Below are positions 1 to 64,000 of a stretch of 64,000 nt of DNA, piece by piece. The translations under genes and the position numbers were made by a program. Positions within the stretch are counted from its first letter, which is position 1. Every line of letters starts with the position of its first letter. The notes below the pieces were generated by a model. It was given only the letters and a program-made list of their open reading frames with translations. It was not told the DNA's origin and made no database searches. This DNA is from an uncultured Nitrospiraceae bacterium (GTDB taxonomy: Bacteria > Nitrospirota > Nitrospiria > Nitrospirales > Nitrospiraceae): the NCBI GenBank assembly GCA_963846575.1, contig CAWJWJ010000002.1, positions 3,410-67,409 on the forward strand, read 5' to 3'.

Positions 1-723
1 ATGCCGCTGCCGTCGACCGCCTGTCTGCTCCAGCACCAATTGGGTGCCACGCGCGCTGCGGCCTGCGACATTTCTGCCGCCTGCTGCGGATTCGTGTACG
101 CGCTTGGCGTCGCCGATGCCTATGTCAGAACCGGCATGCGCCATGTGTTGGTGGTGGGATCGGAAGTGATGTCGGCGATTTTAGACTGGACGGATCGTAA
201 CACCTGCATCCTATTTGGGGACGGCGCCGGAGCGGTGGTCGTGAGCGCCTCCGAGGGCGAGCGGGGTATCCTATCCACTCATTTGCATTCCGATGGCAGT
301 CTTTCGGATCTGATCGTGGTGCCGGGAGGCGGGACGCGAATTCCTCCGTCTGAGGACATGTTGAGGGAGCGTTCGCAGTACATCAAAATGAAGGGCAACG
401 AGACATTCAAGGTGGCGGTACGGACTCTTGAGGAGGTGGCGAGAGAGACACTCGCAGCCAATCAACTGGCAATCGAAGACCTCGACCTGTACATCCCCCA
501 CCAGGCGAATCTGAGGATCATCACGGCGGTGGCGGGCCGCCTAGGGCTGCCGCTCGAAAAAGTGATGTTGAACATGGATCGATACGGCAATACGTCTGCC
601 GCCTCGATTCCATTGGCCTTGGATGAAGCAGTCCGTGATGGCCGAGTACGCGAGGGACAGCTCGTGATGTTGGGAGCCTTCGGGGCGGGTCTGACCTGGG
701 CCTCGTCATTGATTCGCTGGTAG
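1..723 (+). CDS. fabH: 3-oxoacyl-ACP synthase III (5' end probably lies outside the window)
   Basis: Catalytic motifs AACCGF, PHQAN, YGNTSAAS; C-terminal GAGLTW; first gene of a fab cluster. Confidence 0.95.
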   Translation: MPLPSTACLLQHQLGATRAAACDISAACCGFVYALGVADAYVRTGMRHVLVVGSEVMSAILDWTDRNTCILFGDGAGAVVVSASEGERGILSTHLHSDGSLSDLIVVPGGGTRIPPSEDMLRERSQYIKMKGNETFKVAVRTLEEVARETLAANQLAIEDLDLYIPHQANLRIITAVAGRLGLPLEKVMLNMDRYGNTSAASIPLALDEAVRDGRVREGQLVMLGAFGAGLTWASSLIRW

Positions 724-829
724 CCATGAGAGAACCAAGACCGAGACCCGCTTCTGATATTGCGGGTTCGTGCCATCTGTCTTTTTCCCGTTGACTTTGA
801 ACGTGGTTTCTACGATACCTTACGCGGTT

Positions 830-1783
830 ATGACGACATCAGGCATCGGGTTTTTGTTCCCGGGACAGGGGTCTCAATCGGTCGGAATGGGGCGCGCATT
901 ATGCGATGCGTTCCCAACGGTGAAGGCCGTATATGAAGAGGCCTCGTTGATCCTCGGGTATGATGTCGCGCAGCTCTGCTTCGAAGGTCCGGCTGAACGG
1001 CTCAACTTGACCGAATATACTCAGCCTGCCTTACTCGTGAGCAGTGCGGCTGCGCTCAAAGCCCTGGAGCCAACCGGCGTGATCCCGATGGCTGTCGCCG
1101 GTCACAGCTTGGGTGAGTACTCTGCGGTGTACGCGGCGGGCGGATTGTCGTTCCGCGATACGGTAGCCCTGGTGCAGAAACGAGGCCGGTATATGGCTGA
1201 AGCGGTGCCGCCGGGAACCGGGCTGGTTGCAGCTCTCTTAGGGCTTTCTGGTGATGTGGTGAAGGCGGCCTGTCAGGAGGCGGCGTCCACCGGCGTAGTC
1301 GCAGCGGCGAATTTCAATTCCCCGGGCCAGGTGGTGATTGCGGGAGAGAAGGCTGCGGTGGAACGGGCGATTGAAATTGCCAAGACCAGGGGCTGCAAGA
1401 AAGCGATTCCATTGCCGGTGAGCGTGCCGGTTCACACTCCCCTGATGCAACGAGCCGCAGACCGGTTGGCCGCGGAGTTTGGCGGGACGGCGTGGCGGGA
1501 TTTGACGGTTCCTCTAGTGAATAATGCAGAGGCCATGGCCATCCAGCGGTGCGAAGAGATTCGCGCCTCCCTGGTTCGGCAGCTGCCCTCTTCGGTGCGA
1601 TGGGAAGAGTCGGTGCAGACAATGGCCCGGCTGGGCGTCACCACTTTTGTGGAGATCGGGCCTGGGACGGTTTTGACCGGGTTGGTGAAACGCATTCTTC
1701 CCGGTGCCGCGACATTGAATGTACATGATCCAAAATCGTTGGAAGCCACCCTCACCGCCCTGGGCGTGAGGAGTCAGGCGTAA
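830..1783 (+). CDS. fabD: Malonyl-CoA:ACP transacylase
   Basis: FPGQGSQ and GHSLGEY nucleophile motif; start moved to ATG 830 where homology begins. Confidence 0.95.
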   Translation: MTTSGIGFLFPGQGSQSVGMGRALCDAFPTVKAVYEEASLILGYDVAQLCFEGPAERLNLTEYTQPALLVSSAAALKALEPTGVIPMAVAGHSLGEYSAVYAAGGLSFRDTVALVQKRGRYMAEAVPPGTGLVAALLGLSGDVVKAACQEAASTGVVAAANFNSPGQVVIAGEKAAVERAIEIAKTRGCKKAIPLPVSVPVHTPLMQRAADRLAAEFGGTAWRDLTVPLVNNAEAMAIQRCEEIRASLVRQLPSSVRWEESVQTMARLGVTTFVEIGPGTVLTGLVKRILPGAATLNVHDPKSLEATLTALGVRSQA

Positions 1784-1811
1784 GTCTCAAGCAGACGGCG
1801 GGAGTAGACTG

Positions 1812-2555
1812 ATGTCATTACAGGGGAAAGTGGCGATTGTCACCGGGGCGGCTCAAGGCATCGGACGGGCGATCGCGGAGGCGCTGGCGGAGGATGGCGC
1901 TGACATTGCGGTCGCAGACCTCGATCCGGCCCGCGCCCAGGATGCCGTAGCGGCGATTCAAAAACTAGGACGCCGCGCCCTCAGCGTGAAGGTCAACGTG
2001 GCCGATTGGAACGATGCCAAGGCCATGGCCGATCAGGTGATACAAGAGTGGGGAAAAATCGATATTCTGGTGAATAACGCTGGGATTACCCGGGACGGAT
2101 TGTTACTTCGAATGAAGGAAGAAGACTGGAATCTGGTGCTACAGGTCAATCTGAATGGCACCTTTCACTGCACGAAAGCCGTTCTTCTCCCCATGACCAA
2201 GCAACGGTACGGCCGGATTGTCAATATCGCGTCCATCGTGGGGGCGATGGGTAATGTCGGGCAGGCTAATTATGCCGCGTCGAAGGCGGCGGTTATCGGA
2301 TTTACCAAGACGGTCGCGCGTGAGTATGCGAGCCGGGCGGTCACGGTCAATGCCGTGGCGCCTGGATTCATCGACACGGCAATGACACAGAATCTGTCTC
2401 CCGAGGTGAAGGAAACGTTGCAGAAGCAGATCCCTTTGGGACGGTTAGGGCTTCCATCCGATATTGCGGCGGCGGTCCGCTTCCTGGTGTCGGACGCGGC
2501 GTCCTATATCACGGGGCAAGTGTTGCACGTGAACGGTGGCATGCTCATGGTATAA
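1812..2555 (+). CDS. fabG: 3-oxoacyl-ACP reductase
   Basis: TGAAQGIG, NNAGITRD, YAASK SDR motifs; fab context. Confidence 0.96.
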   Translation: MSLQGKVAIVTGAAQGIGRAIAEALAEDGADIAVADLDPARAQDAVAAIQKLGRRALSVKVNVADWNDAKAMADQVIQEWGKIDILVNNAGITRDGLLLRMKEEDWNLVLQVNLNGTFHCTKAVLLPMTKQRYGRIVNIASIVGAMGNVGQANYAASKAAVIGFTKTVAREYASRAVTVNAVAPGFIDTAMTQNLSPEVKETLQKQIPLGRLGLPSDIAAAVRFLVSDAASYITGQVLHVNGGMLMV

Positions 2556-2649
2556 GTAAGTCAGGTCGGTGACCGGATCGGCCTGATCGATTCGGTGGAG
2601 CCCGGTGTGGATTAAGGAGGCTAAGATGGGGAAGGAGGTGGGCAAGTCA

Positions 2650-2883
2650 ATGGCAACTGTAGATGAACGGGTGAAGAAAATTATTGCCGAGCAGCTGGGG
2701 GTAGAGGAAGAGGAAGTGACGCTGGAAGCGCATTTCGTCGAAGACTTGGGCGCCGATTCGCTCGATACGGTTGAATTGGTCATGGCCCTGGAAGAAGAGT
2801 TTGAGATTGAGATTCCCGATGAGGACGCCGAGAAGATTCTCACTGTCGGGAAGGCACTTGAGTATATTAAAGAGAAGGCCTAA
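2650..2883 (+). CDS. acpP: Acyl carrier protein
   Basis: [12 protein letters not shown] phosphopantetheine site; SD AAGGAGGT at 2632-2639; alternative in-frame ATG at 2626. Confidence 0.96.
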
Positions 2884-2894
2884 TCGGACTGTCG

Positions 2895-4145
2895 ATGAAG
2901 GAGCGACCCACCAGACGCGTCGTGGTCACCGGTCTCGGACTGGTCACTCCCCTGGGAACCGGGGTGGAGAAGACTTGGAAGGCTGTGTGTGCCGGGGAAT
3001 CGGGCATCGGTCGCATCACGCGATTCGATCCCACCGGTTATGATGCGCAGATTGCCGGAGAGGTCAAGGATTTCGACCCGGCTCAGTTCATCGAAAAAAA
3101 AGAAATCAAGAAGATGGACACCTTCATCCACTATGCGGTGGGGGCGAGTCATCTGGCGGTTGAAGATGCAAAACTCACCGTGTCGGCAGAAGAAGCGACG
3201 CGTGTGGGGGTCTATATCGGATCCGGCATCGGCGGCCTCGGGTCGATTGAGCATTACCATGATGTGCTTAAGGAGAAGGGGCCCGGTCGTGTCTCTCCCT
3301 TTTTCATTCCCATGACGATCATCAACTTGGCTTCGGGACAGGTGGCCATTCGAATCGGAGCGAAAGGGCCGAATTCCTGCGCGGTCACGGCCTGCGCGAC
3401 GGGCAACCACTGTATTGGCGACGCCAGCCGGCTCATCCAGCGTGATGATGCGGATGTCATGATCGCCGGAGGTGCGGAGGCGGCTATCACTCCGTTGGGG
3501 GTGGCGGGGTTTGCTTCGGCGAAAGCATTGTCGTTCAGGAATGATGAACCGACGAAAGCCAGTCGGCCGTTTGATAAAGATCGAGATGGATTTGTGCTGG
3601 GGGAGGGCGCCGGAGTGGTGGTGCTGGAAGAGCTTGAGCATGCCCGAAAGCGAGGGGCGCGTATTTATGCAGAGGTCATCGGCTATGCGATGAACAGCGA
3701 TGCCTACCATATCACGGCTCCGCCTGAGGATGGGGAGGGTGCCGTTCGTTGTATGGAAATGGTTTTACAAGATGCCGGGGTTGCCAAAACGGACATTGGG
3801 TATATCAATGCGCATGGCACATCCACCATGGCAGATGCCATCGAGACCAAAGCTATTAAACAGGTGTTCGGGAACCACGCGTTCAAAATTCCCGTCAGTT
3901 CGACCAAGTCCATGACAGGTCATTTGTTGGGTGCTGCCGGAGGTATTGAGGCGGTGTTCAGCATTCTGGCTCTCCACCATGGCATGCTGCCACCCACGAT
4001 CAACCTTGATCAACCTGACCCCGCCTGCGACCTTGACTATGTGCCTAACCAGGCTCGCCCAGCCAATCCTCAGGTGGTGTTGTCCAACTCGTTCGGCTTT
4101 GGCGGTGTCAACGCCTGTCTGCTGTTTCGTCGGTGTGAGTCGTAA
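2895..4145 (+). CDS. fabF: 3-oxoacyl-ACP synthase II
   Basis: [29 protein letters not shown] motifs. Confidence 0.97.
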
Positions 4146-4172
4146 CCCCACCTCCATCATGAGTCAAATCCT

Positions 4173-4892
4173 ATGACGCCGGCCACGTCAATTGAGACGG
4201 CCCAGCGCATCCTGGGTTATCGCTTTCGCCAGCCTCGTCTGCTTGAAGAAGCGTTGACGCACAAGTCCTATTCCAACGAGCGGCGCGGTAAGGATCGAAC
4301 ACAGAACGAGCGCTTGGAGTTTCTGGGTGACGCCGTTTTGTCCTTGGTGATCAGTGAGTATCTTGCCGCCGAGTTCCAAGATAGCAGCGAAGGCGGGCTG
4401 TCCAAGCTGAAAGCGCAGCTCGTAAGTGAAGCTTCGCTGGCCAGGGCCGCGCGGCGCATGAAACTGGGCCGCCTCCTGCGTCTGGGCAAAGGGGAAGAGC
4501 TTTCGAAGGGACGGGAGAAACACTCACTGTTAGCCGATGCGCTGGAAGCATTAATCGCGGCGGTGTATCTGGATGGTGGACTGGAGGCGAGCCGGAAATT
4601 CACGTTGCAGGTGTTGGAAGACGAATTGCTCGCGACGCGAGCGGAACAAGCACGCCCCGGAATGGATGACTACAAGACTCAACTTCAGGAAATTTGCCAG
4701 AAGCGGTACGAAACATTGCCTCGTTATGAGACGGTGCGGGAATCAGGCCCTGATCACCAGAAAGTATTTGAAGTGGAACTGACGATTCAGGGTATCATGC
4801 GTGGAGTGGGATCTGGACTTAGTAAGAAAGAAGCTGAACAAAAGGCAGCGAAGGAAGCGCTGGCACAATTGACGGCAGGAACCGAGAGATAG
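4173..4892 (+). CDS. rnc: Ribonuclease III
   Basis: NERLEFLGDAVL signature; C-terminal dsRBD (DYKTQLQE...SKKEAEQKAA). Confidence 0.97.
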   Translation: MTPATSIETAQRILGYRFRQPRLLEEALTHKSYSNERRGKDRTQNERLEFLGDAVLSLVISEYLAAEFQDSSEGGLSKLKAQLVSEASLARAARRMKLGRLLRLGKGEELSKGREKHSLLADALEALIAAVYLDGGLEASRKFTLQVLEDELLATRAEQARPGMDDYKTQLQEICQKRYETLPRYETVRESGPDHQKVFEVELTIQGIMRGVGSGLSKKEAEQKAAKEALAQLTAGTER

Positions 4893-4912
4893 CGTCAGCA
4901 CAAGGAGGTACG

Positions 4913-5563
4913 ATGGCATATCGGTACTGGAATAAGGCGTTAGGAATCGCGAGTGTCTTGGGGCTGCTCTGGGGGAGTGTCCTGACCGAGCAGGGCCTGG
5001 CAGCCGATACTGCTCCGGCAGAGAACCAATCCGTGAATGTGCACAATGCGAGGGCGATCATCAAAACAAAATTTGGCGATATCGAGATGAAATTTCTTCC
5101 CGATGTTGCGCCGAAGCATGTTGAGAATTTCATCAAACTGGCCAAGTCTGGGTTTTACAACGGAACGATTTTTCATCGCGTGATCCCAGGATTTATGATC
5201 CAGGGTGGCGATCCGAACACCAAAGATTCTTTAAAGAAGGGCGCTTACGGACAAGGTGGTCCCGGCCATAATGTGAAAGGCGAGTTCAGCGACTTGCCTC
5301 ACAAGCGAGGGGTCGTATCGATGGCGCGCGCGCAAGACCCTGATAGCGCCGGGTCGCAGTTTTTTATTGTTGTCGAAGAGTCGCGGTTCTTAGACAGGAA
5401 ATATACGATATTTGGCGAGGTGGTTAGAGGCATCGGGGTTGCCGATAAGATTGTCGGTTTGCCGAGAGTCATGTGTCAGGCAGGTGCGCCGTCTCCTGCG
5501 GACAAGGGACCCTGCGACAATCCGATTGAGCGTGTGGAAATGACTGTGACCCTTATAGAGTGA
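4913..5563 (+). CDS. Cyclophilin-type peptidyl-prolyl isomerase, probably exported
   Basis: FHRVIPGFMIQGGDP and SMARAQDPDSAGSQFFI; hydrophobic N-terminal signal-like segment. Confidence 0.92.
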   Translation: MAYRYWNKALGIASVLGLLWGSVLTEQGLAADTAPAENQSVNVHNARAIIKTKFGDIEMKFLPDVAPKHVENFIKLAKSGFYNGTIFHRVIPGFMIQGGDPNTKDSLKKGAYGQGGPGHNVKGEFSDLPHKRGVVSMARAQDPDSAGSQFFIVVEESRFLDRKYTIFGEVVRGIGVADKIVGLPRVMCQAGAPSPADKGPCDNPIERVEMTVTLIE

Positions 5564-5722
5564 ACCGTTTGCGAGTGTCTTCGGCAAGGGCCATGATCGA
5601 CTGATCTCAAAAACCGGTCTATCGCCACGCTGCGGGTCAGTTGCCGCAGGTCCCGGTCGCCACCCTGCGATACGCAGCAATTCCTCCCTTCTCACGCACC
5701 ACACAACAGCACGATGTCAGTG

Positions 5723-5756
5723 AGCCCGGTCCGAATCTTCGATTCGGTGCCGGGCT
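5723..5756. terminator. Stem-loop between convergent genes
   Basis: AGCCCGG-t-CCGAATC / GATTCGG-tg-CCGGGCT inverted repeat; U-tract weak. Confidence 0.5.
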
Positions 5757-5763
5757 TATCATT

Positions 5764-6339
5764 TCAGAAGGGTTGTGTGTTTTCTTGGGTGCGGACCAAT
5801 GTCAACAAGTGGACTAGTGCCTTAGTGACGCGCTCGGCATGGGAGGCTGATCGGAATAGCAATGTGTCCTCTGGAAACTGACCTTGCAGTTCCGCCACAT
5901 TGCCTGTACAGAAGCTGGTTTTCATAATGCAGGGACTGCTGTTCTTGCAGGTTAACCGAATCCCGTAGAGGACCAGGGTATTTTCACGGCCGCTGTGGCC
6001 TTGATACTGGATTGTATCGATCTCGTGCAGATCGAAATGGGTGAATCCGGTATTGACGCCGTCATGGCCGTGATTAAGTTCCACTGCCCCAAGTTTATTT
6101 CCCGTGGGAATGACGCTGTAGACCTCGGTGATTTTTGTCGCTTTGCCGGATTTAGGATTTCTGCAGCTCAGGCTGCGAACAAAACCATGGGTATTCGTCA
6201 TGTCCCCGATGAATTGAACCGTTTCCTCTACCGTTTGACTGAGAGCCGCGGCAGGTGAGAGGAGGAGGATAACCAATGCCCCAATGACGGATGCCTTATG
6301 GAGGGCCGCCGTTTTGATTCTCGAATTTGCGTCCCGCAT
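5764..6339 (-). CDS. Hypothetical secreted protein (about 191 aa, 4 Cys)
   Basis: ATG 6339 preceded by AGGAAG; signal-like VIGALVILLLSPAAALSQ; no recognisable domain. Confidence 0.65.
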   Translation of the reverse strand: MRDANSRIKTAALHKASVIGALVILLLSPAAALSQTVEETVQFIGDMTNTHGFVRSLSCRNPKSGKATKITEVYSVIPTGNKLGAVELNHGHDGVNTGFTHFDLHEIDTIQYQGHSGRENTLVLYGIRLTCKNSSPCIMKTSFCTGNVAELQGQFPEDTLLFRSASHAERVTKALVHLLTLVRTQENTQPF

Positions 6340-6490
6340 GATGGTCTTCCTATAGTGCTGCGTCAGAATGGCTGGGAGATCCTTACCGTACTGAAACCGT
6401 CTCAACAGTTCAATCCCTCCATGAGGCAGGGTCGCGGAAAAATGTTGTCCTGATCTCGCGAAAAACCGGGGATGTAGTATCGGAAAGGGT

Positions 6491-7384
6491 TTAACCCACG
6501 TCTTGCGGAACTTCTGCCGGAGGAATGAGCGGAAAAATAGTCGAGTCGAGAGGCATGCTCGGTGACAGATCGATCTGTTCCGCAATAGGGGCAAATTGGA
6601 AAGCATTTACCAAGGAAGAGATCCGAGACTCCATCTTGTCGAGATTCCGGTAATGGAGCAGTCGTGAAAAAAAGGTCCCTTCCATATGCGGTTGCTGCGG
6701 ATCAAGCTCCCATGGGTGAAAATACATGACGACGGGGCGACCTTGGCGCTCGATGCGTTTCAGGAGTTTGCATAGAACGGAAAACGGGAGAAGCCGGAAG
6801 AAACTCCCGCCTGCAATTGGAATACGCACGCCTCCGATGTTTGAAGTTGAAGGTGGAACCTCCCAAATGGGACCTGCTGAGGTCTGTTGCAGATGGTGCC
6901 AAGGGTCCGATCCCGGGACACCGCAGTGGTCATGCCGGATCGGGATGATGCTGGAATCGTACGTATAACCCTCTTCGGCCAAGATCGGTAAGGCCCACAA
7001 CGTTTCTCGCGTAATAGTAAACCCCGGGGCACGATAACCCTGGACTGTCAAACCCGTAAGATCTTCAAGAATATGCTTGGCTTTTCTGACATCGGCACGA
7101 AAGAGTTCCGGTGTTTGAGCCGTCACGAGTTCGTGCCCGTACCCATGAGAGGCGATCTCATGTCCGCAGTCGGCGATCTGTTTGATCAGACCGGGGTGCC
7201 GTTCAGCAACCCAGCCCAGGACGAAAAAGGTCGCTCTGGTTTGGTAGCGGGCTAGCAGGTCCAGCACTTTGCAAGTATTCGACGTAACCCGGCTCTGAAA
7301 AGATCCCCAGTGCCGCCGACGAATGGGAGAGTCGAATCGAGAAACCTGGAAGTGTTCTTCTACGTCGAATGTTAAACAATGCAC
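6491..7384 (-). CDS. Polysaccharide deacetylase, PEP-CTERM/XrtA-locus (DUF3473) type
   Basis: TFDVEE, ATFFVLGWVAE, HEIASHGYGH, GYRAPGF, YDSS, GGSFFR, YFHPWELD motifs; GTG start with AAGGA upstream. Confidence 0.88.
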   Translation of the reverse strand: MHCLTFDVEEHFQVSRFDSPIRRRHWGSFQSRVTSNTCKVLDLLARYQTRATFFVLGWVAERHPGLIKQIADCGHEIASHGYGHELVTAQTPELFRADVRKAKHILEDLTGLTVQGYRAPGFTITRETLWALPILAEEGYTYDSSIIPIRHDHCGVPGSDPWHHLQQTSAGPIWEVPPSTSNIGGVRIPIAGGSFFRLLPFSVLCKLLKRIERQGRPVVMYFHPWELDPQQPHMEGTFFSRLLHYRNLDKMESRISSLVNAFQFAPIAEQIDLSPSMPLDSTIFPLIPPAEVPQDVG

Positions 7385-7600
7385 AGGGAAGTTCCTTGAT
7401 CACTGTAGGATATTGCATGCATGGGTAGATATCTGAGGAAGGCAACGAGGGAGCTGGAAGGGAAATTCACTCAAAGGCCCCTTTCGACGTGCTGTGTATA
7501 CTATGTGTGCCACCCGATGTAAAGCAAAGTTTAAGCCGTCAATAATACTGATATTTATCAACGGTCTAAGCATTCGGTGCCTGTTTGTCACAAAGCCAGA

Positions 7601-7640
7601 GTATCTTGAAAGACACCATTGGCGTATCTGAAAAGATACG
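7601..7640. promoter_or_regulatory. Tandem palindromic operator-like sites GTATCT-N4-AGA(T/C)AC
   Basis: GTATCTTGAAAGACAC (7601-7616) and CGTATCTGAAAAGATACG (7623-7640), 23 bp apart. Confidence 0.45.
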
Positions 7641-7706
7641 TTTGTGTGAGAAGAGTGAAGGAAAGCGGCGTCGTTCAGGAAGCTCAGATCCGGACTGCGT
7701 TCGTCG

Positions 7707-8954
7707 TCAGGCTACGTGCCGGGAGGGTTGGCTCTGCGGTAATACTTGTTGAAGGGGCACCGTAAACCGGAAGGTAGAGCCACGTCCGGGCTCGCTCTCT
7801 GCCCCGATATGGCCCCCCATCAATTCCACGAGTTGTTTTGAGATGGCCAAACCGAGGCCCGTTCCTCCGTATTTCCTGGTCGTGGACCCATCTGCTTGCA
7901 CAAATGGTTGAAACAATTTCGAGAATGCGCTCGGCGCAATTCCGATTCCATTGTCAAGGACCGAGAACCGAAGATGGATTACTCGACGGTCGTCCGCTCG
8001 GATTTCCCCATAGCTGGTGGCGGGAAATTCCAAGCGTTGCTCCGACGACCGTTCATCAAGATCTACTCGGAGACACACCGTTCCCTGATCGCTGAATTTG
8101 ATCGCATTGGCGAGTAAGTTGCTCAGAATTTGTTGAAGTCTTGAAGGGTCTCCCAGCAGGTTTGATGGCACCCCCTCGGCGATACTGGAGGTCAAAGCCA
8201 GACCTTTACGCTGGGCGCGTTCGCAAAACAATGCAATGACGCGATTGACGAAAACGCGCAAGTCAAAGTCCAATAGTTCAAGGGAAAGTTTTCCGGACTC
8301 GATCTTGGAGAAGTCCAGAATGTCGTTGATGATCACCATCAAAGCATCGCCGGAAGCACGGATGGTTTGCGCGCAGTCCTGTTGCTCAGGGCTCAGGGGG
8401 GTATCCAGGAGCCAGTCCGTCATTCCCAGGACTCCGTTCATGGGTGTGCGTATTTCGTGACTCATGGTCGCAAGAAATTCGGATTTAAGCCGGGTCCCTT
8501 CGATGGCTGCATCCCTTGCCTGTGTCAATGTGGCCTGGCTGGCTCGAAGTTCTTGTAAAACCTGGTTTGCCCGCACCATGTAGCGAACGCGATGCGTCAA
8601 GAGCATTGCGTTCAAGGGTTTGACAATAAAATCTGTTGCGCCGGCGTCGTACGCTCTCGTAATTGAGTCGAAATCATCTAGTCCGGTCATAATCAGAATA
8701 GGGATGTGCTCACCCTCTGGCAGCTGTCGCAAGGCCGCGCAGGTGGCGAAGCCATCCATTTCCGGCATCATCACATCGAGGAGCACAACGTCCGGGAGGC
8801 GTTGTTGGAAAGCCGCCCAGGCCTCCTTTCCGTCGTCAGCCTCCGCCACGATCCAGCCGGCCTGCTCCAACGCTTCGCGGGCGAACATGCGGATTATGAG
8901 ATCGTCATCGGCTACAAGCGCGAGGGGAGCTCGGCCTGGTATGAGTGGATTCAT
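7707..8954 (-). CDS. Response regulator receiver fused to histidine kinase (REC-HisKA-HATPase)
   Basis: VADDD...LLDVMMP...KP receiver; [16 protein letters not shown]-box; NLLANAIKF; GGTGLGL. Confidence 0.92.
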
Positions 8955-11900
8955 GCCGCGGTCTCCTTCGCGATCTCGCTTCGAAAAAGTGCGCAGGCAG
9001 CGAGGTACTCGGATTCCAGGTGAGCAAGAATGCGATCGGCCTCAATTAGTGTCTTGCGGCTGCCCATACCTTCTAATTCCTGACAGCGCGCAGCTACTGC
9101 GATAGCTCCGAGTTGGGCACTGCTCGATTTAAGCCGGTGTGCGATGGCCTGAACCGCTGCTGGGTTGTTCGCACGAATGGCGTCGCGGAGAGCATCCAGA
9201 CTCCCCCTGGAGTAATCAAGATACTTTCGCAACACGGCGGCCAATACACTGGGCCGGTTGGGGCGTTGTAATGCTCGGATATCGGCCAGGGCCTTGAGAT
9301 TGACGGCGGAGGGAACGGGGGTGGCCTCCACGGGCGGTTCGGTCGACAGGTCGGCCGCGTGGAGTCTAGAGGACATGTCAGGGGAGGATGCGTCAGATAC
9401 TGTCGCACGGTCGCCCGAAAGCCCTCTGGGCAACCATTTCACCACTACATCCCGCAATTGCATCTGGGAATAGGGTTTGGTCAGGTAATCATCCATGCCG
9501 GCCGCGAGGCATTGATCCCGGTCTCCTTGCATGGCATGCGCCGTCAACGCGATAATGGGCAACCGGCGTCGACCCGAGGATACTTCCTGTTGGCGGATTT
9601 TTTCGGTTGCCGTCAGGCCATCCATGCCAGGCATCTGGCAGTCCATCAAAATCAGATCGATATAATTTCCGCCGGCGGCCAACAAAGCCTGCTGCCCATT
9701 TTCTGCGAGCTCGACTTCATACCCGAGTAATTCCAGCATGCCAACTGCAACTTCTCGATTGACGGGACTGTCCTCAGCCAGGAGAATCCGTCTGCCGCCC
9801 GCCTGGGTCGTGCTGCCACGCGAGATGGATGTTGCGGTACACGTCGGTTCTCCAGCGGTCTGTCCCGAGGGCGGTAAGGGGGGATCCAGTCGTGGGCCGG
9901 GTGCGAAGTCGAGGGGGATGGTGTTTACGAAAGCCTGGCGGTCGAGCCAAGCCGTAAAGGAGAAGGTCGAGCCGCGCCCGGGAATACTGTCCACGGTAAT
10001 GGTTCCACCCATGAGGGTGACTAATTGTTTGACAATCGAGAGTCCCAGACCGGTGCCGCCGTATCGTCGGGTCGTTGAGCCATCGGCTTGTGAAAATGCA
10101 TCGAAAATGCGTGCTTTGGCCGCTGGGGGGATACCGATGCCACTGTCGGTCACGGCAATTCTAAGGAGCACCCGGCTTGCCGCGCTTTGCACTAAATCGG
10201 TGGTCAACGAGACTGTGCCGGTATCGGTAAATTTAATCGCATTGCTCAAAAGATTCATGAGAATCTGCCGGAGGCGCACCGGGTCACCCTTGAGATAGTG
10301 AGGCACTCCTTCGCCGGTGTGTTGAATCAGTTGAAGTGGCTTGCGTCGCGCCGCCTCGACGAATAGCTCAAGCGATTCCGACAGCACCTGCGATAGATCA
10401 AAACAGACAGATTCCAATTCCAGTTTGCCTGCTTCGATCTTCGAAAAGTCGAGAATGTCGTTGATGATCGCGAGAAGGGTTCGGCCAGACCGGTGCACGG
10501 TCGAAGCGAGATGCCTCTGCTTATCCGTGAGTTCGCTGTTTAACAATATTTCTGTCGTACCCAGCACGCCATTCATCGGAGTGCGAATTTCATGGCTCAT
10601 ATTGGCCAGAAATTCGCTCTTGGCTTTGCTGGCGGCTTCGGCCGCCTCTTTTGCCGCCCGAAGTTCTTGCTCGGTGTGTTTGCGGTCGGTGGTATCGATG
10701 TGGATGCCGACCATACGGGACGCGACGCCGGACGAACTGCGAAGGACAGTACCTCGTGACAAAATCCACCGATAGGATCCGTCCCGATGTCGAAGGCGGT
10801 GCTCACACTCAAACTGTTGCTGCCCGCCGTGAAGGCAAGCCTCAAGGGATTCGAGTGTTCGTTGTCGATCATCCTCATGAATTCGGGAGCGCCAGCTATC
10901 CAATTCATTGGCAAGGGTGGTCTCGTCAAACCCGAGATGATGTTTCCACTGCGGGGAGAGATAGACGGAGTTCGAGATAAGATTCCAGTCCCAGATCCCG
11001 ATGTGTGAGCCTTGCACCGTCATGGCCAACCGCTCTTCGCTTGTACGAAGGGCCTCTTCGGCCCGTTTCCGTTCCGTAATATCCACGACGAAGGCCGTGA
11101 AGGTGTAGGAATTCTCGATGTGTAGGGGGGTAACGGCCAACTCGATGGGGAACTCAGTACCATCGCGTCTTAAGGCGGTAATTTCAATCCGTTTATTCAG
11201 AATTGGGCCGTGGCCGGATTTCAGAAACTCCGCCAGTCCGCGCTGATGATCCCCACGATGGTCGGGAGGCATGATGAGGTCCACCATTCTGCAGCCGATG
11301 GCTTCGTGGCGTTGCCATCCGAATATGTGTTCGGCCTGCGCATTCCAATCTATGATCTCGCCCCTGTCGTCCATCCCGATGACCCCGCTGATGGCCGTGT
11401 CGATAATCAGCCGGGTACGACCCTCATTCTTGCGCAAGGCACGCTCAGCTTGGAGACGCTCCGCCGCTTCCAGGGCAAGGCAGACCAGTGAGGCGACGGC
11501 GGCGCTGAATTGCTGCTCTTCAAGCATCCAGGAGCGGGGTGCACCGGAATGTTCATGGCACAGTACGCCCACCAGTTTTCCCTTAAAGCGGATCGGGACG
11601 TCCAGCATGGCACGGATTCCGTTGGGGATCAGGTAGGTGTTCGCGAACTCGGCCGTGCGCGGGTCGGCAGTGGCATCGGCGGCATCAATGATGATGTGAG
11701 ATCCCAGCTCCCGAAAGTAATTGGGGTAGGTGTCCGCATGCATTTCCATGCCGGAGGAATGTGAGTCGCTAGACGACTCATACAGGTCTTTGCACTGCAG
11801 CACGCTGGAATCCCCGTTCAGGAACCAGATACCGGCTCGGCTCACGTTGAGGGTCTTGGCAGCGGTATGAGTAATTTCTTTCAGTGCATGTTCGAGCAAG

Positions 11901-12589
11901 CCACTTTGGAGAATGGTGTTGCGCGTCAGGTCTAGCAAGGCGGCTTGGTGCCGCCTCAGCATCTGTTCGGTCTCGTGGCGGATGGAGTCAGAGTATTTAC
12001 GCTCGCTAATGTCTCGAAACACGAGTACGGCGCCCGCCACACGGTTCTCCCGAACGATCGGAGCCAGAACATAGGAGACCGGAAACGCGCGTCCGCTGTG
12101 TGTGGTGAGCAATCCATCATCAGTTCGAAAGGTGTCCCCCTGGGCAGTTTCTTCCAAGAGGATTTGAGTGAAGATGGGCTCCGTGAGGGTGGTTCCAGAG
12201 GACAGAGAAATTAGGGTGGGGAGCGGACGGCCGACCACCTCCGTTTCACTGCAAGCCCAGAGGCGTTGGCCGGCCGGATTGAGTAACAGGACGTTCCAAT
12301 TCTGGTCCACCACACAGAGGCCATCGCCGATGGAACGTATCACCGTGTGGAGTTTGTCCCGCTCTTCGGTCAACCGGCTCTCGGAAGTCCGGCGCAGTTG
12401 CTCGTTCAAGGCCAGCATTTCGGTGGAAGAGAGCGCGATGGAACGTTCCAGGAGTTCATGCCCCTGATCTGATTCGACGTAGCTCTGGCTGACCCGCGCG
12501 AGAAGTTGCTGCCAACTCTCCGGAGATGGAGGTACGGTGGAGGGCTCCAGTCCCAGGCGTTTGAGTTGTCGTGTGAGCAGGGGATGCAT
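8951..12589 (-). CDS. Cytoplasmic hybrid histidine kinase (N-terminal domain-PAS-GAF-PAS-PAS-HisKA-HATPase-REC-HPt)
   Basis: PAS repeats; GAF ([21 protein letters not shown]); SHEIRTP; LMDCQMP; HPt AHRLKSSS; 4-bp overlap with the downstream gene. Confidence 0.93.
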
Positions 12590-12594
12590 AGGGG

Positions 12595-13746
12595 CTACGT
12601 TTCGTTAATGGTTGTCATCGTCATGGTCTGGTTGTGAAGATCGCAGGCCCCGCTCTTAGAGGATGAAATCTCACCATAGGAATAGAATCCGATCTGCCGG
12701 CTGCCTGGCGGAAGCATCTCCATGGTGGCTTCGGTCTCTTCCTCTGTTCGTTCTCCCAGTACCAACCGGCGCCCGACAGAACTGATGGCGATGGAGAGTC
12801 TGGAGGTGGCCTGCGCACTGGTTGCGTGGCCATCCGCCGTGAGCATCGCGGCATCGGAGGCGCCCTGGATCAAGCGGTCGAAATTCGCGCGCATCAGTTG
12901 CGCGTACATGCCTTGCGGAATGTCTCCCGCAAAAGTCAGCGATTGAGCGTCTTCGTCCACGGCCAGGATGGTACGGACCAGATTTTTCCCCTCCGAAAGC
13001 GAACCTCTTATCGCGAGCGGGAATAACAAACCCGTCGCGGGCAGGCCGGCCGCTCGTTCCCCGAGATACTCTTTGTACAGGTGCAAGGCCGGTCGCCCGT
13101 CCAATTCATACAGCACATGCCCGTTTGATCTGGTGACCAGGCGTTCCGGGCCGAACTTATCCCAACCGCCTCGGGAGCCGGTTCCAATGCGCACATAGTC
13201 GCCATAGAGGCCAGCGGCGATGACATAGCCACTCTGTGGGGCGCGATCTTTCAGGACCCACGTTCGCTTGAAGTGTGTTCCATCGCCGGCCAGACCTCCG
13301 GTGATGACCACCGGCAAACCGCCGATGGTGTCGTTTAGGCCCTTGACCAGTTCGCTGCCGTTCACATGCAGACCATCCGACAAGACTAGAATGGCCCGGA
13401 GTGATGGCCGTGCCAACTGGGAACCGATCGCCACTCCGGCAGAGTAGGAATTTTCAGAATCGTGCACGGCAGCTTGTGCCGTATGCACGGCAGTGTGGTG
13501 GAACCGCATGGAGGCAGCCACCAGGGTGTCATCCGAGATTTCACTGCCGTGAATTTCTCCGGCGGTGGAGCATCCGATGACATGACTTTGAGGGCAGGCG
13601 TCGAGGACCCGGCGGATGCGCTCAGGTTCGTCGATGAGACCCGGCGATCCGAACAGCACCAGGAGAGTGTCCGGCGAGTCCAATGCGGCGAATGACGACG
13701 GTGACCAGTAACCGTCGGCCTTGATACTGGTTGTCGCCAGTTGCAT
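12595..13746 (-). CDS. FIST N+C domain sensor protein (NosP-like)
   Basis: IGCSTAGEI, LSDGL..NG, GGLAGD, YELDG.PAL.LY..YLG, GFYSYGEI...LHNQT. Confidence 0.9.
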   Translation of the reverse strand: MQLATTSIKADGYWSPSSFAALDSPDTLLVLFGSPGLIDEPERIRRVLDACPQSHVIGCSTAGEIHGSEISDDTLVAASMRFHHTAVHTAQAAVHDSENSYSAGVAIGSQLARPSLRAILVLSDGLHVNGSELVKGLNDTIGGLPVVITGGLAGDGTHFKRTWVLKDRAPQSGYVIAAGLYGDYVRIGTGSRGGWDKFGPERLVTRSNGHVLYELDGRPALHLYKEYLGERAAGLPATGLLFPLAIRGSLSEGKNLVRTILAVDEDAQSLTFAGDIPQGMYAQLMRANFDRLIQGASDAAMLTADGHATSAQATSRLSIAISSVGRRLVLGERTEEETEATMEMLPPGSRQIGFYSYGEISSSKSGACDLHNQTMTMTTINET

Positions 13747-13953
13747 GACGCATCCCCCTCATGTACTCACTGCGGGGTTCATCTCCCGCATCTTGGTGAT
13801 GATCCGTCCTTCATACGATCAGGCGAGATTGCAGTAAGACGCCAGGGTTCGTTTTGATCAGCTCACTCCCGGATGCCGTATCTTTTCCTGCTTAGAAGAG
13901 CATCGATTGCAGTATTCCGATCTCGTCGTCGTGACGGTATTGGTGTCCCATTT

Positions 13954-13981
13954 ATATCGGCAGTAAGAGTAGGAAACTAAA
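13954..13981 (-). promoter_or_regulatory. Putative sigma28 (FliA)-type promoter of the FIST operon
   Basis: TTTAG-N15-GCCGATAT on the minus strand. Confidence 0.65.
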
Positions 13982-14114
13982 AAGAACTGATCGTAATTAG
14001 GCACCGTGGTTAACGCTCTAAGGATGTTCACGGTTTCCATTCAGCAGGCGCGGAACATCTGCTAAGTGTCTCCGCCGGCTGGATCCGGCAGAGCCGGTCA
14101 GACCTTGCTCGCAG

Positions 14115-17081
14115 TTACGTGTTCGAGCGCGTCCGCAATTCCAACTCCATCATTTGGCACGCCTTTTGGTGCGTGTGAATGAGTTGTTCGAGGAGCATAT
14201 CGGCCGAGTCGAATGCCTCCGAGCGTCCGAGCGTTTCCAATTTCCGGCAATGAGCGGCGGTGGCCAATGCACCTAACTGGGCACTGCTCGATTGCAACCG
14301 GTGAGCTGCATGGTGAAGCACCACTGGATCGCGACTCCGAACTGCCTGACTGATCTGCCCCACGAGCGCTCGGGAATCTTCCAGGTACTTAGCCAGCACC
14401 GTGGCTAGGATGCCGGGATGTCCCGGCCGCTGGAGCGCAACGATCGCCTTCCAAGCGTATGTATCGACATCAGGCGGGGCCGGCAGTGGCGGGGGGCAGC
14501 CCGGGCCTTGCGATAGCTCGCCAATGGAGGAGCGATGGGGTCGGTCGAGAAAACGCGTGAGGATGCGCTGGAGGTGGTCCTGCGTATAGGGTTTGGGCAA
14601 GTAGTCGTCCATGCCTACGGCTAAACACCGGTCGCGGTCGCCTTCCATGGCATCTGCGGTCAGTGCCACAATGGGCGTTCGTGGTCGGTTGAGTGTGGTC
14701 TGTTCATATCGGCGAATTGCCTCGGTAGCGGCAAAGCCGTCCATTTCCGGCATGTGGCAGTCCATCAAGATCAGGTCATAAGAGGTCAGAATGGCCGCGT
14801 CGAGCGCGAATCGCCCGTTGCCAACCACGTCGACGTGACAGCCGAATAGTTCCAGCATGCCGGTCGCCACTTCCTGATTGACGGGGTTATCCTCGGCGAG
14901 GAGGACTCTTTTATTGAGCGGTGAAGGATGGTGAGGAGTGACTGCGGGCGAAGACTCTGTTCCGGCCAGCTCTTTGGCGTACTCTCTGCGTTTGAGCACC
15001 ATCAAGACTTCGCGAAGGACCGACTGCCGAACAGGTTTGGAGAGCCATCGCCAAATATGAGCTTCTTCGGCGAGCCGTTGGTCATAGTTGACCGAACTCA
15101 ACATGAGGATGCGGAGCGACCGGAGGCATGGGTCTGCGTGGATCGCATGCGCAACTGCTAAGCCATCCATCTCCGGCATATGCATATCGAGAACGACAAG
15201 ATCGTAGGGAGCGCGTTCTGTGACGGCTTGTGCGAGTAAAGACAGTCCCCGGGGGCCGGAATCGGCGGATGCATGGGTGGCTCCCCACTGGGACAACTGC
15301 TCTTCGAGGATGAGCCGATTAGTTTCATTGTCGTCAATGATCAGGATGCGGAGTCCGCATAAGTCTTGCACCGGCGAAGGGGAGGAATCCGGCACGAGGG
15401 ATTGTTTCTCAAATTGGGCGGTGAACCAAAACGTGGACCCTTGTCCCGGGATGCTCTCGATCCCGATGGTACCCTGCATCAATACGGTCAAGTGCTTGCA
15501 AATGGCGAGGCCCAGGCCGGTGCCGCCGAATCGTCGGGTGGTCGAGCCATCAGCCTGGGAGAATGCTTGGAATAAACGTTGTTGGGTCGCGAGGGGAATC
15601 CCCTCACCGGTATCAGACACGCGGACCTGCAGCGACACGGTCTTGGCTGTTTCAGTCAGCGTGTTAATCAGCACGCTGACATGGCCCTGTGCGGTGAATT
15701 TTATCGCATTGCCGACCAGATTCAGGATGATTTGACGCAGCCGTACGGGGTCGCCGAGGAGATCCGTACGGCAGCTCTGGTGGATGTGATAAATCAGCTC
15801 GAGCCCTTTGCGTTGGGCAGGCTCCGCCATCAACTCCAGGGCTTCTTCGATCGTCTGCCGGAGATCGAACTCAATCAACTCCAACTCCAGCTTGCCCGCT
15901 TCGATTTTAGAGAAATCCAGAATGTCGTTGATAATCTGCAGCAGTGCCGTCCCGGAACGATACACGGTACCGGCCAGGTGCCTCTGTTTCGGCGTAAGAT
16001 CCGTAGAGAGCAGCAAATCGGTCATCCCGAGCACACCGTTCATCGGGGTTCGGATTTCGTGGCTCATATTTGCCAGAAATTGAGACTTCGCCTGGCTGGC
16101 GGCCTCGGCGACCTCTTTGGCACGGTAGAGCATCGCTTCTTGTTTTTTTCGTTCCGAGATGTCCCGGATAAATATGGAGAGATGTGGAACTCCACCCAAA
16201 ATGATGCAACTCATGGCCAATTCCACAGGAAACGCGTTGCCCCTGCGGGTGTTAGCGACCATTTCCATGCGGCGATTCGGGACGGCCCAGGGGATGGAGG
16301 TTGGGTGCGGGGTTACCGGATCCGCTGAAGACGTGTTGGTCAAGGTGGGAAGGTAGGTGCTCACCAAAGTCCCGATGGCCTCGGCTCGGGCGACTTCGAA
16401 CATTCTTTCCGCCTGAGCATTCCACTCTGTAATGATTCCTCCCGCATCGGTCGTGACAACGGCGTCGAGGGCTGTCTCGATGACCATGCCCATGCGTGTC
16501 CGGGTTTCACTTTCGATTGCCGCTGTTTGCGCGATCTCACTGACTCGCCAGAAGTAGGTGAGGGCGACGCATTCAGCCAGGATGAAGGTGCCATGGATCA
16601 GCGCCCAGTTCCACGGATGCGCTTGGCCGGAATCGTGGTTGTACACCATGGTCGGCATGAGCGTACCCATCAAGCCATGGTCGGCTATGATGAACAGGAT
16701 GCCGAACAGAAATGGGCCCCAGTCCTGGTACAACACAACAACGGCGATCATCACGAAAAAATGAAAATGCAGTTCGATGTACCCTCCGGACAGGTGCACC
16801 AGCATCGCAGATGCGGTCATCAGGCCGAAGGTGGCAACGACGGACTGGGTTCGGCAGTGGATGATCGATAGACGAGCCGTAAGGGCAAGCGAGGCCAGGA
16901 TGAGGCCCGCTCCGCCGCAGACGATGAGATCCGAGCCCATATAGGCCCCGAATAACGGAACCCCGAGGACATGGGACCACAGTACAAAGAGAATGCCCCG
17001 GTGGCGTGCGTTCCAGTCAGAGGTGCTGAGGGAACCGCCCCTGGGAAGGCATGACAGGATATATGACGAGCGAGTCGTCAT
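14115..17081 (-). CDS. Membrane hybrid histidine kinase (His-rich multi-TM sensor-PAS-HisKA-HATPase-REC-REC-HPt)
   Basis: About 6 hydrophobic segments including GYIELHFHFF; SHEIRTP; two receivers (VLDMHMP, LMDCHMP); HPt AHRLQSSS. Confidence 0.92.
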   Translation of the reverse strand: MTTRSSYILSCLPRGGSLSTSDWNARHRGILFVLWSHVLGVPLFGAYMGSDLIVCGGAGLILASLALTARLSIIHCRTQSVVATFGLMTASAMLVHLSGGYIELHFHFFVMIAVVVLYQDWGPFLFGILFIIADHGLMGTLMPTMVYNHDSGQAHPWNWALIHGTFILAECVALTYFWRVSEIAQTAAIESETRTRMGMVIETALDAVVTTDAGGIITEWNAQAERMFEVARAEAIGTLVSTYLPTLTNTSSADPVTPHPTSIPWAVPNRRMEMVANTRRGNAFPVELAMSCIILGGVPHLSIFIRDISERKKQEAMLYRAKEVAEAASQAKSQFLANMSHEIRTPMNGVLGMTDLLLSTDLTPKQRHLAGTVYRSGTALLQIINDILDFSKIEAGKLELELIEFDLRQTIEEALELMAEPAQRKGLELIYHIHQSCRTDLLGDPVRLRQIILNLVGNAIKFTAQGHVSVLINTLTETAKTVSLQVRVSDTGEGIPLATQQRLFQAFSQADGSTTRRFGGTGLGLAICKHLTVLMQGTIGIESIPGQGSTFWFTAQFEKQSLVPDSSPSPVQDLCGLRILIIDDNETNRLILEEQLSQWGATHASADSGPRGLSLLAQAVTERAPYDLVVLDMHMPEMDGLAVAHAIHADPCLRSLRILMLSSVNYDQRLAEEAHIWRWLSKPVRQSVLREVLMVLKRREYAKELAGTESSPAVTPHHPSPLNKRVLLAEDNPVNQEVATGMLELFGCHVDVVGNGRFALDAAILTSYDLILMDCHMPEMDGFAATEAIRRYEQTTLNRPRTPIVALTADAMEGDRDRCLAVGMDDYLPKPYTQDHLQRILTRFLDRPHRSSIGELSQGPGCPPPLPAPPDVDTYAWKAIVALQRPGHPGILATVLAKYLEDSRALVGQISQAVRSRDPVVLHHAAHRLQSSSAQLGALATAAHCRKLETLGRSEAFDSADMLLEQLIHTHQKACQMMELELRTRSNT

Positions 17082-17145
17082 GACGACTAACCTTTGTGAT
17101 GGCCTGTTGGAGCTTCGCCGAACGTGACGTAGCCTCGGCCTACCT

Positions 17146-17173
17146 GTATCGGCAGAAAGGTCGTGCAGCTAAA
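17146..17173 (-). promoter_or_regulatory. Putative sigma28 (FliA)-type promoter
   Basis: TTTAG-N15-GCCGATAC on the minus strand, 64 nt upstream of ATG 17081. Confidence 0.62.
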
Positions 17174-17277
17174 TAGGCACGGAGGATGATGTCGTTGAAC
17201 ATCAGTTGCGGAGGGCACCCACAGGGATGGCCGGGTTGTCAGGCCTTGCTCGGGACAGGCAGGATATTTAAATTTCG

Positions 17278-17976
17278 CTAGTGGTGGTGATGCTGACACT
17301 CCGGACTATGCACATGTGACGGCTCCGGGGGCGGGGGTGTCAGTTGTCCGGGGAGCAGGATTCGTCCGACTTCGTGTTGCTTGCTCAAGTGTTCAGCGAT
17401 TTCGGGGTGGAATGTTTTGACGTAACCGATCATGCCGTTCAGGAAGCGGCGCGATTGGAAGTCCTGGCCTGAAAACTCCGAAATAAGTGCTACGGCTCGG
17501 TCCAGAAGTTCCGGGGCTGACCCCAGGTCAGCGATTTGTTGAGGGTTTTGCTTGGCGAATGTATCGTATTCTTTTTTCAGCCGTTCTGCGAAGACCGGCA
17601 TTGGGGCAGCCGGTATATGGAGAGGGCTCAAGGTGCGGCGTAGGGCCTGAATGGCTGCAATGACCTCGGCATCCTGGCCGTCCCGGCGATCGTGGAAGTA
17701 GCCGAACGTGACGACTTCGATCAGGTTGAACAGGGCGGCGGCCTTTTCACCTCCTGCAACGCTCAGCTGTCTGTATAATTCCCGGCGGACGGGGGCGAAC
17801 TGGTCGCCGAGTCGCTTCTGCTGATAGTCGCTGCCGGTTTCGAGGTAGGCACAGTCAGGAGGACAGGAAATTCTTGTCAGACGATGTTCTCCGCAACATT
17901 GACTGCAGATCAGCCCGTTGAGTGCCGGACAGGAGCGTTTCCCTTTGCGCCGGCCACAATACACGCACTGGCTCAT
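17278..17976 (-). CDS. Hypothetical protein with an 8-Cys N-terminal domain and a His-rich tail
   Basis: C4,C7,C16,C24,C27,C28,C38,C42; ends HVHSPECQHHHH; ATGA overlap with the upstream gene. Confidence 0.8.
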   Translation of the reverse strand: MSQCVYCGRRKGKRSCPALNGLICSQCCGEHRLTRISCPPDCAYLETGSDYQQKRLGDQFAPVRRELYRQLSVAGGEKAAALFNLIEVVTFGYFHDRRDGQDAEVIAAIQALRRTLSPLHIPAAPMPVFAERLKKEYDTFAKQNPQQIADLGSAPELLDRAVALISEFSGQDFQSRRFLNGMIGYVKTFHPEIAEHLSKQHEVGRILLPGQLTPPPPEPSHVHSPECQHHHH

Positions 17977-18965
17977 TTGGCGGGTGATCCTTTCTTGTCG
18001 GATTGCAGCGGTTCCACGAATCCATAGTCCGCGAGGGTGCGTTTTGCTCGATCAGCCGAGGATGAGGCCACAGGAGACTCGAGTCCATTGACCTCGGCGG
18101 CATTCGAGTCCTGATAGGGGACGAGAATTAAGTGGTTTGCGCGGTCAATGCCCAGATCCGTGGGAGAGGGGAGGTATTCCGCGATCACCTGAAACTTCTT
18201 GTTGGGACCCATCCGCCAGATCTTGCCTTTCGTCGCATCCGCCACATACATGCTGCCCCAGCGATCAAAATCCACTCCGCTCAGATTTTGAAAGCGGGCG
18301 GTAAAAAACCCGTTCGAGACGAGTTCCGTGAGGGCCCCTTCGGGAGTAATCTCAAAGATTTTCCCTGAATCGTAACTCACTACGACGATATGTCCGGTTC
18401 TGGGATGAACCGCGACGCCTGATGGTCCGGCCAAATGTTTGCCGGACACATAGGTCGTGAGGGTTTGTGAGGGTGTGAGGTCGAGCCGATACACCGTATT
18501 GCCGAGCTGGTCCGCAAGATACAGGTGACCGTGACCATCAGCGGCCACATCTACGAGGGACTGTGCCGATCCGGCATCGGCTGGACGCGGGAGCACGATC
18601 GTGGAGAGAGGCTTGCCCGTTGTCTTGTCGAAGGCACGCAGGCTGTCGAGATCTGTGACGTACAAGACCTGGTCGACGACCGCCATCCCTTTGGGTGCAT
18701 GAAGCGTCACACCGCCGCGGCCACCTTCAATGAACTTGAAGGCCGTAATGCGTCCGTCGTCGCTGAGTTTAGTGATGAATCCATTGTTGTCGCGGGCTTC
18801 GGTCTCTCCGTTGATGTTGGAGATAAAGTAGGAATTCGTCGTGGGGTCAGCGAGGAAGCTATGCGGAGATTCCAACCCGCTGACCTGAAGGGCCAGGGCG
18901 AATGAGCAGTGAAGGACCCATGCTATCGCCGTTCCCAGCGTCAGTTCGACGGTGCGACGGCCCAT
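17973..18965 (-). CDS. Secreted beta-propeller protein, SMP-30/gluconolactonase/NHL-like
   Basis: GLESPHS, PKGMA, GPSGVAV, LSGVDFD, SPTDLG blade repeats; signal-like N-terminus; start moved to ATG 18965 (19007 possible). Confidence 0.8.
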   Translation of the reverse strand: MGRRTVELTLGTAIAWVLHCSFALALQVSGLESPHSFLADPTTNSYFISNINGETEARDNNGFITKLSDDGRITAFKFIEGGRGGVTLHAPKGMAVVDQVLYVTDLDSLRAFDKTTGKPLSTIVLPRPADAGSAQSLVDVAADGHGHLYLADQLGNTVYRLDLTPSQTLTTYVSGKHLAGPSGVAVHPRTGHIVVVSYDSGKIFEITPEGALTELVSNGFFTARFQNLSGVDFDRWGSMYVADATKGKIWRMGPNKKFQVIAEYLPSPTDLGIDRANHLILVPYQDSNAAEVNGLESPVASSSADRAKRTLADYGFVEPLQSDKKGSPAK

Positions 18966-19180
18966 GGACCGTCTTGAGACCCTGTGAGGAATGGTATCGG
19001 AAATCATGCCAGAAGGTGTCGCACAGAGGATTGTGTATCTGTATCGTAGCCAAGGGTCTCGGACACTGTCAAGGAAGCGACGACACCAGGCATAGAAAAG
19101 GGCTTCCGCCTGGTGCAGCGAGGATGGATCCTTTCGTTCGAGCTCCTCATCAGGTGTCGGGCTCGGGAGCTCCTCGATCG

Positions 19181-19210
19181 TTGACTTGTTGAAAAATGGC
19201 CTGCTATGGT
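19181..19210 (+). promoter_or_regulatory. sigma70-type promoter of folD-metF-panB
   Basis: TTGACT-N18-TATGGT with extended -10 TGn. Confidence 0.55.
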
Positions 19211-19251
19211 GCCCTGAATTTTTCGCATAATCTCTGCTCAGGGAGGACATT

Positions 19252-20112
19252 GTGGCTGCACGAATCATCGATGGAAGAGCATTGGCCCAGCAGGTCCGCG
19301 ACGGGCTCGCTAAGGAGTCCGCGGCGGTGTTGGCCAAAACGGGCATGAAGCCAGGCTTGGCCACCATCTTGGTGGGAGATGACCCTGCCTCGCATCTCTA
19401 TGTCAAAAGCAAACAGAAGGCGTGCGATGCGGCCGGAATATACATCGACGATTCCAAGTTGCCTGCCAACACGACTCAGGCTGATCTGCTCACGCTCATC
19501 TCCCAGAAAAATGCCGATCCAAAGATACACGGTATCCTCGTGCAACTTCCGCTTCCCAAGCATATCGACAGCAAGGTCGTCCTCGATGCCGTGTCCGCTC
19601 AGAAGGATGCCGACGGATTCCACCCATACAATTTCGGTCGCCTGGTGGAGGGCAGCCCGATTTTTGAGGCCTGCACGCCCAAGGGGGTCATCAAGATGAT
19701 CGAATCCACCGGCCTTTCGATCGAGGGCAAACGAGCCGTGGTGCTGGGACGCAGCAACATTGTCGGGAAACCGCTGGCGCTGATGTTACTTCACCGCCAT
19801 GCGACTGTGACCATTTGCCACTCGAAGACGAAAGATCTTCCGGCCGTCTGTCGTGAGGCCGAGTTGTTACTGGTGGCGATCGGGAAAGCTAGATTCGTCA
19901 CCGCCGATATGGTGCGCGAAGGGGCGGTCGTGATTGATGTCGGAACGAATCGCCTGCCGGACGGGAAGGTAGTCGGTGACGTCGACTTTGACTCGGTCAG
20001 TCAGAAAGCAGGTTGGATCAGCCCGGTTCCTGGCGGCGTGGGTCCAATGACGATCGCAATGTTGCTCGACAATACGGTGGAATCTGCTAAGAGAATGGCA
20101 GGAATGAAGTGA
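19252..20112 (+). CDS. folD: Methylene-THF dehydrogenase/cyclohydrolase
   Basis: YVKSK, GILVQLPLP, KDADGFH, GRSNIVGKP, PVPGGVGPMT; GTG start with GGAGG. Confidence 0.97.
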   Translation: MAARIIDGRALAQQVRDGLAKESAAVLAKTGMKPGLATILVGDDPASHLYVKSKQKACDAAGIYIDDSKLPANTTQADLLTLISQKNADPKIHGILVQLPLPKHIDSKVVLDAVSAQKDADGFHPYNFGRLVEGSPIFEACTPKGVIKMIESTGLSIEGKRAVVLGRSNIVGKPLALMLLHRHATVTICHSKTKDLPAVCREAELLLVAIGKARFVTADMVREGAVVIDVGTNRLPDGKVVGDVDFDSVSQKAGWISPVPGGVGPMTIAMLLDNTVESAKRMAGMK

Positions 20113-20179
20113 GCGCAGGCAGTCTACCGGGACAGAGGGGGGGAGAGTTGGAACGATTTGTCACGGATGGGAGCGACGC

Positions 20180-21070
20180 ATGAGCGCGGAGCCGCGACGG
20201 CTCAAGGACGTGTTGGCCCAGGGGCAATTTGCCGTCACGGTGGAATATAACCCGCCAAAGGGGACGAACCTGAGCCACGTGGTGGAGAGCGCCAAGACTT
20301 TGGTTGGCCGTGTGCATGGCGTCAACGTCACTGACAACACAGCGGCGATCGTCCGGGCGGGCTCGTTGCCGGTCTGTCGGGTGTTGTATGAGCTGGGACA
20401 CGATCCGGTGATGCAGCTCACCTGTAGGGATCGCAATCGTATCGCCATGCAGTCCGATCTCATGGGCGCGCACATGTTGGGTCTCCGAAACATTCTCTGT
20501 TTGACCGGGGATTATCCGACGGTCGGTGACCATAAAGAAGCCAAGCCAGTCTATGATCTGGATTCTGTTCAGGTCATGCAGTTGGTGCAAGGCCTGAATC
20601 AAGGGAAGGACTATGCGGGCAATAAGCTGGATGGAGCCACCGCCTTCATGATCGGCGGTGCCGTGACTCCAGAGGCCGACCCATTGGGTCCCATGTTGGT
20701 CAAGTTCGAAGTGAAGGTGCGGGCAGGGGTGGACTTCTTCCAGACCCAAGCCATCTATCAGCCGGAACAATTCAAGACCTTCATGCAGGCCGTGCGTCCC
20801 TTTAAGGTGAAGGTGCTCGCTGGAATCCTGCTGTTGCGGAGCGCCAAGATGGCAGAATTCATGAACGCCAATATCCCCGGCGTATGCGTCCCGCAGGACA
20901 TGATCGACGAAATGCGTGCCGCGGGCGACAAACGGGCTCTCGATGTCGGTGTGGAGATTGCCGTGCGAACGATCAAGGCCGTGCGCCCCTACTGCGATGG
21001 CGTGCATATTATGGCGATCAAGGCGACCGAACGGCTCCCGGAAATCCTGACGAAAGCGGAACTCGGGTGA
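20180..21070 (+). CDS. metF: 5,10-methylene-THF reductase, MetF (MetV-partnered type)
   Basis: EYNPPKG, NVTDN, MQLTCRDRNR, LCLTGDYP, FFQTQ, GVHIMAI. Confidence 0.9.
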   Translation: MSAEPRRLKDVLAQGQFAVTVEYNPPKGTNLSHVVESAKTLVGRVHGVNVTDNTAAIVRAGSLPVCRVLYELGHDPVMQLTCRDRNRIAMQSDLMGAHMLGLRNILCLTGDYPTVGDHKEAKPVYDLDSVQVMQLVQGLNQGKDYAGNKLDGATAFMIGGAVTPEADPLGPMLVKFEVKVRAGVDFFQTQAIYQPEQFKTFMQAVRPFKVKVLAGILLLRSAKMAEFMNANIPGVCVPQDMIDEMRAAGDKRALDVGVEIAVRTIKAVRPYCDGVHIMAIKATERLPEILTKAELG

Positions 21071-21858
21071 TGACCGTCCCGGACTTGCAGAAGTGCAAGC
21101 GTGAAACACGGAAGATCGCTGTGGTCACGGCGTACGACGCGCTGTTCACGCGAATCATTGAACAAGCGGGGATCGACGTCATTCTCGTCGGAGATTCGTT
21201 AGGCGTGGTGGTGCAGGGCAAGGCCAATACGTTATCGGTCACGATGGAGGAGATGCTGTATCACACCAGGCTGGTGGCCGGCGCGGCCCGGCGCGCCCTG
21301 GTCATCGGAGACATGCCCTTCATGTCCTACCAGGCCGGTACGGATGACGCCTTGCGCAACGCAGGGCGGTTTCTCCAGGCGGGGGCGACTGCCGTGAAAT
21401 TGGAGGGAGGCGCGGCGATGACGGATCGGGTGGAGGCCATGACGAGGATCGGCATTCCCGTCGTGGGCCATCTCGGAATGACCCCGCAATCCGTTCAGCA
21501 GTATGGCGGGTTCAAGGTGCAGGGAAAGGGAATGGACCAGGCTCAACAGCTCCTGAGCGACGCCAAAGCGCTGCAGGAATCCGGCGCGGTCGCCATTGTG
21601 CTTGAGGCCATTCCAGCCGAGTTGGCGAGATCCATGACGGAGGCGGTAGAGATCCCAACCATTGGCATCGGTGCCGGACCCTATTGCGATGGTCAAGTAC
21701 TGGTATTGTACGACCTGTTAGGCCTTTTTGATGAGTTCTCACCGAAGTTTGTGAGACCCTATGCCCATCTTAAGGCCAATGCCGAGGATGCCCTTCGCCG
21801 TTATAAAGACGATGTCGAACAGGGCAAATTCCCTTCCGACGCCGAAAGTTATCACTGA
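21070..21858 (+). CDS. panB: 3-methyl-2-oxobutanoate hydroxymethyltransferase
   Basis: TAYD, LVGDSLG, DMPF, VKLEGG, GHLGMTPQ, IGIGAG; TGATG coupling to metF. Confidence 0.97.
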   Translation: MTVPDLQKCKRETRKIAVVTAYDALFTRIIEQAGIDVILVGDSLGVVVQGKANTLSVTMEEMLYHTRLVAGAARRALVIGDMPFMSYQAGTDDALRNAGRFLQAGATAVKLEGGAAMTDRVEAMTRIGIPVVGHLGMTPQSVQQYGGFKVQGKGMDQAQQLLSDAKALQESGAVAIVLEAIPAELARSMTEAVEIPTIGIGAGPYCDGQVLVLYDLLGLFDEFSPKFVRPYAHLKANAEDALRRYKDDVEQGKFPSDAESYH

Positions 21859-21962
21859 TCGATGGTTCGAGCCTCTCTGCCCTCCTGATCGGGTGATGTC
21901 CCCGTCTCACTCAACTGGTCTTCTGCTGACGTGTTAGCCTGGCGCCGCTTGTCCGTTCCGGT

Positions 21963-22499
21963 TCAGACAGAGCGGTCGTCTGAGGAGCCGTCGGCAGGCT
22001 CAAGTATTATCCACACATGCGAATCTCGCTGGGCCTCCAGCCACCGCCTGAACCGGTCGGCCAAGGCGAGGGTGTCGACTCCCATGTAATGGGGGGGGAC
22101 GGTCTGCAAGCGCGCCAGACCTCGTTGGACAAGCTTCTCGGCCGCATCCTGGCAGCCCATAGCCTGTTTGAGATTCGCGGCAGCCAGTTGAATCAGAGCT
22201 TGGAAAAAGTTGCCTTCCTGGGTCGCGCGTCCATATCCGTGCCACAATCCCTCCAGGATCTCATGTGCCTCCCACCAGTAGGCGAAATTGTAGAGGTCGA
22301 TCGCGAAGAGATAATCCTCCGACCCGGCCCATTCCCCATGCCGGAAGATGCGCGGCGGTGTTTCCGTGAGACCGAAGGAATGACCCTCTGGATGGCGACG
22401 TGGATGTGGGGTTACGCCGGGAATAAATCGGTAGGGCGGAAAAACACGAGTGCTGTAGCGGGGCTGTACCGCTGGTGCAGGCGGCTCACTGCCTCCCAC
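21963..22499 (-). CDS. DUF309-family protein
   Basis: DLYNFAYWWEAHEILEGLW and QALIQLAAA motifs; GTG 22499 preceded by AGGA (ORF track start 22574). Confidence 0.8.
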   Translation of the reverse strand: MGGSEPPAPAVQPRYSTRVFPPYRFIPGVTPHPRRHPEGHSFGLTETPPRIFRHGEWAGSEDYLFAIDLYNFAYWWEAHEILEGLWHGYGRATQEGNFFQALIQLAAANLKQAMGCQDAAEKLVQRGLARLQTVPPHYMGVDTLALADRFRRWLEAQRDSHVWIILEPADGSSDDRSV

Positions 22500-23304
22500 G
22501 ATTGTCCTGACAGGTGACTTGATACACCTTACGATCTTCAAGGCAAACCGCCGTGAGTTGGCGTCCGTATACACAGCCGCTGTCTAGCGCCAGCAGATTC
22601 GGGGTCATATGAAGCCCCATGGCAGCCCAATGCCCTATGATGATGGTGGCCGTCGCATTGCGTCGGGATGGAATATTAAACCAGGGATGAAACCCCTCGG
22701 GAGTGGATTCCGGCGGACCTGAAAAGGATGATTCCATCAACCCGGAAACCGAGCAGGCTCTCAGTCGGGTGAGCACGTTGATGATGCTTGCGAAACGAGC
22801 GGGGCCGACGAGGTTGGGCGTCCATTGCAAATGTCCACTAGGATGGAGTGCGCGTAACGTGGCGGTGAACTGATCTCCACGAAGTGCAGTTTCGGCCTCT
22901 CGTGCCAATTGATGAGCTTCGTCAACCGTCCACTGAGGCAGCAATCCGGCATGGACCAACACCACATTCCCCTCCCGGTGGAGCAGGGGGCGCTGCCTGA
23001 GCCAGGCGAGCAGTTCATCTCTATCAGGAGCTTTCAAGATCGGCGTGAGTGTATCGCTTTGACGGAGGCTGGCCACACCCTCAGCAACAGCTAGCAAGAA
23101 TAGATCATGGTTACCCAGGACGGTAATGGCAGCCGGCCCCAGACTCTTGATGTATCTGAGGACCTGCAGCGATTCCGGCCCCCGATTAACCAGATCTCCC
23201 ACGAACCAAAGGCGGTCTTCTGGCGGATTGAAGCGAACCAACTGGGCAAGTTGCTGCAGGGAGGTGTAACAGCCTTGGAGATCACCGATTGCATAGCTCG
23301 CCAT
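22486..23304 (-). CDS. apaH: Symmetrical bis(5'-nucleosyl)-tetraphosphatase
   Basis: AIGDLQGC, GDLVNRGP, LGNHD, VHAG, GHWAA, LDSGCVYG metallophosphatase motifs. Confidence 0.93.
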   Translation of the reverse strand: MASYAIGDLQGCYTSLQQLAQLVRFNPPEDRLWFVGDLVNRGPESLQVLRYIKSLGPAAITVLGNHDLFLLAVAEGVASLRQSDTLTPILKAPDRDELLAWLRQRPLLHREGNVVLVHAGLLPQWTVDEAHQLAREAETALRGDQFTATLRALHPSGHLQWTPNLVGPARFASIINVLTRLRACSVSGLMESSFSGPPESTPEGFHPWFNIPSRRNATATIIIGHWAAMGLHMTPNLLALDSGCVYGRQLTAVCLEDRKVYQVTCQDNRGRQ

Positions 23305-23429
23305 AGATGCACTCAGACTAGCCTGGATGGCCTGGCTTCGCAAGCCGTGAAATGGTGTGCGAGTACCCAGGGCCTATTATGAAAAAGCCGACGGGATGCT
23401 GTAAACGATGGGTTGAATCAGCCGGGCAG

Positions 23430-26400
23430 TCAGCGTCCTTGGCGAGCCTGCAATTCCCGGTTCATGACAGCACAGGCGGCAGTATGGACTTGGGTGAGGT
23501 CCTGTAATAAATGTTCGGTCTGATCATGCCGGCCGAGGCGTCCTAGGATCTCCAGGTCCTTGCAGCGGGCCGCTGTTGCCAGAGCGCCGAGCTGTGCACT
23601 GCTCGATTTCAGGCGGTGTGCCGCCTGGTAGAGTGTGACCGGATCGTGGCTGTGCACAGCCATCTTAATTTGTTCGACCAACCGGCAGGAATCTTCGAGA
23701 TAGCTGCCAAGGACGCGTGCAAGGATGTCGGGCCGGCCAGGACGTTGCAGGGCCTGAATCGCAGCCCAGGCATTCTTATCGACTCCGTCCGCAATGGGCT
23801 GAGCTGAAGCGAGTGCCGGAGGATTGAGGCAATCGACAGGAGTGTCTTTCCCATGACCTTCAGAAGGTGTGGTGGGTTCTTTCAATGGTAGCCACCGGGC
23901 AAGCAGGGATTTCAGTTGAGATATGCTGAAAGGTTTTGTGAGGTAGTCGTCCATCCCCGCGGCGAAACAGCGGGCACGATCGCCCTCCATTGCGTTGGCC
24001 GTGAGCGCGATGATGGGGACGTGGCGTCGGCCGGTATTCTCTGCCTCCTGACGGCGAATGATTGCCGTAGCAGTAAAGCCATCCATCTCCGGCATCTGAC
24101 AATCCATGAGGATCAGGTCGAAGGTGTTCTCTGCTGCCGCTTCGACGGCTTCTCGGCCATCGCCCGCCACCGTCATGCTGCAGCCTAAAAGGTGGGCCAT
24201 CCCGAGTGTCACCTCGCGATTCACGGGGTTATCCTCGGTGAGCAGAATGTGTGCCCGTAGAGCAAGAACCTCCTGTCCGGTCTGTAATTCTGCGGGAGGC
24301 ATTGCTTGACTTACGCCTGTGTGAATGAGGTTCAGGCATTTCTGGAGCAGGGATCGACGAATCGGTTTTCTTAACCAGGTGTGAAAGCGGCTGTTGTGAG
24401 TCTCCGTTTGCTCTGGCAATCGATCCACCGCAGTAAGGGCGACGAGGGTGGTGCGGCGGAGCGCTGGGTCGCTCGCGATCGCATCCGCCAATGCCAATCC
24501 ATCCATGTCGGGCATGTGAATGTCCAGCAGCGCCGTATCGACGGGGATCCCCTGTTGTACGGACTGTTCCAGCAAGACCAGTGCTGTCGTACCGGAATCA
24601 GCGACCGTGACCGTAGCCCCCCACCCGCGCAAATACGACTCTAGGATTTGACGAGTGGTGGGATGATCGTCCACGACGAGAACGTGCGTACCGGCCAATT
24701 CTTGGCTCTCCAGGAGCGCGGTAGAGACTTCCGTTCCTCTTTCCAGGGTGAGGGTAAACCAGAAAGTCGATCCCCGTTCGGAGGAACTGGAGACGCCCAC
24801 TTCGCCACCCATCAGGTGGACCAGTTGTTTGACGATCGCCAACCCCAGACCGGTACCTCCGAAGCGGCGGGTGGTACTCCCATCAGCTTGCGAGAAGGCC
24901 TCGAAGAGCCGCTCACGGGCTGATGGGACAACGCCGATTCCGGTATCAGTCACCGTGCATTTCAGTGTAACGGTGCTAGGAGTCTGAGACAGAGGAGTGA
25001 CAGCCACGGTGACTTCGCCCTGTGAGGTGAACTTTATAGCATTGCTGACGAGGTTCAGAAGGATTTGACGCAATCGAACGGGATCTCCACGGGTGGAATC
25101 AGGAATCCCCTCAGCGATAAAACACGTCAGTTCCAGATGTTTTCTTGCTGCCGGCTCTGCGAGGAGTTCAATAGCTTCTTCGAAAGCGTACCGGAGGCTG
25201 AACTCAATTTTCTCTAATTCCAGCTTGCCAGCCTCCACTTTAGAAAAGTCGAGAATGTCGTTAATGATGTCGAGCAATGCCGATCCGGAACTACGGACGG
25301 TTTGGGCCAGCGACTGCTGCTTGGGGGTGAGGTTTGTGGAAAGCAGCAGCTCTGCCATGCCGAGGACGCCATTCATCGGCGTACGAATCTCGTGGCTCAT
25401 GTTTGCCAGAAATTGACTTTTTGCGATAGTCGCGGCCTCCGCCGTTTCTTTGGCATGCCGTAGTTCGTGCTCGGCGAGTTTTCTTTCCGAGATATCCCTG
25501 ATAAATCCGCTGAAGGTCGTGCCCGATGTCAGTCTAAGAGGTGTAATGGCAAGTTCAACGGGAAATTCCGTTCCATCTTGACGCAGCGCGGCTATCTCCA
25601 GCCGCTTTCCAATTGCTTTGCCTTGACCGGTCGCCAGATAGTGCTGCAGCCCCTTTTCATGTGCCTCTCGATAGGCGGTGGGAACGATGGTTTCCGATAG
25701 TTTCTGGCCTAGAATCTCCTGCCGTGTCCATCCAAAAATTTGCTCGGCCTGTGGGTTCCAATCAATGATTCGGCCGTGGTCATCCATCACGACGATCGCA
25801 TCCAACGCATGATCTACTATGGACCTCGTTCGTTCCTCGCTGTCGCGAAGTCCTCGCGTGAGAGGCGCACTGATGTGACGGTTGATGAGCCATCCAATAA
25901 TGAAAATCGTACTGAGCAGCCCCAGTCCCAGCATCCCGAGTAAATAGGTCCGTTCCTGAAGGACTGAGGTGGCTGCTCGTTCGATGTGTCGACGCTCCGC
26001 ATCCGCGAGTGCATCCAGGGCAAGAATTTCCTGACGATGTTGCTCAAAATAACGAGTAAGGGGGCCAGCTACCAAAGTGGTCATAGCTGCTCTATCGCCT
26101 CGTTCTGCGGCCGGCAGAAACTCCTCATTCCATACGTCGTAGAATCGTCGTGCCCACAGACCTGAGGCATTGATCAGTTTGTCGTGGAGCGGTCCCGGCG
26201 GAAGGCGTTTATGCCATTCATTCTCTTTTAAGATGTATTCTTGTTGGAGACGCTGGAATCGTTCGATGAGCACTGGCGATTGGGCAGGAGGAACTACGAG
26301 CAGTTCCAACGTGGCGAGATAGGATTCAACAATGTAGAGAGGAGGAGGAAGCGTATCAACGACGAGATCTTTGCTGGCTACAATTTTGACATACAGCGGG

Positions 26401-26546
26401 CCATGAATCTGTATGGTGGTGACCGTATCGCGCACCATGAGAGTAAATGCTCCGGTGGCCAGGATCGCGACGCCGATCAGAAGGCCGAGCCGAAGTTTGA
26501 TCGATTCGGGCTGCTTCGTAGGAAAGGTCGACTGTGCTGGATTCAC
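23430..26546 (-). CDS. Membrane hybrid histidine kinase (periplasmic helical sensor-PAS-HisKA-HATPase-REC-REC-HPt)
   Basis: Two TM helices flanking KDLVVDTLPPPLYIVESYL; SHEIRTP; two receivers; HPt AHRLKSSS; GTG 26546 with GGAG (ORF track start 26591). Confidence 0.92.
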   Translation of the reverse strand: MNPAQSTFPTKQPESIKLRLGLLIGVAILATGAFTLMVRDTVTTIQIHGPLYVKIVASKDLVVDTLPPPLYIVESYLATLELLVVPPAQSPVLIERFQRLQQEYILKENEWHKRLPPGPLHDKLINASGLWARRFYDVWNEEFLPAAERGDRAAMTTLVAGPLTRYFEQHRQEILALDALADAERRHIERAATSVLQERTYLLGMLGLGLLSTIFIIGWLINRHISAPLTRGLRDSEERTRSIVDHALDAIVVMDDHGRIIDWNPQAEQIFGWTRQEILGQKLSETIVPTAYREAHEKGLQHYLATGQGKAIGKRLEIAALRQDGTEFPVELAITPLRLTSGTTFSGFIRDISERKLAEHELRHAKETAEAATIAKSQFLANMSHEIRTPMNGVLGMAELLLSTNLTPKQQSLAQTVRSSGSALLDIINDILDFSKVEAGKLELEKIEFSLRYAFEEAIELLAEPAARKHLELTCFIAEGIPDSTRGDPVRLRQILLNLVSNAIKFTSQGEVTVAVTPLSQTPSTVTLKCTVTDTGIGVVPSARERLFEAFSQADGSTTRRFGGTGLGLAIVKQLVHLMGGEVGVSSSSERGSTFWFTLTLERGTEVSTALLESQELAGTHVLVVDDHPTTRQILESYLRGWGATVTVADSGTTALVLLEQSVQQGIPVDTALLDIHMPDMDGLALADAIASDPALRRTTLVALTAVDRLPEQTETHNSRFHTWLRKPIRRSLLQKCLNLIHTGVSQAMPPAELQTGQEVLALRAHILLTEDNPVNREVTLGMAHLLGCSMTVAGDGREAVEAAAENTFDLILMDCQMPEMDGFTATAIIRRQEAENTGRRHVPIIALTANAMEGDRARCFAAGMDDYLTKPFSISQLKSLLARWLPLKEPTTPSEGHGKDTPVDCLNPPALASAQPIADGVDKNAWAAIQALQRPGRPDILARVLGSYLEDSCRLVEQIKMAVHSHDPVTLYQAAHRLKSSSAQLGALATAARCKDLEILGRLGRHDQTEHLLQDLTQVHTAACAVMNRELQARQGR

Positions 26547-26596
26547 ACGCTCTCCAGGTAGCACGATCTGGGTAGCCAGGAATATGGCCATTTTTC

Positions 26597-26624
26597 TTAT
26601 CGGACGACCCTGGTTCGGTCTTTA
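26597..26624 (-). promoter_or_regulatory. Putative sigma28 (FliA)-type promoter
   Basis: TAAAG-N15-TCCGATAA on the minus strand. Confidence 0.62.
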
Positions 26625-27152
26625 CCGTTCAGATTTTCGATGCAGGCTGCTAGGCCTGTTGAACTCCCTGAGGGCCATAGGCTTGAGCCAATGGGCGCCG
26701 CGAGGGCAAGATGTGCGGATTGAAGTCGCAGAGCGCTAGTGGGGGGAGATTGAAGACAGTTCTATTGTCTGGGGACCTTGTCGTCGAATGCGAGAACGAC
26801 TAGTGTGCCACACAGCGTGTGATTCAGCTGGCCTGAGCGCACGAGTCGAATAATGTCTTAGAATTGGTGAATACTCCAACGTCTCCAGGCTGGCTCGGTT
26901 CGGATCTACCTATCTCGGAAGCCGGTATGAAAATGCATGGGTTGATCAAGATACGTTGCGTTGCTGGGGTGGCCGGACTATATGAGAAGACTACTTCTTT
27001 GGAGCATGCGTCAGTCGAGAACCTGCAGCTGTGACGATCGGAGTTTCCGAGCGGTTTGGCGTGGCCTTATCAATACGAGGCAATTGAGTTTGCAAGCATT
27101 GAGCATAAACCAAGGGTGCAACTCACGGGCGTGCGATCCGGAATTGATGCTC

Positions 27153-27584
27153 CTACCTGTAACGTGCTTCAATTTTGCTGGATAGGCCGCCCCGAGCAGT
27201 AAAGTCGCCTGTGACACGGGCCCAGACCGGACGACAGGCATGCACAATGTCCTGGAGGATGCGATTCACGGCATTCTCGTAAAAGATTCCTAAGTTTCTA
27301 TAGGCGTGGATATACATTTTCAGTGCTTTAAGCTCAAGGCACCGCTTATCCGGCATGTAATGGAGTGTAATCGAGCCAAAGTCTGGCAAATTGGTTTTTG
27401 GACAAATTGCAGTATACTCGGGAATCACGATCGTAATTTCATACCCTTTGAATTGATTCGGGAAGGTTTCAATCTCAGGCAGGGGCGTAGCAATCCCGCT
27501 TTTGGCATGCCGTTCGTTATAGCCTAGCCTGGTCGCTGATTCATTCAGCTGGCCCTTCCGTTTCCCGGTAGTCGTCACCCCCAC
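27153..27584 (-). CDS. queF: 7-cyano-7-deazaguanine (preQ0) reductase
   Basis: EYTAICPKTNLPDFG, ELKALKMY, FYE, RGG; start may be GTG 27578. Confidence 0.93.
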   Translation of the reverse strand: MGVTTTGKRKGQLNESATRLGYNERHAKSGIATPLPEIETFPNQFKGYEITIVIPEYTAICPKTNLPDFGSITLHYMPDKRCLELKALKMYIHAYRNLGIFYENAVNRILQDIVHACRPVWARVTGDFTARGGLSSKIEARYR

Positions 27585-27606
27585 ACTCCTAACGTGCCCT
27601 GATTAT

Positions 27607-27855
27607 TCAGACTTGTTTCATCCATTCCAATTGCCCAAGTTCATTGAGCTTGTGATAGAGGGTCACCCACGGACAAGTCATATCCGGATAGACCTCGCAG
27701 AACCCGCCTTTACGGACGCCTCCGCAGGGACCATGACTCATGAACTTAGGACATTCCGCCTTCAGTGAACCGTCAGGAATCGGCGGGCGCTTGTGTACAC
27801 CCCCAACATGCTGCTCGCTATGTTCCTCTCCAGGCACTAATACTCGTGTAGGCAT
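27607..27855 (-). CDS. Small MTHFR C-terminal-domain (MetV-like) protein
   Basis: ECPK...GPCGG....G.CEV....TCPW Cys pattern. Confidence 0.8.
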   Translation of the reverse strand: MPTRVLVPGEEHSEQHVGGVHKRPPIPDGSLKAECPKFMSHGPCGGVRKGGFCEVYPDMTCPWVTLYHKLNELGQLEWMKQV

Positions 27856-28123
27856 AGACGTAGTGTAAACTGAATTGCGTTGGGCGACAACATCTACATC
27901 TCTTTGGAGCGCATCCTAAGCAGATAATGTTTGGGATTCATCAGCGTGAAAAAACCACTCGTCTGGTTGGTTTAGTGCCAAGGGCCTACCGCTCGTCCCG
28001 GAACTAGGCCTTCTTTCGTTAATCTTGGGCCTTCTGCAAAGTTGCAATGCTCTGCTGGACGCTATAGACTGGCATTTGTCTTGGAATGACAGCCATTTCC
28101 GTTTTTGTCCGGAAGCCTTGCGA

Positions 28124-28153
28124 TTGACAGATTTTTTAGCCCTTTGCTACACT
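28124..28153 (+). promoter_or_regulatory. sigma70-type promoter of the oxidoreductase operon
   Basis: TTGACA-N18-TACACT with TGn extension. Confidence 0.6.
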
Positions 28154-28311
28154 CGGCGACGAAGCAGAAAAAGAGCCGACATTCCTTATCAGTCTTAAGG
28201 AACATTGCTCAGTATTCAACCGGTCAACGTCCATATAATCCGCATTTGACATTTCTTCTGGCCCCTTTAGGGCTGGGAGGAATCACCAGCGAATAAAGGG
28301 AGGGAATTCTT

Positions 28312-29208
28312 ATGAGCCTTGATTACGTCAAGTTTTCAAGCGGCTTTGAAAAGTTCATGCCGAAGGAATATCGCGACATGGTGGAGCACGGACCTTTCGG
28401 CAAAAAAGTATCGGTCTCGCAGATGGGTTCTTTTAAAGAAGTGCTTGAAGAGCACCCCATGTGTGCTGGCTGTGCAATGACTCTCTTTATCCGACTTGCC
28501 ATGATTGCCTTCCCGAATCCAGAAGATACTATCACTGTAGGTACCGCCGGTTGCGGCCGGTTAGCGATCTCGCAAGCAGCCATCCCCTTCGTATATGGGA
28601 ATTACGGTGACCAGAATGGTGTAGCGAGTGGGTTGTCTCGCGGCCTACGCCTTCGATTCGGCGACAAACCCAAGGACGTCGTCGTGATGGCAGGAGACGG
28701 GGGAACGGCAGATATAGGATTTCAGCAAGTGCTCCATTCGTGGTTCCGGAAAGAGCGATTCACCACGATCATGTTGGATAATGAAGTGTATGGAAATACC
28801 GGCGGGCAGGAGAGTGGGATGACCAATCGAGGCGCGGTCCTCAAAATGGCACCCCTGGGGAAGAAGTTTGAGAAGATGGATATGTTGCAGATGGCAAAAG
28901 TGGCTGGTTGCGCGTATGTGGCGACCGTGGTTCCGAACAATCCCCGTCGGGTTGAGAGCGTCATCAAGAAGGCTGTGCTGATCGCCAGAGAAGTGGGGTC
29001 CACGTACATTCAGGCCTACACGTCATGCAACATTGAGTACGCAATTCCAACCGACAAGGTCATGGAAGATGCCAAAACCGTTGAAAACGATCGCTACCAA
29101 TTCTCCGAATACATTACTGACGAAGCGAAGCAATTTCTCACTGAGCGGTATGGGTACAAGGAGTTTCTCCCGAAGCCAGCCGCTCCCGCTGGTCTGCCAA
29201 AGGCCTGA
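28312..29208 (+). CDS. forB: 2-oxoglutarate:ferredoxin oxidoreductase beta subunit
   Basis: CAGC, TAGCG, TPP motif GDGG...LDNEVYGNTGGQ; OGOR rather than POR inferred from linkage to acl/suc. Confidence 0.82.
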   Translation: MSLDYVKFSSGFEKFMPKEYRDMVEHGPFGKKVSVSQMGSFKEVLEEHPMCAGCAMTLFIRLAMIAFPNPEDTITVGTAGCGRLAISQAAIPFVYGNYGDQNGVASGLSRGLRLRFGDKPKDVVVMAGDGGTADIGFQQVLHSWFRKERFTTIMLDNEVYGNTGGQESGMTNRGAVLKMAPLGKKFEKMDMLQMAKVAGCAYVATVVPNNPRRVESVIKKAVLIAREVGSTYIQAYTSCNIEYAIPTDKVMEDAKTVENDRYQFSEYITDEAKQFLTERYGYKEFLPKPAAPAGLPKA

Positions 29209-29231
29209 GTCACGTTGAAGGAGGATTGAGC

Positions 29232-29945
29232 ATGGCGAAACGGTTTAACATTCGGATGGCGGGCGTGGGTGGTCAAGGCGTTGTGACCGGCTCTCATATT
29301 CTCAGCACCGCAGTTATTAACGCAGGCGGAGAAAGTACGATTGTTCCGTTTTACGGATCGGAAAAGCGGATGGCGCCCGTGGAGAGCTATGTGCGGGTGT
29401 CCGATGAGCCCATCTATGAGATTGGGGAAATCACTTTCCCCCACATCATTATCATTTTCCACCCACAAGTCATTACTCACGGCAAATCGTACACCATGCC
29501 GTTTTACTTCGGACTGAAGGAAGACGGTATCGCCTTGATTAATAACGATGGGCCGATGAAACTCCATCGGGATCAAGCTCGCGAATTAGAAGAGCGTCGC
29601 GCGAGGTTGTACTATTTCCCGGCCACAAAAATTTCTCTTGAGGTTGCGGGGATGGATCTGGCGACGAACATGGCTTTGATGGGTTGCATCGGGGCAATCA
29701 CGGGTCTGACATCCGTCCAATCCTTAGAGCAGGCTGTCAAGGATCGGTTCCTGGGTAAAGGCTTTGTCGTGTCTGGTGGAACTGCCGCATTGGATAGTGT
29801 CGTTGAACGAAAGTTTAAAAAGAAGCAAGAATTGATCGACAAGAACGTTGCGGTCATTCAAGCCGGCTGGAATTATGCGGTTGATAACGGTTGGGCCGCC
29901 CCATCCGTCAAGCGCTCGGAAACGGCAGAGGCCGTTACCGCTTGA
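29232..29945 (+). CDS. 2-oxoglutarate:ferredoxin oxidoreductase gamma subunit (forG/forC)
   Basis: AGVGGQGVVT, YGSEKRMAPV, NMALMG. Confidence 0.85.
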   Translation: MAKRFNIRMAGVGGQGVVTGSHILSTAVINAGGESTIVPFYGSEKRMAPVESYVRVSDEPIYEIGEITFPHIIIIFHPQVITHGKSYTMPFYFGLKEDGIALINNDGPMKLHRDQARELEERRARLYYFPATKISLEVAGMDLATNMALMGCIGAITGLTSVQSLEQAVKDRFLGKGFVVSGGTAALDSVVERKFKKKQELIDKNVAVIQAGWNYAVDNGWAAPSVKRSETAEAVTA

Positions 29946-29970
29946 TTCAGCTTAAGAACAAGGAGTTCTC

Positions 29971-30294
29971 ATGTATCTCGTAGCCGATATCAGCGTTGAG
30001 ATCTGTGCCGCGAAAAGCTGCAAGCTCTGCACCCAATACTGTCCAGAAGCCAATACAATCCTTTATAGTGACGAAATGGGCAAGGATAAAGGATTTAAGT
30101 ATGGTTCGGCGTATGTGGCGGTGGATCGATGTAAGGGTTGCGCCCAATGCGTCTGGGTCTGTGACAACATGGCAAAGAATAATGCCATTAAGATGATCAT
30201 GATCGATCAACTGCCGGTGGCAGCATTGACGGACAATATTACCTACGGGGAAAAGAGCACGACGGCCGCATTGGTTAGTCCTGTAGTTGGGTAA
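29971..30294 (+). CDS. forE: Oxidoreductase epsilon subunit (ferredoxin-like)
   Basis: CAAKSCKLCTQYCP and CKGCAQCVWVC Fe-S motifs. Confidence 0.78.
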   Translation: MYLVADISVEICAAKSCKLCTQYCPEANTILYSDEMGKDKGFKYGSAYVAVDRCKGCAQCVWVCDNMAKNNAIKMIMIDQLPVAALTDNITYGEKSTTAALVSPVVG

Positions 30295-31079
30295 TGCACG
30301 AAAGGGGAATGGGCGTGGGAACGACGCAAGATACGAGAGAGCGGATCATCGTGCCGGGACCAGCAGGGTTCCATCCACCGTCAGCAGCTCAGCTGGGAGT
30401 ATCGCTGCCCGATCCTGGGCAGGGCCTGTATTATGGACTGCTGGAGCCGAATGAGGACACAGTAATCGAAGAGATGGCTCGGAAAATGCTGACTAGCCCG
30501 AATGCTACGATCTTCCCGGGACCTCTCGTCTTGTGGGCGTGGAATGATCATGCCGTCGAAAAGGCAAAGGCAGTTTTGGAAATTGCTGCTCAAATTCCAG
30601 AAGTTATGATCATCCCTATGCCGGATTACCGTCCAAAGTACCCAAAGATCGATCCCGAAGAAGTTATCAATCCGAATCATCCAAACCTTACGATTTGGGG
30701 GAATAAGATCGAAGCCTGCGTCTTCATTGGGGTGCACTGTCACTATGCCAATCTCACCCTGAAAATGATTCGGGCCGGGACGAACTGCTGTACTATGGCC
30801 ATTTGTGCAGAGCAAGGTCATGAAGACGCGATGTTGACCATTCGTGATTCAGACACGCTGAAGCTGAGAAAAACAGCACAAATCTTCAAGCGGATTCGCG
30901 AGGAGATGGGCATAAAGTTGCCTGAAAACGGAGAGAATGTTCGATTCACTGGGACTCAGGCCAAAGTCCATAATGGTAAGACGCATACCAACCCTATGAC
31001 CTTTATGCCCTCGGCTGCCGGCGTCGGCAGTGCAGCCACATTTGGCCACTCAGCTGATCAGATGAAGCGAGAAGGCTAA
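30294..31079 (+). CDS. forD: Oxidoreductase delta subunit, five-subunit type (start may be GTG 30315)
   Basis: Operon position; PTIFPGP-like and NPNHPNL segments; GVHCHY. Confidence 0.72.
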   Translation: MHERGMGVGTTQDTRERIIVPGPAGFHPPSAAQLGVSLPDPGQGLYYGLLEPNEDTVIEEMARKMLTSPNATIFPGPLVLWAWNDHAVEKAKAVLEIAAQIPEVMIIPMPDYRPKYPKIDPEEVINPNHPNLTIWGNKIEACVFIGVHCHYANLTLKMIRAGTNCCTMAICAEQGHEDAMLTIRDSDTLKLRKTAQIFKRIREEMGIKLPENGENVRFTGTQAKVHNGKTHTNPMTFMPSAAGVGSAATFGHSADQMKREG

Positions 31080-31104
31080 GGCGATACAGTTAAGAGGTGC
31101 AAAG

Positions 31105-32451
31105 ATGAGCGAAGCATTAGAACCCCAACAGAAAACAAATCCGCAAGGCGACCCCATCACGAGTGTTTCGGCTCCCAAAGCCGAAGGTAAGAAGGATCCG
31201 CATGCGGATGCAAAACGGCAAAAGGTTGTAACTCCTGAATACCTCTTCTTAGAGGCTCCTCGCACGAAAGAGTTTATCACCGGGAGTGAGGCCGCAAAAG
31301 AAGCAATACGAAGGTCAAATGTAGACCTTGCTATCGCCTACCCAATCACGCCGCAAAGCGAGACGATGCAATTGGTCGGCGTGCTGTATGGTGAAGGATA
31401 TGTTAAAGAATACTATCGCGGAGAAGAAGAAGTCGGCGTGATGGCAGCAATTGCCGGTGGATCCCGAGCAGGGGTACGCTGTTACACGGCGACCGCGGGC
31501 CCGGGTACGCTGAGAGGTTTGGAGGGTATTGCTTCATGGCCTGGACATCGGCTTCCCGTTGTTGCCATGTTCACCTGTCGAGTTGTGAATGCGCCTTTGG
31601 CGATTCAGCCAGATAACATTGAGGTGTCCTATTTGATCAATTGCGGCATGATCGTGTTCCACGCCGAAAATCAGCAGGACATGTATGATTTCACGATGGC
31701 AGGATTCGTCATCAGTGAAAAGAATGATGTTACCCTTCCTGTCGGCGTATGTTGCGATGGGTTCTTCGTTACGCATGCCAGGGGTTATGTACGGATGCAG
31801 GATCGCGGAATGAAATTGCCGCCAAGAGAACCGTGGAGAGGAGCAGTTCCAGTTCTGGATGCGGAGAATCCCCCTGCCCGACTGTCTCGGGATGCTCCGG
31901 TTCAGAAGTCCAACTTTATGGCGTACAACATTCATGCGGTTTGGCAGCAAGAGGTCTGGGCCGCGGTAGAACGCTCGCGTAAATATATAAACCAGTATAT
32001 GGGCGGGTTGCTTACCGCCGAGAATGTGGACGATGCCGAGGCGGTCATTATTGCTTCTGGAAGTGCAGCGGCTCAATCTCGGGAAGCAGTCCGTATTTGT
32101 GCAGAGAAGGGCATTAAGATTGGGTTGATCAAGATCCGCTCGCTCCGTCCGTTCCCGACACAGGAACTACGTAAGTTATGCGGAAAAGCCAAATTGATTG
32201 TTGTTCCGGAATTCAACTATGTCGGGTGGTTGGCTAAAGAGGTGGCAACCGCTATTTATGGATTCTCAAACGCAAAAATCATCGGTGGCCCGCGTGTTTA
32301 TGGGGGACAGTCGATGCCGGTAGAATTGATTGTGGATGAAGTTGAATCCGGTTTGACAGGTAAGAAGTCGACAAACGTGGCGATGTCTCAGGTCATGGGC
32401 GCTTCCGCTGCCGACCAGGAGGCCATGGGGCATTTCCTGCGCAGTATTTGA
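31105..32451 (+). CDS. forA: 2-oxoglutarate:ferredoxin oxidoreductase alpha subunit
   Basis: AYPITPQSE, TATAGPG, DGFFVTH, LRPFP. Confidence 0.85.
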   Translation: MSEALEPQQKTNPQGDPITSVSAPKAEGKKDPHADAKRQKVVTPEYLFLEAPRTKEFITGSEAAKEAIRRSNVDLAIAYPITPQSETMQLVGVLYGEGYVKEYYRGEEEVGVMAAIAGGSRAGVRCYTATAGPGTLRGLEGIASWPGHRLPVVAMFTCRVVNAPLAIQPDNIEVSYLINCGMIVFHAENQQDMYDFTMAGFVISEKNDVTLPVGVCCDGFFVTHARGYVRMQDRGMKLPPREPWRGAVPVLDAENPPARLSRDAPVQKSNFMAYNIHAVWQQEVWAAVERSRKYINQYMGGLLTAENVDDAEAVIIASGSAAAQSREAVRICAEKGIKIGLIKIRSLRPFPTQELRKLCGKAKLIVVPEFNYVGWLAKEVATAIYGFSNAKIIGGPRVYGGQSMPVELIVDEVESGLTGKKSTNVAMSQVMGASAADQEAMGHFLRSI

Positions 32452-32470
32452 GTTCGAGAAGAGGAACGTG

Positions 32471-32512
32471 AAGAAAAAGCAGAGCCCGTTCGGCTGATCC
32501 GAACGGGCTCTG
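32471..32512. terminator. Intrinsic terminator between convergent genes
   Basis: Perfect 14-bp stem CAGAGCCCGTTCGG/CCGAACGGGCTCTG; U-rich tract on the minus side. Confidence 0.8.
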
Positions 32513-32535
32513 TGCGTTGTGAAGATCACGCAACC

Positions 32536-32784
32536 TTAGCCTTGCAGATCTTCTTCAACCAGGTCGGGACTCTCCGGCATTCCGCTGGCAATGTATTTGG
32601 CATAGGAAAGGTAAATCAGGCTACTATCGCGCATGGCCTTGGCCCCATAGGTCATACGTTCCAAACGTTCCGCATCAACGGGTTGAGCCGATTGAAGCGT
32701 TGCGACATGTTCTTCCAGGACCATTGTGTATCGTTCCATGGCCATCTCTACTTCCCGATAGGCTTGCAGAATAGGATCAGTCAT
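32536..32784 (-). CDS. Small helical hypothetical protein (82 aa)
   Basis: ATG with AAGAGGAG upstream; fills the gap; followed by a terminator. Confidence 0.75.
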   Translation of the reverse strand: MTDPILQAYREVEMAMERYTMVLEEHVATLQSAQPVDAERLERMTYGAKAMRDSSLIYLSYAKYIASGMPESPDLVEEDLQG

Positions 32785-32851
32785 ATAATTTGCTCCTCTT
32801 GCTAGGCAGGATACAGCAGGGTCCTTTTAAGGGTCAACACGGTATCTATTC

Positions 32852-34057
32852 ATGCATAAAGTATCATCAGCGGTACTGAGCGCGCTGGCAACAGTGGCTC
32901 GGGGAAGCCTTCAGGGGTTGCATCGGGATCCGCCGCAACCCATCGCCAGCGGAGTATTAAGCCTTTCAGCATTATTTACTAGGGGTGGGCTCGGGAAAAG
33001 CCGTGCATATCTAGAGGATGCACGGCTGCGTGCGAGTTATCTTTCCTATTATGTGCCCGTAAACGTTTCGAAAGTGCAGGCATTACTGGATGAGCTGCGT
33101 CCCACCTTTTCAGCCATTCGAAACGATGAATTTCGAGTCCTAGATCTCGGTGGAGGGCCTGGAACTGGGGCGGTCGCTACATTGGATTGGTGTTGTTCGA
33201 CCGACACCCTCTCTCCCGCGTCTCTTCGAATGACAGTCGTTGATCACTCTCCCCAAGCGTTAAGGCTCTGTGACGAGGTCTGGAATGCGTACGGCAAGGC
33301 GCAGAATGGGCGAAGAATTTCCTCGCTACACACCGTGGAGCACAATTTAGAACAGCGTCTTCCCTCCCGTCTTCGACCGCTTGATGGGGAGAGGGGCTAT
33401 GACTTAATTATTCTTCAGAATCTGCTTTCCGAGTTATTCGTTGAAAGCTCAGATCCCATCAATCAGCGAACCATGTTGGTGGCGACGTTGCTCGAGTGGT
33501 TAGCGAGAGACGGAAGCCTGATGATCGTAGAGCCTGCTATGCGATCTGCCTCGCGAGAATTGCATCAGGTGCGGGATAAACTTCTGGCTAGCGAGCGCTG
33601 TGGTATCTATAGCCCCTGCCTGCACGATTCACCATGCCCAGCATTGATTAAGCCTGATGATTGGTGCCACGAGGAACGCAAATGGGAGACCCCAGATTGG
33701 ATTAGTCAGATCGACAGACAGGTGGGGTTCATCAAGGACGCACTTAAGTTTTCATATGTGATCCTGCGGAAGGACGGGAAAACACTAGTTCCGAGAAATT
33801 CTGAATATCATCGTGTTGTCAGCGAGTTACGTGTAATGAAGGGTGAGAAACGGGTCTGGTTGTGTGATGCAACAGGTAGGCTGGAGGTCGGACGGCAAGA
33901 CAAGGAGCAGTCGACATCCAACACGGCCTTTGATTCCTGGCATCGGGGTGCTATTGTGCGTGTCAGTGAAATTGTCAGGAAGAACAGAAAAGATCGACCG
34001 GCTATGGTCGGCCGAATCCTCTCAATAGGAGAAGCCGAAATCATCCGCCCTGCGTAA
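32852..34057 (+). CDS. Rsm22/METTL17-family SAM-binding methyltransferase-like protein
   Basis: YLSYY.P.N, VLDLGGGPGT, IVEPA, SPCLHDSPCP...WCH, KFSY. Confidence 0.82.
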   Translation: MHKVSSAVLSALATVARGSLQGLHRDPPQPIASGVLSLSALFTRGGLGKSRAYLEDARLRASYLSYYVPVNVSKVQALLDELRPTFSAIRNDEFRVLDLGGGPGTGAVATLDWCCSTDTLSPASLRMTVVDHSPQALRLCDEVWNAYGKAQNGRRISSLHTVEHNLEQRLPSRLRPLDGERGYDLIILQNLLSELFVESSDPINQRTMLVATLLEWLARDGSLMIVEPAMRSASRELHQVRDKLLASERCGIYSPCLHDSPCPALIKPDDWCHEERKWETPDWISQIDRQVGFIKDALKFSYVILRKDGKTLVPRNSEYHRVVSELRVMKGEKRVWLCDATGRLEVGRQDKEQSTSNTAFDSWHRGAIVRVSEIVRKNRKDRPAMVGRILSIGEAEIIRPA

Positions 34058-34061
34058 AGTA

Positions 34062-34256
34062 TTAATCAGCTTCGGGCTCAGAGCTGCCGTGTTGATGGGT
34101 GACACGGTCCTCATCGAAGAGTTCGGCCATTTCGTCTGCCATCATGTCCCGGTCATTAGGAACCGAGACGAGGGGGATTTCTTTGCGCGGCTTCGCTTCG
34201 CCATCGGGGGGGGGGGAGGGCAATTTAGGTGATTTAGGGGCTTGTGAGTTGCTCAT
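34062..34256 (-). CDS. Small Pro-rich/acidic hypothetical protein
   Basis: Short ORF exactly filling the gap; contains a C11 run on the coding strand. Confidence 0.5.
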   Translation of the reverse strand: MSNSQAPKSPKLPSPPPDGEAKPRKEIPLVSVPNDRDMMADEMAELFDEDRVTHQHGSSEPEAD

Positions 34257-34297
34257 ACAAAATTCAGTATACACGAAATGTTGATCAATAATAAGCG

Positions 34298-34657
34298 TTA
34301 TTCGAATGCTTCCAGCGACGAACGCTCAGGGAATTGAGTCTTACAGGCGGAGCAGGTGACAAAATAGACGGATTCGCGGACTGACATGGTGACCCGGAAA
34401 TCAAGACCCACGCCTCGATGCTGGCAGGTTGGACATGAGATCTCCTTCAGTCGGTAAGGGATATCCGGTTGAGTTCTCAGATAAAATTCCATGTCGGTGT
34501 ACACAGGGAAATTGTACCGACATTTTAAGCAGACGCCACGGCATTCTCCGTCCGATTGTAAGGTTCGTCGGTCGACGCCAAAAGCGTTCGTCTTGCATAT
34601 TGCGCAACGAATGCTGGATAGGCGCTGTTCCACTTCTTCGAGCGGAGTGCGAGACAT
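34298..34657 (-). CDS. Hypothetical double zinc-ribbon protein
   Basis: Four CxxC pairs (CAIC, CLKC, CPTC, CSAC). Confidence 0.8.
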   Translation of the reverse strand: MSRTPLEEVEQRLSSIRCAICKTNAFGVDRRTLQSDGECRGVCLKCRYNFPVYTDMEFYLRTQPDIPYRLKEISCPTCQHRGVGLDFRVTMSVRESVYFVTCSACKTQFPERSSLEAFE

Positions 34658-34782
34658 GCGTCGGTTACCTTTTCAGATTGAGTCATGAGTATACGCAGCG
34701 AATGAGACAATCTTCAACCAACATGTTCGGATAAGCTAGAATTTCTTGACCGGGAACCAGTCGTCCCTATACTAACTAGACC

Positions 34783-35214
34783 ATGCATTTGATTAATAAG
34801 CGGCTTCTGGTGGGCAATGCTGACGATGCCAAGAATCCCCCCCCCCAAGTGGGCGCCGTTTTGATGGTTGCAGAAGAACAGAACGTGCCGGTACCGCCGA
34901 GGATCGTCTATGCGAAAATTCCTTTAAAAGAATTTGGCAAGCCCACCGTCGTGTCGCTTGGCGAAGCTGTTGATTGGGTGGAGGCGCATATCGTCGACCA
35001 TCGAATCATGGTCTGTTGCCGCGCGGGCATGGGGCGCTCGGTCTCAGTGGTGATTGCCTACTTCTGCTGCGTCGAACGGATGTCTTACCCCGATGCCCTT
35101 AAGATGGTACTAGCTCGCCGTCCAGGTGGAATGCCACTGCCATATCTTCAGGAAATAATCGAAGCTCTCAATCTGCTCCGACGAGACCGTTCCAATTCGG
35201 CAATCGCTCAGTAG
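34783..35214 (+). CDS. Dual-specificity/PTP-like phosphatase
   Basis: CX5R P-loop CRAGMGRS; C-terminal ARRP..P. Confidence 0.85.
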   Translation: MHLINKRLLVGNADDAKNPPPQVGAVLMVAEEQNVPVPPRIVYAKIPLKEFGKPTVVSLGEAVDWVEAHIVDHRIMVCCRAGMGRSVSVVIAYFCCVERMSYPDALKMVLARRPGGMPLPYLQEIIEALNLLRRDRSNSAIAQ

Positions 35215-35408
35215 TGGACTTGCTCTCATTTTGCTGCGAAGTCGCAATTCACTGCTCCACTTCGTGGAACAAGTTCTCCGCTCCCCCTCCCAATAAATAC
35301 CATCCTAGACTCAGTCTAATTCCCCCAGTTGCATTTTGCCTGACAGCCATGGCGTAATTTGGTCTGCGCGGGAAGGCTTTTCCATTCTCACAGGGAAGAT
35401 GTATTTCG

Positions 35409-36299
35409 ATGCCAGAGCTGCCCGAAGCGGAAGTTGTAGCACGTCAATTGCGTAACCGAGTGATCGGAACGACCGTGCGGGAGGTCTGGGTGGGTCGCGA
35501 TGATATTGTTCGCGAGGGCCTGCCGTCAGTGGAATGGTACCGTCAGGCGAAAATTATTGACGTTGAGCGAAGGGGTAAGAGCGTCATCCTCGGATTCGTT
35601 CGGAAAGGGGATGCGCGATTTCTAGTTGCCGAATTGGGCATGACTGGCCTACTAATCTTTGCATCGACCCGAACGAAGCACCCGCAACACACTCACTTTG
35701 TTCTGCACTTAGACGGTAGTGGAGAAACTCAAATCCGATATTGGAATCCTCGGCGATTTGGGCGACTGTCCTTGCTCGACCAATCGGGTCTTGACCGATA
35801 TGCGGCGCGTCGGTTCGGTTATGATCCGCTCACTATCAGCCTTGGAGAATTTATCAGAGTACTCGGGTCCACACGCCAACGGCTGAAGCCCTTGTTGATG
35901 CATCAGCAAGTGATTGCTGGAATAGGGAATATCTACGCCAGTGAGATTCTCTTCCGCGCCGGGCTCCATCCGCACCAAGTTGCCAATCAATTGAATGAGA
36001 AAGCGATGATGCGATTGCACAGAATTATGGGGGAAGTGTTGCAGGAAGCCATTGCCATGGGGGGGTCAAGCGTGAGGGACTACTTTGCGCCGGATGGAAC
36101 GGAGGGGCAATATAAGCGCAGACACTTGGTCTACGCAAAAACGGGGGAGCCTTGTCCAAACGGGTGCGGGGGGCTGATCCGACGGTCTGCCGGCGAACGG
36201 ACTTCTTTCTATTGTCCAATATGTCAACGAAGGAGGACCCGTCGGGCTCCTCAACCAGAACAGAGCTCATTGGGCAGTTCAGGGAAGGCAAAGTCTTGA
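35409..36299 (+). CDS. mutM: Formamidopyrimidine-DNA glycosylase
   Basis: MPELPE, RRGK, LGMTG, RRFG, AGIGNIYASE, C-terminal zinc finger. Confidence 0.93.
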   Translation: MPELPEAEVVARQLRNRVIGTTVREVWVGRDDIVREGLPSVEWYRQAKIIDVERRGKSVILGFVRKGDARFLVAELGMTGLLIFASTRTKHPQHTHFVLHLDGSGETQIRYWNPRRFGRLSLLDQSGLDRYAARRFGYDPLTISLGEFIRVLGSTRQRLKPLLMHQQVIAGIGNIYASEILFRAGLHPHQVANQLNEKAMMRLHRIMGEVLQEAIAMGGSSVRDYFAPDGTEGQYKRRHLVYAKTGEPCPNGCGGLIRRSAGERTSFYCPICQRRRTRRAPQPEQSSLGSSGKAKS

Positions 36300-36337
36300 T
36301 AACAATCAGATCAATTATTTATGAAGATGAATCTTCA
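36296..36337. promoter_or_regulatory. FNR/CRP-like box and adjacent palindrome upstream of aclB
   Basis: TTGAT-AACA-ATCAG (36296-36309) and TGAAGAT-GA-ATCTTCA (36322-36337). Confidence 0.4.
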
Positions 36338-36463
36338 GTCCCCATTGTGGTAGGACTTCTGTGCTCAAGGCGTAGGCCCTTTGGAGGATTGAGCTAATCA
36401 CCGGATTTCGGTACTCTATCGGTCCGTTTCTCTGCCCTATCACTCACCAAGGAGTCGTCAATC

Positions 36464-37663
36464 ATGGCGAAAGTGCTGGAAGGTCCCGGGATGGGGCTGA
36501 TGAAAAAATGGGGAATCAATGTTCCCAATTACGTGGTCGTCACGTCCGTCGACGAACTGACGAATTTAGGACAAGCCAACGATTGGCTGACGAAATCCAA
36601 ATTGGTTGTCAAGGCGCATGAGGCCCTTGGGTCGCGTTTTAAGCTTGGGCTGGTCAAGGTAGACTTGGATTTCAAAGCTGCAGAGGCTGCAACGAAGGAG
36701 ATAATCGGACGGCAAGTCGGCAGCATCACCGTCGCCCAGGTCATTGTCTCTGAGATGGTCCCGCATAAAGAAGAATACTACTGTGCGGTGAAATCGACCC
36801 GAGAAGGCAGTGAGGTTCTGGTCGCCAATTGCGGAGGAATCGAGGTCGAGTCGAATTGGGACCGTGTCAAGCGGCTGTGTTTGGAAATCGGGCAATCGCC
36901 TTCTCCGGATTCGCTGGAAAAATTGTCCAAAGACGCGGGATTTTCCGGCCCCCTTGTCAAGAAGATCGCTGAATTCTCAGGGAAAATGTTTGCCTGTTTC
37001 GATAACGAGGACGCGCAATACCTTGAAGTCAACCCATTGGTGGTTCGCGCCAGTGATGGCGAATTGGTGGCGCTCGATGCTGTCACCCTGCTCGACGGCG
37101 ATGCGAAGTTTCGCCACCCGGACTGGAACTTTGCATTTGCCGCGGAGTTTGGCCGTGCCTATTCCAAGCAGGAAATCGAAGTCATGGCGGTAGACAGCAA
37201 AATCAAAGGATCGGTGAAGTTTATCGAAATTCCCGGTGGTGATACCGCCATGTTGCCTGCCGGGGGTGGCGCGAGCGTGTACTATTCGGACGCAGTCGTT
37301 GCACGCGGGGGCAAGCTGGCGAACTATGCCGAGTATTCGGGCGATCCACCAGATTGGGCTGTGGAAGTGCTTACGGAAAAAGTTTGTTCGTTGCCCGGGA
37401 TCAAGAACATCATCGTTGGTGGCGCAATAGCGAATTTTACCGATGTGAAGAAAACATTCGGTGGCATCATCAATGGATTCCGCAAGGCGAAATCAGAGGG
37501 CAAGCTTAAAGGAGTCAAAATCTGGGTGCGACGCGGTGGACCGCGTGAGAGAGAAGGTCTCGATGCCATGCGTGCATTAAAAGATGAAGGCTTCGATATC
37601 AATGTCTTCGACCGCAATACACCGCTTACTGATATCGTCGACAAGGCACTTCAGGCGAAATAG
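36464..37663 (+). CDS. aclB: ATP citrate lyase beta subunit
   Basis: ATP-grasp (LEVNPL); citrate-binding AGGGAS.YYSD, ANYAEYSG.P, GAIANFTDV, VRRGGP. Confidence 0.95.
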   Translation: MAKVLEGPGMGLMKKWGINVPNYVVVTSVDELTNLGQANDWLTKSKLVVKAHEALGSRFKLGLVKVDLDFKAAEAATKEIIGRQVGSITVAQVIVSEMVPHKEEYYCAVKSTREGSEVLVANCGGIEVESNWDRVKRLCLEIGQSPSPDSLEKLSKDAGFSGPLVKKIAEFSGKMFACFDNEDAQYLEVNPLVVRASDGELVALDAVTLLDGDAKFRHPDWNFAFAAEFGRAYSKQEIEVMAVDSKIKGSVKFIEIPGGDTAMLPAGGGASVYYSDAVVARGGKLANYAEYSGDPPDWAVEVLTEKVCSLPGIKNIIVGGAIANFTDVKKTFGGIINGFRKAKSEGKLKGVKIWVRRGGPREREGLDAMRALKDEGFDINVFDRNTPLTDIVDKALQAK

Positions 37664-37703
37664 CATGCCGCCAATGACCAACCGAAGATAAGGGGAGATC
37701 CCG

Positions 37704-39524
37704 ATGAGTATTCTGGCAAACAAAGACACCCGTGTGGTGATACAGGGTGGTCAAGCCGGCGTCAATGCCGCTCGCCGCATGGCTGAATTTTGCTATCTGA
37801 TCAAGCGTCCGCTGAATGTGGAAGCATTTGTCTACCCGCCCGACGCTGGCAAGACGAACGAGGTTCCGTATGGCAGTGGGCTTATGGCCATTCCGGTCTA
37901 CAGGTCCATCGCCGAAGCAACGAAGAACCATCCCACGATCAACACCAGCCTTGTCTACATCGGCGCCGACCGTGCGATGAAGGGGGGGATGGAAGCCCTC
38001 GACGATTCACACATCAAAGTGGTCTCCATGATCACTGAGGGTGTGCCCGAGAAGGATGCGAAAATTCTCGGAGCGCACGCGCGCAAGCTCGGAAAGGTGT
38101 TCAATGGGCCCTCGTCTATCGGAATCATTTCAGCCGGGGCCTGTCGCTTAGGCGTTATCGGCGGTGCATTTGACAATCTTGTGCTCTCCAAGCTCTACCG
38201 TGAGGGGTCGTTTGGTGTCATTACCAAATCGGGCGGGTTGTCGAATGAGATCATCTGGATCTGTTCGCAATTTGCCGACGGCATCACCACAGCCATTGGG
38301 ATTGGCGGCGATGCCTTCCCTGGGACCGATTACGTCAGTTATCTCGAGATGTTTGAGGGGGATCCTCAGACGAAGGCAGTGGTCATTGTTGGTGAAATGG
38401 GCGGAGACCTGGAGGAGCGGGCGGCTGAATGGTATGGCGCGAAGCAGCGTCGTGTGAAGTTGATTGCCGTCGTGTCCGGTTTTTGTCAGGAAAGTTTGCC
38501 CAAAGGAATGAAGTTCGGCCATGCTGGTGCCAAGGAAGGTCTGAAGGGTGAGGGGTCGGCCAGGTCCAAGTCAGATGCACTCAAGAAGGCCGGCGCTCTG
38601 GTACCCCCCACCTTTGGCGCGCTGGGTCCTGCCATTAAGGAAACCTATCAGGAGCTCTTGAAGTCCGGTCAGGTGAAGGAGCCGGTTGAGCCAGCCACAT
38701 TGCCACGGCTGCCAAAGACGGTGGAAGAGGCGATGAAGGCCGACGAGGTCATGGTCGCACCCCTGATCCGAACGACGATCAGCGATGACCGAGGCGATGA
38801 GCCTTGCTATGATGGCTATCCAGCTTCCGAATTGATCAATAAGGGGTACGAAATTCCGCACGTCATTGGTCTCTTATGGGACAAGCGGCTTATCTCGAAG
38901 CAGGAGGCCGAAATCATCAAGCGGATTATGATGCTTTCGGCCGATCACGGACCTTGTGTGAGCGGTGCTTATGCGACCATTTTGGCCGCCTGTGCAGGGA
39001 TCGGATTGTCTCAGTCGGTCGCAGCGGGCATGATTATGATCGGACCGCGTTTCGGCGGTGCCGTGACCGATGCCGGGCGGTTTTTTAAGTACGCTGTCGA
39101 CAACAGGATGTCCGTCGACGAATTTTTGACCTATATGAAGAAGAATCATGGCCCGGTACCTGGGATCGGCCATCGCGTGAAAAGCTTACGCAATCCTGAC
39201 AAGCGGGTGAAAGAATTGGTCGGTTACGTGAAGAGCTTGAAGATAAAAACCCCTTGTTTGGACTTCGCTCTTGAAGTGGAGAAAATCACATCGGTCAAAA
39301 AGGATAACTTGATATTAAACGTAGACGGGACCATGGCGGCCGTTTTGGTTGACATCGGGTTCCCCGTAGATAGTTTGAATGGATTCTTTATTTTATCGCG
39401 TACGATCGGGTTAATCGGGCATTGGGTCGATCAAAAGCGGCAAGATAGTCGCTTGATACGGTTATTTGACTATCTTGTAAACTACGCAGCGCCTAAACGT
39501 CGTGAGGTACCGCCCTTGAAGTAG
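37704..39524 (+). CDS. aclA: ATP citrate lyase alpha subunit
   Basis: KSGGLSNE, phospho-His FGHAGA, DHGPCVSGA, GPRFGGA, PGIGHR lyase domain. Confidence 0.96.
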   Translation: MSILANKDTRVVIQGGQAGVNAARRMAEFCYLIKRPLNVEAFVYPPDAGKTNEVPYGSGLMAIPVYRSIAEATKNHPTINTSLVYIGADRAMKGGMEALDDSHIKVVSMITEGVPEKDAKILGAHARKLGKVFNGPSSIGIISAGACRLGVIGGAFDNLVLSKLYREGSFGVITKSGGLSNEIIWICSQFADGITTAIGIGGDAFPGTDYVSYLEMFEGDPQTKAVVIVGEMGGDLEERAAEWYGAKQRRVKLIAVVSGFCQESLPKGMKFGHAGAKEGLKGEGSARSKSDALKKAGALVPPTFGALGPAIKETYQELLKSGQVKEPVEPATLPRLPKTVEEAMKADEVMVAPLIRTTISDDRGDEPCYDGYPASELINKGYEIPHVIGLLWDKRLISKQEAEIIKRIMMLSADHGPCVSGAYATILAACAGIGLSQSVAAGMIMIGPRFGGAVTDAGRFFKYAVDNRMSVDEFLTYMKKNHGPVPGIGHRVKSLRNPDKRVKELVGYVKSLKIKTPCLDFALEVEKITSVKKDNLILNVDGTMAAVLVDIGFPVDSLNGFFILSRTIGLIGHWVDQKRQDSRLIRLFDYLVNYAAPKRREVPPLK

Positions 39525-39573
39525 ACCGAGCGGTGAATCAATCAATGGGAAGTATGGGATAGCCTGCTAGGGA

Positions 39574-39589
39574 TGCCTCTTAAGAGGCA
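39574..39589. promoter_or_regulatory. Perfect 16-bp palindrome between aclA and aconitase
   Basis: TGCCTCTTAAGAGGCA; core CTCTTAAGAG recurs at 46706-46715. Confidence 0.45.
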
Positions 39590-39624
39590 AGCGATATTAA
39601 ACAGGGAAAGACGGAGATAGAACC

Positions 39625-41871
39625 ATGTCTATGGAGCTCGCCAGAAAATTGTATGCCAGGATGCCGGACGTTTTTGCCAAGGCCAGGAAGAAATTCGGCC
39701 GGGGCCTTACGGTGGCCGACAAGATATTGGTGTCGCACGCCGATAATTTTGAGACCCAAACCTGGGAGCGAGGGAAGGCCATGTTGGCGCTTCGCCCTGA
39801 TCGTGTGGCAATGCAGGACGCCACGGCCCAGATGGCTATGCTTCAATTCATGCAGGCCAACAAGAAGCAAGTGGCCGTTCCAAGCACCATCCACTGCGAC
39901 CATCTCATTCGGGCTGAAATGGGTTCCGAAAAGGACCTGCTTCGCGCGATGGATGAGAACAAGGAAGTGTACAATTTCCTCGCTTCAGCTGCCAAAAAAT
40001 ACGGGATTGGATTCTGGAAACCAGGAGCTGGGATCATCCATCAAGTCGTGTTGGAGAACTATGCTTTCCCAGGCTGCTTGATTATTGGGACCGACTCTCA
40101 CACTCCCAATGGCGGCGGGCTGGGGGGATTGGCCATCGGGGTCGGTGGTGCGGATGCCGGTGAAGTCATGGCCGGGCTCCCCTGGGAAGTCCTTCATCCT
40201 AAGCTGATCGGAGTGCGGTTGACGGGTAAGCTGAGCGGCTGGGCCTCGCCCAAGGACGTGATTCTGTACCTCTGCGGTCTCCTCACCGTAAAGGGTGGTA
40301 CCAACAAGATTGTCGAGTATTTTGGCCCTGGCGCAGAGACTATCAGCGCTACAGGAAAAGGGACAATCTGTAATATGGGCGCAGAATTGGGTGCAACGAC
40401 CTCCGTATTTCCGTTCGATCAGAAAATGGTTGCCTACATGAACATCATGGATCGGGCGGACCTCGCAAATTTCGCTCAGTCGCACAAGGATCTTCTTGTG
40501 GCTGATGCCGAGGTCTATCAATCGCCTGAAAAGTACTACGACCAAATCGTTGAAGTAGATCTGTCCTCTCTGGAGCCGCATGTGGTAGGGCCGCACACGC
40601 CGGACCTCGCCAGGCCGATTTCAAAATTAGCGGCAGAGGCGAAAGAAAAAGGATATCCGGTGGAGTTGAAGGCGGCATTGATCGGGAGCTGCACCAACTC
40701 TTCCTACGAAGACATCAGTCGCTCAGCGCACATTGCGCGACAAGGCTTGAAGGCCGGGCTGAAGGCGAAAGCTTCCTTTCTCGTCTCGCCAGGATCCGAA
40801 CGCATCTACCACACTATGAAGCGCGACGGATTTTTAGAGACGTTCGAGGAACTCGGTGGAACCGTACTGTCCAATTCCTGCGGTCCTTGTATTGGGCAGT
40901 GGAAACGGGCGGACGGCGTGAAGGGAAAAGCCGATTCCATCGTCAGCTCATTCAACCGCAACTTTCCAGGCCGCAATGATGGAATCAGCGAAACGCTCTC
41001 CTTCCTCGCCAGTCCGGAAGTCGTGACGGCATATGCGATCACGGGTGACCTGGGTTTCGACCCTGTGAATCAAAGGTTGAAGGGCGCTGATGGGAAAGAG
41101 TTCAAACTCGAACCGCCACAGGGCGAGGAGCTACCCCCCAAAGGATTTGCTAAGGGGGATGAGGGGTTCGTGGCTCCCGCGGATAATGGTGAAGGCCTCA
41201 CGGTAGACGTTCCGCCCACTAGCGAGCGACTGCAGTTGTTGCAGCCCTTCCCGAGGTGGGACGGTAAAGATTTTGAAAAACTTCCGCTTTTAATTAAAAC
41301 CAAGGGCAAGACCACTACGGACCATATATCTCCAGCCGGACCTTGGTTGAAATACCGTGGGCACCTCGACAAAATAAGCGACAACATGTTCCTGGGTGCC
41401 AATAGTGCTTTTTCATCGGAGCCTGGTAAGGGCATAGATGTGATGACGGGTGAGTCCGGACTTACCATCGCTCAGATCGCCCGCCGCTACAAGGCCAAGG
41501 AGATAGGGTCGGTCGTTGTAGGGGATGAAAATTACGGCGAAGGGAGCAGTCGGGAACATGCGGCCATGTCCCCAAGGTTCTTGAACGTGCGGGTGGTAAT
41601 CACCAAGAGTTTTGCTCGGATTCACGAAACTAACTTGAAAAAGCAGGGGATCCTGGCTTTGACTTTCGCAGATCCGAAGGACTACGAGAAGATCGAACAG
41701 GAAGATCGTATTAGTGTAACAGGTCTAAATGGTCTCGCTCCCGGCAAGCCGGTACAAGTGACGATTCACAAGTCGGGTGGGCAGTCGCCTACGATCCAAG
41801 CGAACCACAGTATGACGGAGCAGCAGCTCGCGTGGTTCAAGGCTGGTTCCGCGCTCAATGCGCTGAACTAA
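39625..41871 (+). CDS. acnA: Aconitate hydratase (mitochondrial-like AcnA family)
   Basis: QDATAQ, HCDH, DSHT, IGSCTN, NSCGPCIG, EGSSREHA. Confidence 0.96.
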   Translation: MSMELARKLYARMPDVFAKARKKFGRGLTVADKILVSHADNFETQTWERGKAMLALRPDRVAMQDATAQMAMLQFMQANKKQVAVPSTIHCDHLIRAEMGSEKDLLRAMDENKEVYNFLASAAKKYGIGFWKPGAGIIHQVVLENYAFPGCLIIGTDSHTPNGGGLGGLAIGVGGADAGEVMAGLPWEVLHPKLIGVRLTGKLSGWASPKDVILYLCGLLTVKGGTNKIVEYFGPGAETISATGKGTICNMGAELGATTSVFPFDQKMVAYMNIMDRADLANFAQSHKDLLVADAEVYQSPEKYYDQIVEVDLSSLEPHVVGPHTPDLARPISKLAAEAKEKGYPVELKAALIGSCTNSSYEDISRSAHIARQGLKAGLKAKASFLVSPGSERIYHTMKRDGFLETFEELGGTVLSNSCGPCIGQWKRADGVKGKADSIVSSFNRNFPGRNDGISETLSFLASPEVVTAYAITGDLGFDPVNQRLKGADGKEFKLEPPQGEELPPKGFAKGDEGFVAPADNGEGLTVDVPPTSERLQLLQPFPRWDGKDFEKLPLLIKTKGKTTTDHISPAGPWLKYRGHLDKISDNMFLGANSAFSSEPGKGIDVMTGESGLTIAQIARRYKAKEIGSVVVGDENYGEGSSREHAAMSPRFLNVRVVITKSFARIHETNLKKQGILALTFADPKDYEKIEQEDRISVTGLNGLAPGKPVQVTIHKSGGQSPTIQANHSMTEQQLAWFKAGSALNALN

Positions 41872-41876
41872 TTTAA

Positions 41877-44132
<2,256 letters not shown>

Positions 44133-44180
44133 CTCATTCGTTTCGTTTTCAAACGGGTGGAACGTATCTCGTGAGTTACG

Positions 44181-44222
44181 TTGGGGGTGATGGATCTGGG
44201 CTTTCCCTCCCATCGCCCCCAA
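44181..44222 (+). other. Long intergenic RNA hairpin between icd and frdB
   Basis: TTGGGGGTGATGG pairs with CCATCGCCCCCAA (13 bp, one G-U); no U-tract. Confidence 0.55.
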
Positions 44223-44250
44223 TGTTCACCCCTCGCCGGAATCGGGGAAT

Positions 44251-44961
44251 ATGGCACAAGAAGACATCAATGTAATCGATCAGCCAGAAGTGGTGCGCCA
44301 TAAACTGGTGACCATTGAAATTTCCGGCAAGAAGTATGAAGTGCCCGAAGGGATCACGGTGATTAAGGCACTCTGGTACACCGGACAGGAAGTGGTGCGA
44401 GGAGCCGGCTGTCTCGGTGGGTTCTGCGGCGCCTGCGCGACGTATTATCGAACGAAGGATGATCCTAAGGTGCGCACCTGTCTAGCTTGCCAAATGGCCG
44501 TCGAAGACGGCATGTCCTTCACCATTATGCCTCCTTTCCCAGCGCGGAAGGCGCTGTACGACATCCAGACCCTCAAGGACCCGAAGCAAGACCTATTCAG
44601 TCTGTACCCCGAAGCCCCCCTGTGCAGAAATTGTAACGCCTGCACTGAAGCCTGTCCTCAGAAAATCGACGTGCGGGAAGGCGTTTGGAAAGCTGTCTTC
44701 GGAGATTTCAAAAGTGTCTCAGAGATGTTTATGGACTGTGTCATGTGCGGGATGTGCACGCCGGTCTGTATCGCTGATATTGCCCCCAATCTGGTCGCTC
44801 TCTATGTCAGCCGGGCGCAAGGCGCTCACTTCACGGAAAAAGCCCAAGGCCTTGAGACACGCATTAAGGAAATACAGGACGGACGATTCAACGAGGAATG
44901 GAACAAGGTGCTCGGGATGAGCGAGAAGGAGTTGGCCGATCACTGCTCGACAGTGAAGTAA
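44251..44961 (+). CDS. frdB: Fumarate reductase/succinate dehydrogenase Fe-S subunit
   Basis: [2Fe-2S] GCLGGFCGAC...CLAC plus CRNCNACTEAC and CVMCGMCTPVC. Confidence 0.8.
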   Translation: MAQEDINVIDQPEVVRHKLVTIEISGKKYEVPEGITVIKALWYTGQEVVRGAGCLGGFCGACATYYRTKDDPKVRTCLACQMAVEDGMSFTIMPPFPARKALYDIQTLKDPKQDLFSLYPEAPLCRNCNACTEACPQKIDVREGVWKAVFGDFKSVSEMFMDCVMCGMCTPVCIADIAPNLVALYVSRAQGAHFTEKAQGLETRIKEIQDGRFNEEWNKVLGMSEKELADHCSTVK

Positions 44962-45033
44962 TGCTTTGTGCCGTCTGCCCGGCTTCGGAGAACTCGCCAG
45001 GGGGGATTGTGCTCACCGTTGAAAGCGAAATAC

Positions 45034-46635
45034 ATGGATATTCACGCACTCCAACAAATAGTACATCAAACCAGGGATGCTCGCCGCAAGCAAACGCTTC
45101 AAAAGTTTTCTCCCGCAGAACGCGATAAATTGATTCATACATATCATCCTGATCACCGCGCCAGTGCCTATCGGCCGATCCGATTTGGTCCTAACGCAGA
45201 GGACCAGACAGTCGTGGAATTGGCGGCGCTCCTCGAAGGTGATAGCCCCATCGCAGATAATGCGGACCTGACAGCCCACTATACGGCCGATGTTTTAGTT
45301 ATTGGAGGAGGAGGCGCGGGATGTGCCGCGGCATTGCACGCTCACGGAGCAGGCGCGAAAGTAATCCTCGCCACTAAGCTTCGTCTCGCCGATTCTAATA
45401 GCGTGATGGCTCAGGGGGGAATGCAGATCTCGGTCGCGCCAGAAGACTCTCCGGTGACCCATTTCCTCGATACGCTCAAGGGCGGCCATATGCAGAACGA
45501 CCATGACCTGCTCAAGGTGATGGTCGAGGAAGGCCCCGCCATCGCAAAGTGGCTGATAGAACTGGGAGTGCTGTTTGATCGCCAAGCGGATGGGAACCTG
45601 CATGTGAAGAAGGGCGGCGGGAGTTCCAAACCGCGACTCTTGACCTGCTCAGACTATACCGGTCTCGAAATTATGCGTGTGTTAAAGGACGAGGTCCTGA
45701 ATCAAAAGATTCAACTCCTCGAATTTTGTGCGGCAGTCGAGTTGTTGAGCGATGAGAACGGTCATTGTACCGGAGCCATCTTCAAAGATCTCGACAATCA
45801 TCGACAGGTGGTGGTCGCGGCTAAATCAGTGATCCTCGCGACTGGTGGCATCGGCCGGCTGCATATACAGGGCTTTCCCACCAGCAACCACTATGGTGCG
45901 ACCGGGGATGGTTTGTGCCTCGCGTACCGAATGGGCGCGAAACTCGACCACATCGATACGTTTCAGTATCACCCGTCGGGTGCGGTCTATCCGGAACAAT
46001 TGATCGGAGCCCTGGTCACGGAAGGCATTCGATCCGAAGGTGGCCATCTCGTGAACGCCAGGGGCGAACGCTTTGTGAACGAACTTGATACGCGCGATGT
46101 GGTGTCCTCCTCTATCATTCGCGAGTGTGAGGAGGGCAGGGGCATTCGCACCATGTCAGGTCGGGTCGGTGTCTGGTTGGATACGCCCCTCTTGGATGCC
46201 GAACATGGACCGGGAACAGTCGAAAAACATTTTCCGGCGATGATGATGCAGTTCGAGCGTTTCGGGATCGATATCAGCAAGGACCCGGTTCTAATCTACC
46301 CGACCTTGCACTACCAGAACGGTGGCGTGAAGATCGACACGAGTGCTGAAACGAATGTGAAAAACCTCTTTGTTGCCGGCGAAGCATCTGGCGGCCTGCA
46401 TGGACGCAACCGGTTAATGGGTAATTCGCTACTTGACCTGATGGTCTTCGGTAAACGATCGGGCTTGACAGCCGCGACTCGTGCCGGATCGATGCAGCAA
46501 GGGAAGCTCACGGTGAAGCATCTCGAGCGATTCCGCGCCGAAGCTAGGAAGCATGGTAATTCAAGCGGCGTGATCTCTCCCATGATCCTTCCTGCCTATA
46601 CACGCAAAGAACCCGAACGTACGACGAAAAGCTGA
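45034..46635 (+). CDS. frdA: Fumarate reductase/succinate dehydrogenase flavoprotein
   Basis: GGGGAG, AQGG, QYHP, TEGIR.EGG, TRD, LHYQNGG, LHGRNRL.GNSL; start at ATG 45034. Confidence 0.85.
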   Translation: MDIHALQQIVHQTRDARRKQTLQKFSPAERDKLIHTYHPDHRASAYRPIRFGPNAEDQTVVELAALLEGDSPIADNADLTAHYTADVLVIGGGGAGCAAALHAHGAGAKVILATKLRLADSNSVMAQGGMQISVAPEDSPVTHFLDTLKGGHMQNDHDLLKVMVEEGPAIAKWLIELGVLFDRQADGNLHVKKGGGSSKPRLLTCSDYTGLEIMRVLKDEVLNQKIQLLEFCAAVELLSDENGHCTGAIFKDLDNHRQVVVAAKSVILATGGIGRLHIQGFPTSNHYGATGDGLCLAYRMGAKLDHIDTFQYHPSGAVYPEQLIGALVTEGIRSEGGHLVNARGERFVNELDTRDVVSSSIIRECEEGRGIRTMSGRVGVWLDTPLLDAEHGPGTVEKHFPAMMMQFERFGIDISKDPVLIYPTLHYQNGGVKIDTSAETNVKNLFVAGEASGGLHGRNRLMGNSLLDLMVFGKRSGLTAATRAGSMQQGKLTVKHLERFRAEARKHGNSSGVISPMILPAYTRKEPERTTKS

Positions 46636-46722
46636 GGGCGTCGGCCTGAATCGGCGGGTCCGCACGCTTACACCACTCGACATCTCCGATGCCATGAGCC
46701 AATAGCTCTTAAGAGGATTTAC

Positions 46723-47901
46723 ATGAATGTTCATGAATTTCAGGCTAAGCAGTTGTTTGCGCAATTTGGGGTGCCGGTGCCTCGTGGCAAAGAAGTCACC
46801 TCACCAGAGACGGCAGCCGCCTGGGCTGGCGAACTTAATACACCTGTCTTTGTCGTGAAAGCCCAGATTCATGCAGGAGGCCGTGGGAAAGCCGGTGGCG
46901 TTAAGATCACGAAGGATAAAGCGGCTGTTCCGGGTTTCGCGAAGGAGTTGATCGGCAAGACCTTGATCACTCATCAGACCGGACCGAAGGGCAGAACGGT
47001 TCATCGGCTGCTGGTGGAAGAAGGGGCTAACATCGCCAAGGAACTGTATTTGAGTATTTTGGTGGACCGTGATACCGGCTGGCCAACGTTCATTGCCAGC
47101 ACCGAAGGCGGCATGGAAATCGAAGAGGTTGCGGAAAAGACCCCTGACAGGATCATCAAAGAAGCAATCGATCCCGCAGTCGGGTTCCAAGGGCACAACG
47201 GTCGTAATGTCGCATTCGCGTTGGGACTTCAACAGTTGGAGCCCGCTATCATCAATCCGTTCGTGCAGATGCTCGGGAATCTCTATCGACTTTTCATGGA
47301 AAAACATGCCGCATTAGTTGAAATCAACCCATTGATCATCACGAAGGAAAAAACGTTGGTGGCGCTCGATGGGAAGGTGTCCTTTGACGACAATGGTCTC
47401 TTCAAGCATGATGATGTGCAAAAGATGCGGGATCTTAACGAAGAGGATCCGCTGGAAATTGAGGCTACAGCCAGTAATCTCAACTATGTGAAGCTTGACG
47501 GTAACATCGGTTGCATGGTGAACGGCGCTGGGCTTGCCATGGCGACTATGGATGTCATTAAGTTGGCGGGCAGTGAGCCGGCCAACTTCCTGGACGTGGG
47601 CGGCGGGGCTACGAAGGAGACAGTCGCGGCCGGGTTCAGAATTCTGCTCAAAGACCCGAACGTCAAAGGCATCTTCATTAACATCTTTGGCGGCATCGTG
47701 CGGTGCGAGCGGATTGCGCATGGTGTGATCGAGGCGGCCAAAGAAGTAAAGATTAATGTGCCTTTGGTGGTCCGGCTACAGGGAACCAATGCAGACGAAG
47801 GCCGGAACCTGTTGGCGGAATCAGGTCTCAAACTTGAGGTGGCGAACGATTTGTGGGAGGCGGCGCAGAAAGTAGTGAAATTGACTGGCAAGGCGGCGTA
47901 A
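46723..47901 (+). CDS. sucC: Succinyl-CoA synthetase beta subunit
   Basis: [43 protein letters not shown]. Confidence 0.97.
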
Positions 47902-47912
47902 AGGAGAAGACC

Positions 47913-48785
47913 GTGAGTATTCTCGTCAATAAAAATACGCGTGTGGTGGTACAAGGGATTACGGGGAAAGAGGGCTCTTTCCACGCGACGCAGTGCAAAG
48001 CCTATGGTACCAAGATGGTCGCCGGGGTCACCCCCGGAAAAGCCGGTCAGGAAGTCGAAGGCATTCCCGTCTTCAACACCGTGGCCGACGCGGTCAAGAA
48101 GACTGAGTGCGATACCTCGCTGATTTTTGTGCCCCCTCCCTTTTGTGCCGATGCAATACTTGAGGCTGCCGATGCAGGTGTGAAGCTGATTATCTGCATC
48201 ACGGAAGGTATTCCTGTAAACGACATGGTTAAGGTGAAACGGGCGCTGCATGGCCGTGATGTGCGACTCATCGGTCCGAACTGTCCCGGTGTTATCACCG
48301 TCGATGAAGCCAAGATTGGGATTATGCCGGGGTTCATTCATAAGCGGGGAGTAGTCGGCGTCGTCTCGCGCAGCGGGACCTTGACCTATGAGGCGGTGCA
48401 TCAACTTTCCACGTTGGGACTTGGCGAGACGACCTGTGTGGGAATCGGCGGTGATCCTGTCAATGGCACCGGCTTTGTCGATATCTTGCCGCTGTTCGAG
48501 AAGGATCCCGAAACCCAGGCAGTAGTTATGATCGGTGAAATCGGCGGCGATGCCGAAGAAAAGGCTGCGGAGTACATTAAAAAGCATGTAAAAAAGCCGG
48601 TCATCAGTTTTATCGCGGGCATCACCGCACCTCCGGGGCGCCGCATGGGCCACGCCGGAGCAATAATTTCTGGTGGTAAAGGGACGGCAACCGAAAAGAT
48701 GAAGTCCCTCGAAGCGGCCGGGGTTCGGGTGGTGAAGAATCCTGCCGAGATTGGCGCTGCTGTAAAGCTGGCCCTCGGTCGTTAG
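47913..48785 (+). CDS. sucD: Succinyl-CoA synthetase alpha subunit
   Basis: [27 protein letters not shown]; GTG start with AAGGAG. Confidence 0.97.
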
Positions 48786-48799
48786 AATTTGCCTGTGTG

Positions 48800-48843
48800 A
48801 GGAAGAGGGCGTTGGATCGTCTCCAACGCCCTCTTCCTGTTTG
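48800..48843 (+). terminator. Intrinsic terminator of the acl-suc operon
   Basis: Perfect 17-bp stem AGGAAGAGGGCGTTGGA/TCCAACGCCCTCTTCCT followed by GTTTG. Confidence 0.8.
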
Positions 48844-49105
48844 TGAGGGCTCACGGAAGGATGCCCGAGCGCAGCCGACCTGTGGAAAGGCCGCTGTGCT
48901 CGCTGCACGTGTGATTGTGGGTTGGCCGAATCTTTCCTTTTCCCTCTGCTGCGAGACGTGGTACTGTACAGGACTCATTAGAGCCGAATGGGTTGGGTGT
49001 GATGGCCTGTTAGCGGATATACCGAGATAGGATCGGCCTCCCTCCAGGAGACGCGGCGGCGATACTAAGAAGCCCTTGTTATTGTCCGCATGAAAGGACG
49101 CCACT

Positions 49106-50740
49106 ATGCTCGTGTTTCTCATACATGTACGTGACCCTCAGTTTTACGCCCTTCCAGCTAAAACGCGTGCCAAGAACGGACGGATTCGGGTGATGGGCTT
49201 CCCGCCTATCGGGATCATGTCCCTGTCGTCGGTCTTGAAGCGTGCAGGCCACGACTGCGTGATGTTCGACCAGGCGCACCCTGAGACCCCCAACGAGTTT
49301 ATTGTTGAACAGATCAAACAACGGAAGCCGGCGCTGGTAGGGCTCAGCTTTCTCAGCACCACGAGCTACCCATACGCAAAGATTCTCGCCCGACAGATAC
49401 GGGCAACCGATCAGGATGTGAAGCTGGCGTTCGGCGGGGTGTTTGCCAGCCTAAATGCGGGACTTGTCAAATTGCAATGTCCGGAGGTGGACTTTGTCTG
49501 CCGTGGAGATGGGGAGCAACTGCTCCTGGATCTGCTTGATCGTATCGACGACCCGCAGGAAGTGGGCGGTCTCACTTGGGCAAAAGACGGCAGGGTGATC
49601 AATAATCCTAACCGGACTATGGAGCGCCATCTAGATCAATGGCCCTTCCCTGATCGGGAAAGTCTGGAATTGGATTTCGTCGAATCCATGCCATTGGATG
49701 TCCCCGCAGTGCTGTCCATGGAGCGGTTCACCACCATGCAAACATCACGCGGATGTCCATGGCCCTGCGTCTTTTGTGATATCCCCATTTTCAATGAGGG
49801 AAAGTGGCGGGCGCGTAGTGCCCAGCATGTCGTCGATGAGCTCAAGTACCTCGAGTCGAATGGTTACGGGTCCGTCTACTTCGTCGACGATCACTTTCTC
49901 CTGCAGCCAAAGAGGATCGATGCAATTTGTAAAGGTGTCATTGACGCCAAGCTCTCAATCCAATGGGGGATCGAAGGCCGCGTGGACTCGGTGGCGCAGC
50001 ATCTGTTCCCCGCCATGGCCAAGGCACACTGCCGAACGGTCATGTTTGGGATTGAAAGCGGAAGCCAGAAGATTCTCAATCGCCTCCAGAAAGAACAGAC
50101 ATTGGCAGAAGTCGAAACGGCCGTGAAGAACGCCAAAAAGGCCGGGATCGAAATCGTCCATGGGTTTTTTACCGTGGGGAACCCGGATGAAACCGTCGAG
50201 GACATGCAGAAGACGTTCGATTTTGCTTCCAAGCTGCCGCTGGATACGTTTGGGTTCAACCGTCTTTGTGTTTATCGCGGAACACCACTTTGGCAGGAGT
50301 ACGTGAAGCGCGGGTTGGTGACCGATGCCAAGGATTGGTACAAGTATTTTAAGTGTTCGGAGATTGATCCGACCTGTTTGCCGGGAGCGGTGATCAATAC
50401 GGTGAGACAGGAAGGCCTGAAAAAACTGTTTATCTATAAATTAACCCGCTATCCGATTCAGACCTTCAAATTACTCCGGCGGTTTCTGCGGTATATGCCA
50501 TTCCGGGATGTCGCCTATCTTATCATCAAGCCGTTTTTGGGGCAGAAGAAGGGCGCAACGAAGGCTGAAGTGCTCTCCAGAGCTGTCGAACATGCTGAGA
50601 TGAAAGACGCCGCCGCGCAACTCACGCAACTGAGCGATGAACTCTTGCATAGCGTGTTAGAGGAGTCGAAGGCGGAACGCCAACGAATTCAGCAAGACGC
50701 AGAAACCTCACGTGAGCTTCCGATGGTAAACGTCCGCTGA
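49106..50740 (+). CDS. B12-binding radical SAM protein
   Basis: N-terminal cobalamin domain (PPIGIMSL...GGVFAS...RGDGE); SRGCPWPCVFC; FVDD; GIESGS. Confidence 0.9.
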   Translation: MLVFLIHVRDPQFYALPAKTRAKNGRIRVMGFPPIGIMSLSSVLKRAGHDCVMFDQAHPETPNEFIVEQIKQRKPALVGLSFLSTTSYPYAKILARQIRATDQDVKLAFGGVFASLNAGLVKLQCPEVDFVCRGDGEQLLLDLLDRIDDPQEVGGLTWAKDGRVINNPNRTMERHLDQWPFPDRESLELDFVESMPLDVPAVLSMERFTTMQTSRGCPWPCVFCDIPIFNEGKWRARSAQHVVDELKYLESNGYGSVYFVDDHFLLQPKRIDAICKGVIDAKLSIQWGIEGRVDSVAQHLFPAMAKAHCRTVMFGIESGSQKILNRLQKEQTLAEVETAVKNAKKAGIEIVHGFFTVGNPDETVEDMQKTFDFASKLPLDTFGFNRLCVYRGTPLWQEYVKRGLVTDAKDWYKYFKCSEIDPTCLPGAVINTVRQEGLKKLFIYKLTRYPIQTFKLLRRFLRYMPFRDVAYLIIKPFLGQKKGATKAEVLSRAVEHAEMKDAAAQLTQLSDELLHSVLEESKAERQRIQQDAETSRELPMVNVR

Positions 50741-51274
50741 GGACTCACAATTTAGAATGAAATCTCCCGCATCTGCCTTGAGGGCAAGGCCTAACCCAAT
50801 TCTCATGCCAATGGTAACCTCAACGATGGCTAAGTCGAAGACGAACCGCCGTCGGGTGTCCTTGCCGGCGCAAATCGACCGCAGGGTCGAGCTATGCTCG
50901 CTTTGAGGCTGTACGGAGCATCCATACCGGCGGATTCGTGATCACAAATATGACCGCGGAGTGCAGGAAAGCGCGTCCCCAGAAGCTCCGGTTTACACAA
51001 CAGACGATGATCTGACCGGTCACGGTTTACTCTGGTCCCCCTCGAGTCCCCTACAGAATCAGTGCCTTTGCGCGGGCTTTTACCATCACAGACTTTTTGG
51101 ATACCACGCTAACCACGCGCCGGTTTCCATTGAAGCGATGCGGAGACGCATTGACTATCGCGGCGACGGACAGCCCGGTAAGGCCGGCGATTCGAACAGC
51201 GCGAGTCGTCTGCTGCGGCCTGTTCTATAACGGTTCCGTTGGTTTGAAGGAGGAGAGGTGTGATGCCAGACAAG

Positions 51275-51300
51275 GCTGCGGTCGCCGAAGCGACCGCAGC
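51275..51300 (-). terminator. Stem-loop downstream of ahcY
   Basis: 11-bp perfect stem with a C(UUCG)G loop on the minus strand; weak U-tract. Confidence 0.6.
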
Positions 51301-51371
51301 GGAAACAATCTCAAACAATGGCTCGTTCAACTGTCCCTTGGTGAGGAGATCCCAAGGGAGAAACGAGATGC

Positions 51372-53883
<2,512 letters not shown>

Positions 53884-54001
53884 TGTTCCCCCTGGAATTA
53901 AGTAGTACGAGGATTCGGTGATTGAGTCAGTTGATACGCGACTAAATGTGGAAGATGTTGCGCTCTCAGAACAATTCGGCAACTGCGCGGAAACTGAAGC
54001 A

Positions 54002-54030
54002 ATACTAGCTGACGAGGGGCAATTTGTCCA
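54002..54030 (-). promoter_or_regulatory. sigma70-type promoter of metK
   Basis: TGGACA-N17-TAGTAT on the minus strand. Confidence 0.5.
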
Positions 54031-54077
54031 CCAATCAAAAGGTTTCAATCGATTCATGGAAAGTCGGAGGGGCTTGC

Positions 54078-54107
54078 TTGACAGTGCTTAAAGACGACTT
54101 GTAAGAT
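54078..54107 (+). promoter_or_regulatory. sigma70-type promoter of the cytochrome c maturation operon
   Basis: TTGACA-N18-TAAGAT. Confidence 0.55.
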
Positions 54108-54276
54108 GGCTTACTTTTCGCGCATTTGGCACAGTTATTTGCACGCGTTCTGCCCTGGAAATTCCAACCTAGTGAGTGTCGCCCTGTATTGGCGCAGACT
54201 CCCACCGGTAGCCTGCCATCGTTTATGATGATGGGACTGCATAATAGCAAGCCGGAGTAGATAGGTCTGTTAATTC

Positions 54277-55707
54277 ATGAACGGTAAACCCGACACAGCA
54301 TCTGATTCGACCGTACCCGGCCCCTCCACATCCAGACTCGGCTGGGAGGAGTTTTCCCGCGAGGTGGTGGAGTTTTTTGCCTCCATCAAGCTGGCCATGT
54401 TTCTGTTCATAGCGCTCGCGATGACGGCCACGATAGGCACGGTTATTCAGCAGGGCGAGCGACCTGAAACCTACGTGCAAGAATACGGAGAAGACGCGTA
54501 TCGTTGGTTTGTCCGGTTGGGTTTCATCGATGTTTATCACACCTGGTGGTTCACCAGTTTGCTGGGCCTCCTCTGCGTGAATTCTCTCACCTGCTTTCAT
54601 AAACGGTTTCCGAGCGTGTGGCGGTCGATGCGTCAAGATAAGGTGAGCGTGTCCCTGGCGTTCATCAAGGGCATGAAGCAGCAGACGACCCTCTCGCTGA
54701 CCCAGACCAAGGAAGCGGTTGCGGAGCATTTAGTGAGGCTGTTCGGCGAAAAAGGCTATCGCGTCCTGGCGAAGAGCGATCCCGGCGAGGTCACGGTCTA
54801 TGCCACAAAAGGCATCATGGGCCGGGTCGGCGCGCACGTCGCCCATCTGAGCGCAACTGTGATCGTTCTCGGCGGGCTGTTGGGTAGCTACTATGGTTTC
54901 CAGGAGTTTGGCGTCTGCCTTGAAGGGCAGACCTACCATATCCCACGAGGCAACTTTGATCTGCGTGTGGACAAGTTTTGGATCGATTACCATGAAAACG
55001 GTTCGGTGAAATCTTACAACAGTACGTTAACCGTGCTCGATCAAGGACTTCCCACCGCGACTAAGACCATAACGGTCAACGACCCGTTGGTTTATAAGGG
55101 AATCTGGTTTTACCAGTCCAGTTATGGGGATGCCTGGGACCAGATCGAGGCGGCACGGATCAATATCAAGGAGAAGAATAGCGACAAAATCGTCGCTACG
55201 GTTGATCTGGAGTGGAACAAGGAAAAGGCGGTTGATGGGCTTCCGCTCAAAGTAAAGATGACGGATTTCGTCGCGGATTTTGCATTCAATTCAACTGAGA
55301 AGAAAGTGTTTTCGAAGACAGCCGAGCACGCTAACCCGGCGATCCGTTTGGCGGTGGACGAACGAAGTATCGTGCAGTCCACCCCCTGGGTGTTCTATCA
55401 TTATCCTGATCTGTTCGAGATTAAAGATTCCGCATACCAATTCGAATTTGTTGGCTATCAACCCAAGAAATTCACCGGTCTGCAAATCGCGAGAAATCCA
55501 GGCATCAATATGGTGTGGATCGGGTGTACGATGCTGGTGGTGGGAATGACCTTGTCATCGCTCATTTATCATAGGCGGCTATGGGCGAAGATCATACCAG
55601 GCGAGTCCGGTGTCACTGTCCATCTGGGCGGGACGACGCACAAGAGTCAGATCGACTTCCAAAAGGAATTCAAAAAACTCACGGAAAAGGTCCAGTCCCA
55701 GACCTGA
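54277..55707 (+). CDS. resB: Cytochrome c biogenesis protein ResB/Ccs1 (System II)
   Basis: FASIKLA...IGTVIQQ, DVYHTWWF, TM His in HVAHLS, VNDPL.YKG..FYQSSY, RNPG. Confidence 0.9.
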   Translation: MNGKPDTASDSTVPGPSTSRLGWEEFSREVVEFFASIKLAMFLFIALAMTATIGTVIQQGERPETYVQEYGEDAYRWFVRLGFIDVYHTWWFTSLLGLLCVNSLTCFHKRFPSVWRSMRQDKVSVSLAFIKGMKQQTTLSLTQTKEAVAEHLVRLFGEKGYRVLAKSDPGEVTVYATKGIMGRVGAHVAHLSATVIVLGGLLGSYYGFQEFGVCLEGQTYHIPRGNFDLRVDKFWIDYHENGSVKSYNSTLTVLDQGLPTATKTITVNDPLVYKGIWFYQSSYGDAWDQIEAARINIKEKNSDKIVATVDLEWNKEKAVDGLPLKVKMTDFVADFAFNSTEKKVFSKTAEHANPAIRLAVDERSIVQSTPWVFYHYPDLFEIKDSAYQFEFVGYQPKKFTGLQIARNPGINMVWIGCTMLVVGMTLSSLIYHRRLWAKIIPGESGVTVHLGGTTHKSQIDFQKEFKKLTEKVQSQT

Positions 55708-55784
55708 TACCGAACCGCTATGCAGCGTGGCTGTGAGAAGAGTGGAAACCGGTCCGCTGCAATCTACGATAGACGGAGGCCTGT

Positions 55785-56699
55785 ATGATGCGATCACTGT
55801 TTCTTTTTGATATGACCTTCTGGCTGTACCTGGCTGCGTTGGGTTTGTATGTGGCGTATCTGTTTGCGAAACGTCCCGCCATGCAGTTGGCTCCGGCCGG
55901 GCACCCGATCGAAGACATAGAAGCGCGTGATGGCACCTGGGCTACCCAGTTGGGGCAAGTGGCTACATTGGTTACGGTGTTCGGGTGGGTGCTGAATACG
56001 CTGGCCTTGACGACGCGGGCGTTTGAGCGGATGGAACATTCCGGTACCTTCGCCCCCTGGTCGAATCAATTCGAAGCCATGGCCTACGTGTCCTGGGCGA
56101 TCATCCTGGGCTACGTACTCTTGGAGTTCAGATACCGGATCAAGGCAGTCGGAGCGTTCGTCGTCGGGATAGGATTCATCGCGATGGGCGCGGCATCGCT
56201 TCTGCCCTATCGATATCAAACTGCCGAGCCGTTGGTGCCGGCGCTCAATAGTTATTGGATTTACATCCATGTGTCAGTCACCTTGACGAGTTACGCTGCG
56301 TTTGCCATGGCAGGGGGACTGGGGGTGATGTATTTGTTCAAGGAGCGGGCCGTCAATCGTGGAAGTCAGTCACGCTTTTTCGCTGCTTTTCCGGATCTCG
56401 AAACGATTGATGAACTTGGATACAAGGCGATTATGCTCGGCTTCCCCCTCTTGGCATTCGGCATCATTCTAGGGGCGATGTGGGCTAACTATGCGTGGGG
56501 TGGTTACTGGAGCTGGGATCCTAAGGAAACCTGGTCGTTAATTGTGTGGCTCATTTACGGGGCCTATATCCATGCCCGCATGACGCGAGGATGGGAGGGG
56601 CATAAGGCTGCTATCTATGCGATCTTCGGATTTCTCATGGTTGTGTTTTGTTTCTGGGGAGTGAATTTTCTGCTCTCCGGCTTGCATGCATATGCCTAA
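55785..56699 (+). CDS. ccsA: Cytochrome c synthase CcsA/ResC
   Basis: WWD domain GAMWANYAWGGYWSWDPKETW; conserved His in YIHV, YIHAR, GLHAY. Confidence 0.95.
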   Translation: MMRSLFLFDMTFWLYLAALGLYVAYLFAKRPAMQLAPAGHPIEDIEARDGTWATQLGQVATLVTVFGWVLNTLALTTRAFERMEHSGTFAPWSNQFEAMAYVSWAIILGYVLLEFRYRIKAVGAFVVGIGFIAMGAASLLPYRYQTAEPLVPALNSYWIYIHVSVTLTSYAAFAMAGGLGVMYLFKERAVNRGSQSRFFAAFPDLETIDELGYKAIMLGFPLLAFGIILGAMWANYAWGGYWSWDPKETWSLIVWLIYGAYIHARMTRGWEGHKAAIYAIFGFLMVVFCFWGVNFLLSGLHAYA

Positions 56700-56702
56700 G
56701 CG

Positions 56703-57326
56703 ATGGCTGATCAATTGAGCCAAAGTTCCGCCGGAGCCGTGCAGCAGTCTGGGCCATCCCGGACTGTGGTGGTGCTTGCCGCCGCCGCCATCCTTGCAGT
56801 GATGTTTTTGGTCGTCTGGCTGCAGAGTTCCAAGTATGAGCCCCTGCTGGTGGGGAAGGTGGCGCCTGACTTCCAACTACCCGACTTGGACGACAAGCAG
56901 CTGCGGCTTTCCGACTACCGTGGGAAGGTGGTTTTTCTGAACTTTTGGGCGACCTGGTGTAAGCCTTGCCGGGAGGAAATGCCTTCAATGGAAGTCTTGT
57001 ACAAGAACTTTGAAAAGGACGGGCTGGTGATCCTCGCGGTCAGCATTGATCGCGTCACCACGAAGAAGGATATTCCGCCCTTTGTCAAAGGACTCAATCT
57101 CACGTTTCCCGTCTTAGTGGATTCATGGGGACAGACCGACAAGAGGTACAAGCTGATGGGGGTCCCAGAAACCTACATCATCGACCAGCAGGGTGTCCTG
57201 CGGGAAAAAGTCATCGGGCCTCGTGATTGGACACGGTTAGACAATCTCAAGGTGCTGACTCAACTTCTCAAGACCGGAGAGAAGGCTGCCCGAGCGTCCT
57301 CGGTTCTGGAAGCGCCAGCGTTGTAG
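56703..57326 (+). CDS. resA: ResA/TlpA-family thioredoxin, membrane anchored
   Basis: APDF.LPDL, LNFWATWCKPC..EMP; N-terminal TM helix. Confidence 0.88.
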   Translation: MADQLSQSSAGAVQQSGPSRTVVVLAAAAILAVMFLVVWLQSSKYEPLLVGKVAPDFQLPDLDDKQLRLSDYRGKVVFLNFWATWCKPCREEMPSMEVLYKNFEKDGLVILAVSIDRVTTKKDIPPFVKGLNLTFPVLVDSWGQTDKRYKLMGVPETYIIDQQGVLREKVIGPRDWTRLDNLKVLTQLLKTGEKAARASSVLEAPAL

Positions 57327-57335
57327 GCGGACACC

Positions 57336-57890
57336 ATGAATTACTGGATTTTATATGGGATGATCGGTGTCGTGGTGGCGAACGGACTCGTGACGGCCGA
57401 CGCGCGCGCCGCTTCCCCGCCGGCTGGGGGACCGCTCGTCATAGTCGATCGCGCTCCTCAGATCGATGAAGAGGCGCCGAACTTTCTCCTGAAAGACTCG
57501 CAAGGGTTCAATGTCACGCTGGATCAATTTCGAGGGAAAGTCGTTTTGCTGAACTTTTGGGCAACCTGGTGCGGGCCCTGCAAGGTTGAGATGCCGGCCA
57601 TGGAACGGCTCTACCGGTCCTTCAGTCGGGCAGAATTTGAGATCCTGGCCGTCTCGACTGATGCTCAGGGAGCTGCCGTCACCCGTCCCTTTCAACAGGA
57701 GGCAGGCTTCACCTTTCCCGTATTGCATGATGCCGACTTCCGGATTGGTCTCCGGTACGGGGCACGCCAGCTTCCGATGACATTTCTCATCGATCGAAAC
57801 GGGATTATTCGCAACCGTATTCCCGGGGCCCGTGATTGGAACACGCCTGCGGGGAAGCGGTTGGTGGAATCGTTGCTTCAGGGGTCGTGA
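57336..57890 (+). CDS. Second TlpA/ResA-family thioredoxin
   Basis: LNFWATWCGPC..EMP; signal-peptide-like N-terminus. Confidence 0.9.
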   Translation: MNYWILYGMIGVVVANGLVTADARAASPPAGGPLVIVDRAPQIDEEAPNFLLKDSQGFNVTLDQFRGKVVLLNFWATWCGPCKVEMPAMERLYRSFSRAEFEILAVSTDAQGAAVTRPFQQEAGFTFPVLHDADFRIGLRYGARQLPMTFLIDRNGIIRNRIPGARDWNTPAGKRLVESLLQGS

Positions 57891-57892
57891 GC

Positions 57893-58639
57893 ATGACGGA
57901 CTCCGTCCAGTCGATTTCGTTGATTGCCGCTTTTTCCGCCGGACTGCTGTCCTTTGTCTCGCCTTGTGTGCTTCCGCTGGTTCCATCGTACATTTCGTAC
58001 ATCACGGGCCTCTCAATCGAACAGCTGACCGATGTGTCCGAAAGAAGTCGGTTCCGGAAAGCGATCGTTGTGAACTCGCTGTTGTTTATCGCCGGGTTCT
58101 CTACGGTGTTCGTGGCGTTCGGAGCTTCGGCCAGCTTTCTGGGACAGATGCTGATCACCTATCAAGAGCACTTGCGGCGGTTCGGGGGGATCGTGGTCAT
58201 TTTGTTCGGCCTCTACCTGCTCGGGATCTTGAATTTGAATTTTCTTAAAATGGAGCATCGCTACCAATTTCGGAGCCGGCCTGCTGGCTTGCTTGGATCT
58301 TTTTTAATCGGCATCGCGTTTGCGGCTGGCTGGACTCCCTGCGTGGGGCCGGTACTGGGAACCATCCTGCTGTACGCAAGTACGACCGAATCGATGTTCA
58401 GCGGTGTGGTGTTGCTCACGTTTTACTCGATGGGTTTGGCATTGCCCCTGTTCTTGACGGCCCTGGGTGTCGATCGGTTTCTTAGCTATTTTAAGGAAGT
58501 GCGGGCATATCTCTGGGGCGTCTCCACTGTCAGCGGGGTGCTACTCATCGTGGTGGGCGTGATGATTTACGGGAATTCGCTCACGATGATTACGAGTTTT
58601 CTGGAACGGTATGGGATTGGTTGGTATCTCGGGCAGTAA
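57893..58639 (+). CDS. ccdA: Cytochrome c biogenesis protein CcdA (DsbD-like TM domain)
   Basis: SFVSPCVLPLVP and GWTPCVGP Cys motifs. Confidence 0.93.
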   Translation: MTDSVQSISLIAAFSAGLLSFVSPCVLPLVPSYISYITGLSIEQLTDVSERSRFRKAIVVNSLLFIAGFSTVFVAFGASASFLGQMLITYQEHLRRFGGIVVILFGLYLLGILNLNFLKMEHRYQFRSRPAGLLGSFLIGIAFAAGWTPCVGPVLGTILLYASTTESMFSGVVLLTFYSMGLALPLFLTALGVDRFLSYFKEVRAYLWGVSTVSGVLLIVVGVMIYGNSLTMITSFLERYGIGWYLGQ

Positions 58640-58754
58640 CTCGGATGGTGGGCTCCTCCCTCGCTAATTCTCCTCCGCATGTGCGAACTGTGTGACCGCT
58701 TCAGGTTCCAAAGCCACGGACTCAGGGCGTACCCGTCACGATCGGTCGTGGTGC

Positions 58755-59963
58755 ATGGCTGAGAGGCACGACGCCGGGATCTATGATGTCGCGATAGTCG
58801 GTTTGGGACCGGCTGGTGCATCCGCGGCGACGGTACTGAGCCGAGGCGGTCTGGCCGTACTGGGGTTCGACAAAGCCGTACACCCTCGAGACAAGATCTG
58901 CGGTGGCGGCTTGTCGGCACGCATCGCCCAGCTACTAGACCCCCAATTTCAATCGGTGGTCGAGCGTACGGTCCATGGGGTCCGGTTCGTGTATCGGGGA
59001 CAAGACCCGCTACTGATTGAATCGCCGCGACCGATTGCCTATATGGTCATGCGGAATCGCTTCGACCATTATTTACTTGAGGAAGCCTGTCGTGCCGGGA
59101 CCCAGGTTCGGAATGGGGAAGGAGTGATTGCTCTCCGCCAGGAGTCCGACATGGTAGAGATTACCACGGCTCAGGGTCGATATCGGGCAAGGATGGTAAT
59201 CGGAGCAGACGGAGCCAATAGTACAGTGGCACGGCACCTGTTTCCACATCGCGCCCTCACTCTTGCTCCGGCCCTGGAAAGCGAGGTGCCCATTGAGGAT
59301 GGCCGTCATTATCCCGGCCCCTCGACCATTCTGGTTGACGTTGGGGCGGCTCGGCAAGGGTATGGATGGATTTTCCCTAAAGAAGGCTGCCTGTCCGTGG
59401 GGATCGGAGAATTTCGAGGCAAGTCGACGAGTTTGCGTAAGACTTTCGACCGATTCATTCAGGGAGAACCCGGCCTCGTCGAACGGACGGTGCCACGTCC
59501 GATGGGTCATCCCATCCCAGCGTTTTCGAATCGCGGCCCGGAGCGGGGACCGCGCGCGTTGTCACACTTTGTCAGCGGCCGGGCGTTACTGGTCGGGGAT
59601 GCAGGCCATTTAGTCGACCCATTGTTCGGTGAGGGGATTTATTACGCGGTGCGTTCTGGGCAACTGGCTGCCCGGTCTATCCTGTCGAACGGCTGCGACT
59701 ACCGTCTGTCGACGGCAGCGTATGAGGCGGGGTTGGATCAGGATATTCTGCCCGACTTCCGGATCACAGCTCGCGTCGCCAGCGTGGTCTACGGATTTCC
59801 CAGACTTGCGTTCAAACTCCTCAGACGCTACGAGGATGTCGTCCAGGCCTATTATGAAGTGTTGCAGGGACGTATCTCTGCTCAACAGTTTTTGAGCAAT
59901 GCAAAAAAACGTCTGAAGGGATCGGTCAGCGACCTGCTGCTTGAAGCCTTACACTTGCGGTAG
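58755..59963 (+). CDS. Geranylgeranyl-reductase-family FAD oxidoreductase
   Basis: VGLGPAG, PRDKICGGG, GADGANS, GYGWIFP, VGDAGH.VDP..GEGI. Confidence 0.88.
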   Translation: MAERHDAGIYDVAIVGLGPAGASAATVLSRGGLAVLGFDKAVHPRDKICGGGLSARIAQLLDPQFQSVVERTVHGVRFVYRGQDPLLIESPRPIAYMVMRNRFDHYLLEEACRAGTQVRNGEGVIALRQESDMVEITTAQGRYRARMVIGADGANSTVARHLFPHRALTLAPALESEVPIEDGRHYPGPSTILVDVGAARQGYGWIFPKEGCLSVGIGEFRGKSTSLRKTFDRFIQGEPGLVERTVPRPMGHPIPAFSNRGPERGPRALSHFVSGRALLVGDAGHLVDPLFGEGIYYAVRSGQLAARSILSNGCDYRLSTAAYEAGLDQDILPDFRITARVASVVYGFPRLAFKLLRRYEDVVQAYYEVLQGRISAQQFLSNAKKRLKGSVSDLLLEALHLR

Positions 59964-59990
59964 GTCGGTTGAACCGGGAAGAGCGCAGGG

Positions 59991-60911
59991 TCAGCACCAG
60001 GCTCCGAGGCGGCAGGCGACGAATGGTTGTCGCAACGACAGGCCGGCCGTGTCAGGTTGTGGTTGCTCGGTCGATGCCCTGATGGAAGGGAGGCTCGATG
60101 ACGAAGCGGAGGCAGCAAAGACTTGAGTGGCCAATGGGGAATCGGCAGTGCGTGTGCCGGCGTCAGCTACGACGGCTGGAGGAGATGAAGAGGGCTTTTT
60201 ATCCAGTTTAGCCAATAACCGGCGACCGTCTCCAGAAAATTGACTATTCGGATATTTCTCTGTCAGGAGCTGGAGTTTTTCCACCGCCCAATCGTTGGCT
60301 CCGAGTTCCTGGTAGGTCAAGGCCAGATAGTACAGCGCTTCCGGTGCCACTTGTTTATCCGCATAGTCCTTCATGATCTGGTCAAAACGATGGGCCGCTG
60401 CAAGGTAGGAGGCTCGACGATAGTAGAACTGCCCCACGAATAGGTGGGTTTTGGCCAACCAATCGTGGCAGTCATCTAACCGTTGAAGGGCCTGGCCTTC
60501 ATACTTGCTGCCCGGGAAGTCTTTCCGCAGTTTCTCGAAGGCGGCAATAGCCTTTTGAATGGGTTCCGGGTCGCGATCGATTGACTTGGCCATTCGCAGG
60601 TGGCTTTCCGCCATCCGGAACTGCGCGTAGACGGCCAACTGATGCGCGCGATGCAGTTCAAGAAAATGCTGATATTCGACGATGGCCTCGGCATACTCCT
60701 CTTTGTCAAAAAAAGCCTCGCCGCGTTTCATGATCACATTCGGGTCATAGTTCTTTTCGATAGTGTCGCCGAGGAATATTTGCTCATCGGTACCGCTCAC
60801 GGGCTTGCCCGAGGCAGTGCTTTTCGGCTTGCTTGAACAGCCGGCTGCCAAGAAGGACAGTGCGACAATTACAGCGAGGCCATTACACAGTCCCTTCGAA
60901 CGCAAAGGCAT
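59991..60911 (-). CDS. bamD: Outer membrane assembly lipoprotein BamD
   Basis: Lipobox LAAGC; TPR repeats; FYYRR..Y.AA..RF; PEALY. Confidence 0.88.
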   Translation of the reverse strand: MPLRSKGLCNGLAVIVALSFLAAGCSSKPKSTASGKPVSGTDEQIFLGDTIEKNYDPNVIMKRGEAFFDKEEYAEAIVEYQHFLELHRAHQLAVYAQFRMAESHLRMAKSIDRDPEPIQKAIAAFEKLRKDFPGSKYEGQALQRLDDCHDWLAKTHLFVGQFYYRRASYLAAAHRFDQIMKDYADKQVAPEALYYLALTYQELGANDWAVEKLQLLTEKYPNSQFSGDGRRLLAKLDKKPSSSPPAVVADAGTRTADSPLATQVFAASASSSSLPSIRASTEQPQPDTAGLSLRQPFVACRLGAWC

Positions 60912-61148
60912 TCAACGACTCCTCAAGATCATATCGGGTGGAGGGGTAAGAGGTCGCGCGACCGGAATTTTTTTAGCAGATCAAGAGGTAAAAAGCAATG
61001 AAATCAACATCTCCCTCGCGCTCGTGAGTCGACGAGTGTGGGCTTCGACAGCTGACCGCCTGGTTCAGGTCGTTGTCATCTGAGTTCTTGCTTGTCCATT
61101 TGCTATGGCCCACTTTGGGGCGAACCGTCTCGAAGTGAGGGCTGGTGG

Positions 61149-61177
61149 TTGACCCTCTGGGGCGCGGGTCCTATAAT
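61149..61177 (+). promoter_or_regulatory. Near-consensus sigma70 promoter
   Basis: TTGACC-N17-TATAAT. Confidence 0.75.
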
Positions 61178-61249
61178 CGCGCCGCGGCTCATGATGCAGG
61201 GCAGCGTGTCATAGTCCGCGAACTTCAACGAGACTCCAGCAGGGACCTT

Positions 61250-62242
61250 GTGATCCGCAGTCGTATCGTCGGAACTGGTTCGTTTGTCCCCACTCGGACT
61301 GTCGACAACGAGGAGGTGGCAGCGCCTCTTGGGCTGAAGCCCCTTGAGATCGAGGTACTGACCGGCATACGCACAAGGCATTGGGCGGAGCCGGGGCAAG
61401 CCTCCTCAGACCTCGCAGCGCTGGCAGGGCAACGGGCCTGCGCCGCGGCGGGCCTGGGTCCTGAGGCGATTGAAGCGATTGTAGTTTCGACGACCTCTCC
61501 AGACAGTGCCTTTCCTTCCACCGCCTGTCATGTTCAGCGAGCTCTGGGGGCTAAGCCGGTCATGGCTTTCGACTTATCTGCCTCCTGTTCCGGGTTTCTG
61601 TATGCGCTGTCGATGGCCGACGTTATGATCCGCAGCAAACAGATCCGCTCGTGTTTGGTCATCGCGGCAGAGATCAAGTCGCGATCCCTCAATCTTCAGG
61701 ACAAGGAAACAGCTATCCTGTTCGGCGACGGAGCGGGAGCCGTGGTGGTGGTCGGCGAGGAGAGTGTGACGTCGGATGCGCCGGGCATAGTGGGTGTGCG
61801 TCTGTACGCCGAAGGCTCGGGGCACGGCCTCATCACGATTCCGGCGGGGGGGTCACGCACGCCCAGCAGCGCAGCGGTGATTGCCGCGCAAGGACATACC
61901 TTAAAGATGCGAGGCGCCCCAGTCTTCCGAACCGCAGTGCGGCGACTGGAGCAGGCCATCGTCAACTTGTTGAAAGAGTTAGGTCTGACCGCGGGGGATG
62001 TAGCTCACGTGATCGCACATCAAGCGAATGCCAGGATTCTCGAGCAGCTGCGCCGCCGTCTGGGGCTCTCCCACGACGTGTTGTACTCGGTCATAGAATG
62101 TTATGGAAACACCTCATCGGCTTCGCTGCCCATCGCCTTGGACCATGCCGTAAGGTCCCAACGCGTCACACCGGGGGAGCTTCTCCTGCTGGGCGCGTTC
62201 GGCGGCGGTCTAACCTATGGCGCAGCTCTGGTGCGCTGGTAA
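61250..62242 (+). CDS. fabH: Second 3-oxoacyl-ACP synthase III-like protein
   Basis: ASCSGF, AHQAN, YGNTSSAS, FGDGAGA; GTG 61250 with AGGGA upstream. Confidence 0.88.
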   Translation: MIRSRIVGTGSFVPTRTVDNEEVAAPLGLKPLEIEVLTGIRTRHWAEPGQASSDLAALAGQRACAAAGLGPEAIEAIVVSTTSPDSAFPSTACHVQRALGAKPVMAFDLSASCSGFLYALSMADVMIRSKQIRSCLVIAAEIKSRSLNLQDKETAILFGDGAGAVVVVGEESVTSDAPGIVGVRLYAEGSGHGLITIPAGGSRTPSSAAVIAAQGHTLKMRGAPVFRTAVRRLEQAIVNLLKELGLTAGDVAHVIAHQANARILEQLRRRLGLSHDVLYSVIECYGNTSSASLPIALDHAVRSQRVTPGELLLLGAFGGGLTYGAALVRW

Positions 62243-62274
62243 TCTCTCTCGGCTAGAAAGGACGCAGGAACGTT

Positions 62275-62892
62275 ATGTTCGGTCTCATTCCTCGGGAAGA
62301 AGCCTTTTTCGACTTGTTCAAGAACGCGGCGCACAACATGATCGAGGGGAGTCGTCTTCTGAAGGACATGATGGAAGACTTCCGGAATCCGACTGAGAAG
62401 GCCAAGCGCATCAAGGATGTCGAGCATATCGGCGACGGGATTACCCATGAGATCGCGCGGAAACTCAACCTGACGTTTATCACCCCGATCGATCGGGAGG
62501 ACATCCATGATCTTGCGAGTGCGCTGGACGATATTTTGGATGTGGTCGAGGCGATCGCGGATCGGTTCATTCTCTACAAGGTAGCCGCACCTTCCGAGCC
62601 AGCAATTCGGCTGGCGAACGTGCTGTACCAGGCGTCGGTGGAAGTGGGCGCGACGGTAGATCTCCTCGGCAAGTCACATCCCGCGGTTATTGAATGCAGT
62701 GTCAGGGTCAATAGCCTGGAAAATGAAGCGGATCGGATCTCCCGCGACGCCATCTCGCTGTTGTTCGAAAAAGAAACGGATCCTATTGCGGTTATCAAGT
62801 GGAAAGAGATCTACGAGAATTTTGAAGCGGGAACCGATCGGTGTGAAGACGTCGCCAATATCCTTGAGCGCATCGCTCTCAAGCATACCTGA
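62275..62892 (+). CDS. DUF47/PhoU-like phosphate transport accessory protein
   Basis: EH.GD, TFITPIDREDI, LENEAD, KWKEIYE..E..TDRCED. Confidence 0.92.
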   Translation: MFGLIPREEAFFDLFKNAAHNMIEGSRLLKDMMEDFRNPTEKAKRIKDVEHIGDGITHEIARKLNLTFITPIDREDIHDLASALDDILDVVEAIADRFILYKVAAPSEPAIRLANVLYQASVEVGATVDLLGKSHPAVIECSVRVNSLENEADRISRDAISLLFEKETDPIAVIKWKEIYENFEAGTDRCEDVANILERIALKHT

Positions 62893-62956
62893 GCGCCTTC
62901 CTCGTCTCGTTCGACATGCAATCCCGTCCATCGTTACAGGGTAGGAGCCGGTACTC

Positions 62957-63949
62957 ATGGCTGAACTGAGCGGGCTGTTGTTGATCGTAGTCATTCTGGC
63001 ACTGCTCTTTGATTTTTCCAACGGATGGCATGACAGTGCCAATGCCATCGCGACCGTGGTTTCGACGAGAGTGGTGAGTCCGAGTATCGCGGTCTTGGTG
63101 GCAGGGGTGCTCAATGTGGCCGGTGCCTTCATGTCGACGGCAGTCGCCAAGATGGTCGGAACCGGGATTGTCGATCCCCAATCGGTCACTCAAGTGGTGG
63201 TGGCGTCGGCCTTGGCCGGCGCAATCATATGGAATTTCTTTACCTTGATGTTGGGCCTTCCCACGAGTTCCTCCCACGCGCTCATCGGAGGGCTGGTAGG
63301 CGCCGCGCTAACCCATGGCGGGACGGAGGCCGTGAAATTTTCCGGACTGCGATCCGTCCTGGAGGCAATGGTCTTGTCTCCGTTTTTCGGCTTCGCCATC
63401 GGGCTCCTCCTGATGATCGCCTTGAGTTGGATGTTTTTCCGCGTGCCGCGTGCGCTCGCGCTCCGGCTGTTCTCTCGATTGCAATTGGTCTCGGCGAGTT
63501 TTATGGCCTTCAGCCATGGGGCAAACGATGCTCAGAAAGCCATGGGCATCATCACGCTGGCGCTCGTGTCGGCTGGGGTCCTTCCAACGGCGGAGGTCCC
63601 GACATGGGTGATCGGTTCCTGCGCCCTTGCGATGGGACTTGGCACGGCTGTGGGTGGCTGGCGAATTGTGCGGACGTTGGGTATGCGAATCGTCAAGCTG
63701 GAGCCGGTGCATGGGTTCGCGGCTGAGACCGGGGCTGCGGTCGTGTTATTGGCGACGGCCCATATCGGGCTGCCCGTCAGTACGACGCACACGATCACTT
63801 CGACGGTCATGGGCGTGGGAGCGGTCAAACGATTGTCAGCGGTACGATGGGGGGTGACGAAACGGATTCTGTCGGCCTGGCTCTTCACCCTGCCGGGGGC
63901 TGCGCTCCTCTCGACGCTCTGCTATCTGCTGCTATCACAGCTGTTGTAG
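62957..63949 (+). CDS. pit: Inorganic phosphate transporter, PiT family
   Basis: NGWHDSANAIAT, PTSSSHAL, HGANDAQK, PVSTTH signatures. Confidence 0.95.
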   Translation: MAELSGLLLIVVILALLFDFSNGWHDSANAIATVVSTRVVSPSIAVLVAGVLNVAGAFMSTAVAKMVGTGIVDPQSVTQVVVASALAGAIIWNFFTLMLGLPTSSSHALIGGLVGAALTHGGTEAVKFSGLRSVLEAMVLSPFFGFAIGLLLMIALSWMFFRVPRALALRLFSRLQLVSASFMAFSHGANDAQKAMGIITLALVSAGVLPTAEVPTWVIGSCALAMGLGTAVGGWRIVRTLGMRIVKLEPVHGFAAETGAAVVLLATAHIGLPVSTTHTITSTVMGVGAVKRLSAVRWGVTKRILSAWLFTLPGAALLSTLCYLLLSQLL

Positions 63950-64000
63950 CCGGTTCTGAGGTGCCGGCAGATGAACCACAAATCGACTGCCCCGCGGTAG

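Follow-up and report, generated by a model that had tools for sequence, protein, structure and literature searches.

The arrangement in which a FIST protein is co-cistronic with a histidine kinase has been published as the NosP/NahK (NosK) system (PMC12570481, PMC8846402, PMC11237717), and NosP kinases that feed HPt proteins are also known (PMC6769237, bioRxiv 10.1101/2025.07.03.662950). In Legionella pneumophila, nosP is co-transcribed with nahK (bioRxiv 10.1101/604611; PMC11237717). The NosP papers cited here neither state the heme ligand of NosP nor explain how NosP communicates with its partner.

The window, by which we mean the whole 64-kb stretch of DNA that was analysed, occurs only in sequencing runs of soil DNA. 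Nitrospira oxidise nitrite in soils and wastewater plants, and NO and O2 govern their activity and their interplay with ammonia oxidisers and denitrifiers. To our knowledge, NO/O2 sensing by Nitrospira is poorly understood. A first-pass annotation had read positions 7707-26624 as a single candidate gas/redox-sensing phosphorelay, hitherto undescribed, an interpretation that our analysis supported in part. The region is not contiguous, since seven unrelated genes lie at 17278-23343, and it is not undescribed, given that operons of a FIST protein and a histidine kinase were already published as NosP/NahK. The core trio is a variant of these known NO-sensing systems, with a kinase standing where they usually have a c-di-GMP enzyme as output.

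The FIST operon and the module of its partner kinase

We consider it probable that the core unit is a three-gene operon, the Nitrospira version of the NosP/NahK accessory-sensor systems. The genes run on the minus strand in the order FIST protein (12595-13746), 1212-aa kinase (8951-12589) and REC-kinase (7707-8954), with 5 nt between the FIST stop codon and the start of the 1212-aa kinase and a 4-nt ATGA overlap between the two kinase genes. This layout, including the 4-nt overlap, is identical in all Nitrospira trios examined (L001-L007, L009, L010 and L015), the trio with a REC-kinase being restricted to Nitrospira and its seven to ten supporting loci not independent of each other. On a wider scale, 65 informative species loci spread over many phyla include 45 with a kinase gene directly after the FIST gene.

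The 383-aa FIST_N+FIST_C protein, whose presence had been correctly noted, is a NosP-like accessory sensor with matches to Pfam FIST (2.3e-48) and FIST_C (7.4e-34) that cover residues 27-361. It is a NosP in the sense of the literature, being a single-domain FIST_N+FIST_C protein that adjoins a histidine kinase in a predicted operon. Against the NCBIfam NosP equivalog (NF041558) it scored 62.1 bits (E 4.7e-17, residues 22-362), below the cut-off of 450. This model covers only NosP of the Pseudomonas type, because the FIST protein of a Legionella nosP-type operon also scored just 65.5 bits on it. The protein shares 70-80% identity with its orthologues across Nitrospira and 50-54% with Legionella FIST proteins, among them that of L. 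wadsworthii (50%). A sequence search of PDB found no solved FIST structure, and the AlphaFold2 model (pLDDT 49.8) was too poor for use.

By homology with NosP, the ligand of this protein would be heme with NO. Nevertheless, heme or NO binding is not assured, because of the NosP score of 62 against 450 and because position 323, a Cys in 32 of 34 relatives, is a Ser in the protein of the window. Both features also fit an alternative in which the FIST protein senses a cue other than NO, such as an amino acid or some other metabolite, or else free heme, and the system reports nutrient or redox state instead of gas. FIST was originally proposed as a sensor of small ligands (amino acids) and NosP-type domains respond also to heme itself (PMC8846402; reference list of PMC12570481); moreover, expression of the Legionella operon is switched on when amino acids are limiting (bioRxiv 10.1101/604611). 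On the other hand, NO binding and activation of NahK are reported for L. pneumophila NosP, which comes from an operon with the layout of the Legionella relative (PMC11237717). For Nitrospira, which live on nitrite, NO is in any case a plausible cue. We regard the non-NO cue as the less probable reading, if one to be taken seriously, and the gas- or redox-sensing role first assigned to the locus stays plausible, the FIST protein being NosP-like and two PAS domains FixL-like with a conserved proximal His.

The 1212-aa unorthodox hybrid kinase (Pfam) has the order module-PAS_4-GAF-FixL-like PAS-PAS_3-HisKA(H666)-HATPase-REC(D983)-HPt(H1151). Its N-terminal module of about 70 residues (12380-12589, minus strand; 33 protein letters not shown) has no match in Pfam, NCBIfam or PDB and is the only copy in the window. 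Of 51 FIST-adjacent kinases drawn from many phyla, 50 carry the module, and when metagenomes were scanned by its pattern alone a FIST gene lay directly upstream in 70 of the 75 informative module-bearing loci. It was found as well at the head of PAS-GGDEF-EAL and GAF-STAS proteins encoded downstream of FIST, so that the type of output does not matter. This association supports the proposed wiring, in which the FIST protein would control the autokinase activity of the 1212-aa protein by contacting this module. The question of how NosP communicates with its partner becomes directly testable with this conserved module, which predicts the presence of FIST at about 93% fidelity.

The receiver-fused kinase and the proposed route of phosphate

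The last gene of the operon (7707-8954, minus strand) encodes a REC-HisKA-HATPase protein of 415 aa (Pfam; D60 and H166), which we propose as terminal receiver and second-tier kinase. It had been counted among four hybrid kinases; three of these are indeed unorthodox hybrids, whereas this one carries its receiver at the N-terminus and is not a hybrid. That no other N-terminal receiver is present in the 64 kb was borne out by Pfam and tblastn. Searches by tblastn with every REC and HPt domain revealed no further copy of either in the 64 kb, where the remaining genes are housekeeping or rTCA-cycle genes, and no output domain was found in the window, in agreement with the annotation, nor was a response regulator for the 415-aa kinase. 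A target in motility or biofilm control, which it had put forward, is a guess, with no output identifiable at the locus.

Catalytic and phospho-acceptor residues are complete in the kinases of the trio, and the phospho-acceptor Asp, the Thr/Ser and the Lys are retained in all six receivers of the region. The receiver of the 415-aa protein is 66-90% identical across all Nitrospira trios and 68% identical to that of a REC-PAS-GGDEF-EAL protein which occupies the same slot, immediately after the HPt kinase gene, in Nitrospira sp. SJ32 (L019); against all other receivers identity is 30-35%. Moreover, in all nine cases of a FIST-adjacent kinase with an HPt domain, the next gene encodes a protein with a receiver at its start. 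Transfer from the HPt domain of the 1212-aa kinase to the REC-kinase is well supported by comparative genomics, because the 4-nt overlap recurs in every Nitrospira trio and the receiver is orthologous to that of the SJ32 REC-GGDEF-EAL protein. The HPt-receiver pair does not look tightly co-evolved, since in distant orthologues the HPt domain keeps 36-48% identity and the receiver 66-74%.

The signal is likely to flow from the FIST protein through the kinase and its HPt domain to the REC-kinase and on to a distant regulator. Phosphate would pass within the 1212-aa kinase from H666 to D983 and H1151 and then to D60 of the REC-kinase, and the first kinase would also integrate the inputs of the PAS and GAF domains that it carries, including the FixL-like PAS, probably a heme domain. 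Phosphorylation of D60 would switch the attached second kinase, which would act on a response regulator encoded elsewhere; as the window holds no response regulator for this kinase, the cascade has no visible end. On this view, where other bacteria end the same relay with a c-di-GMP enzyme, the Nitrospira lineage has a kinase in its stead.

The absence of a cognate regulator nearby could also mean that the REC-kinase is a phosphate sink or feedback element, with a receiver that drains the HPt domain, a kinase that re-phosphorylates the hybrid receivers, or both, while the HPt domain serves a distant regulator directly. Feedback onto the hybrid receivers is possible, because the sequences show the 415-aa kinase to be similar to the hybrid kinases at its DHp specificity positions. 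The 415-aa, 988-aa and 1053-aa kinases have N, G and M in common at the three principal positions, and the core of the 415-aa kinase is 51-55% identical to the hybrid kinases. However, relaxed constraint on the specificity residues is an established property of hybrid kinases, also discussed in PMC8175716. Moreover, the 415-aa kinase core is conserved at 76-87% among close orthologues with all catalytic boxes intact, and in SJ32 the orthologous receiver is the one that drives GGDEF-EAL, a true output domain, both of which speak against this explanation. We judge it distinctly unlikely and retain a second-tier kinase as the proposed end of the relay at this locus.

Accessory kinases and input domains

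Two further unorthodox kinases (Pfam) are encoded on the minus strand. The 988-aa kinase (14115-17081) has the order 6-TM His-rich domain-PAS-HisKA(H341)-HATPase-REC(D632)-REC(D774)-HPt(H927), and its gene is separated from the FIST gene by 369 nt. The 1053-aa kinase (23430-26591) has the order TM-165-aa periplasmic domain-TM-FixL-like PAS-HisKA(H400)-HATPase-REC-REC(D830)-HPt(H992). The seven genes between them lie on both strands and encode a Cys/His-rich protein, an NHL-like protein, FolD, MetF, PanB, a DUF309 protein and an ApaH-like phosphoesterase. Like the 1212-aa kinase, both proteins show the HisKA-HATPase-REC-HPt architecture with its His, Asp and His. The three HPt domains are paralogous, as had been proposed, with 43-60% identity and tblastn E values of 1e-22 to 1e-34, far beyond chance; their alignment displays the predicted motifs QRPxxP..LA.VL..YL and AHRL(K/Q)SSSAQLGA, the latter a His helix identical in the three, and the last receivers of the three kinases are 58-61% identical.

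It is conceivable from this paralogy that all three HPt kinases converge on one REC-kinase and integrate FIST, heme-PAS, membrane His-cluster and periplasmic signals. Accessory kinases do recur near the FIST operon: a 6-TM His-rich kinase gene lies immediately upstream of FIST in L002, L003, L005, L009 and L015, while at that position L019 has a 1053-like kinase and L010 a further kinase of the REC-REC-HPt type. The first ~555 aa of the 988-aa kinase are 56-57% identical to the 578-604-aa kinases encoded at that position in L002 and L005, and residues 30-393 of the 1053-aa kinase are 62% identical to the one in SJ32. Paralogous hybrid kinases also cross-communicate in the GacS network (PMC8175716). 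However, the 6-TM kinases of L002 and L005 have neither REC nor HPt and so cannot use the HPt route, and both accessory kinases are absent from the locus in L001, a complete-scale Nitrospira genome. The 1053-aa gene stands 9.7 kb from the FIST gene, beyond housekeeping genes on both strands, and the window offers no other stand-alone receiver for comparison. Such a convergent network seems rather unlikely to us, although similar HPt domains may allow the 988-aa and 1053-aa kinases to pass phosphate to that receiver as well. Convergence, for which paralogy and recurrence near the operon are the grounds, was at best weakly supported.

The kinases of 988 and 1053 aa, which are paralogous and exchangeable, provide accessory inputs; they stand outside the conserved unit and are only loosely attached to it. 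The expected synteny across Nitrospira held for the trio and failed for these two, which are absent or replaced elsewhere; L002 and L003, for example, have a CHASE8-HAMP kinase at the position equivalent to the 1053-aa kinase. The periplasmic domain of the latter (165 aa) has only four relatives in the protein database.

The two FixL-like PAS domains announced by the annotation were recovered. For the domain in the 1212-aa kinase (aa 391-506; 11072-11419, minus strand) the best PDB matches were FixL heme-PAS chains (E 2e-16), followed by DosP, and for that in the 1053-aa kinase (aa 254-369) a FixL heme-PAS chain (E 6e-21). In both, the F-alpha His aligned by HMMER and MAFFT with BjFixL His200 and its RmFixL counterpart, which we take to be the proximal His in the FixL numbering. 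This residue is retained in the 1212-aa kinase orthologues of L001-L007 and also in L019 and L026. An Arg near BjFixL R220, the distal residue that contacts bound O2, sits one position earlier in every PAS alignment.

The His-rich membrane domain of the 988-aa kinase (16527-17024, minus strand) proved real and conserved. Its 240 relatives are fused to PAS, GAF, HisKA or GGDEF, with invariant columns at H96, E103, H105, H107, W121, H135 and H163. The AlphaFold2 model of this six-helix domain reached a pLDDT of 95.3. No match was found in Pfam or NCBIfam, nor among PDB folds (best E = 1). The domain occurs widely in signalling proteins, and the libraries searched contain neither a family model nor a structural relative of it.

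We are inclined to offer, as a tentative whole that falls somewhat short of an even chance, the proposal that the ~70-residue module is a previously unrecognised general docking and transducer domain through which FIST/NosP proteins control the next protein (kinase, GGDEF-EAL or STAS), that Nitrospira use it in a two-tier kinase cascade passing NO/O2 status to a regulon, and that the six-helix domain, with its invariant His4-Glu cluster, is a new metal- or heme-based membrane sensor. If this is true, the cascade arose when a conserved receiver exchanged its c-di-GMP output for a kinase, and it links NO/O2 status to the regulon of a nitrite oxidiser. The locus is a concrete candidate for an NO/O2 sensor pathway conserved across the genus.

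Comparison with known systems

The locus resembles the GacS/RetS/LadS networks in its cluster of paralogous hybrid and unorthodox kinases, some with two receivers; phylogenetic proximity predicts cross-communication in those networks (PMC8175716), whereas kinase-kinase contacts have no support at the Nitrospira locus and the end point is a receiver-fused kinase instead of GacA. Assignment to the BarA, TorS, ArcB or LuxQ equivalogs was rejected, the best scores being 429-502 bits against 890 for BarA and 427-482 against 676.5 for TorS. With FixL of Bradyrhizobium and Sinorhizobium, and with DosP, it shares PAS similarity and the aligned proximal His. Unlike in FixL, these PAS domains belong to hybrid kinases of far greater size, which are not FixL equivalogs (NCBIfam NF041777; 180.8 bits for the 1212-aa and 124.1 bits for the 1053-aa kinase, against 850).

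An accessory FIST sensor modulates the autophosphorylation of the adjacent kinase in Vibrio cholerae NosP-VpsS-LuxU and Burkholderia pseudomallei NosP-NosK-NosR (PMC6769237, PMC12570481), and the Nitrospira operon would work likewise. The partner kinases of those two species have no recognised sensory domain of their own, however, and signal to LuxU/LuxO or to an HD-GYP regulator.

The Pseudomonas aeruginosa NosP (PA1975)-NahK (PA1976)-HptB pathway likewise has a FIST hemoprotein co-cistronic with a hybrid kinase. Phosphate leaves by an HPt step in a pathway common to several paralogous hybrid kinases (bioRxiv 10.1101/2025.07.03.662950; PMC8175716). HptB is a separate protein whereas each of the three Nitrospira hybrid kinases carries its own HPt domain, and where the Nitrospira relay would have a second kinase, that of P. 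aeruginosa has HsbR/HsbA and RsmA as its known output. The 1212-aa, 988-aa and 1053-aa kinases scored 155.6, 184.2 and 191.4 bits, respectively, on the NahK/ErcS model NF041832 (cut-off 400), and the last two scored 120-129 bits on NF041831 (cut-off 1500).

Legionella NosP-NahK-NarR shares with the Nitrospira trio a single-domain FIST protein immediately upstream of a kinase that starts with the same module, and then a receiver-fused output protein. In Legionella wadsworthii (L054) the FIST gene is followed after a 19-nt gap by that of a 475-aa kinase and a REC-GGDEF-EAL gene, the layout of L. pneumophila lpg0279-lpg0278-lpg0277 (nosP-nahK-narR; bioRxiv 10.1101/604611; PMC11237717). The plain 475-aa PAS kinase of Legionella phosphorylates its regulator directly, whereas the Nitrospira kinase has in addition three PAS domains, a GAF, a REC and an HPt domain, giving a four-step relay. 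Moreover, the receiver is fused to GGDEF-EAL in Legionella and to a histidine kinase in the Nitrospira trio. Orthologous receivers that carry GGDEF-EAL in SJ32 and a kinase in the window present a clean natural case of a phosphorelay in which the output domain has been exchanged.

Signalling genes of the window

Five signalling genes were identified between positions 7707 and 26591, all of them on the minus strand. On the basis of Pfam domains, the gene at 7707-8954 encodes a REC-HisKA-HATPase protein of 415 aa (the REC-kinase, with phospho-sites H166/D60), the gene at 8951-12589 a kinase of 1212 aa with the order PAS_4-GAF-PAS-PAS_3-HisKA-HATPase-REC-HPt (H666/D983/H1151) and the gene at 12595-13746 a FIST protein of 383 aa (FIST_N and FIST_C). 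These three genes are referred to here as the trio. The two remaining genes encode what we call the accessory kinases: one of 988 aa (14115-17081; membrane domain-PAS-HisKA-HATPase-REC-REC-HPt; H341/D632/D774/H927) and one of 1053 aa (23430-26591; TM-periplasmic stretch-TM-PAS-HisKA-HATPase-REC-REC-HPt; H400/D830/H992). The acidic pocket, the phospho-acceptor Asp, the Thr/Ser and the Lys are kept in all six receivers. The three HPt domains are clear paralogues (E 1e-22 to 1e-34), and their alignment confirmed that each carries the motifs quoted in the first-pass annotation.

That annotation had described a single region of four hybrid kinases and a FIST gene at 7707-26624, with no local output. 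The whole 64 kb indeed holds no further receiver or HPt domain. However, the fourth kinase has an N-terminal receiver and is not a hybrid kinase, and the region is split by seven unrelated genes at 17278-23343. Apart from these two corrections the observation is correct, since the domains, motifs and phospho-sites are present and the rest of the window consists of housekeeping genes. These include folD, metF, panB, queF, the genes for a DUF309 protein and an ApaH-like phosphoesterase, SAM-cycle genes, cytochrome c assembly genes and central-carbon enzymes.

A reductive TCA cycle gene cluster (28312-47901, +) adjoins the signalling genes. It encodes pyruvate:ferredoxin oxidoreductase (POR) subunits, ATP-citrate lyase, aconitase, monomeric isocitrate dehydrogenase, an Fe-S protein and a flavoprotein of the succinate dehydrogenase/fumarate reductase type, and succinyl-CoA synthetase; the POR genes keep the same position in L001, one of the comparison loci from other genomes. 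The gene at 17278-17976 (-) encodes a 232-aa protein without Pfam match, with a Cys-rich motif (CVYCGRRKGKRSCPALNGLICSQCC...CPPDC) at the N-terminal end and HHHH at the C-terminal end. The gene shares 4 nt with the end of the upstream gene, which encodes a 464-aa NHL-like protein (17973-19367, -). Both L001 and L002 keep this pair beside the FIST operon; the 228-aa counterpart gene of L001 ends 174 nt before FIST. The mechanical ORF of panB (20884-21858, +) starts inside metF (20180-21070); because Pfam matches it from residue 63 onward and the L001 orthologue has 262 aa, the true start is probably near 21070.

Scans of 7300-27200 gave 11 promoter sites against 8.2 expected and 19 terminator sites against 15.8 expected, and are thus uninformative. 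No Rfam family matched within 5000-29000, and no repeats were found in the three intergenic regions. The window sequence was present in five soil-metagenome DNA sequencing runs only, none of them RNA, each holding 8-17% of the sampled words.

The conserved trio and its receiver

Between the end of the FIST gene and the 1212-aa kinase gene lie 5 nt, and a 4-nt overlap (ATGA) joins the latter to the REC-kinase gene. In a survey of 79 species-representative loci recovered with a FIST alignment, 65 of them informative, the order FIST, kinase-REC-HPt and REC-kinase was found in seven Nitrospira species, in addition to L001-L003, and nowhere else among the surveyed loci. L001, on a 4.3-Mb contig, keeps the trio but lacks both accessory kinases at the locus. 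L002 and L003 also keep it; there the slot of the 988-aa kinase is taken by a 578-aa PAS kinase lacking both REC and HPt, and that of the 1053-aa kinase by a 945-aa CHASE8-HAMP kinase. The synteny looked for across Nitrospira is thus present for the trio, whereas the accessory kinases are missing or replaced. Because of this, the trio is the conserved unit and the four-kinase set is not; the layouts of L001, L002 and L003 refute four kinases forming one conserved operon. In two other loci we observed a 73-aa kinase-core remnant directly upstream of FIST (L006, 8656-8874) and a FIST-adjacent kinase broken into several short frames (L037, 10255-12359), which suggests that accessory or partner kinases have decayed, or been misassembled, in some genomes.

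The receiver of the REC-kinase shows 66-90% identity across the Nitrospira trios while the output fused to it varies, being a kinase of the window type, a more divergent REC-kinase in a 546-aa open frame (L009 and L015) or GGDEF-EAL (L019, Nitrospira sp. SJ32). In L019 the FIST-adjacent kinase is of the REC-REC-HPt type and is followed, one base past its stop codon, by the gene of a REC-PAS-GGDEF-EAL protein, the receiver of which has 68% identity over 115 residues to that of the window REC-kinase, against 30-35% for all other receivers. Moreover, downstream of each of the nine FIST-adjacent kinases that have an HPt domain comes a gene starting with a receiver, although these cases are not independent, seven of the nine being Nitrospira. 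The simplest reading of these sequences is that this receiver would be the dedicated end point of the relay, on which a kinase may have replaced, or been replaced by, a c-di-GMP enzyme. Phosphate would accordingly be expected to flow from the HPt domain to the REC-kinase.

The kinase half of the 415-aa protein has all catalytic boxes and is conserved (76-87% identity among close orthologues), which argues for a working second kinase and not a mere sink. No substrate of the REC-kinase was found in the window, and the final target of the relay is a presumptive one. In L009 (9189-9884, -) and L015 (16686-17381, -) a REC-GerE regulator of the NarL/LuxR type lies 2 kb downstream of the REC-kinase and is a candidate cognate regulator in these two loci; the window holds no counterpart.

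The first-pass annotation had proposed that several signals converge through HPt on the REC-kinase. That the 988-aa and 1053-aa kinases are linked to the relay in this way is possible, but we consider it rather doubtful. Indirect evidence speaks for it: kinases with the His-rich domain recur directly upstream of FIST (L002, L003, L005, L009 and L015), the same slot holds another REC-REC-HPt kinase in L010 and, in L019, a kinase to which the 1053-aa kinase is 62% identical over its residues 30-393. The three HPt kinases are also close paralogues in their HPt and last-receiver domains, and in the GacS network such paralogy predicts cross-communication (PMC8175716). Nevertheless, both kinases are missing in L001, the upstream kinase of several genomes is without any HPt, and housekeeping genes separate the 1053-aa gene from the trio.

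The FIST-partner module and the sensory domains

The first ~70 residues of the 1212-aa kinase (12380-12589, -) form a segment, here called the module, that opens 50 of the 51 FIST-adjacent kinases, whatever domains come after it. Its consensus includes ....PP....W..LL.RV...Y.E.DQ.R.LLERSL..SS.EM..L. and it occurs in Nitrospirota, Myxococcota, Planctomycetota, Acidobacteriota, Actinomycetota, Verrucomicrobiota and Zixibacteria, and also in Legionella. The module has no match in Pfam, NCBIfam or PDB, and lenient thresholds in Pfam and NCBIfam gave nothing meaningful for the N-terminal regions of the three large kinases. In a reciprocal scan, a metagenome collection was searched with a peptide pattern made from the module alone. 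Eighty loci were found, 75 of them with room upstream, and in 70 of these 75 a FIST gene ends within a few hundred bases of the module start. Several of the module proteins are not kinases (five PAS-GGDEF-EAL enzymes and one GAF-GAF-STAS protein). Based on these upstream FIST genes and non-kinase partners, the module behaves as a dedicated FIST partner segment that is independent of the output, and may be the physical contact site for FIST. Since within the window it occurs in the 1212-aa kinase only, FIST was assigned to this kinase and not to the 988-aa or 1053-aa kinase.

Two FixL-like PAS domains had been proposed, and for both, one at aa 391-506 in the 1212-aa kinase and the other at aa 254-369 in the 1053-aa kinase, the best PDB matches are indeed FixL heme-PAS structures, followed by DosP. 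The proximal His is aligned in both and conserved in orthologues, and the distal Arg is displaced by one position in the alignment. Heme binding is plausible, and the ligands of the system's sensors are likewise putative.

The His-rich membrane domain noticed earlier was recovered at the N-terminus of the 988-aa kinase (aa 20-185; 16527-17024, -) as a six-helix domain with the motif LVHLSGGxIExHFHFFV...LYQDW and the invariant columns H96, E103, H105, H107, W121, H135 and H163. It has no Pfam or NCBIfam model. Its 240 relatives, fused to PAS, GAF, HisKA or GGDEF, are from Nitrospira, Actinomycetota, Acidimicrobiia and Chloroflexota. The AlphaFold2 model is confident (pLDDT 95.3), and a fold search of the PDB with it gave no structural relative (best E = 1). 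The topology would place the His/Glu cluster at the periplasmic ends of helices 3-6, and we consider the domain a candidate new metal or heme membrane sensor.

For the periplasmic stretch that two TM helices enclose in the 1053-aa kinase (aa 33-237; 25881-26495, -), a search of 5.8 billion proteins gave only four relatives, the single named source being a Nitrospiraceae MAG; a 62% identical copy is found in the kinase upstream of FIST in L019. The sensor of the kinase in this slot has been swapped, as the positional equivalent in L002 and L003 carries CHASE8-HAMP.

The FIST protein and its relation to NosP

The window derives from a Nitrospira genome: database relatives of the FIST protein are 99% and 80% identical, those with a name being Nitrospira, and the closest species-level locus is from a Nitrospira sp. 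(79% identity). At E < 1e-30 the broad subfamily of this protein comprises 1039 representatives, and species genomes contain at least 594 matching loci; its Legionella members show 50-54% identity to the window protein. C59, C368, H371 and M375 are kept, and CxLHNQTMT is the most conserved motif. Residue 323 (codon 12778-12780) is Ser, the position being Cys in 32 of 34 subfamily members (ISCVGRR), among them most other Nitrospira orthologues. A PDB sequence search with the protein gave chance matches only, and its AlphaFold2 model, from a shallow, Nitrospira-only alignment, reached a pLDDT of 49.8 and was left out of the fold search.

The partners in the closest fused FIST relatives are Ser/Thr kinases or tandem FIST domains; since these partners are not histidine kinases, there is no Rosetta-stone support for the FIST-kinase link. 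Among the longer relatives (the database proteins P0261 and P0293 and loci L024, L028, L047, L049 and L051), the closest fused ones join FIST to two Ser/Thr protein-kinase domains, proteins of Myxococcota and Bradymonadales have 1200-2400 aa with two to four FIST units in tandem, and other relatives of 950-1200 aa have ~700 residues without Pfam domain.

The NCBIfam NosP model matches the window protein over its full length with 62 bits, far below the cut-off of 450, which rules out a Pseudomonas NosP equivalog. The FIST protein of Legionella wadsworthii scores equally low (65.5 bits). In its locus, FIST is followed after a 19-nt gap by a 475-aa PAS kinase and then by REC-GGDEF-EAL, which is the layout of nosP-nahK-narR in L. 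pneumophila (bioRxiv 10.1101/604611); for this reason, the curated model covers the Pseudomonas type only.

In 45 of the 65 informative loci, the gene directly downstream of FIST encodes a kinase. The pairing of a single-domain FIST protein with a co-cistronic kinase is known from the literature as the NosP/NahK (NosK) arrangement, investigated in P. aeruginosa, V. cholerae, L. pneumophila and B. pseudomallei, in which the NosP component is described as a heme protein ligating NO and modulating the autophosphorylation of the adjacent kinase (PMC12570481, PMC8846402, PMC6769237, PMC11237717, bioRxiv 10.1101/2025.07.03.662950). The feature is real and biologically coherent, but the term "undescribed" given to it has to be withdrawn, as it is not an undescribed kind of system. 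Most original among the results are the FIST-partner module, the orthologous receivers that expose an output swap and the uncharacterised His-rich membrane domain. The system is a Nitrospira version of NosP/NahK signalling, lengthened into a predicted four-step relay with a receiver-fused kinase at its end and surrounded by exchangeable accessory kinases.

Follow-up and report, generated by a model that had tools for sequence, protein, structure and literature searches.

Three sensor kinase units in a Nitrospira-like window (the whole 64-kb stretch of DNA analysed) are each preceded by a motif resembling the promoters of the flagellar sigma factor FliA, raising the question of whether one alternative sigma factor serves all three and whether it links them to motility. 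The assignment to Nitrospira rests on the presence of reductive TCA genes and on relatives that bear NCBI Nitrospira labels. In soils and treatment plants Nitrospira are the main oxidisers of nitrite and also carry out complete ammonia oxidation, and almost nothing is known of their transcription signals or regulons. A genus-wide promoter of an alternative-sigma type ahead of a conserved FIST/multi-kinase operon would offer a testable regulatory handle.

A shared motif ahead of three kinase units

The initial annotation placed three motifs on the minus strand, each upstream of a kinase unit and in its orientation. They are present at exactly those coordinates (Table 1), within upstream regions of 368, 196 and about 560 nt for units 1, 2 and 3, and the spacing said to be identical is N15 in all three, one base longer than the N14 of E. 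coli, as had been proposed. The likeness of the -10 element to the FliA/SigD consensus is also borne out, since GCCGATAT, GCCGATAC and TCCGATAA all conform to GCCGATAA (extended GC, core CGA, then TAA) with 7 of 8 positions matched at each site. The combination was further said not to have been seen in front of the housekeeping genes, and in the window TWWAG-N15-KCCGATA matches only these three sites. The two strands of the 64 kb yield three matches where 100 dinucleotide shuffles predict 0.04 and never give as many as three, a ratio that is inflated because the pattern was defined once the sites were known. There are 41 CCGATA hexamers in the 128 kb of both strands, and in these three alone does TnnAG lie upstream with 15 nt between. 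The canonical TAAAG-N14/15-GCCGATAA with three mismatches is not enriched in the window (15-16 found, 11 expected), so the signal resides in the specific shared form.

Table 1. Motif sites and kinase units in the window
Feature	Coordinates	Strand	Composition	Predicted transcript start	Domain source
Site 1	13954..13981	-	TTTAG (13981-13977), 15-nt gap, GCCGATAT (13961-13954)	~13946	
Site 2	17146..17173	-	TTTAG (17173-17169), 15-nt gap, GCCGATAC (17153-17146)	~17138	
Site 3	26597..26624	-	TAAAG (26624-26620), 15-nt gap, TCCGATAA (26604-26597)	~26589	
Unit 1	7707..13746	-	FIST protein 12595-13746; 1212-aa PAS/GAF hybrid kinase 8951-12589; 415-aa receiver-kinase 7707-8954		Pfam
Unit 2	14115..17081	-	988-aa hybrid histidine kinase: membrane N-terminus, PAS, HisKA, HATPase, two receivers, Hpt		Pfam
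Unit 3	23430..26591	-	1053-aa hybrid kinase as listed		Pfam

The three upstream regions show no similarity outside the motif when aligned, and a recent duplication of whole upstream regions is therefore rejected. A sigma-70 scan of the minus strand (TTGACA-16/18-TATAAT, at least 9 of 12 matches) finds nothing in 13747-14114, 17082-17277 or 26592-27152. Patterns for sigma-54 (TGGCAC-N5-TTGCW) and sigma-32 (CTTGAA-N13-17-CCCCAT) give no strict match in the same regions, and the CCCCAT of the sigma-32 form conflicts with the invariant G of CCGATA. The ECF pattern (AAC-N16-18-CGT) gives one loose string at 14037, which lacks a counterpart in the other two regions. TnnAG-N15-CCGATA is the sole promoter-like signal in each upstream region.

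The gene content of the units agrees with the initial annotation. The gene trio of unit 1, for which the predicted leader from site 1 is about 200 nt, recurs with its order unchanged in every full-length related locus. The unit 2 kinase is composite, with residues 8-570 being the ortholog (58%) of the 580-583-aa kinase downstream of the conserved motif in relatives, and residues 570-988 forming an added REC-REC-Hpt part that is 51-52% identical to a paralog adjoining a phosphoesterase gene. Searching genome contigs with the whole 988-aa kinase returned generic hybrid kinases only, matching in the C-terminal part at up to 54% identity and from many phyla, and yielded no orthologous promoters. 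Unit 3 does encode a 1053-aa hybrid kinase as annotated, but the first ATG (26591) is only 6 nt past the -10 block. The true start is probably the GTG at 26546; a GGAG ribosome site lies upstream of it, and it agrees with the start called in L153, the sole intact ortholog of the unit. The N-terminal sensor domain of this kinase is rare, with 4 matches among 5.8 billion proteins. The kinase is probably monocistronic, because the gene after it has its own sigma-70-like promoter (TTTACA-18-CATAAT, 23405-23376).

Conservation and history of the sites

The conservation set comprises 32 orthologous loci with sufficient upstream sequence, giving 31 distinct sequences. CTT(T/C)AG-N15-nCCGATA lies ahead of the operon and in its orientation in all 32, with the consensus CTTTAGTT-N13-nCCGATACAGG. 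The N15 gap is invariant in the three window sites, the 32 orthologous loci and L153, and a relaxed N14-N16 scan finds no version of the motif with another spacing. Mean pairwise identity is 0.95 in the -35 block and 0.92 in the extended -10 block, and falls to 32-44% in spacer and flanks (upstream 0.38, spacer 0.44, distal leader 0.42). Among the 31 distinct sequences the -35 block is TTTAG in 28 and TTCAG in 3, CCGATA is present in every one, and the base before it is G in 19, A in 9 and T in 3. Several positions that the search pattern leaves free are nearly invariant as well, namely TT after TTTAG, TTCT before CCGATA and CAG after it (each of C, A and G in 29-30 of 31), and conservation on the 3' side extends through CAGGCGnGCCA. 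A relaxed scan of the first 72 loci (812 kb) finds elsewhere just three weak off-target sites, in two loci. The motif is under strong purifying selection in the Nitrospira relatives.

Judged by sequence comparison, the three units are not equivalent: site 2 is ancestral, site 1 is a lineage-specific internal copy and site 3 belongs to a sequence-distinct sub-type. Site 2 scores 31.9 bits on a matrix built from the orthologous loci alone. Its synteny (232-aa gene, motif, kinase) is that of the relatives and its leader CAGGTAGGCCGAGGCTACG resembles the ortholog consensus CAGGCGnGCCAAGACCTACG, marking it as the ancestral promoter for the kinase/FIST operon as a whole. Site 1 sits in the 368-nt spacer that separates the FIST gene from the 988-aa kinase; in relatives these two genes are 15-40 nt apart or overlap. 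None of the fetched DNA contains a homolog of this spacer, and site 1 is an internal promoter copy seen only in the window's lineage. Unit 3 has its counterpart in L153, where TTAAG-N15-TCCGATAAGGAAAAG lies at the corresponding position, with QueF on one side and the kinase on the other. In L155 a decayed form of site 3 (TTATG-N15-CCCGATAAGGGAG) adjoins the remnant of a deleted kinase.

RNA boundaries and expression in relatives

DNA runs contain at most 19% of the window's words, and the site 3 region is absent from the four runs tried for it; the RNA evidence therefore comes from relatives and not from the source organism. It consists of assembled metatranscriptome contigs, not read ends. 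For L094, a wastewater locus labelled Nitrospira at NCBI, 12 metatranscriptomes were examined. The -35 block and spacer (9643-9700) are uncovered by contigs in all 12, and downstream contigs start at 9701-9938, 8 of 10 by 9756. A sigma-28 transcript would be expected to start about 8 nt past the -10 8-mer. In most runs the contigs start 15-51 nt past it with no upstream coverage, and in one run the start is at 9701, 5 nt ahead of the end of the -10 block. A second motif in L094, CTTCAG-N15-ACCGACAC, has contig starts at 166 and 169, with the upstream side empty in three of four runs. In L081, a second species, low-depth contigs span the motif. The motif might also be read as transcribed RNA, such as a riboswitch or small RNA, but the L094 contigs miss the -35 block and spacer and Rfam has no match in the window, making this unlikely.

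In reactor communities, both floc and biofilm, the operon is transcribed at a depth similar to that of neighbouring genes, a pattern that does not suggest genes under tight motility control.

Candidate readers of the motif

The FliA class III promoters of E. coli, Salmonella and P. aeruginosa (TAAAGTTT-n11-GCCGATAA) have the same two-block layout. The likeness includes the -10 element GCCGATA(A/T/C), whose CCGATA core is invariant in orthologs, a -35 block that ends in AG followed by TT, and a spacer of variable sequence. The differences are that the usual -35 here is TTTAG rather than TAAAG(TTT), with both middle bases off and T..AG plus TT in agreement, that the gap from TnnAG to the 8-mer departs from the canonical spacing (15 against 14 nt), and that the first G of the 8-mer is unconserved in orthologs. 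Site 3 has the canonical TAAAG, where its L153 ortholog has TTAAG. The downstream genes encode hybrid histidine kinases and FIST, not flagellin, motor proteins or chemoreceptors. Bacillus subtilis SigD promoters have the form TAAA-N15-GCCGATAT, to which site 1 corresponds exactly in the -10 block; the -35 and spacing differ as they do for FliA promoters, and the phylum is another. At the E. coli aer promoter, changing TAAAG to TATAG lowers activity from 223 to 26 units, about nine-fold, and the CCGACA variant, also seen in L094, is functional (PMC2859248). E. coli promoters have a gap of N14, as does P. aeruginosa fliC (-30 to -15) (PMC2859248, PMC12784957). A deviation of one base may be tolerated, and sigma-28 spacer length has been described as not conserved (PMC12784957).

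What stands of the sigma28-like promoter initially proposed is a non-random two-block element of fixed spacing that is conserved and lies just upstream of an RNA boundary in one relative, but its conserved -35 is TTTAG and not TAAAG. Its status as a promoter is well supported, and sigma-28 is the best-fitting candidate reader; the "late flagellar regulon" of the initial annotation is an inference. Genes for FliA, FlgM and flagellin occur in both N. defluvii and Nitrospira sp. ND1 (PMC5767232, supplement 2), and N. japonica NJ1 is without flagellar genes (PMC5767232). Neither the window nor the fetched Nitrospira loci contain flagellar or chemotaxis genes; tblastn of L001-L154 and the window with approximate queries (chemoreceptor, CheY, CheW, flagellin, FliA) gave matches in non-Nitrospira loci only. 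Literature searches found no Nitrospira fliA or sigma-28 promoter data.

The reading we consider probable is that the three motifs are genuine alternative-sigma promoters, most likely read by Nitrospira FliA, with the site histories given above. RNA polymerase with this sigma-28 family factor would recognize TnnAG(TT) as the -35 and nCCGATA(C/A/T) as the -10, with exactly 15 nt between them. Site 2 would be the genus-wide ancestral promoter of an operon for four proteins: a membrane kinase, FIST, a PAS/GAF hybrid kinase and a receiver-kinase. The membrane kinase would have acquired its REC-REC-Hpt tail in the window's lineage, where a second promoter copy, site 1, would have come to lie ahead of FIST, while site 3 would drive a paralogous hybrid kinase 9 kb away. 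Insofar as the factor is FliA, its FlgM-controlled release would couple the kinases to late flagellar and chemotaxis expression, and they would be tied to the motile/attached switch that governs floc and biofilm formation in reactors. Whichever factor reads it, the motif can be used for scanning Nitrospira genomes and for correcting gene starts, such as that of the 1053-aa kinase.

It is possible, though unlikely, that the promoters are real and are read outside the flagellar hierarchy by another sigma-28-family or group-3 sigma, such as a FliA of altered -35 preference or a paralog, in which case the motif would define a new signalling regulon. The conserved TTTAG and the N15 gap both deviate from the flagellar consensus, these kinase units are all that the motif precedes across roughly 0.9 Mb of Nitrospira loci, and the operon is expressed in reactor biomass. 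The missing flagellar targets say nothing, however, since the examined loci are without flagellar genes; no second sigma-28-like gene was noticed, and the -35 of site 3 is canonical. As in the regulons of WhiG in Streptomyces and of sigma-28 in Chlamydia, a sigma-28-like promoter here precedes regulatory or developmental rather than flagellar structural genes; WhiG targets include response regulators. Non-flagellar regulons of sigma-28 family members are documented (PMC12871210). Most Nitrospira differ in having FlgM and flagellar genes, and a dedicated non-flagellar role need not be invoked. Less likely again is a bolder form, in which a sigma-28 factor of shifted specificity (TTTAG, 15-nt gap) runs a flagellum-independent multi-kinase FIST regulon that is kept even in flagella-less species; if true, a free-living nitrifier would have a sigma-28 regulon of non-flagellar type, much like that of Streptomyces WhiG.

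A coincidental likeness to sigma-28, with the motif being a transcription-factor site or a housekeeping-sigma promoter with an odd -10 (GATACA/GATAAG), is improbable. Conservation does exceed the canonical elements at TTCT and CAGGCGnGCCA, as might be seen where a regulator site overlaps a promoter, and GATATA and GATAAG are weak relatives of TATAAT. Two conserved blocks around a variable spacer of fixed length are nevertheless the signature of sigma recognition, dyad symmetry is absent, and the blocks alone are common to three otherwise unalignable regions. A sigma-70 -10 would leave the invariant C-C-G before ATA unexplained, and the sigma-70 scan is empty in all three regions. There is similarly little chance that site 2 alone works, with site 1 a leftover of rearrangement, site 3 a chance or decaying match and no three-unit regulon. 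Site 1 lacks a counterpart in relatives, it reaches 12.7 bits on the ortholog matrix where site 3 stays below 12, and the kinase after site 3 is frequently lost or replaced in relatives. Against this, site 3 keeps its -10 neighbourhood (TCGTCCGATAAG-AAAA) and gap length in L153 at 62% protein identity, and a degenerate related motif lies upstream of the L094 positional ortholog, just before the RNA boundary. Site 1 retains a perfect GCCGATAT and TTTAGTTTC in a 368-nt gap that has no other promoter, and a soil strain variant carries three substitutions there (13946, 13949 and 13973), which alter the spacer and downstream bases and leave the -35 and -10 blocks intact.

Shared motif upstream of the three kinase units

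Each of the three kinase units in the window (units 1, 2 and 3) is preceded by a minus-strand motif (sites 1, 2 and 3) that consists of a TnnAG block at -35 and an 8-mer containing CCGATA at -10. The initial annotation described these as a sigma-28-like promoter common to the three units, and its coordinates, blocks and equal N15 spacing match the minus strand to the base. The pattern TWWAG-N15-KCCGATA has three matches on both strands of the 64-kb window, against a mean of 0.04 in dinucleotide shuffles, a ratio that overstates the significance because the pattern was written after the sites were seen. None of 100 shuffles contained three matches. Of the 41 CCGATA copies in the window, only three have TnnAG 15 nt upstream, and these are sites 1-3. 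The claimed placement also stands: all three sites are correctly oriented within short regions upstream of kinase genes, which is hard to get by chance. The upstream regions of the three units are alignable at the motif only, and a looser canonical sigma-28 pattern with three mismatches is not enriched in the window. Transcripts are predicted to start about 8 nt past each 8-mer, near 13946 (site 1), 17138 (site 2) and 26589 (site 3). It is very likely that the shared motif is real and a functional promoter, with the case strongest for site 2, followed by site 3 and then site 1.

Motif sites and genes of the three kinase units
Feature	Position	Strand	Source
Site 1, TTTAG-N15-GCCGATAT	13981-13954	minus	read from sequence
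Site 2, TTTAG-N15-GCCGATAC	17173-17146	minus	read from sequence
Site 3, TAAAG-N15-TCCGATAA	26624-26597	minus	read from sequence
FIST protein (unit 1)	13746-12595	minus	Pfam
1212-aa PAS/GAF hybrid kinase (unit 1)	12589-8951	minus	Pfam
415-aa receiver-kinase (unit 1)	8954-7707	minus	Pfam
988-aa hybrid kinase (unit 2)	17081-14115	minus	Pfam
1053-aa hybrid kinase (unit 3)	26591-23430 as listed	minus	Pfam

Sites 2 and 1 and the FIST operon in relatives

A metagenome scan with the FIST protein as query returned 72 loci. Wherever FIST identity is 66-76% and the sequence reaches far enough upstream, the locus carries CTT(T/C)AG-N15-nCCGATA on the operon strand. The conservation set is made up of 30 scan loci plus L155 and L157 (32 loci, 31 distinct sequences). 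When the gap was relaxed to N14-N16, no comparable match turned up in the 812 kb scanned; the other matches were confined to three weak off-target sites, in L094 and L108. Averaged over all pairs of the 31 distinct sequences, identity is 0.38 in the 60 nt upstream of the motif, 0.95 in the CTTTAGTT block, 0.44 in the 9-nt variable spacer, 0.92 in the TTCTnCCGATA block, 0.74 in the 10 nt after it and 0.42 in the further leader; the block values partly reflect ascertainment, CTT.AG and CCGATA being prescribed by the search pattern. The TT after the -35 core, the TT.T before CCGATA and the C-A-G after it are near-invariant, though unfixed by the pattern.

The gene order in most species is a 232-aa gene, the motif, a 580-583-aa non-hybrid kinase (the short kinase), FIST, a large hybrid kinase and a receiver-kinase, with a gap of 15-40 nt between the short kinase and FIST, or an overlap in L158. 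In the close relative L159 the DUF309 gene and panB are separated by an inserted DUF772 transposase gene (L159:2222-3364), and synteny is otherwise conserved. The N-terminal 195 residues of the 988-aa kinase have 59-64% identity to the short kinase (20 loci matching in full), and site 2 reaches 31.9 bits against a matrix derived solely from other species. Judged by this synteny, identity and score, site 2 is the ancestral promoter of the operon. The short kinase is reduced to remnants in L093 (2484-2732), L097 (6766-6894) and L157 (140-515) and is absent in L094 (9712-10000), and the promoter then lies about 300 nt from FIST. The kinase following the conserved promoter has been lost or pseudogenised several times, with the promoter kept and presumably driving FIST via the approximately 300-nt leader.

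The initial transcribed region, 10-40 nt past the CCGATA block (L081-L159; window 17145-17110), is conserved and falls into two types, one reading CAGGCGnGCCAAGACCTACGACTG... and the other CAGTCGAGCCACATTCTGCAC...GGACAGGATG. Close to the start codon of the short kinase, about 60 nt downstream, is a TTGAAA-like string. This may represent a leader structure or a regulator site.

Sequence comparison shows a lineage-specific fusion in the 988-aa kinase. Its residues 8-570 are the ortholog of the short kinase (L081:8234-9985; L155:8218-9960), and its REC-REC-Hpt part (residues 570-988) is similar to the tail of the paralog adjoining the phosphoesterase gene. The REC-REC-Hpt-extended form is absent from all relatives examined. 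Among the loci compared, the 368-nt spacer with a second motif copy, site 1, is present in the window only. Site 1 scores 12.7 bits on the matrix from other species. A soil strain variant of the window organism differs here by three substitutions; all fall in the spacer or in downstream bases, and both blocks are unchanged. This is a very small sample.

Site 3 and the 1053-aa kinase

The 1053-aa kinase has a rare sensor domain, to which four matches were found. L153, an NCBI Nitrospiraceae MAG, is the sole contig with intact upstream sequence, and has the QueF-kinase arrangement of the window. Its counterpart of site 3 reads TTAAG-N15-TCCGATAAGGAAAAG, where the window has TAAAG-N15-TCCGATAAGAAAAAT; the two spacers are different in sequence. 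In L155 the motif reads TTATG-N15-CCCGATAAGGGAG and the kinase is an internally deleted remnant. In L094 the slot holds a different hybrid kinase, preceded by CTTCAG-N15-ACCGACAC. Support for site 3 thus consists of one intact ortholog (L153) and these traces.

Flanked by QueF and the phosphoesterase gene, the L155 remnant retains just the N- and C-terminal fragments of the kinase (L155:782-1939), and the ortholog at L154:1-443 looks frameshifted. In L094, L095, L096, L102 and L109 the slot is taken by another hybrid kinase or a tandem pair.

The L153 start codon is 45 nt past the 8-mer and corresponds not to the listed ATG 26591 but to GTG 26546 in the window, which is preceded by a GGAG ribosome site at a distance of 5 nt. 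ATG 26591, an unlikely start for the kinase, is 6 nt past the -10 block and coincides with the predicted start of the transcript. The ORF as listed probably overshoots the true N-terminus by 15 codons. A sigma-70-like TTTACA-18-CATAAT (10/12 matches; 23376-23405, minus strand) lies between the kinase stop and the phosphoesterase gene, suggesting that the 1053-aa kinase is transcribed on its own.

Transcript boundaries and the sigma factor

The RNA data are assembled metatranscriptome contigs of relatives (L094 and L081), not read ends. The window organism itself is not well represented in any run. Twenty runs contain the locus of the wastewater Nitrospira L094, and 12 of them were examined. 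Its -35 block lies at 9678-9683 and its 8-mer at 9699-9706. In the 12 runs, upstream-gene contigs stop between 9444 and 9642, none covers 9643-9700, and downstream contigs start at 9701, 9721, 9734, 9749, 9756 (four runs), 9811 and 9938. At a second L094 motif (8-mer 136-143) contigs start at 166 and 169, and the upstream side is empty in three of four runs. Run X14 is the exception at both motifs, which points to DNA carry-over or read-through in this one run. The contigs mark a transcript boundary adjoining the motif, not a mapped start. The 9756 start, 50 nt past the 8-mer end, is the identical base in four runs from two studies; candidate causes are RNA processing at this point, a break in the assembly graph due to strain variants, or an artefact. 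In L081, a second species with several strains mixed, contigs of low depth run across the motif, with a three- to five-fold increase in depth immediately past it, an ambiguous result.

No sigma-70-like, sigma-54, sigma-32 or shared ECF-like matches are found in the three upstream regions. The -10 block, annotated as FliA/SigD-like, agrees with the sigma-28 consensus GCCGATAA at 7/8 positions, and the CCGACA variant in L094 is that of the functional E. coli aer promoter (TAAAGATA-n11-GCCGACAT; PMC2859248). FliA, FlgM and flagellin are all encoded by N. defluvii and Nitrospira sp. ND1, the FliA being 44% identical to its P. aeruginosa counterpart (PMC5767232, supplement 2). The -35 form and spacing differ slightly from canonical sigma-28 promoters. 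The conserved -35 is TTTAG, whereas flagellar class III promoters have TAAAG, and in E. coli changing TAAAG to TATAG lowers activity about 9-fold (PMC2859248). The first G of the 8-mer, unlike in class III promoters, is variable in the Nitrospira sequences. The N15 spacer is, as proposed, one base longer than the N14 of E. coli (n11 between 8-mers; PMC2859248); P. aeruginosa fliC (-36 TCTAAAG -30, -15 GCCGATAA -8) also has N14 (PMC12784957). A sigma-28 family factor probably reads the motif.

The proposed link of the kinases to a late flagellar/chemotaxis programme is more tentative, and we would put it slightly on the doubtful side of even. The 64-kb window has no flagellar or chemotaxis genes, tRNA or Rfam matches; the Nitrospira loci examined contain no flagellin, flgM or motor genes, and N. 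japonica NJ1 is without flagellar genes (PMC5767232). Going by the window's gene order, the FIST operon of NJ1 would lie near aclBA (NSJP_1799-1800). The promoter kind is already known, and what is new is the target set in an understudied phylum, which is directly testable.

The window also encodes ATP-citrate lyase, a five-subunit 2-oxoacid:ferredoxin oxidoreductase, aconitase and monomeric isocitrate dehydrogenase, as well as fatty-acid synthesis and cytochrome c maturation genes. This content, the GC of 55% and the NCBI label of the relatives (Nitrospira/Nitrospiraceae) point to a Nitrospira-type nitrifier. The three large kinases are paralogs, with 48-52% identity from the PAS domain through the Hpt domain. 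A C-terminal Hpt segment of 19 residues is nearly identical in the three hybrid kinases (8951-26591) and in Nitrospira relatives, which hints that all three may feed one common downstream partner in a multi-kinase network.
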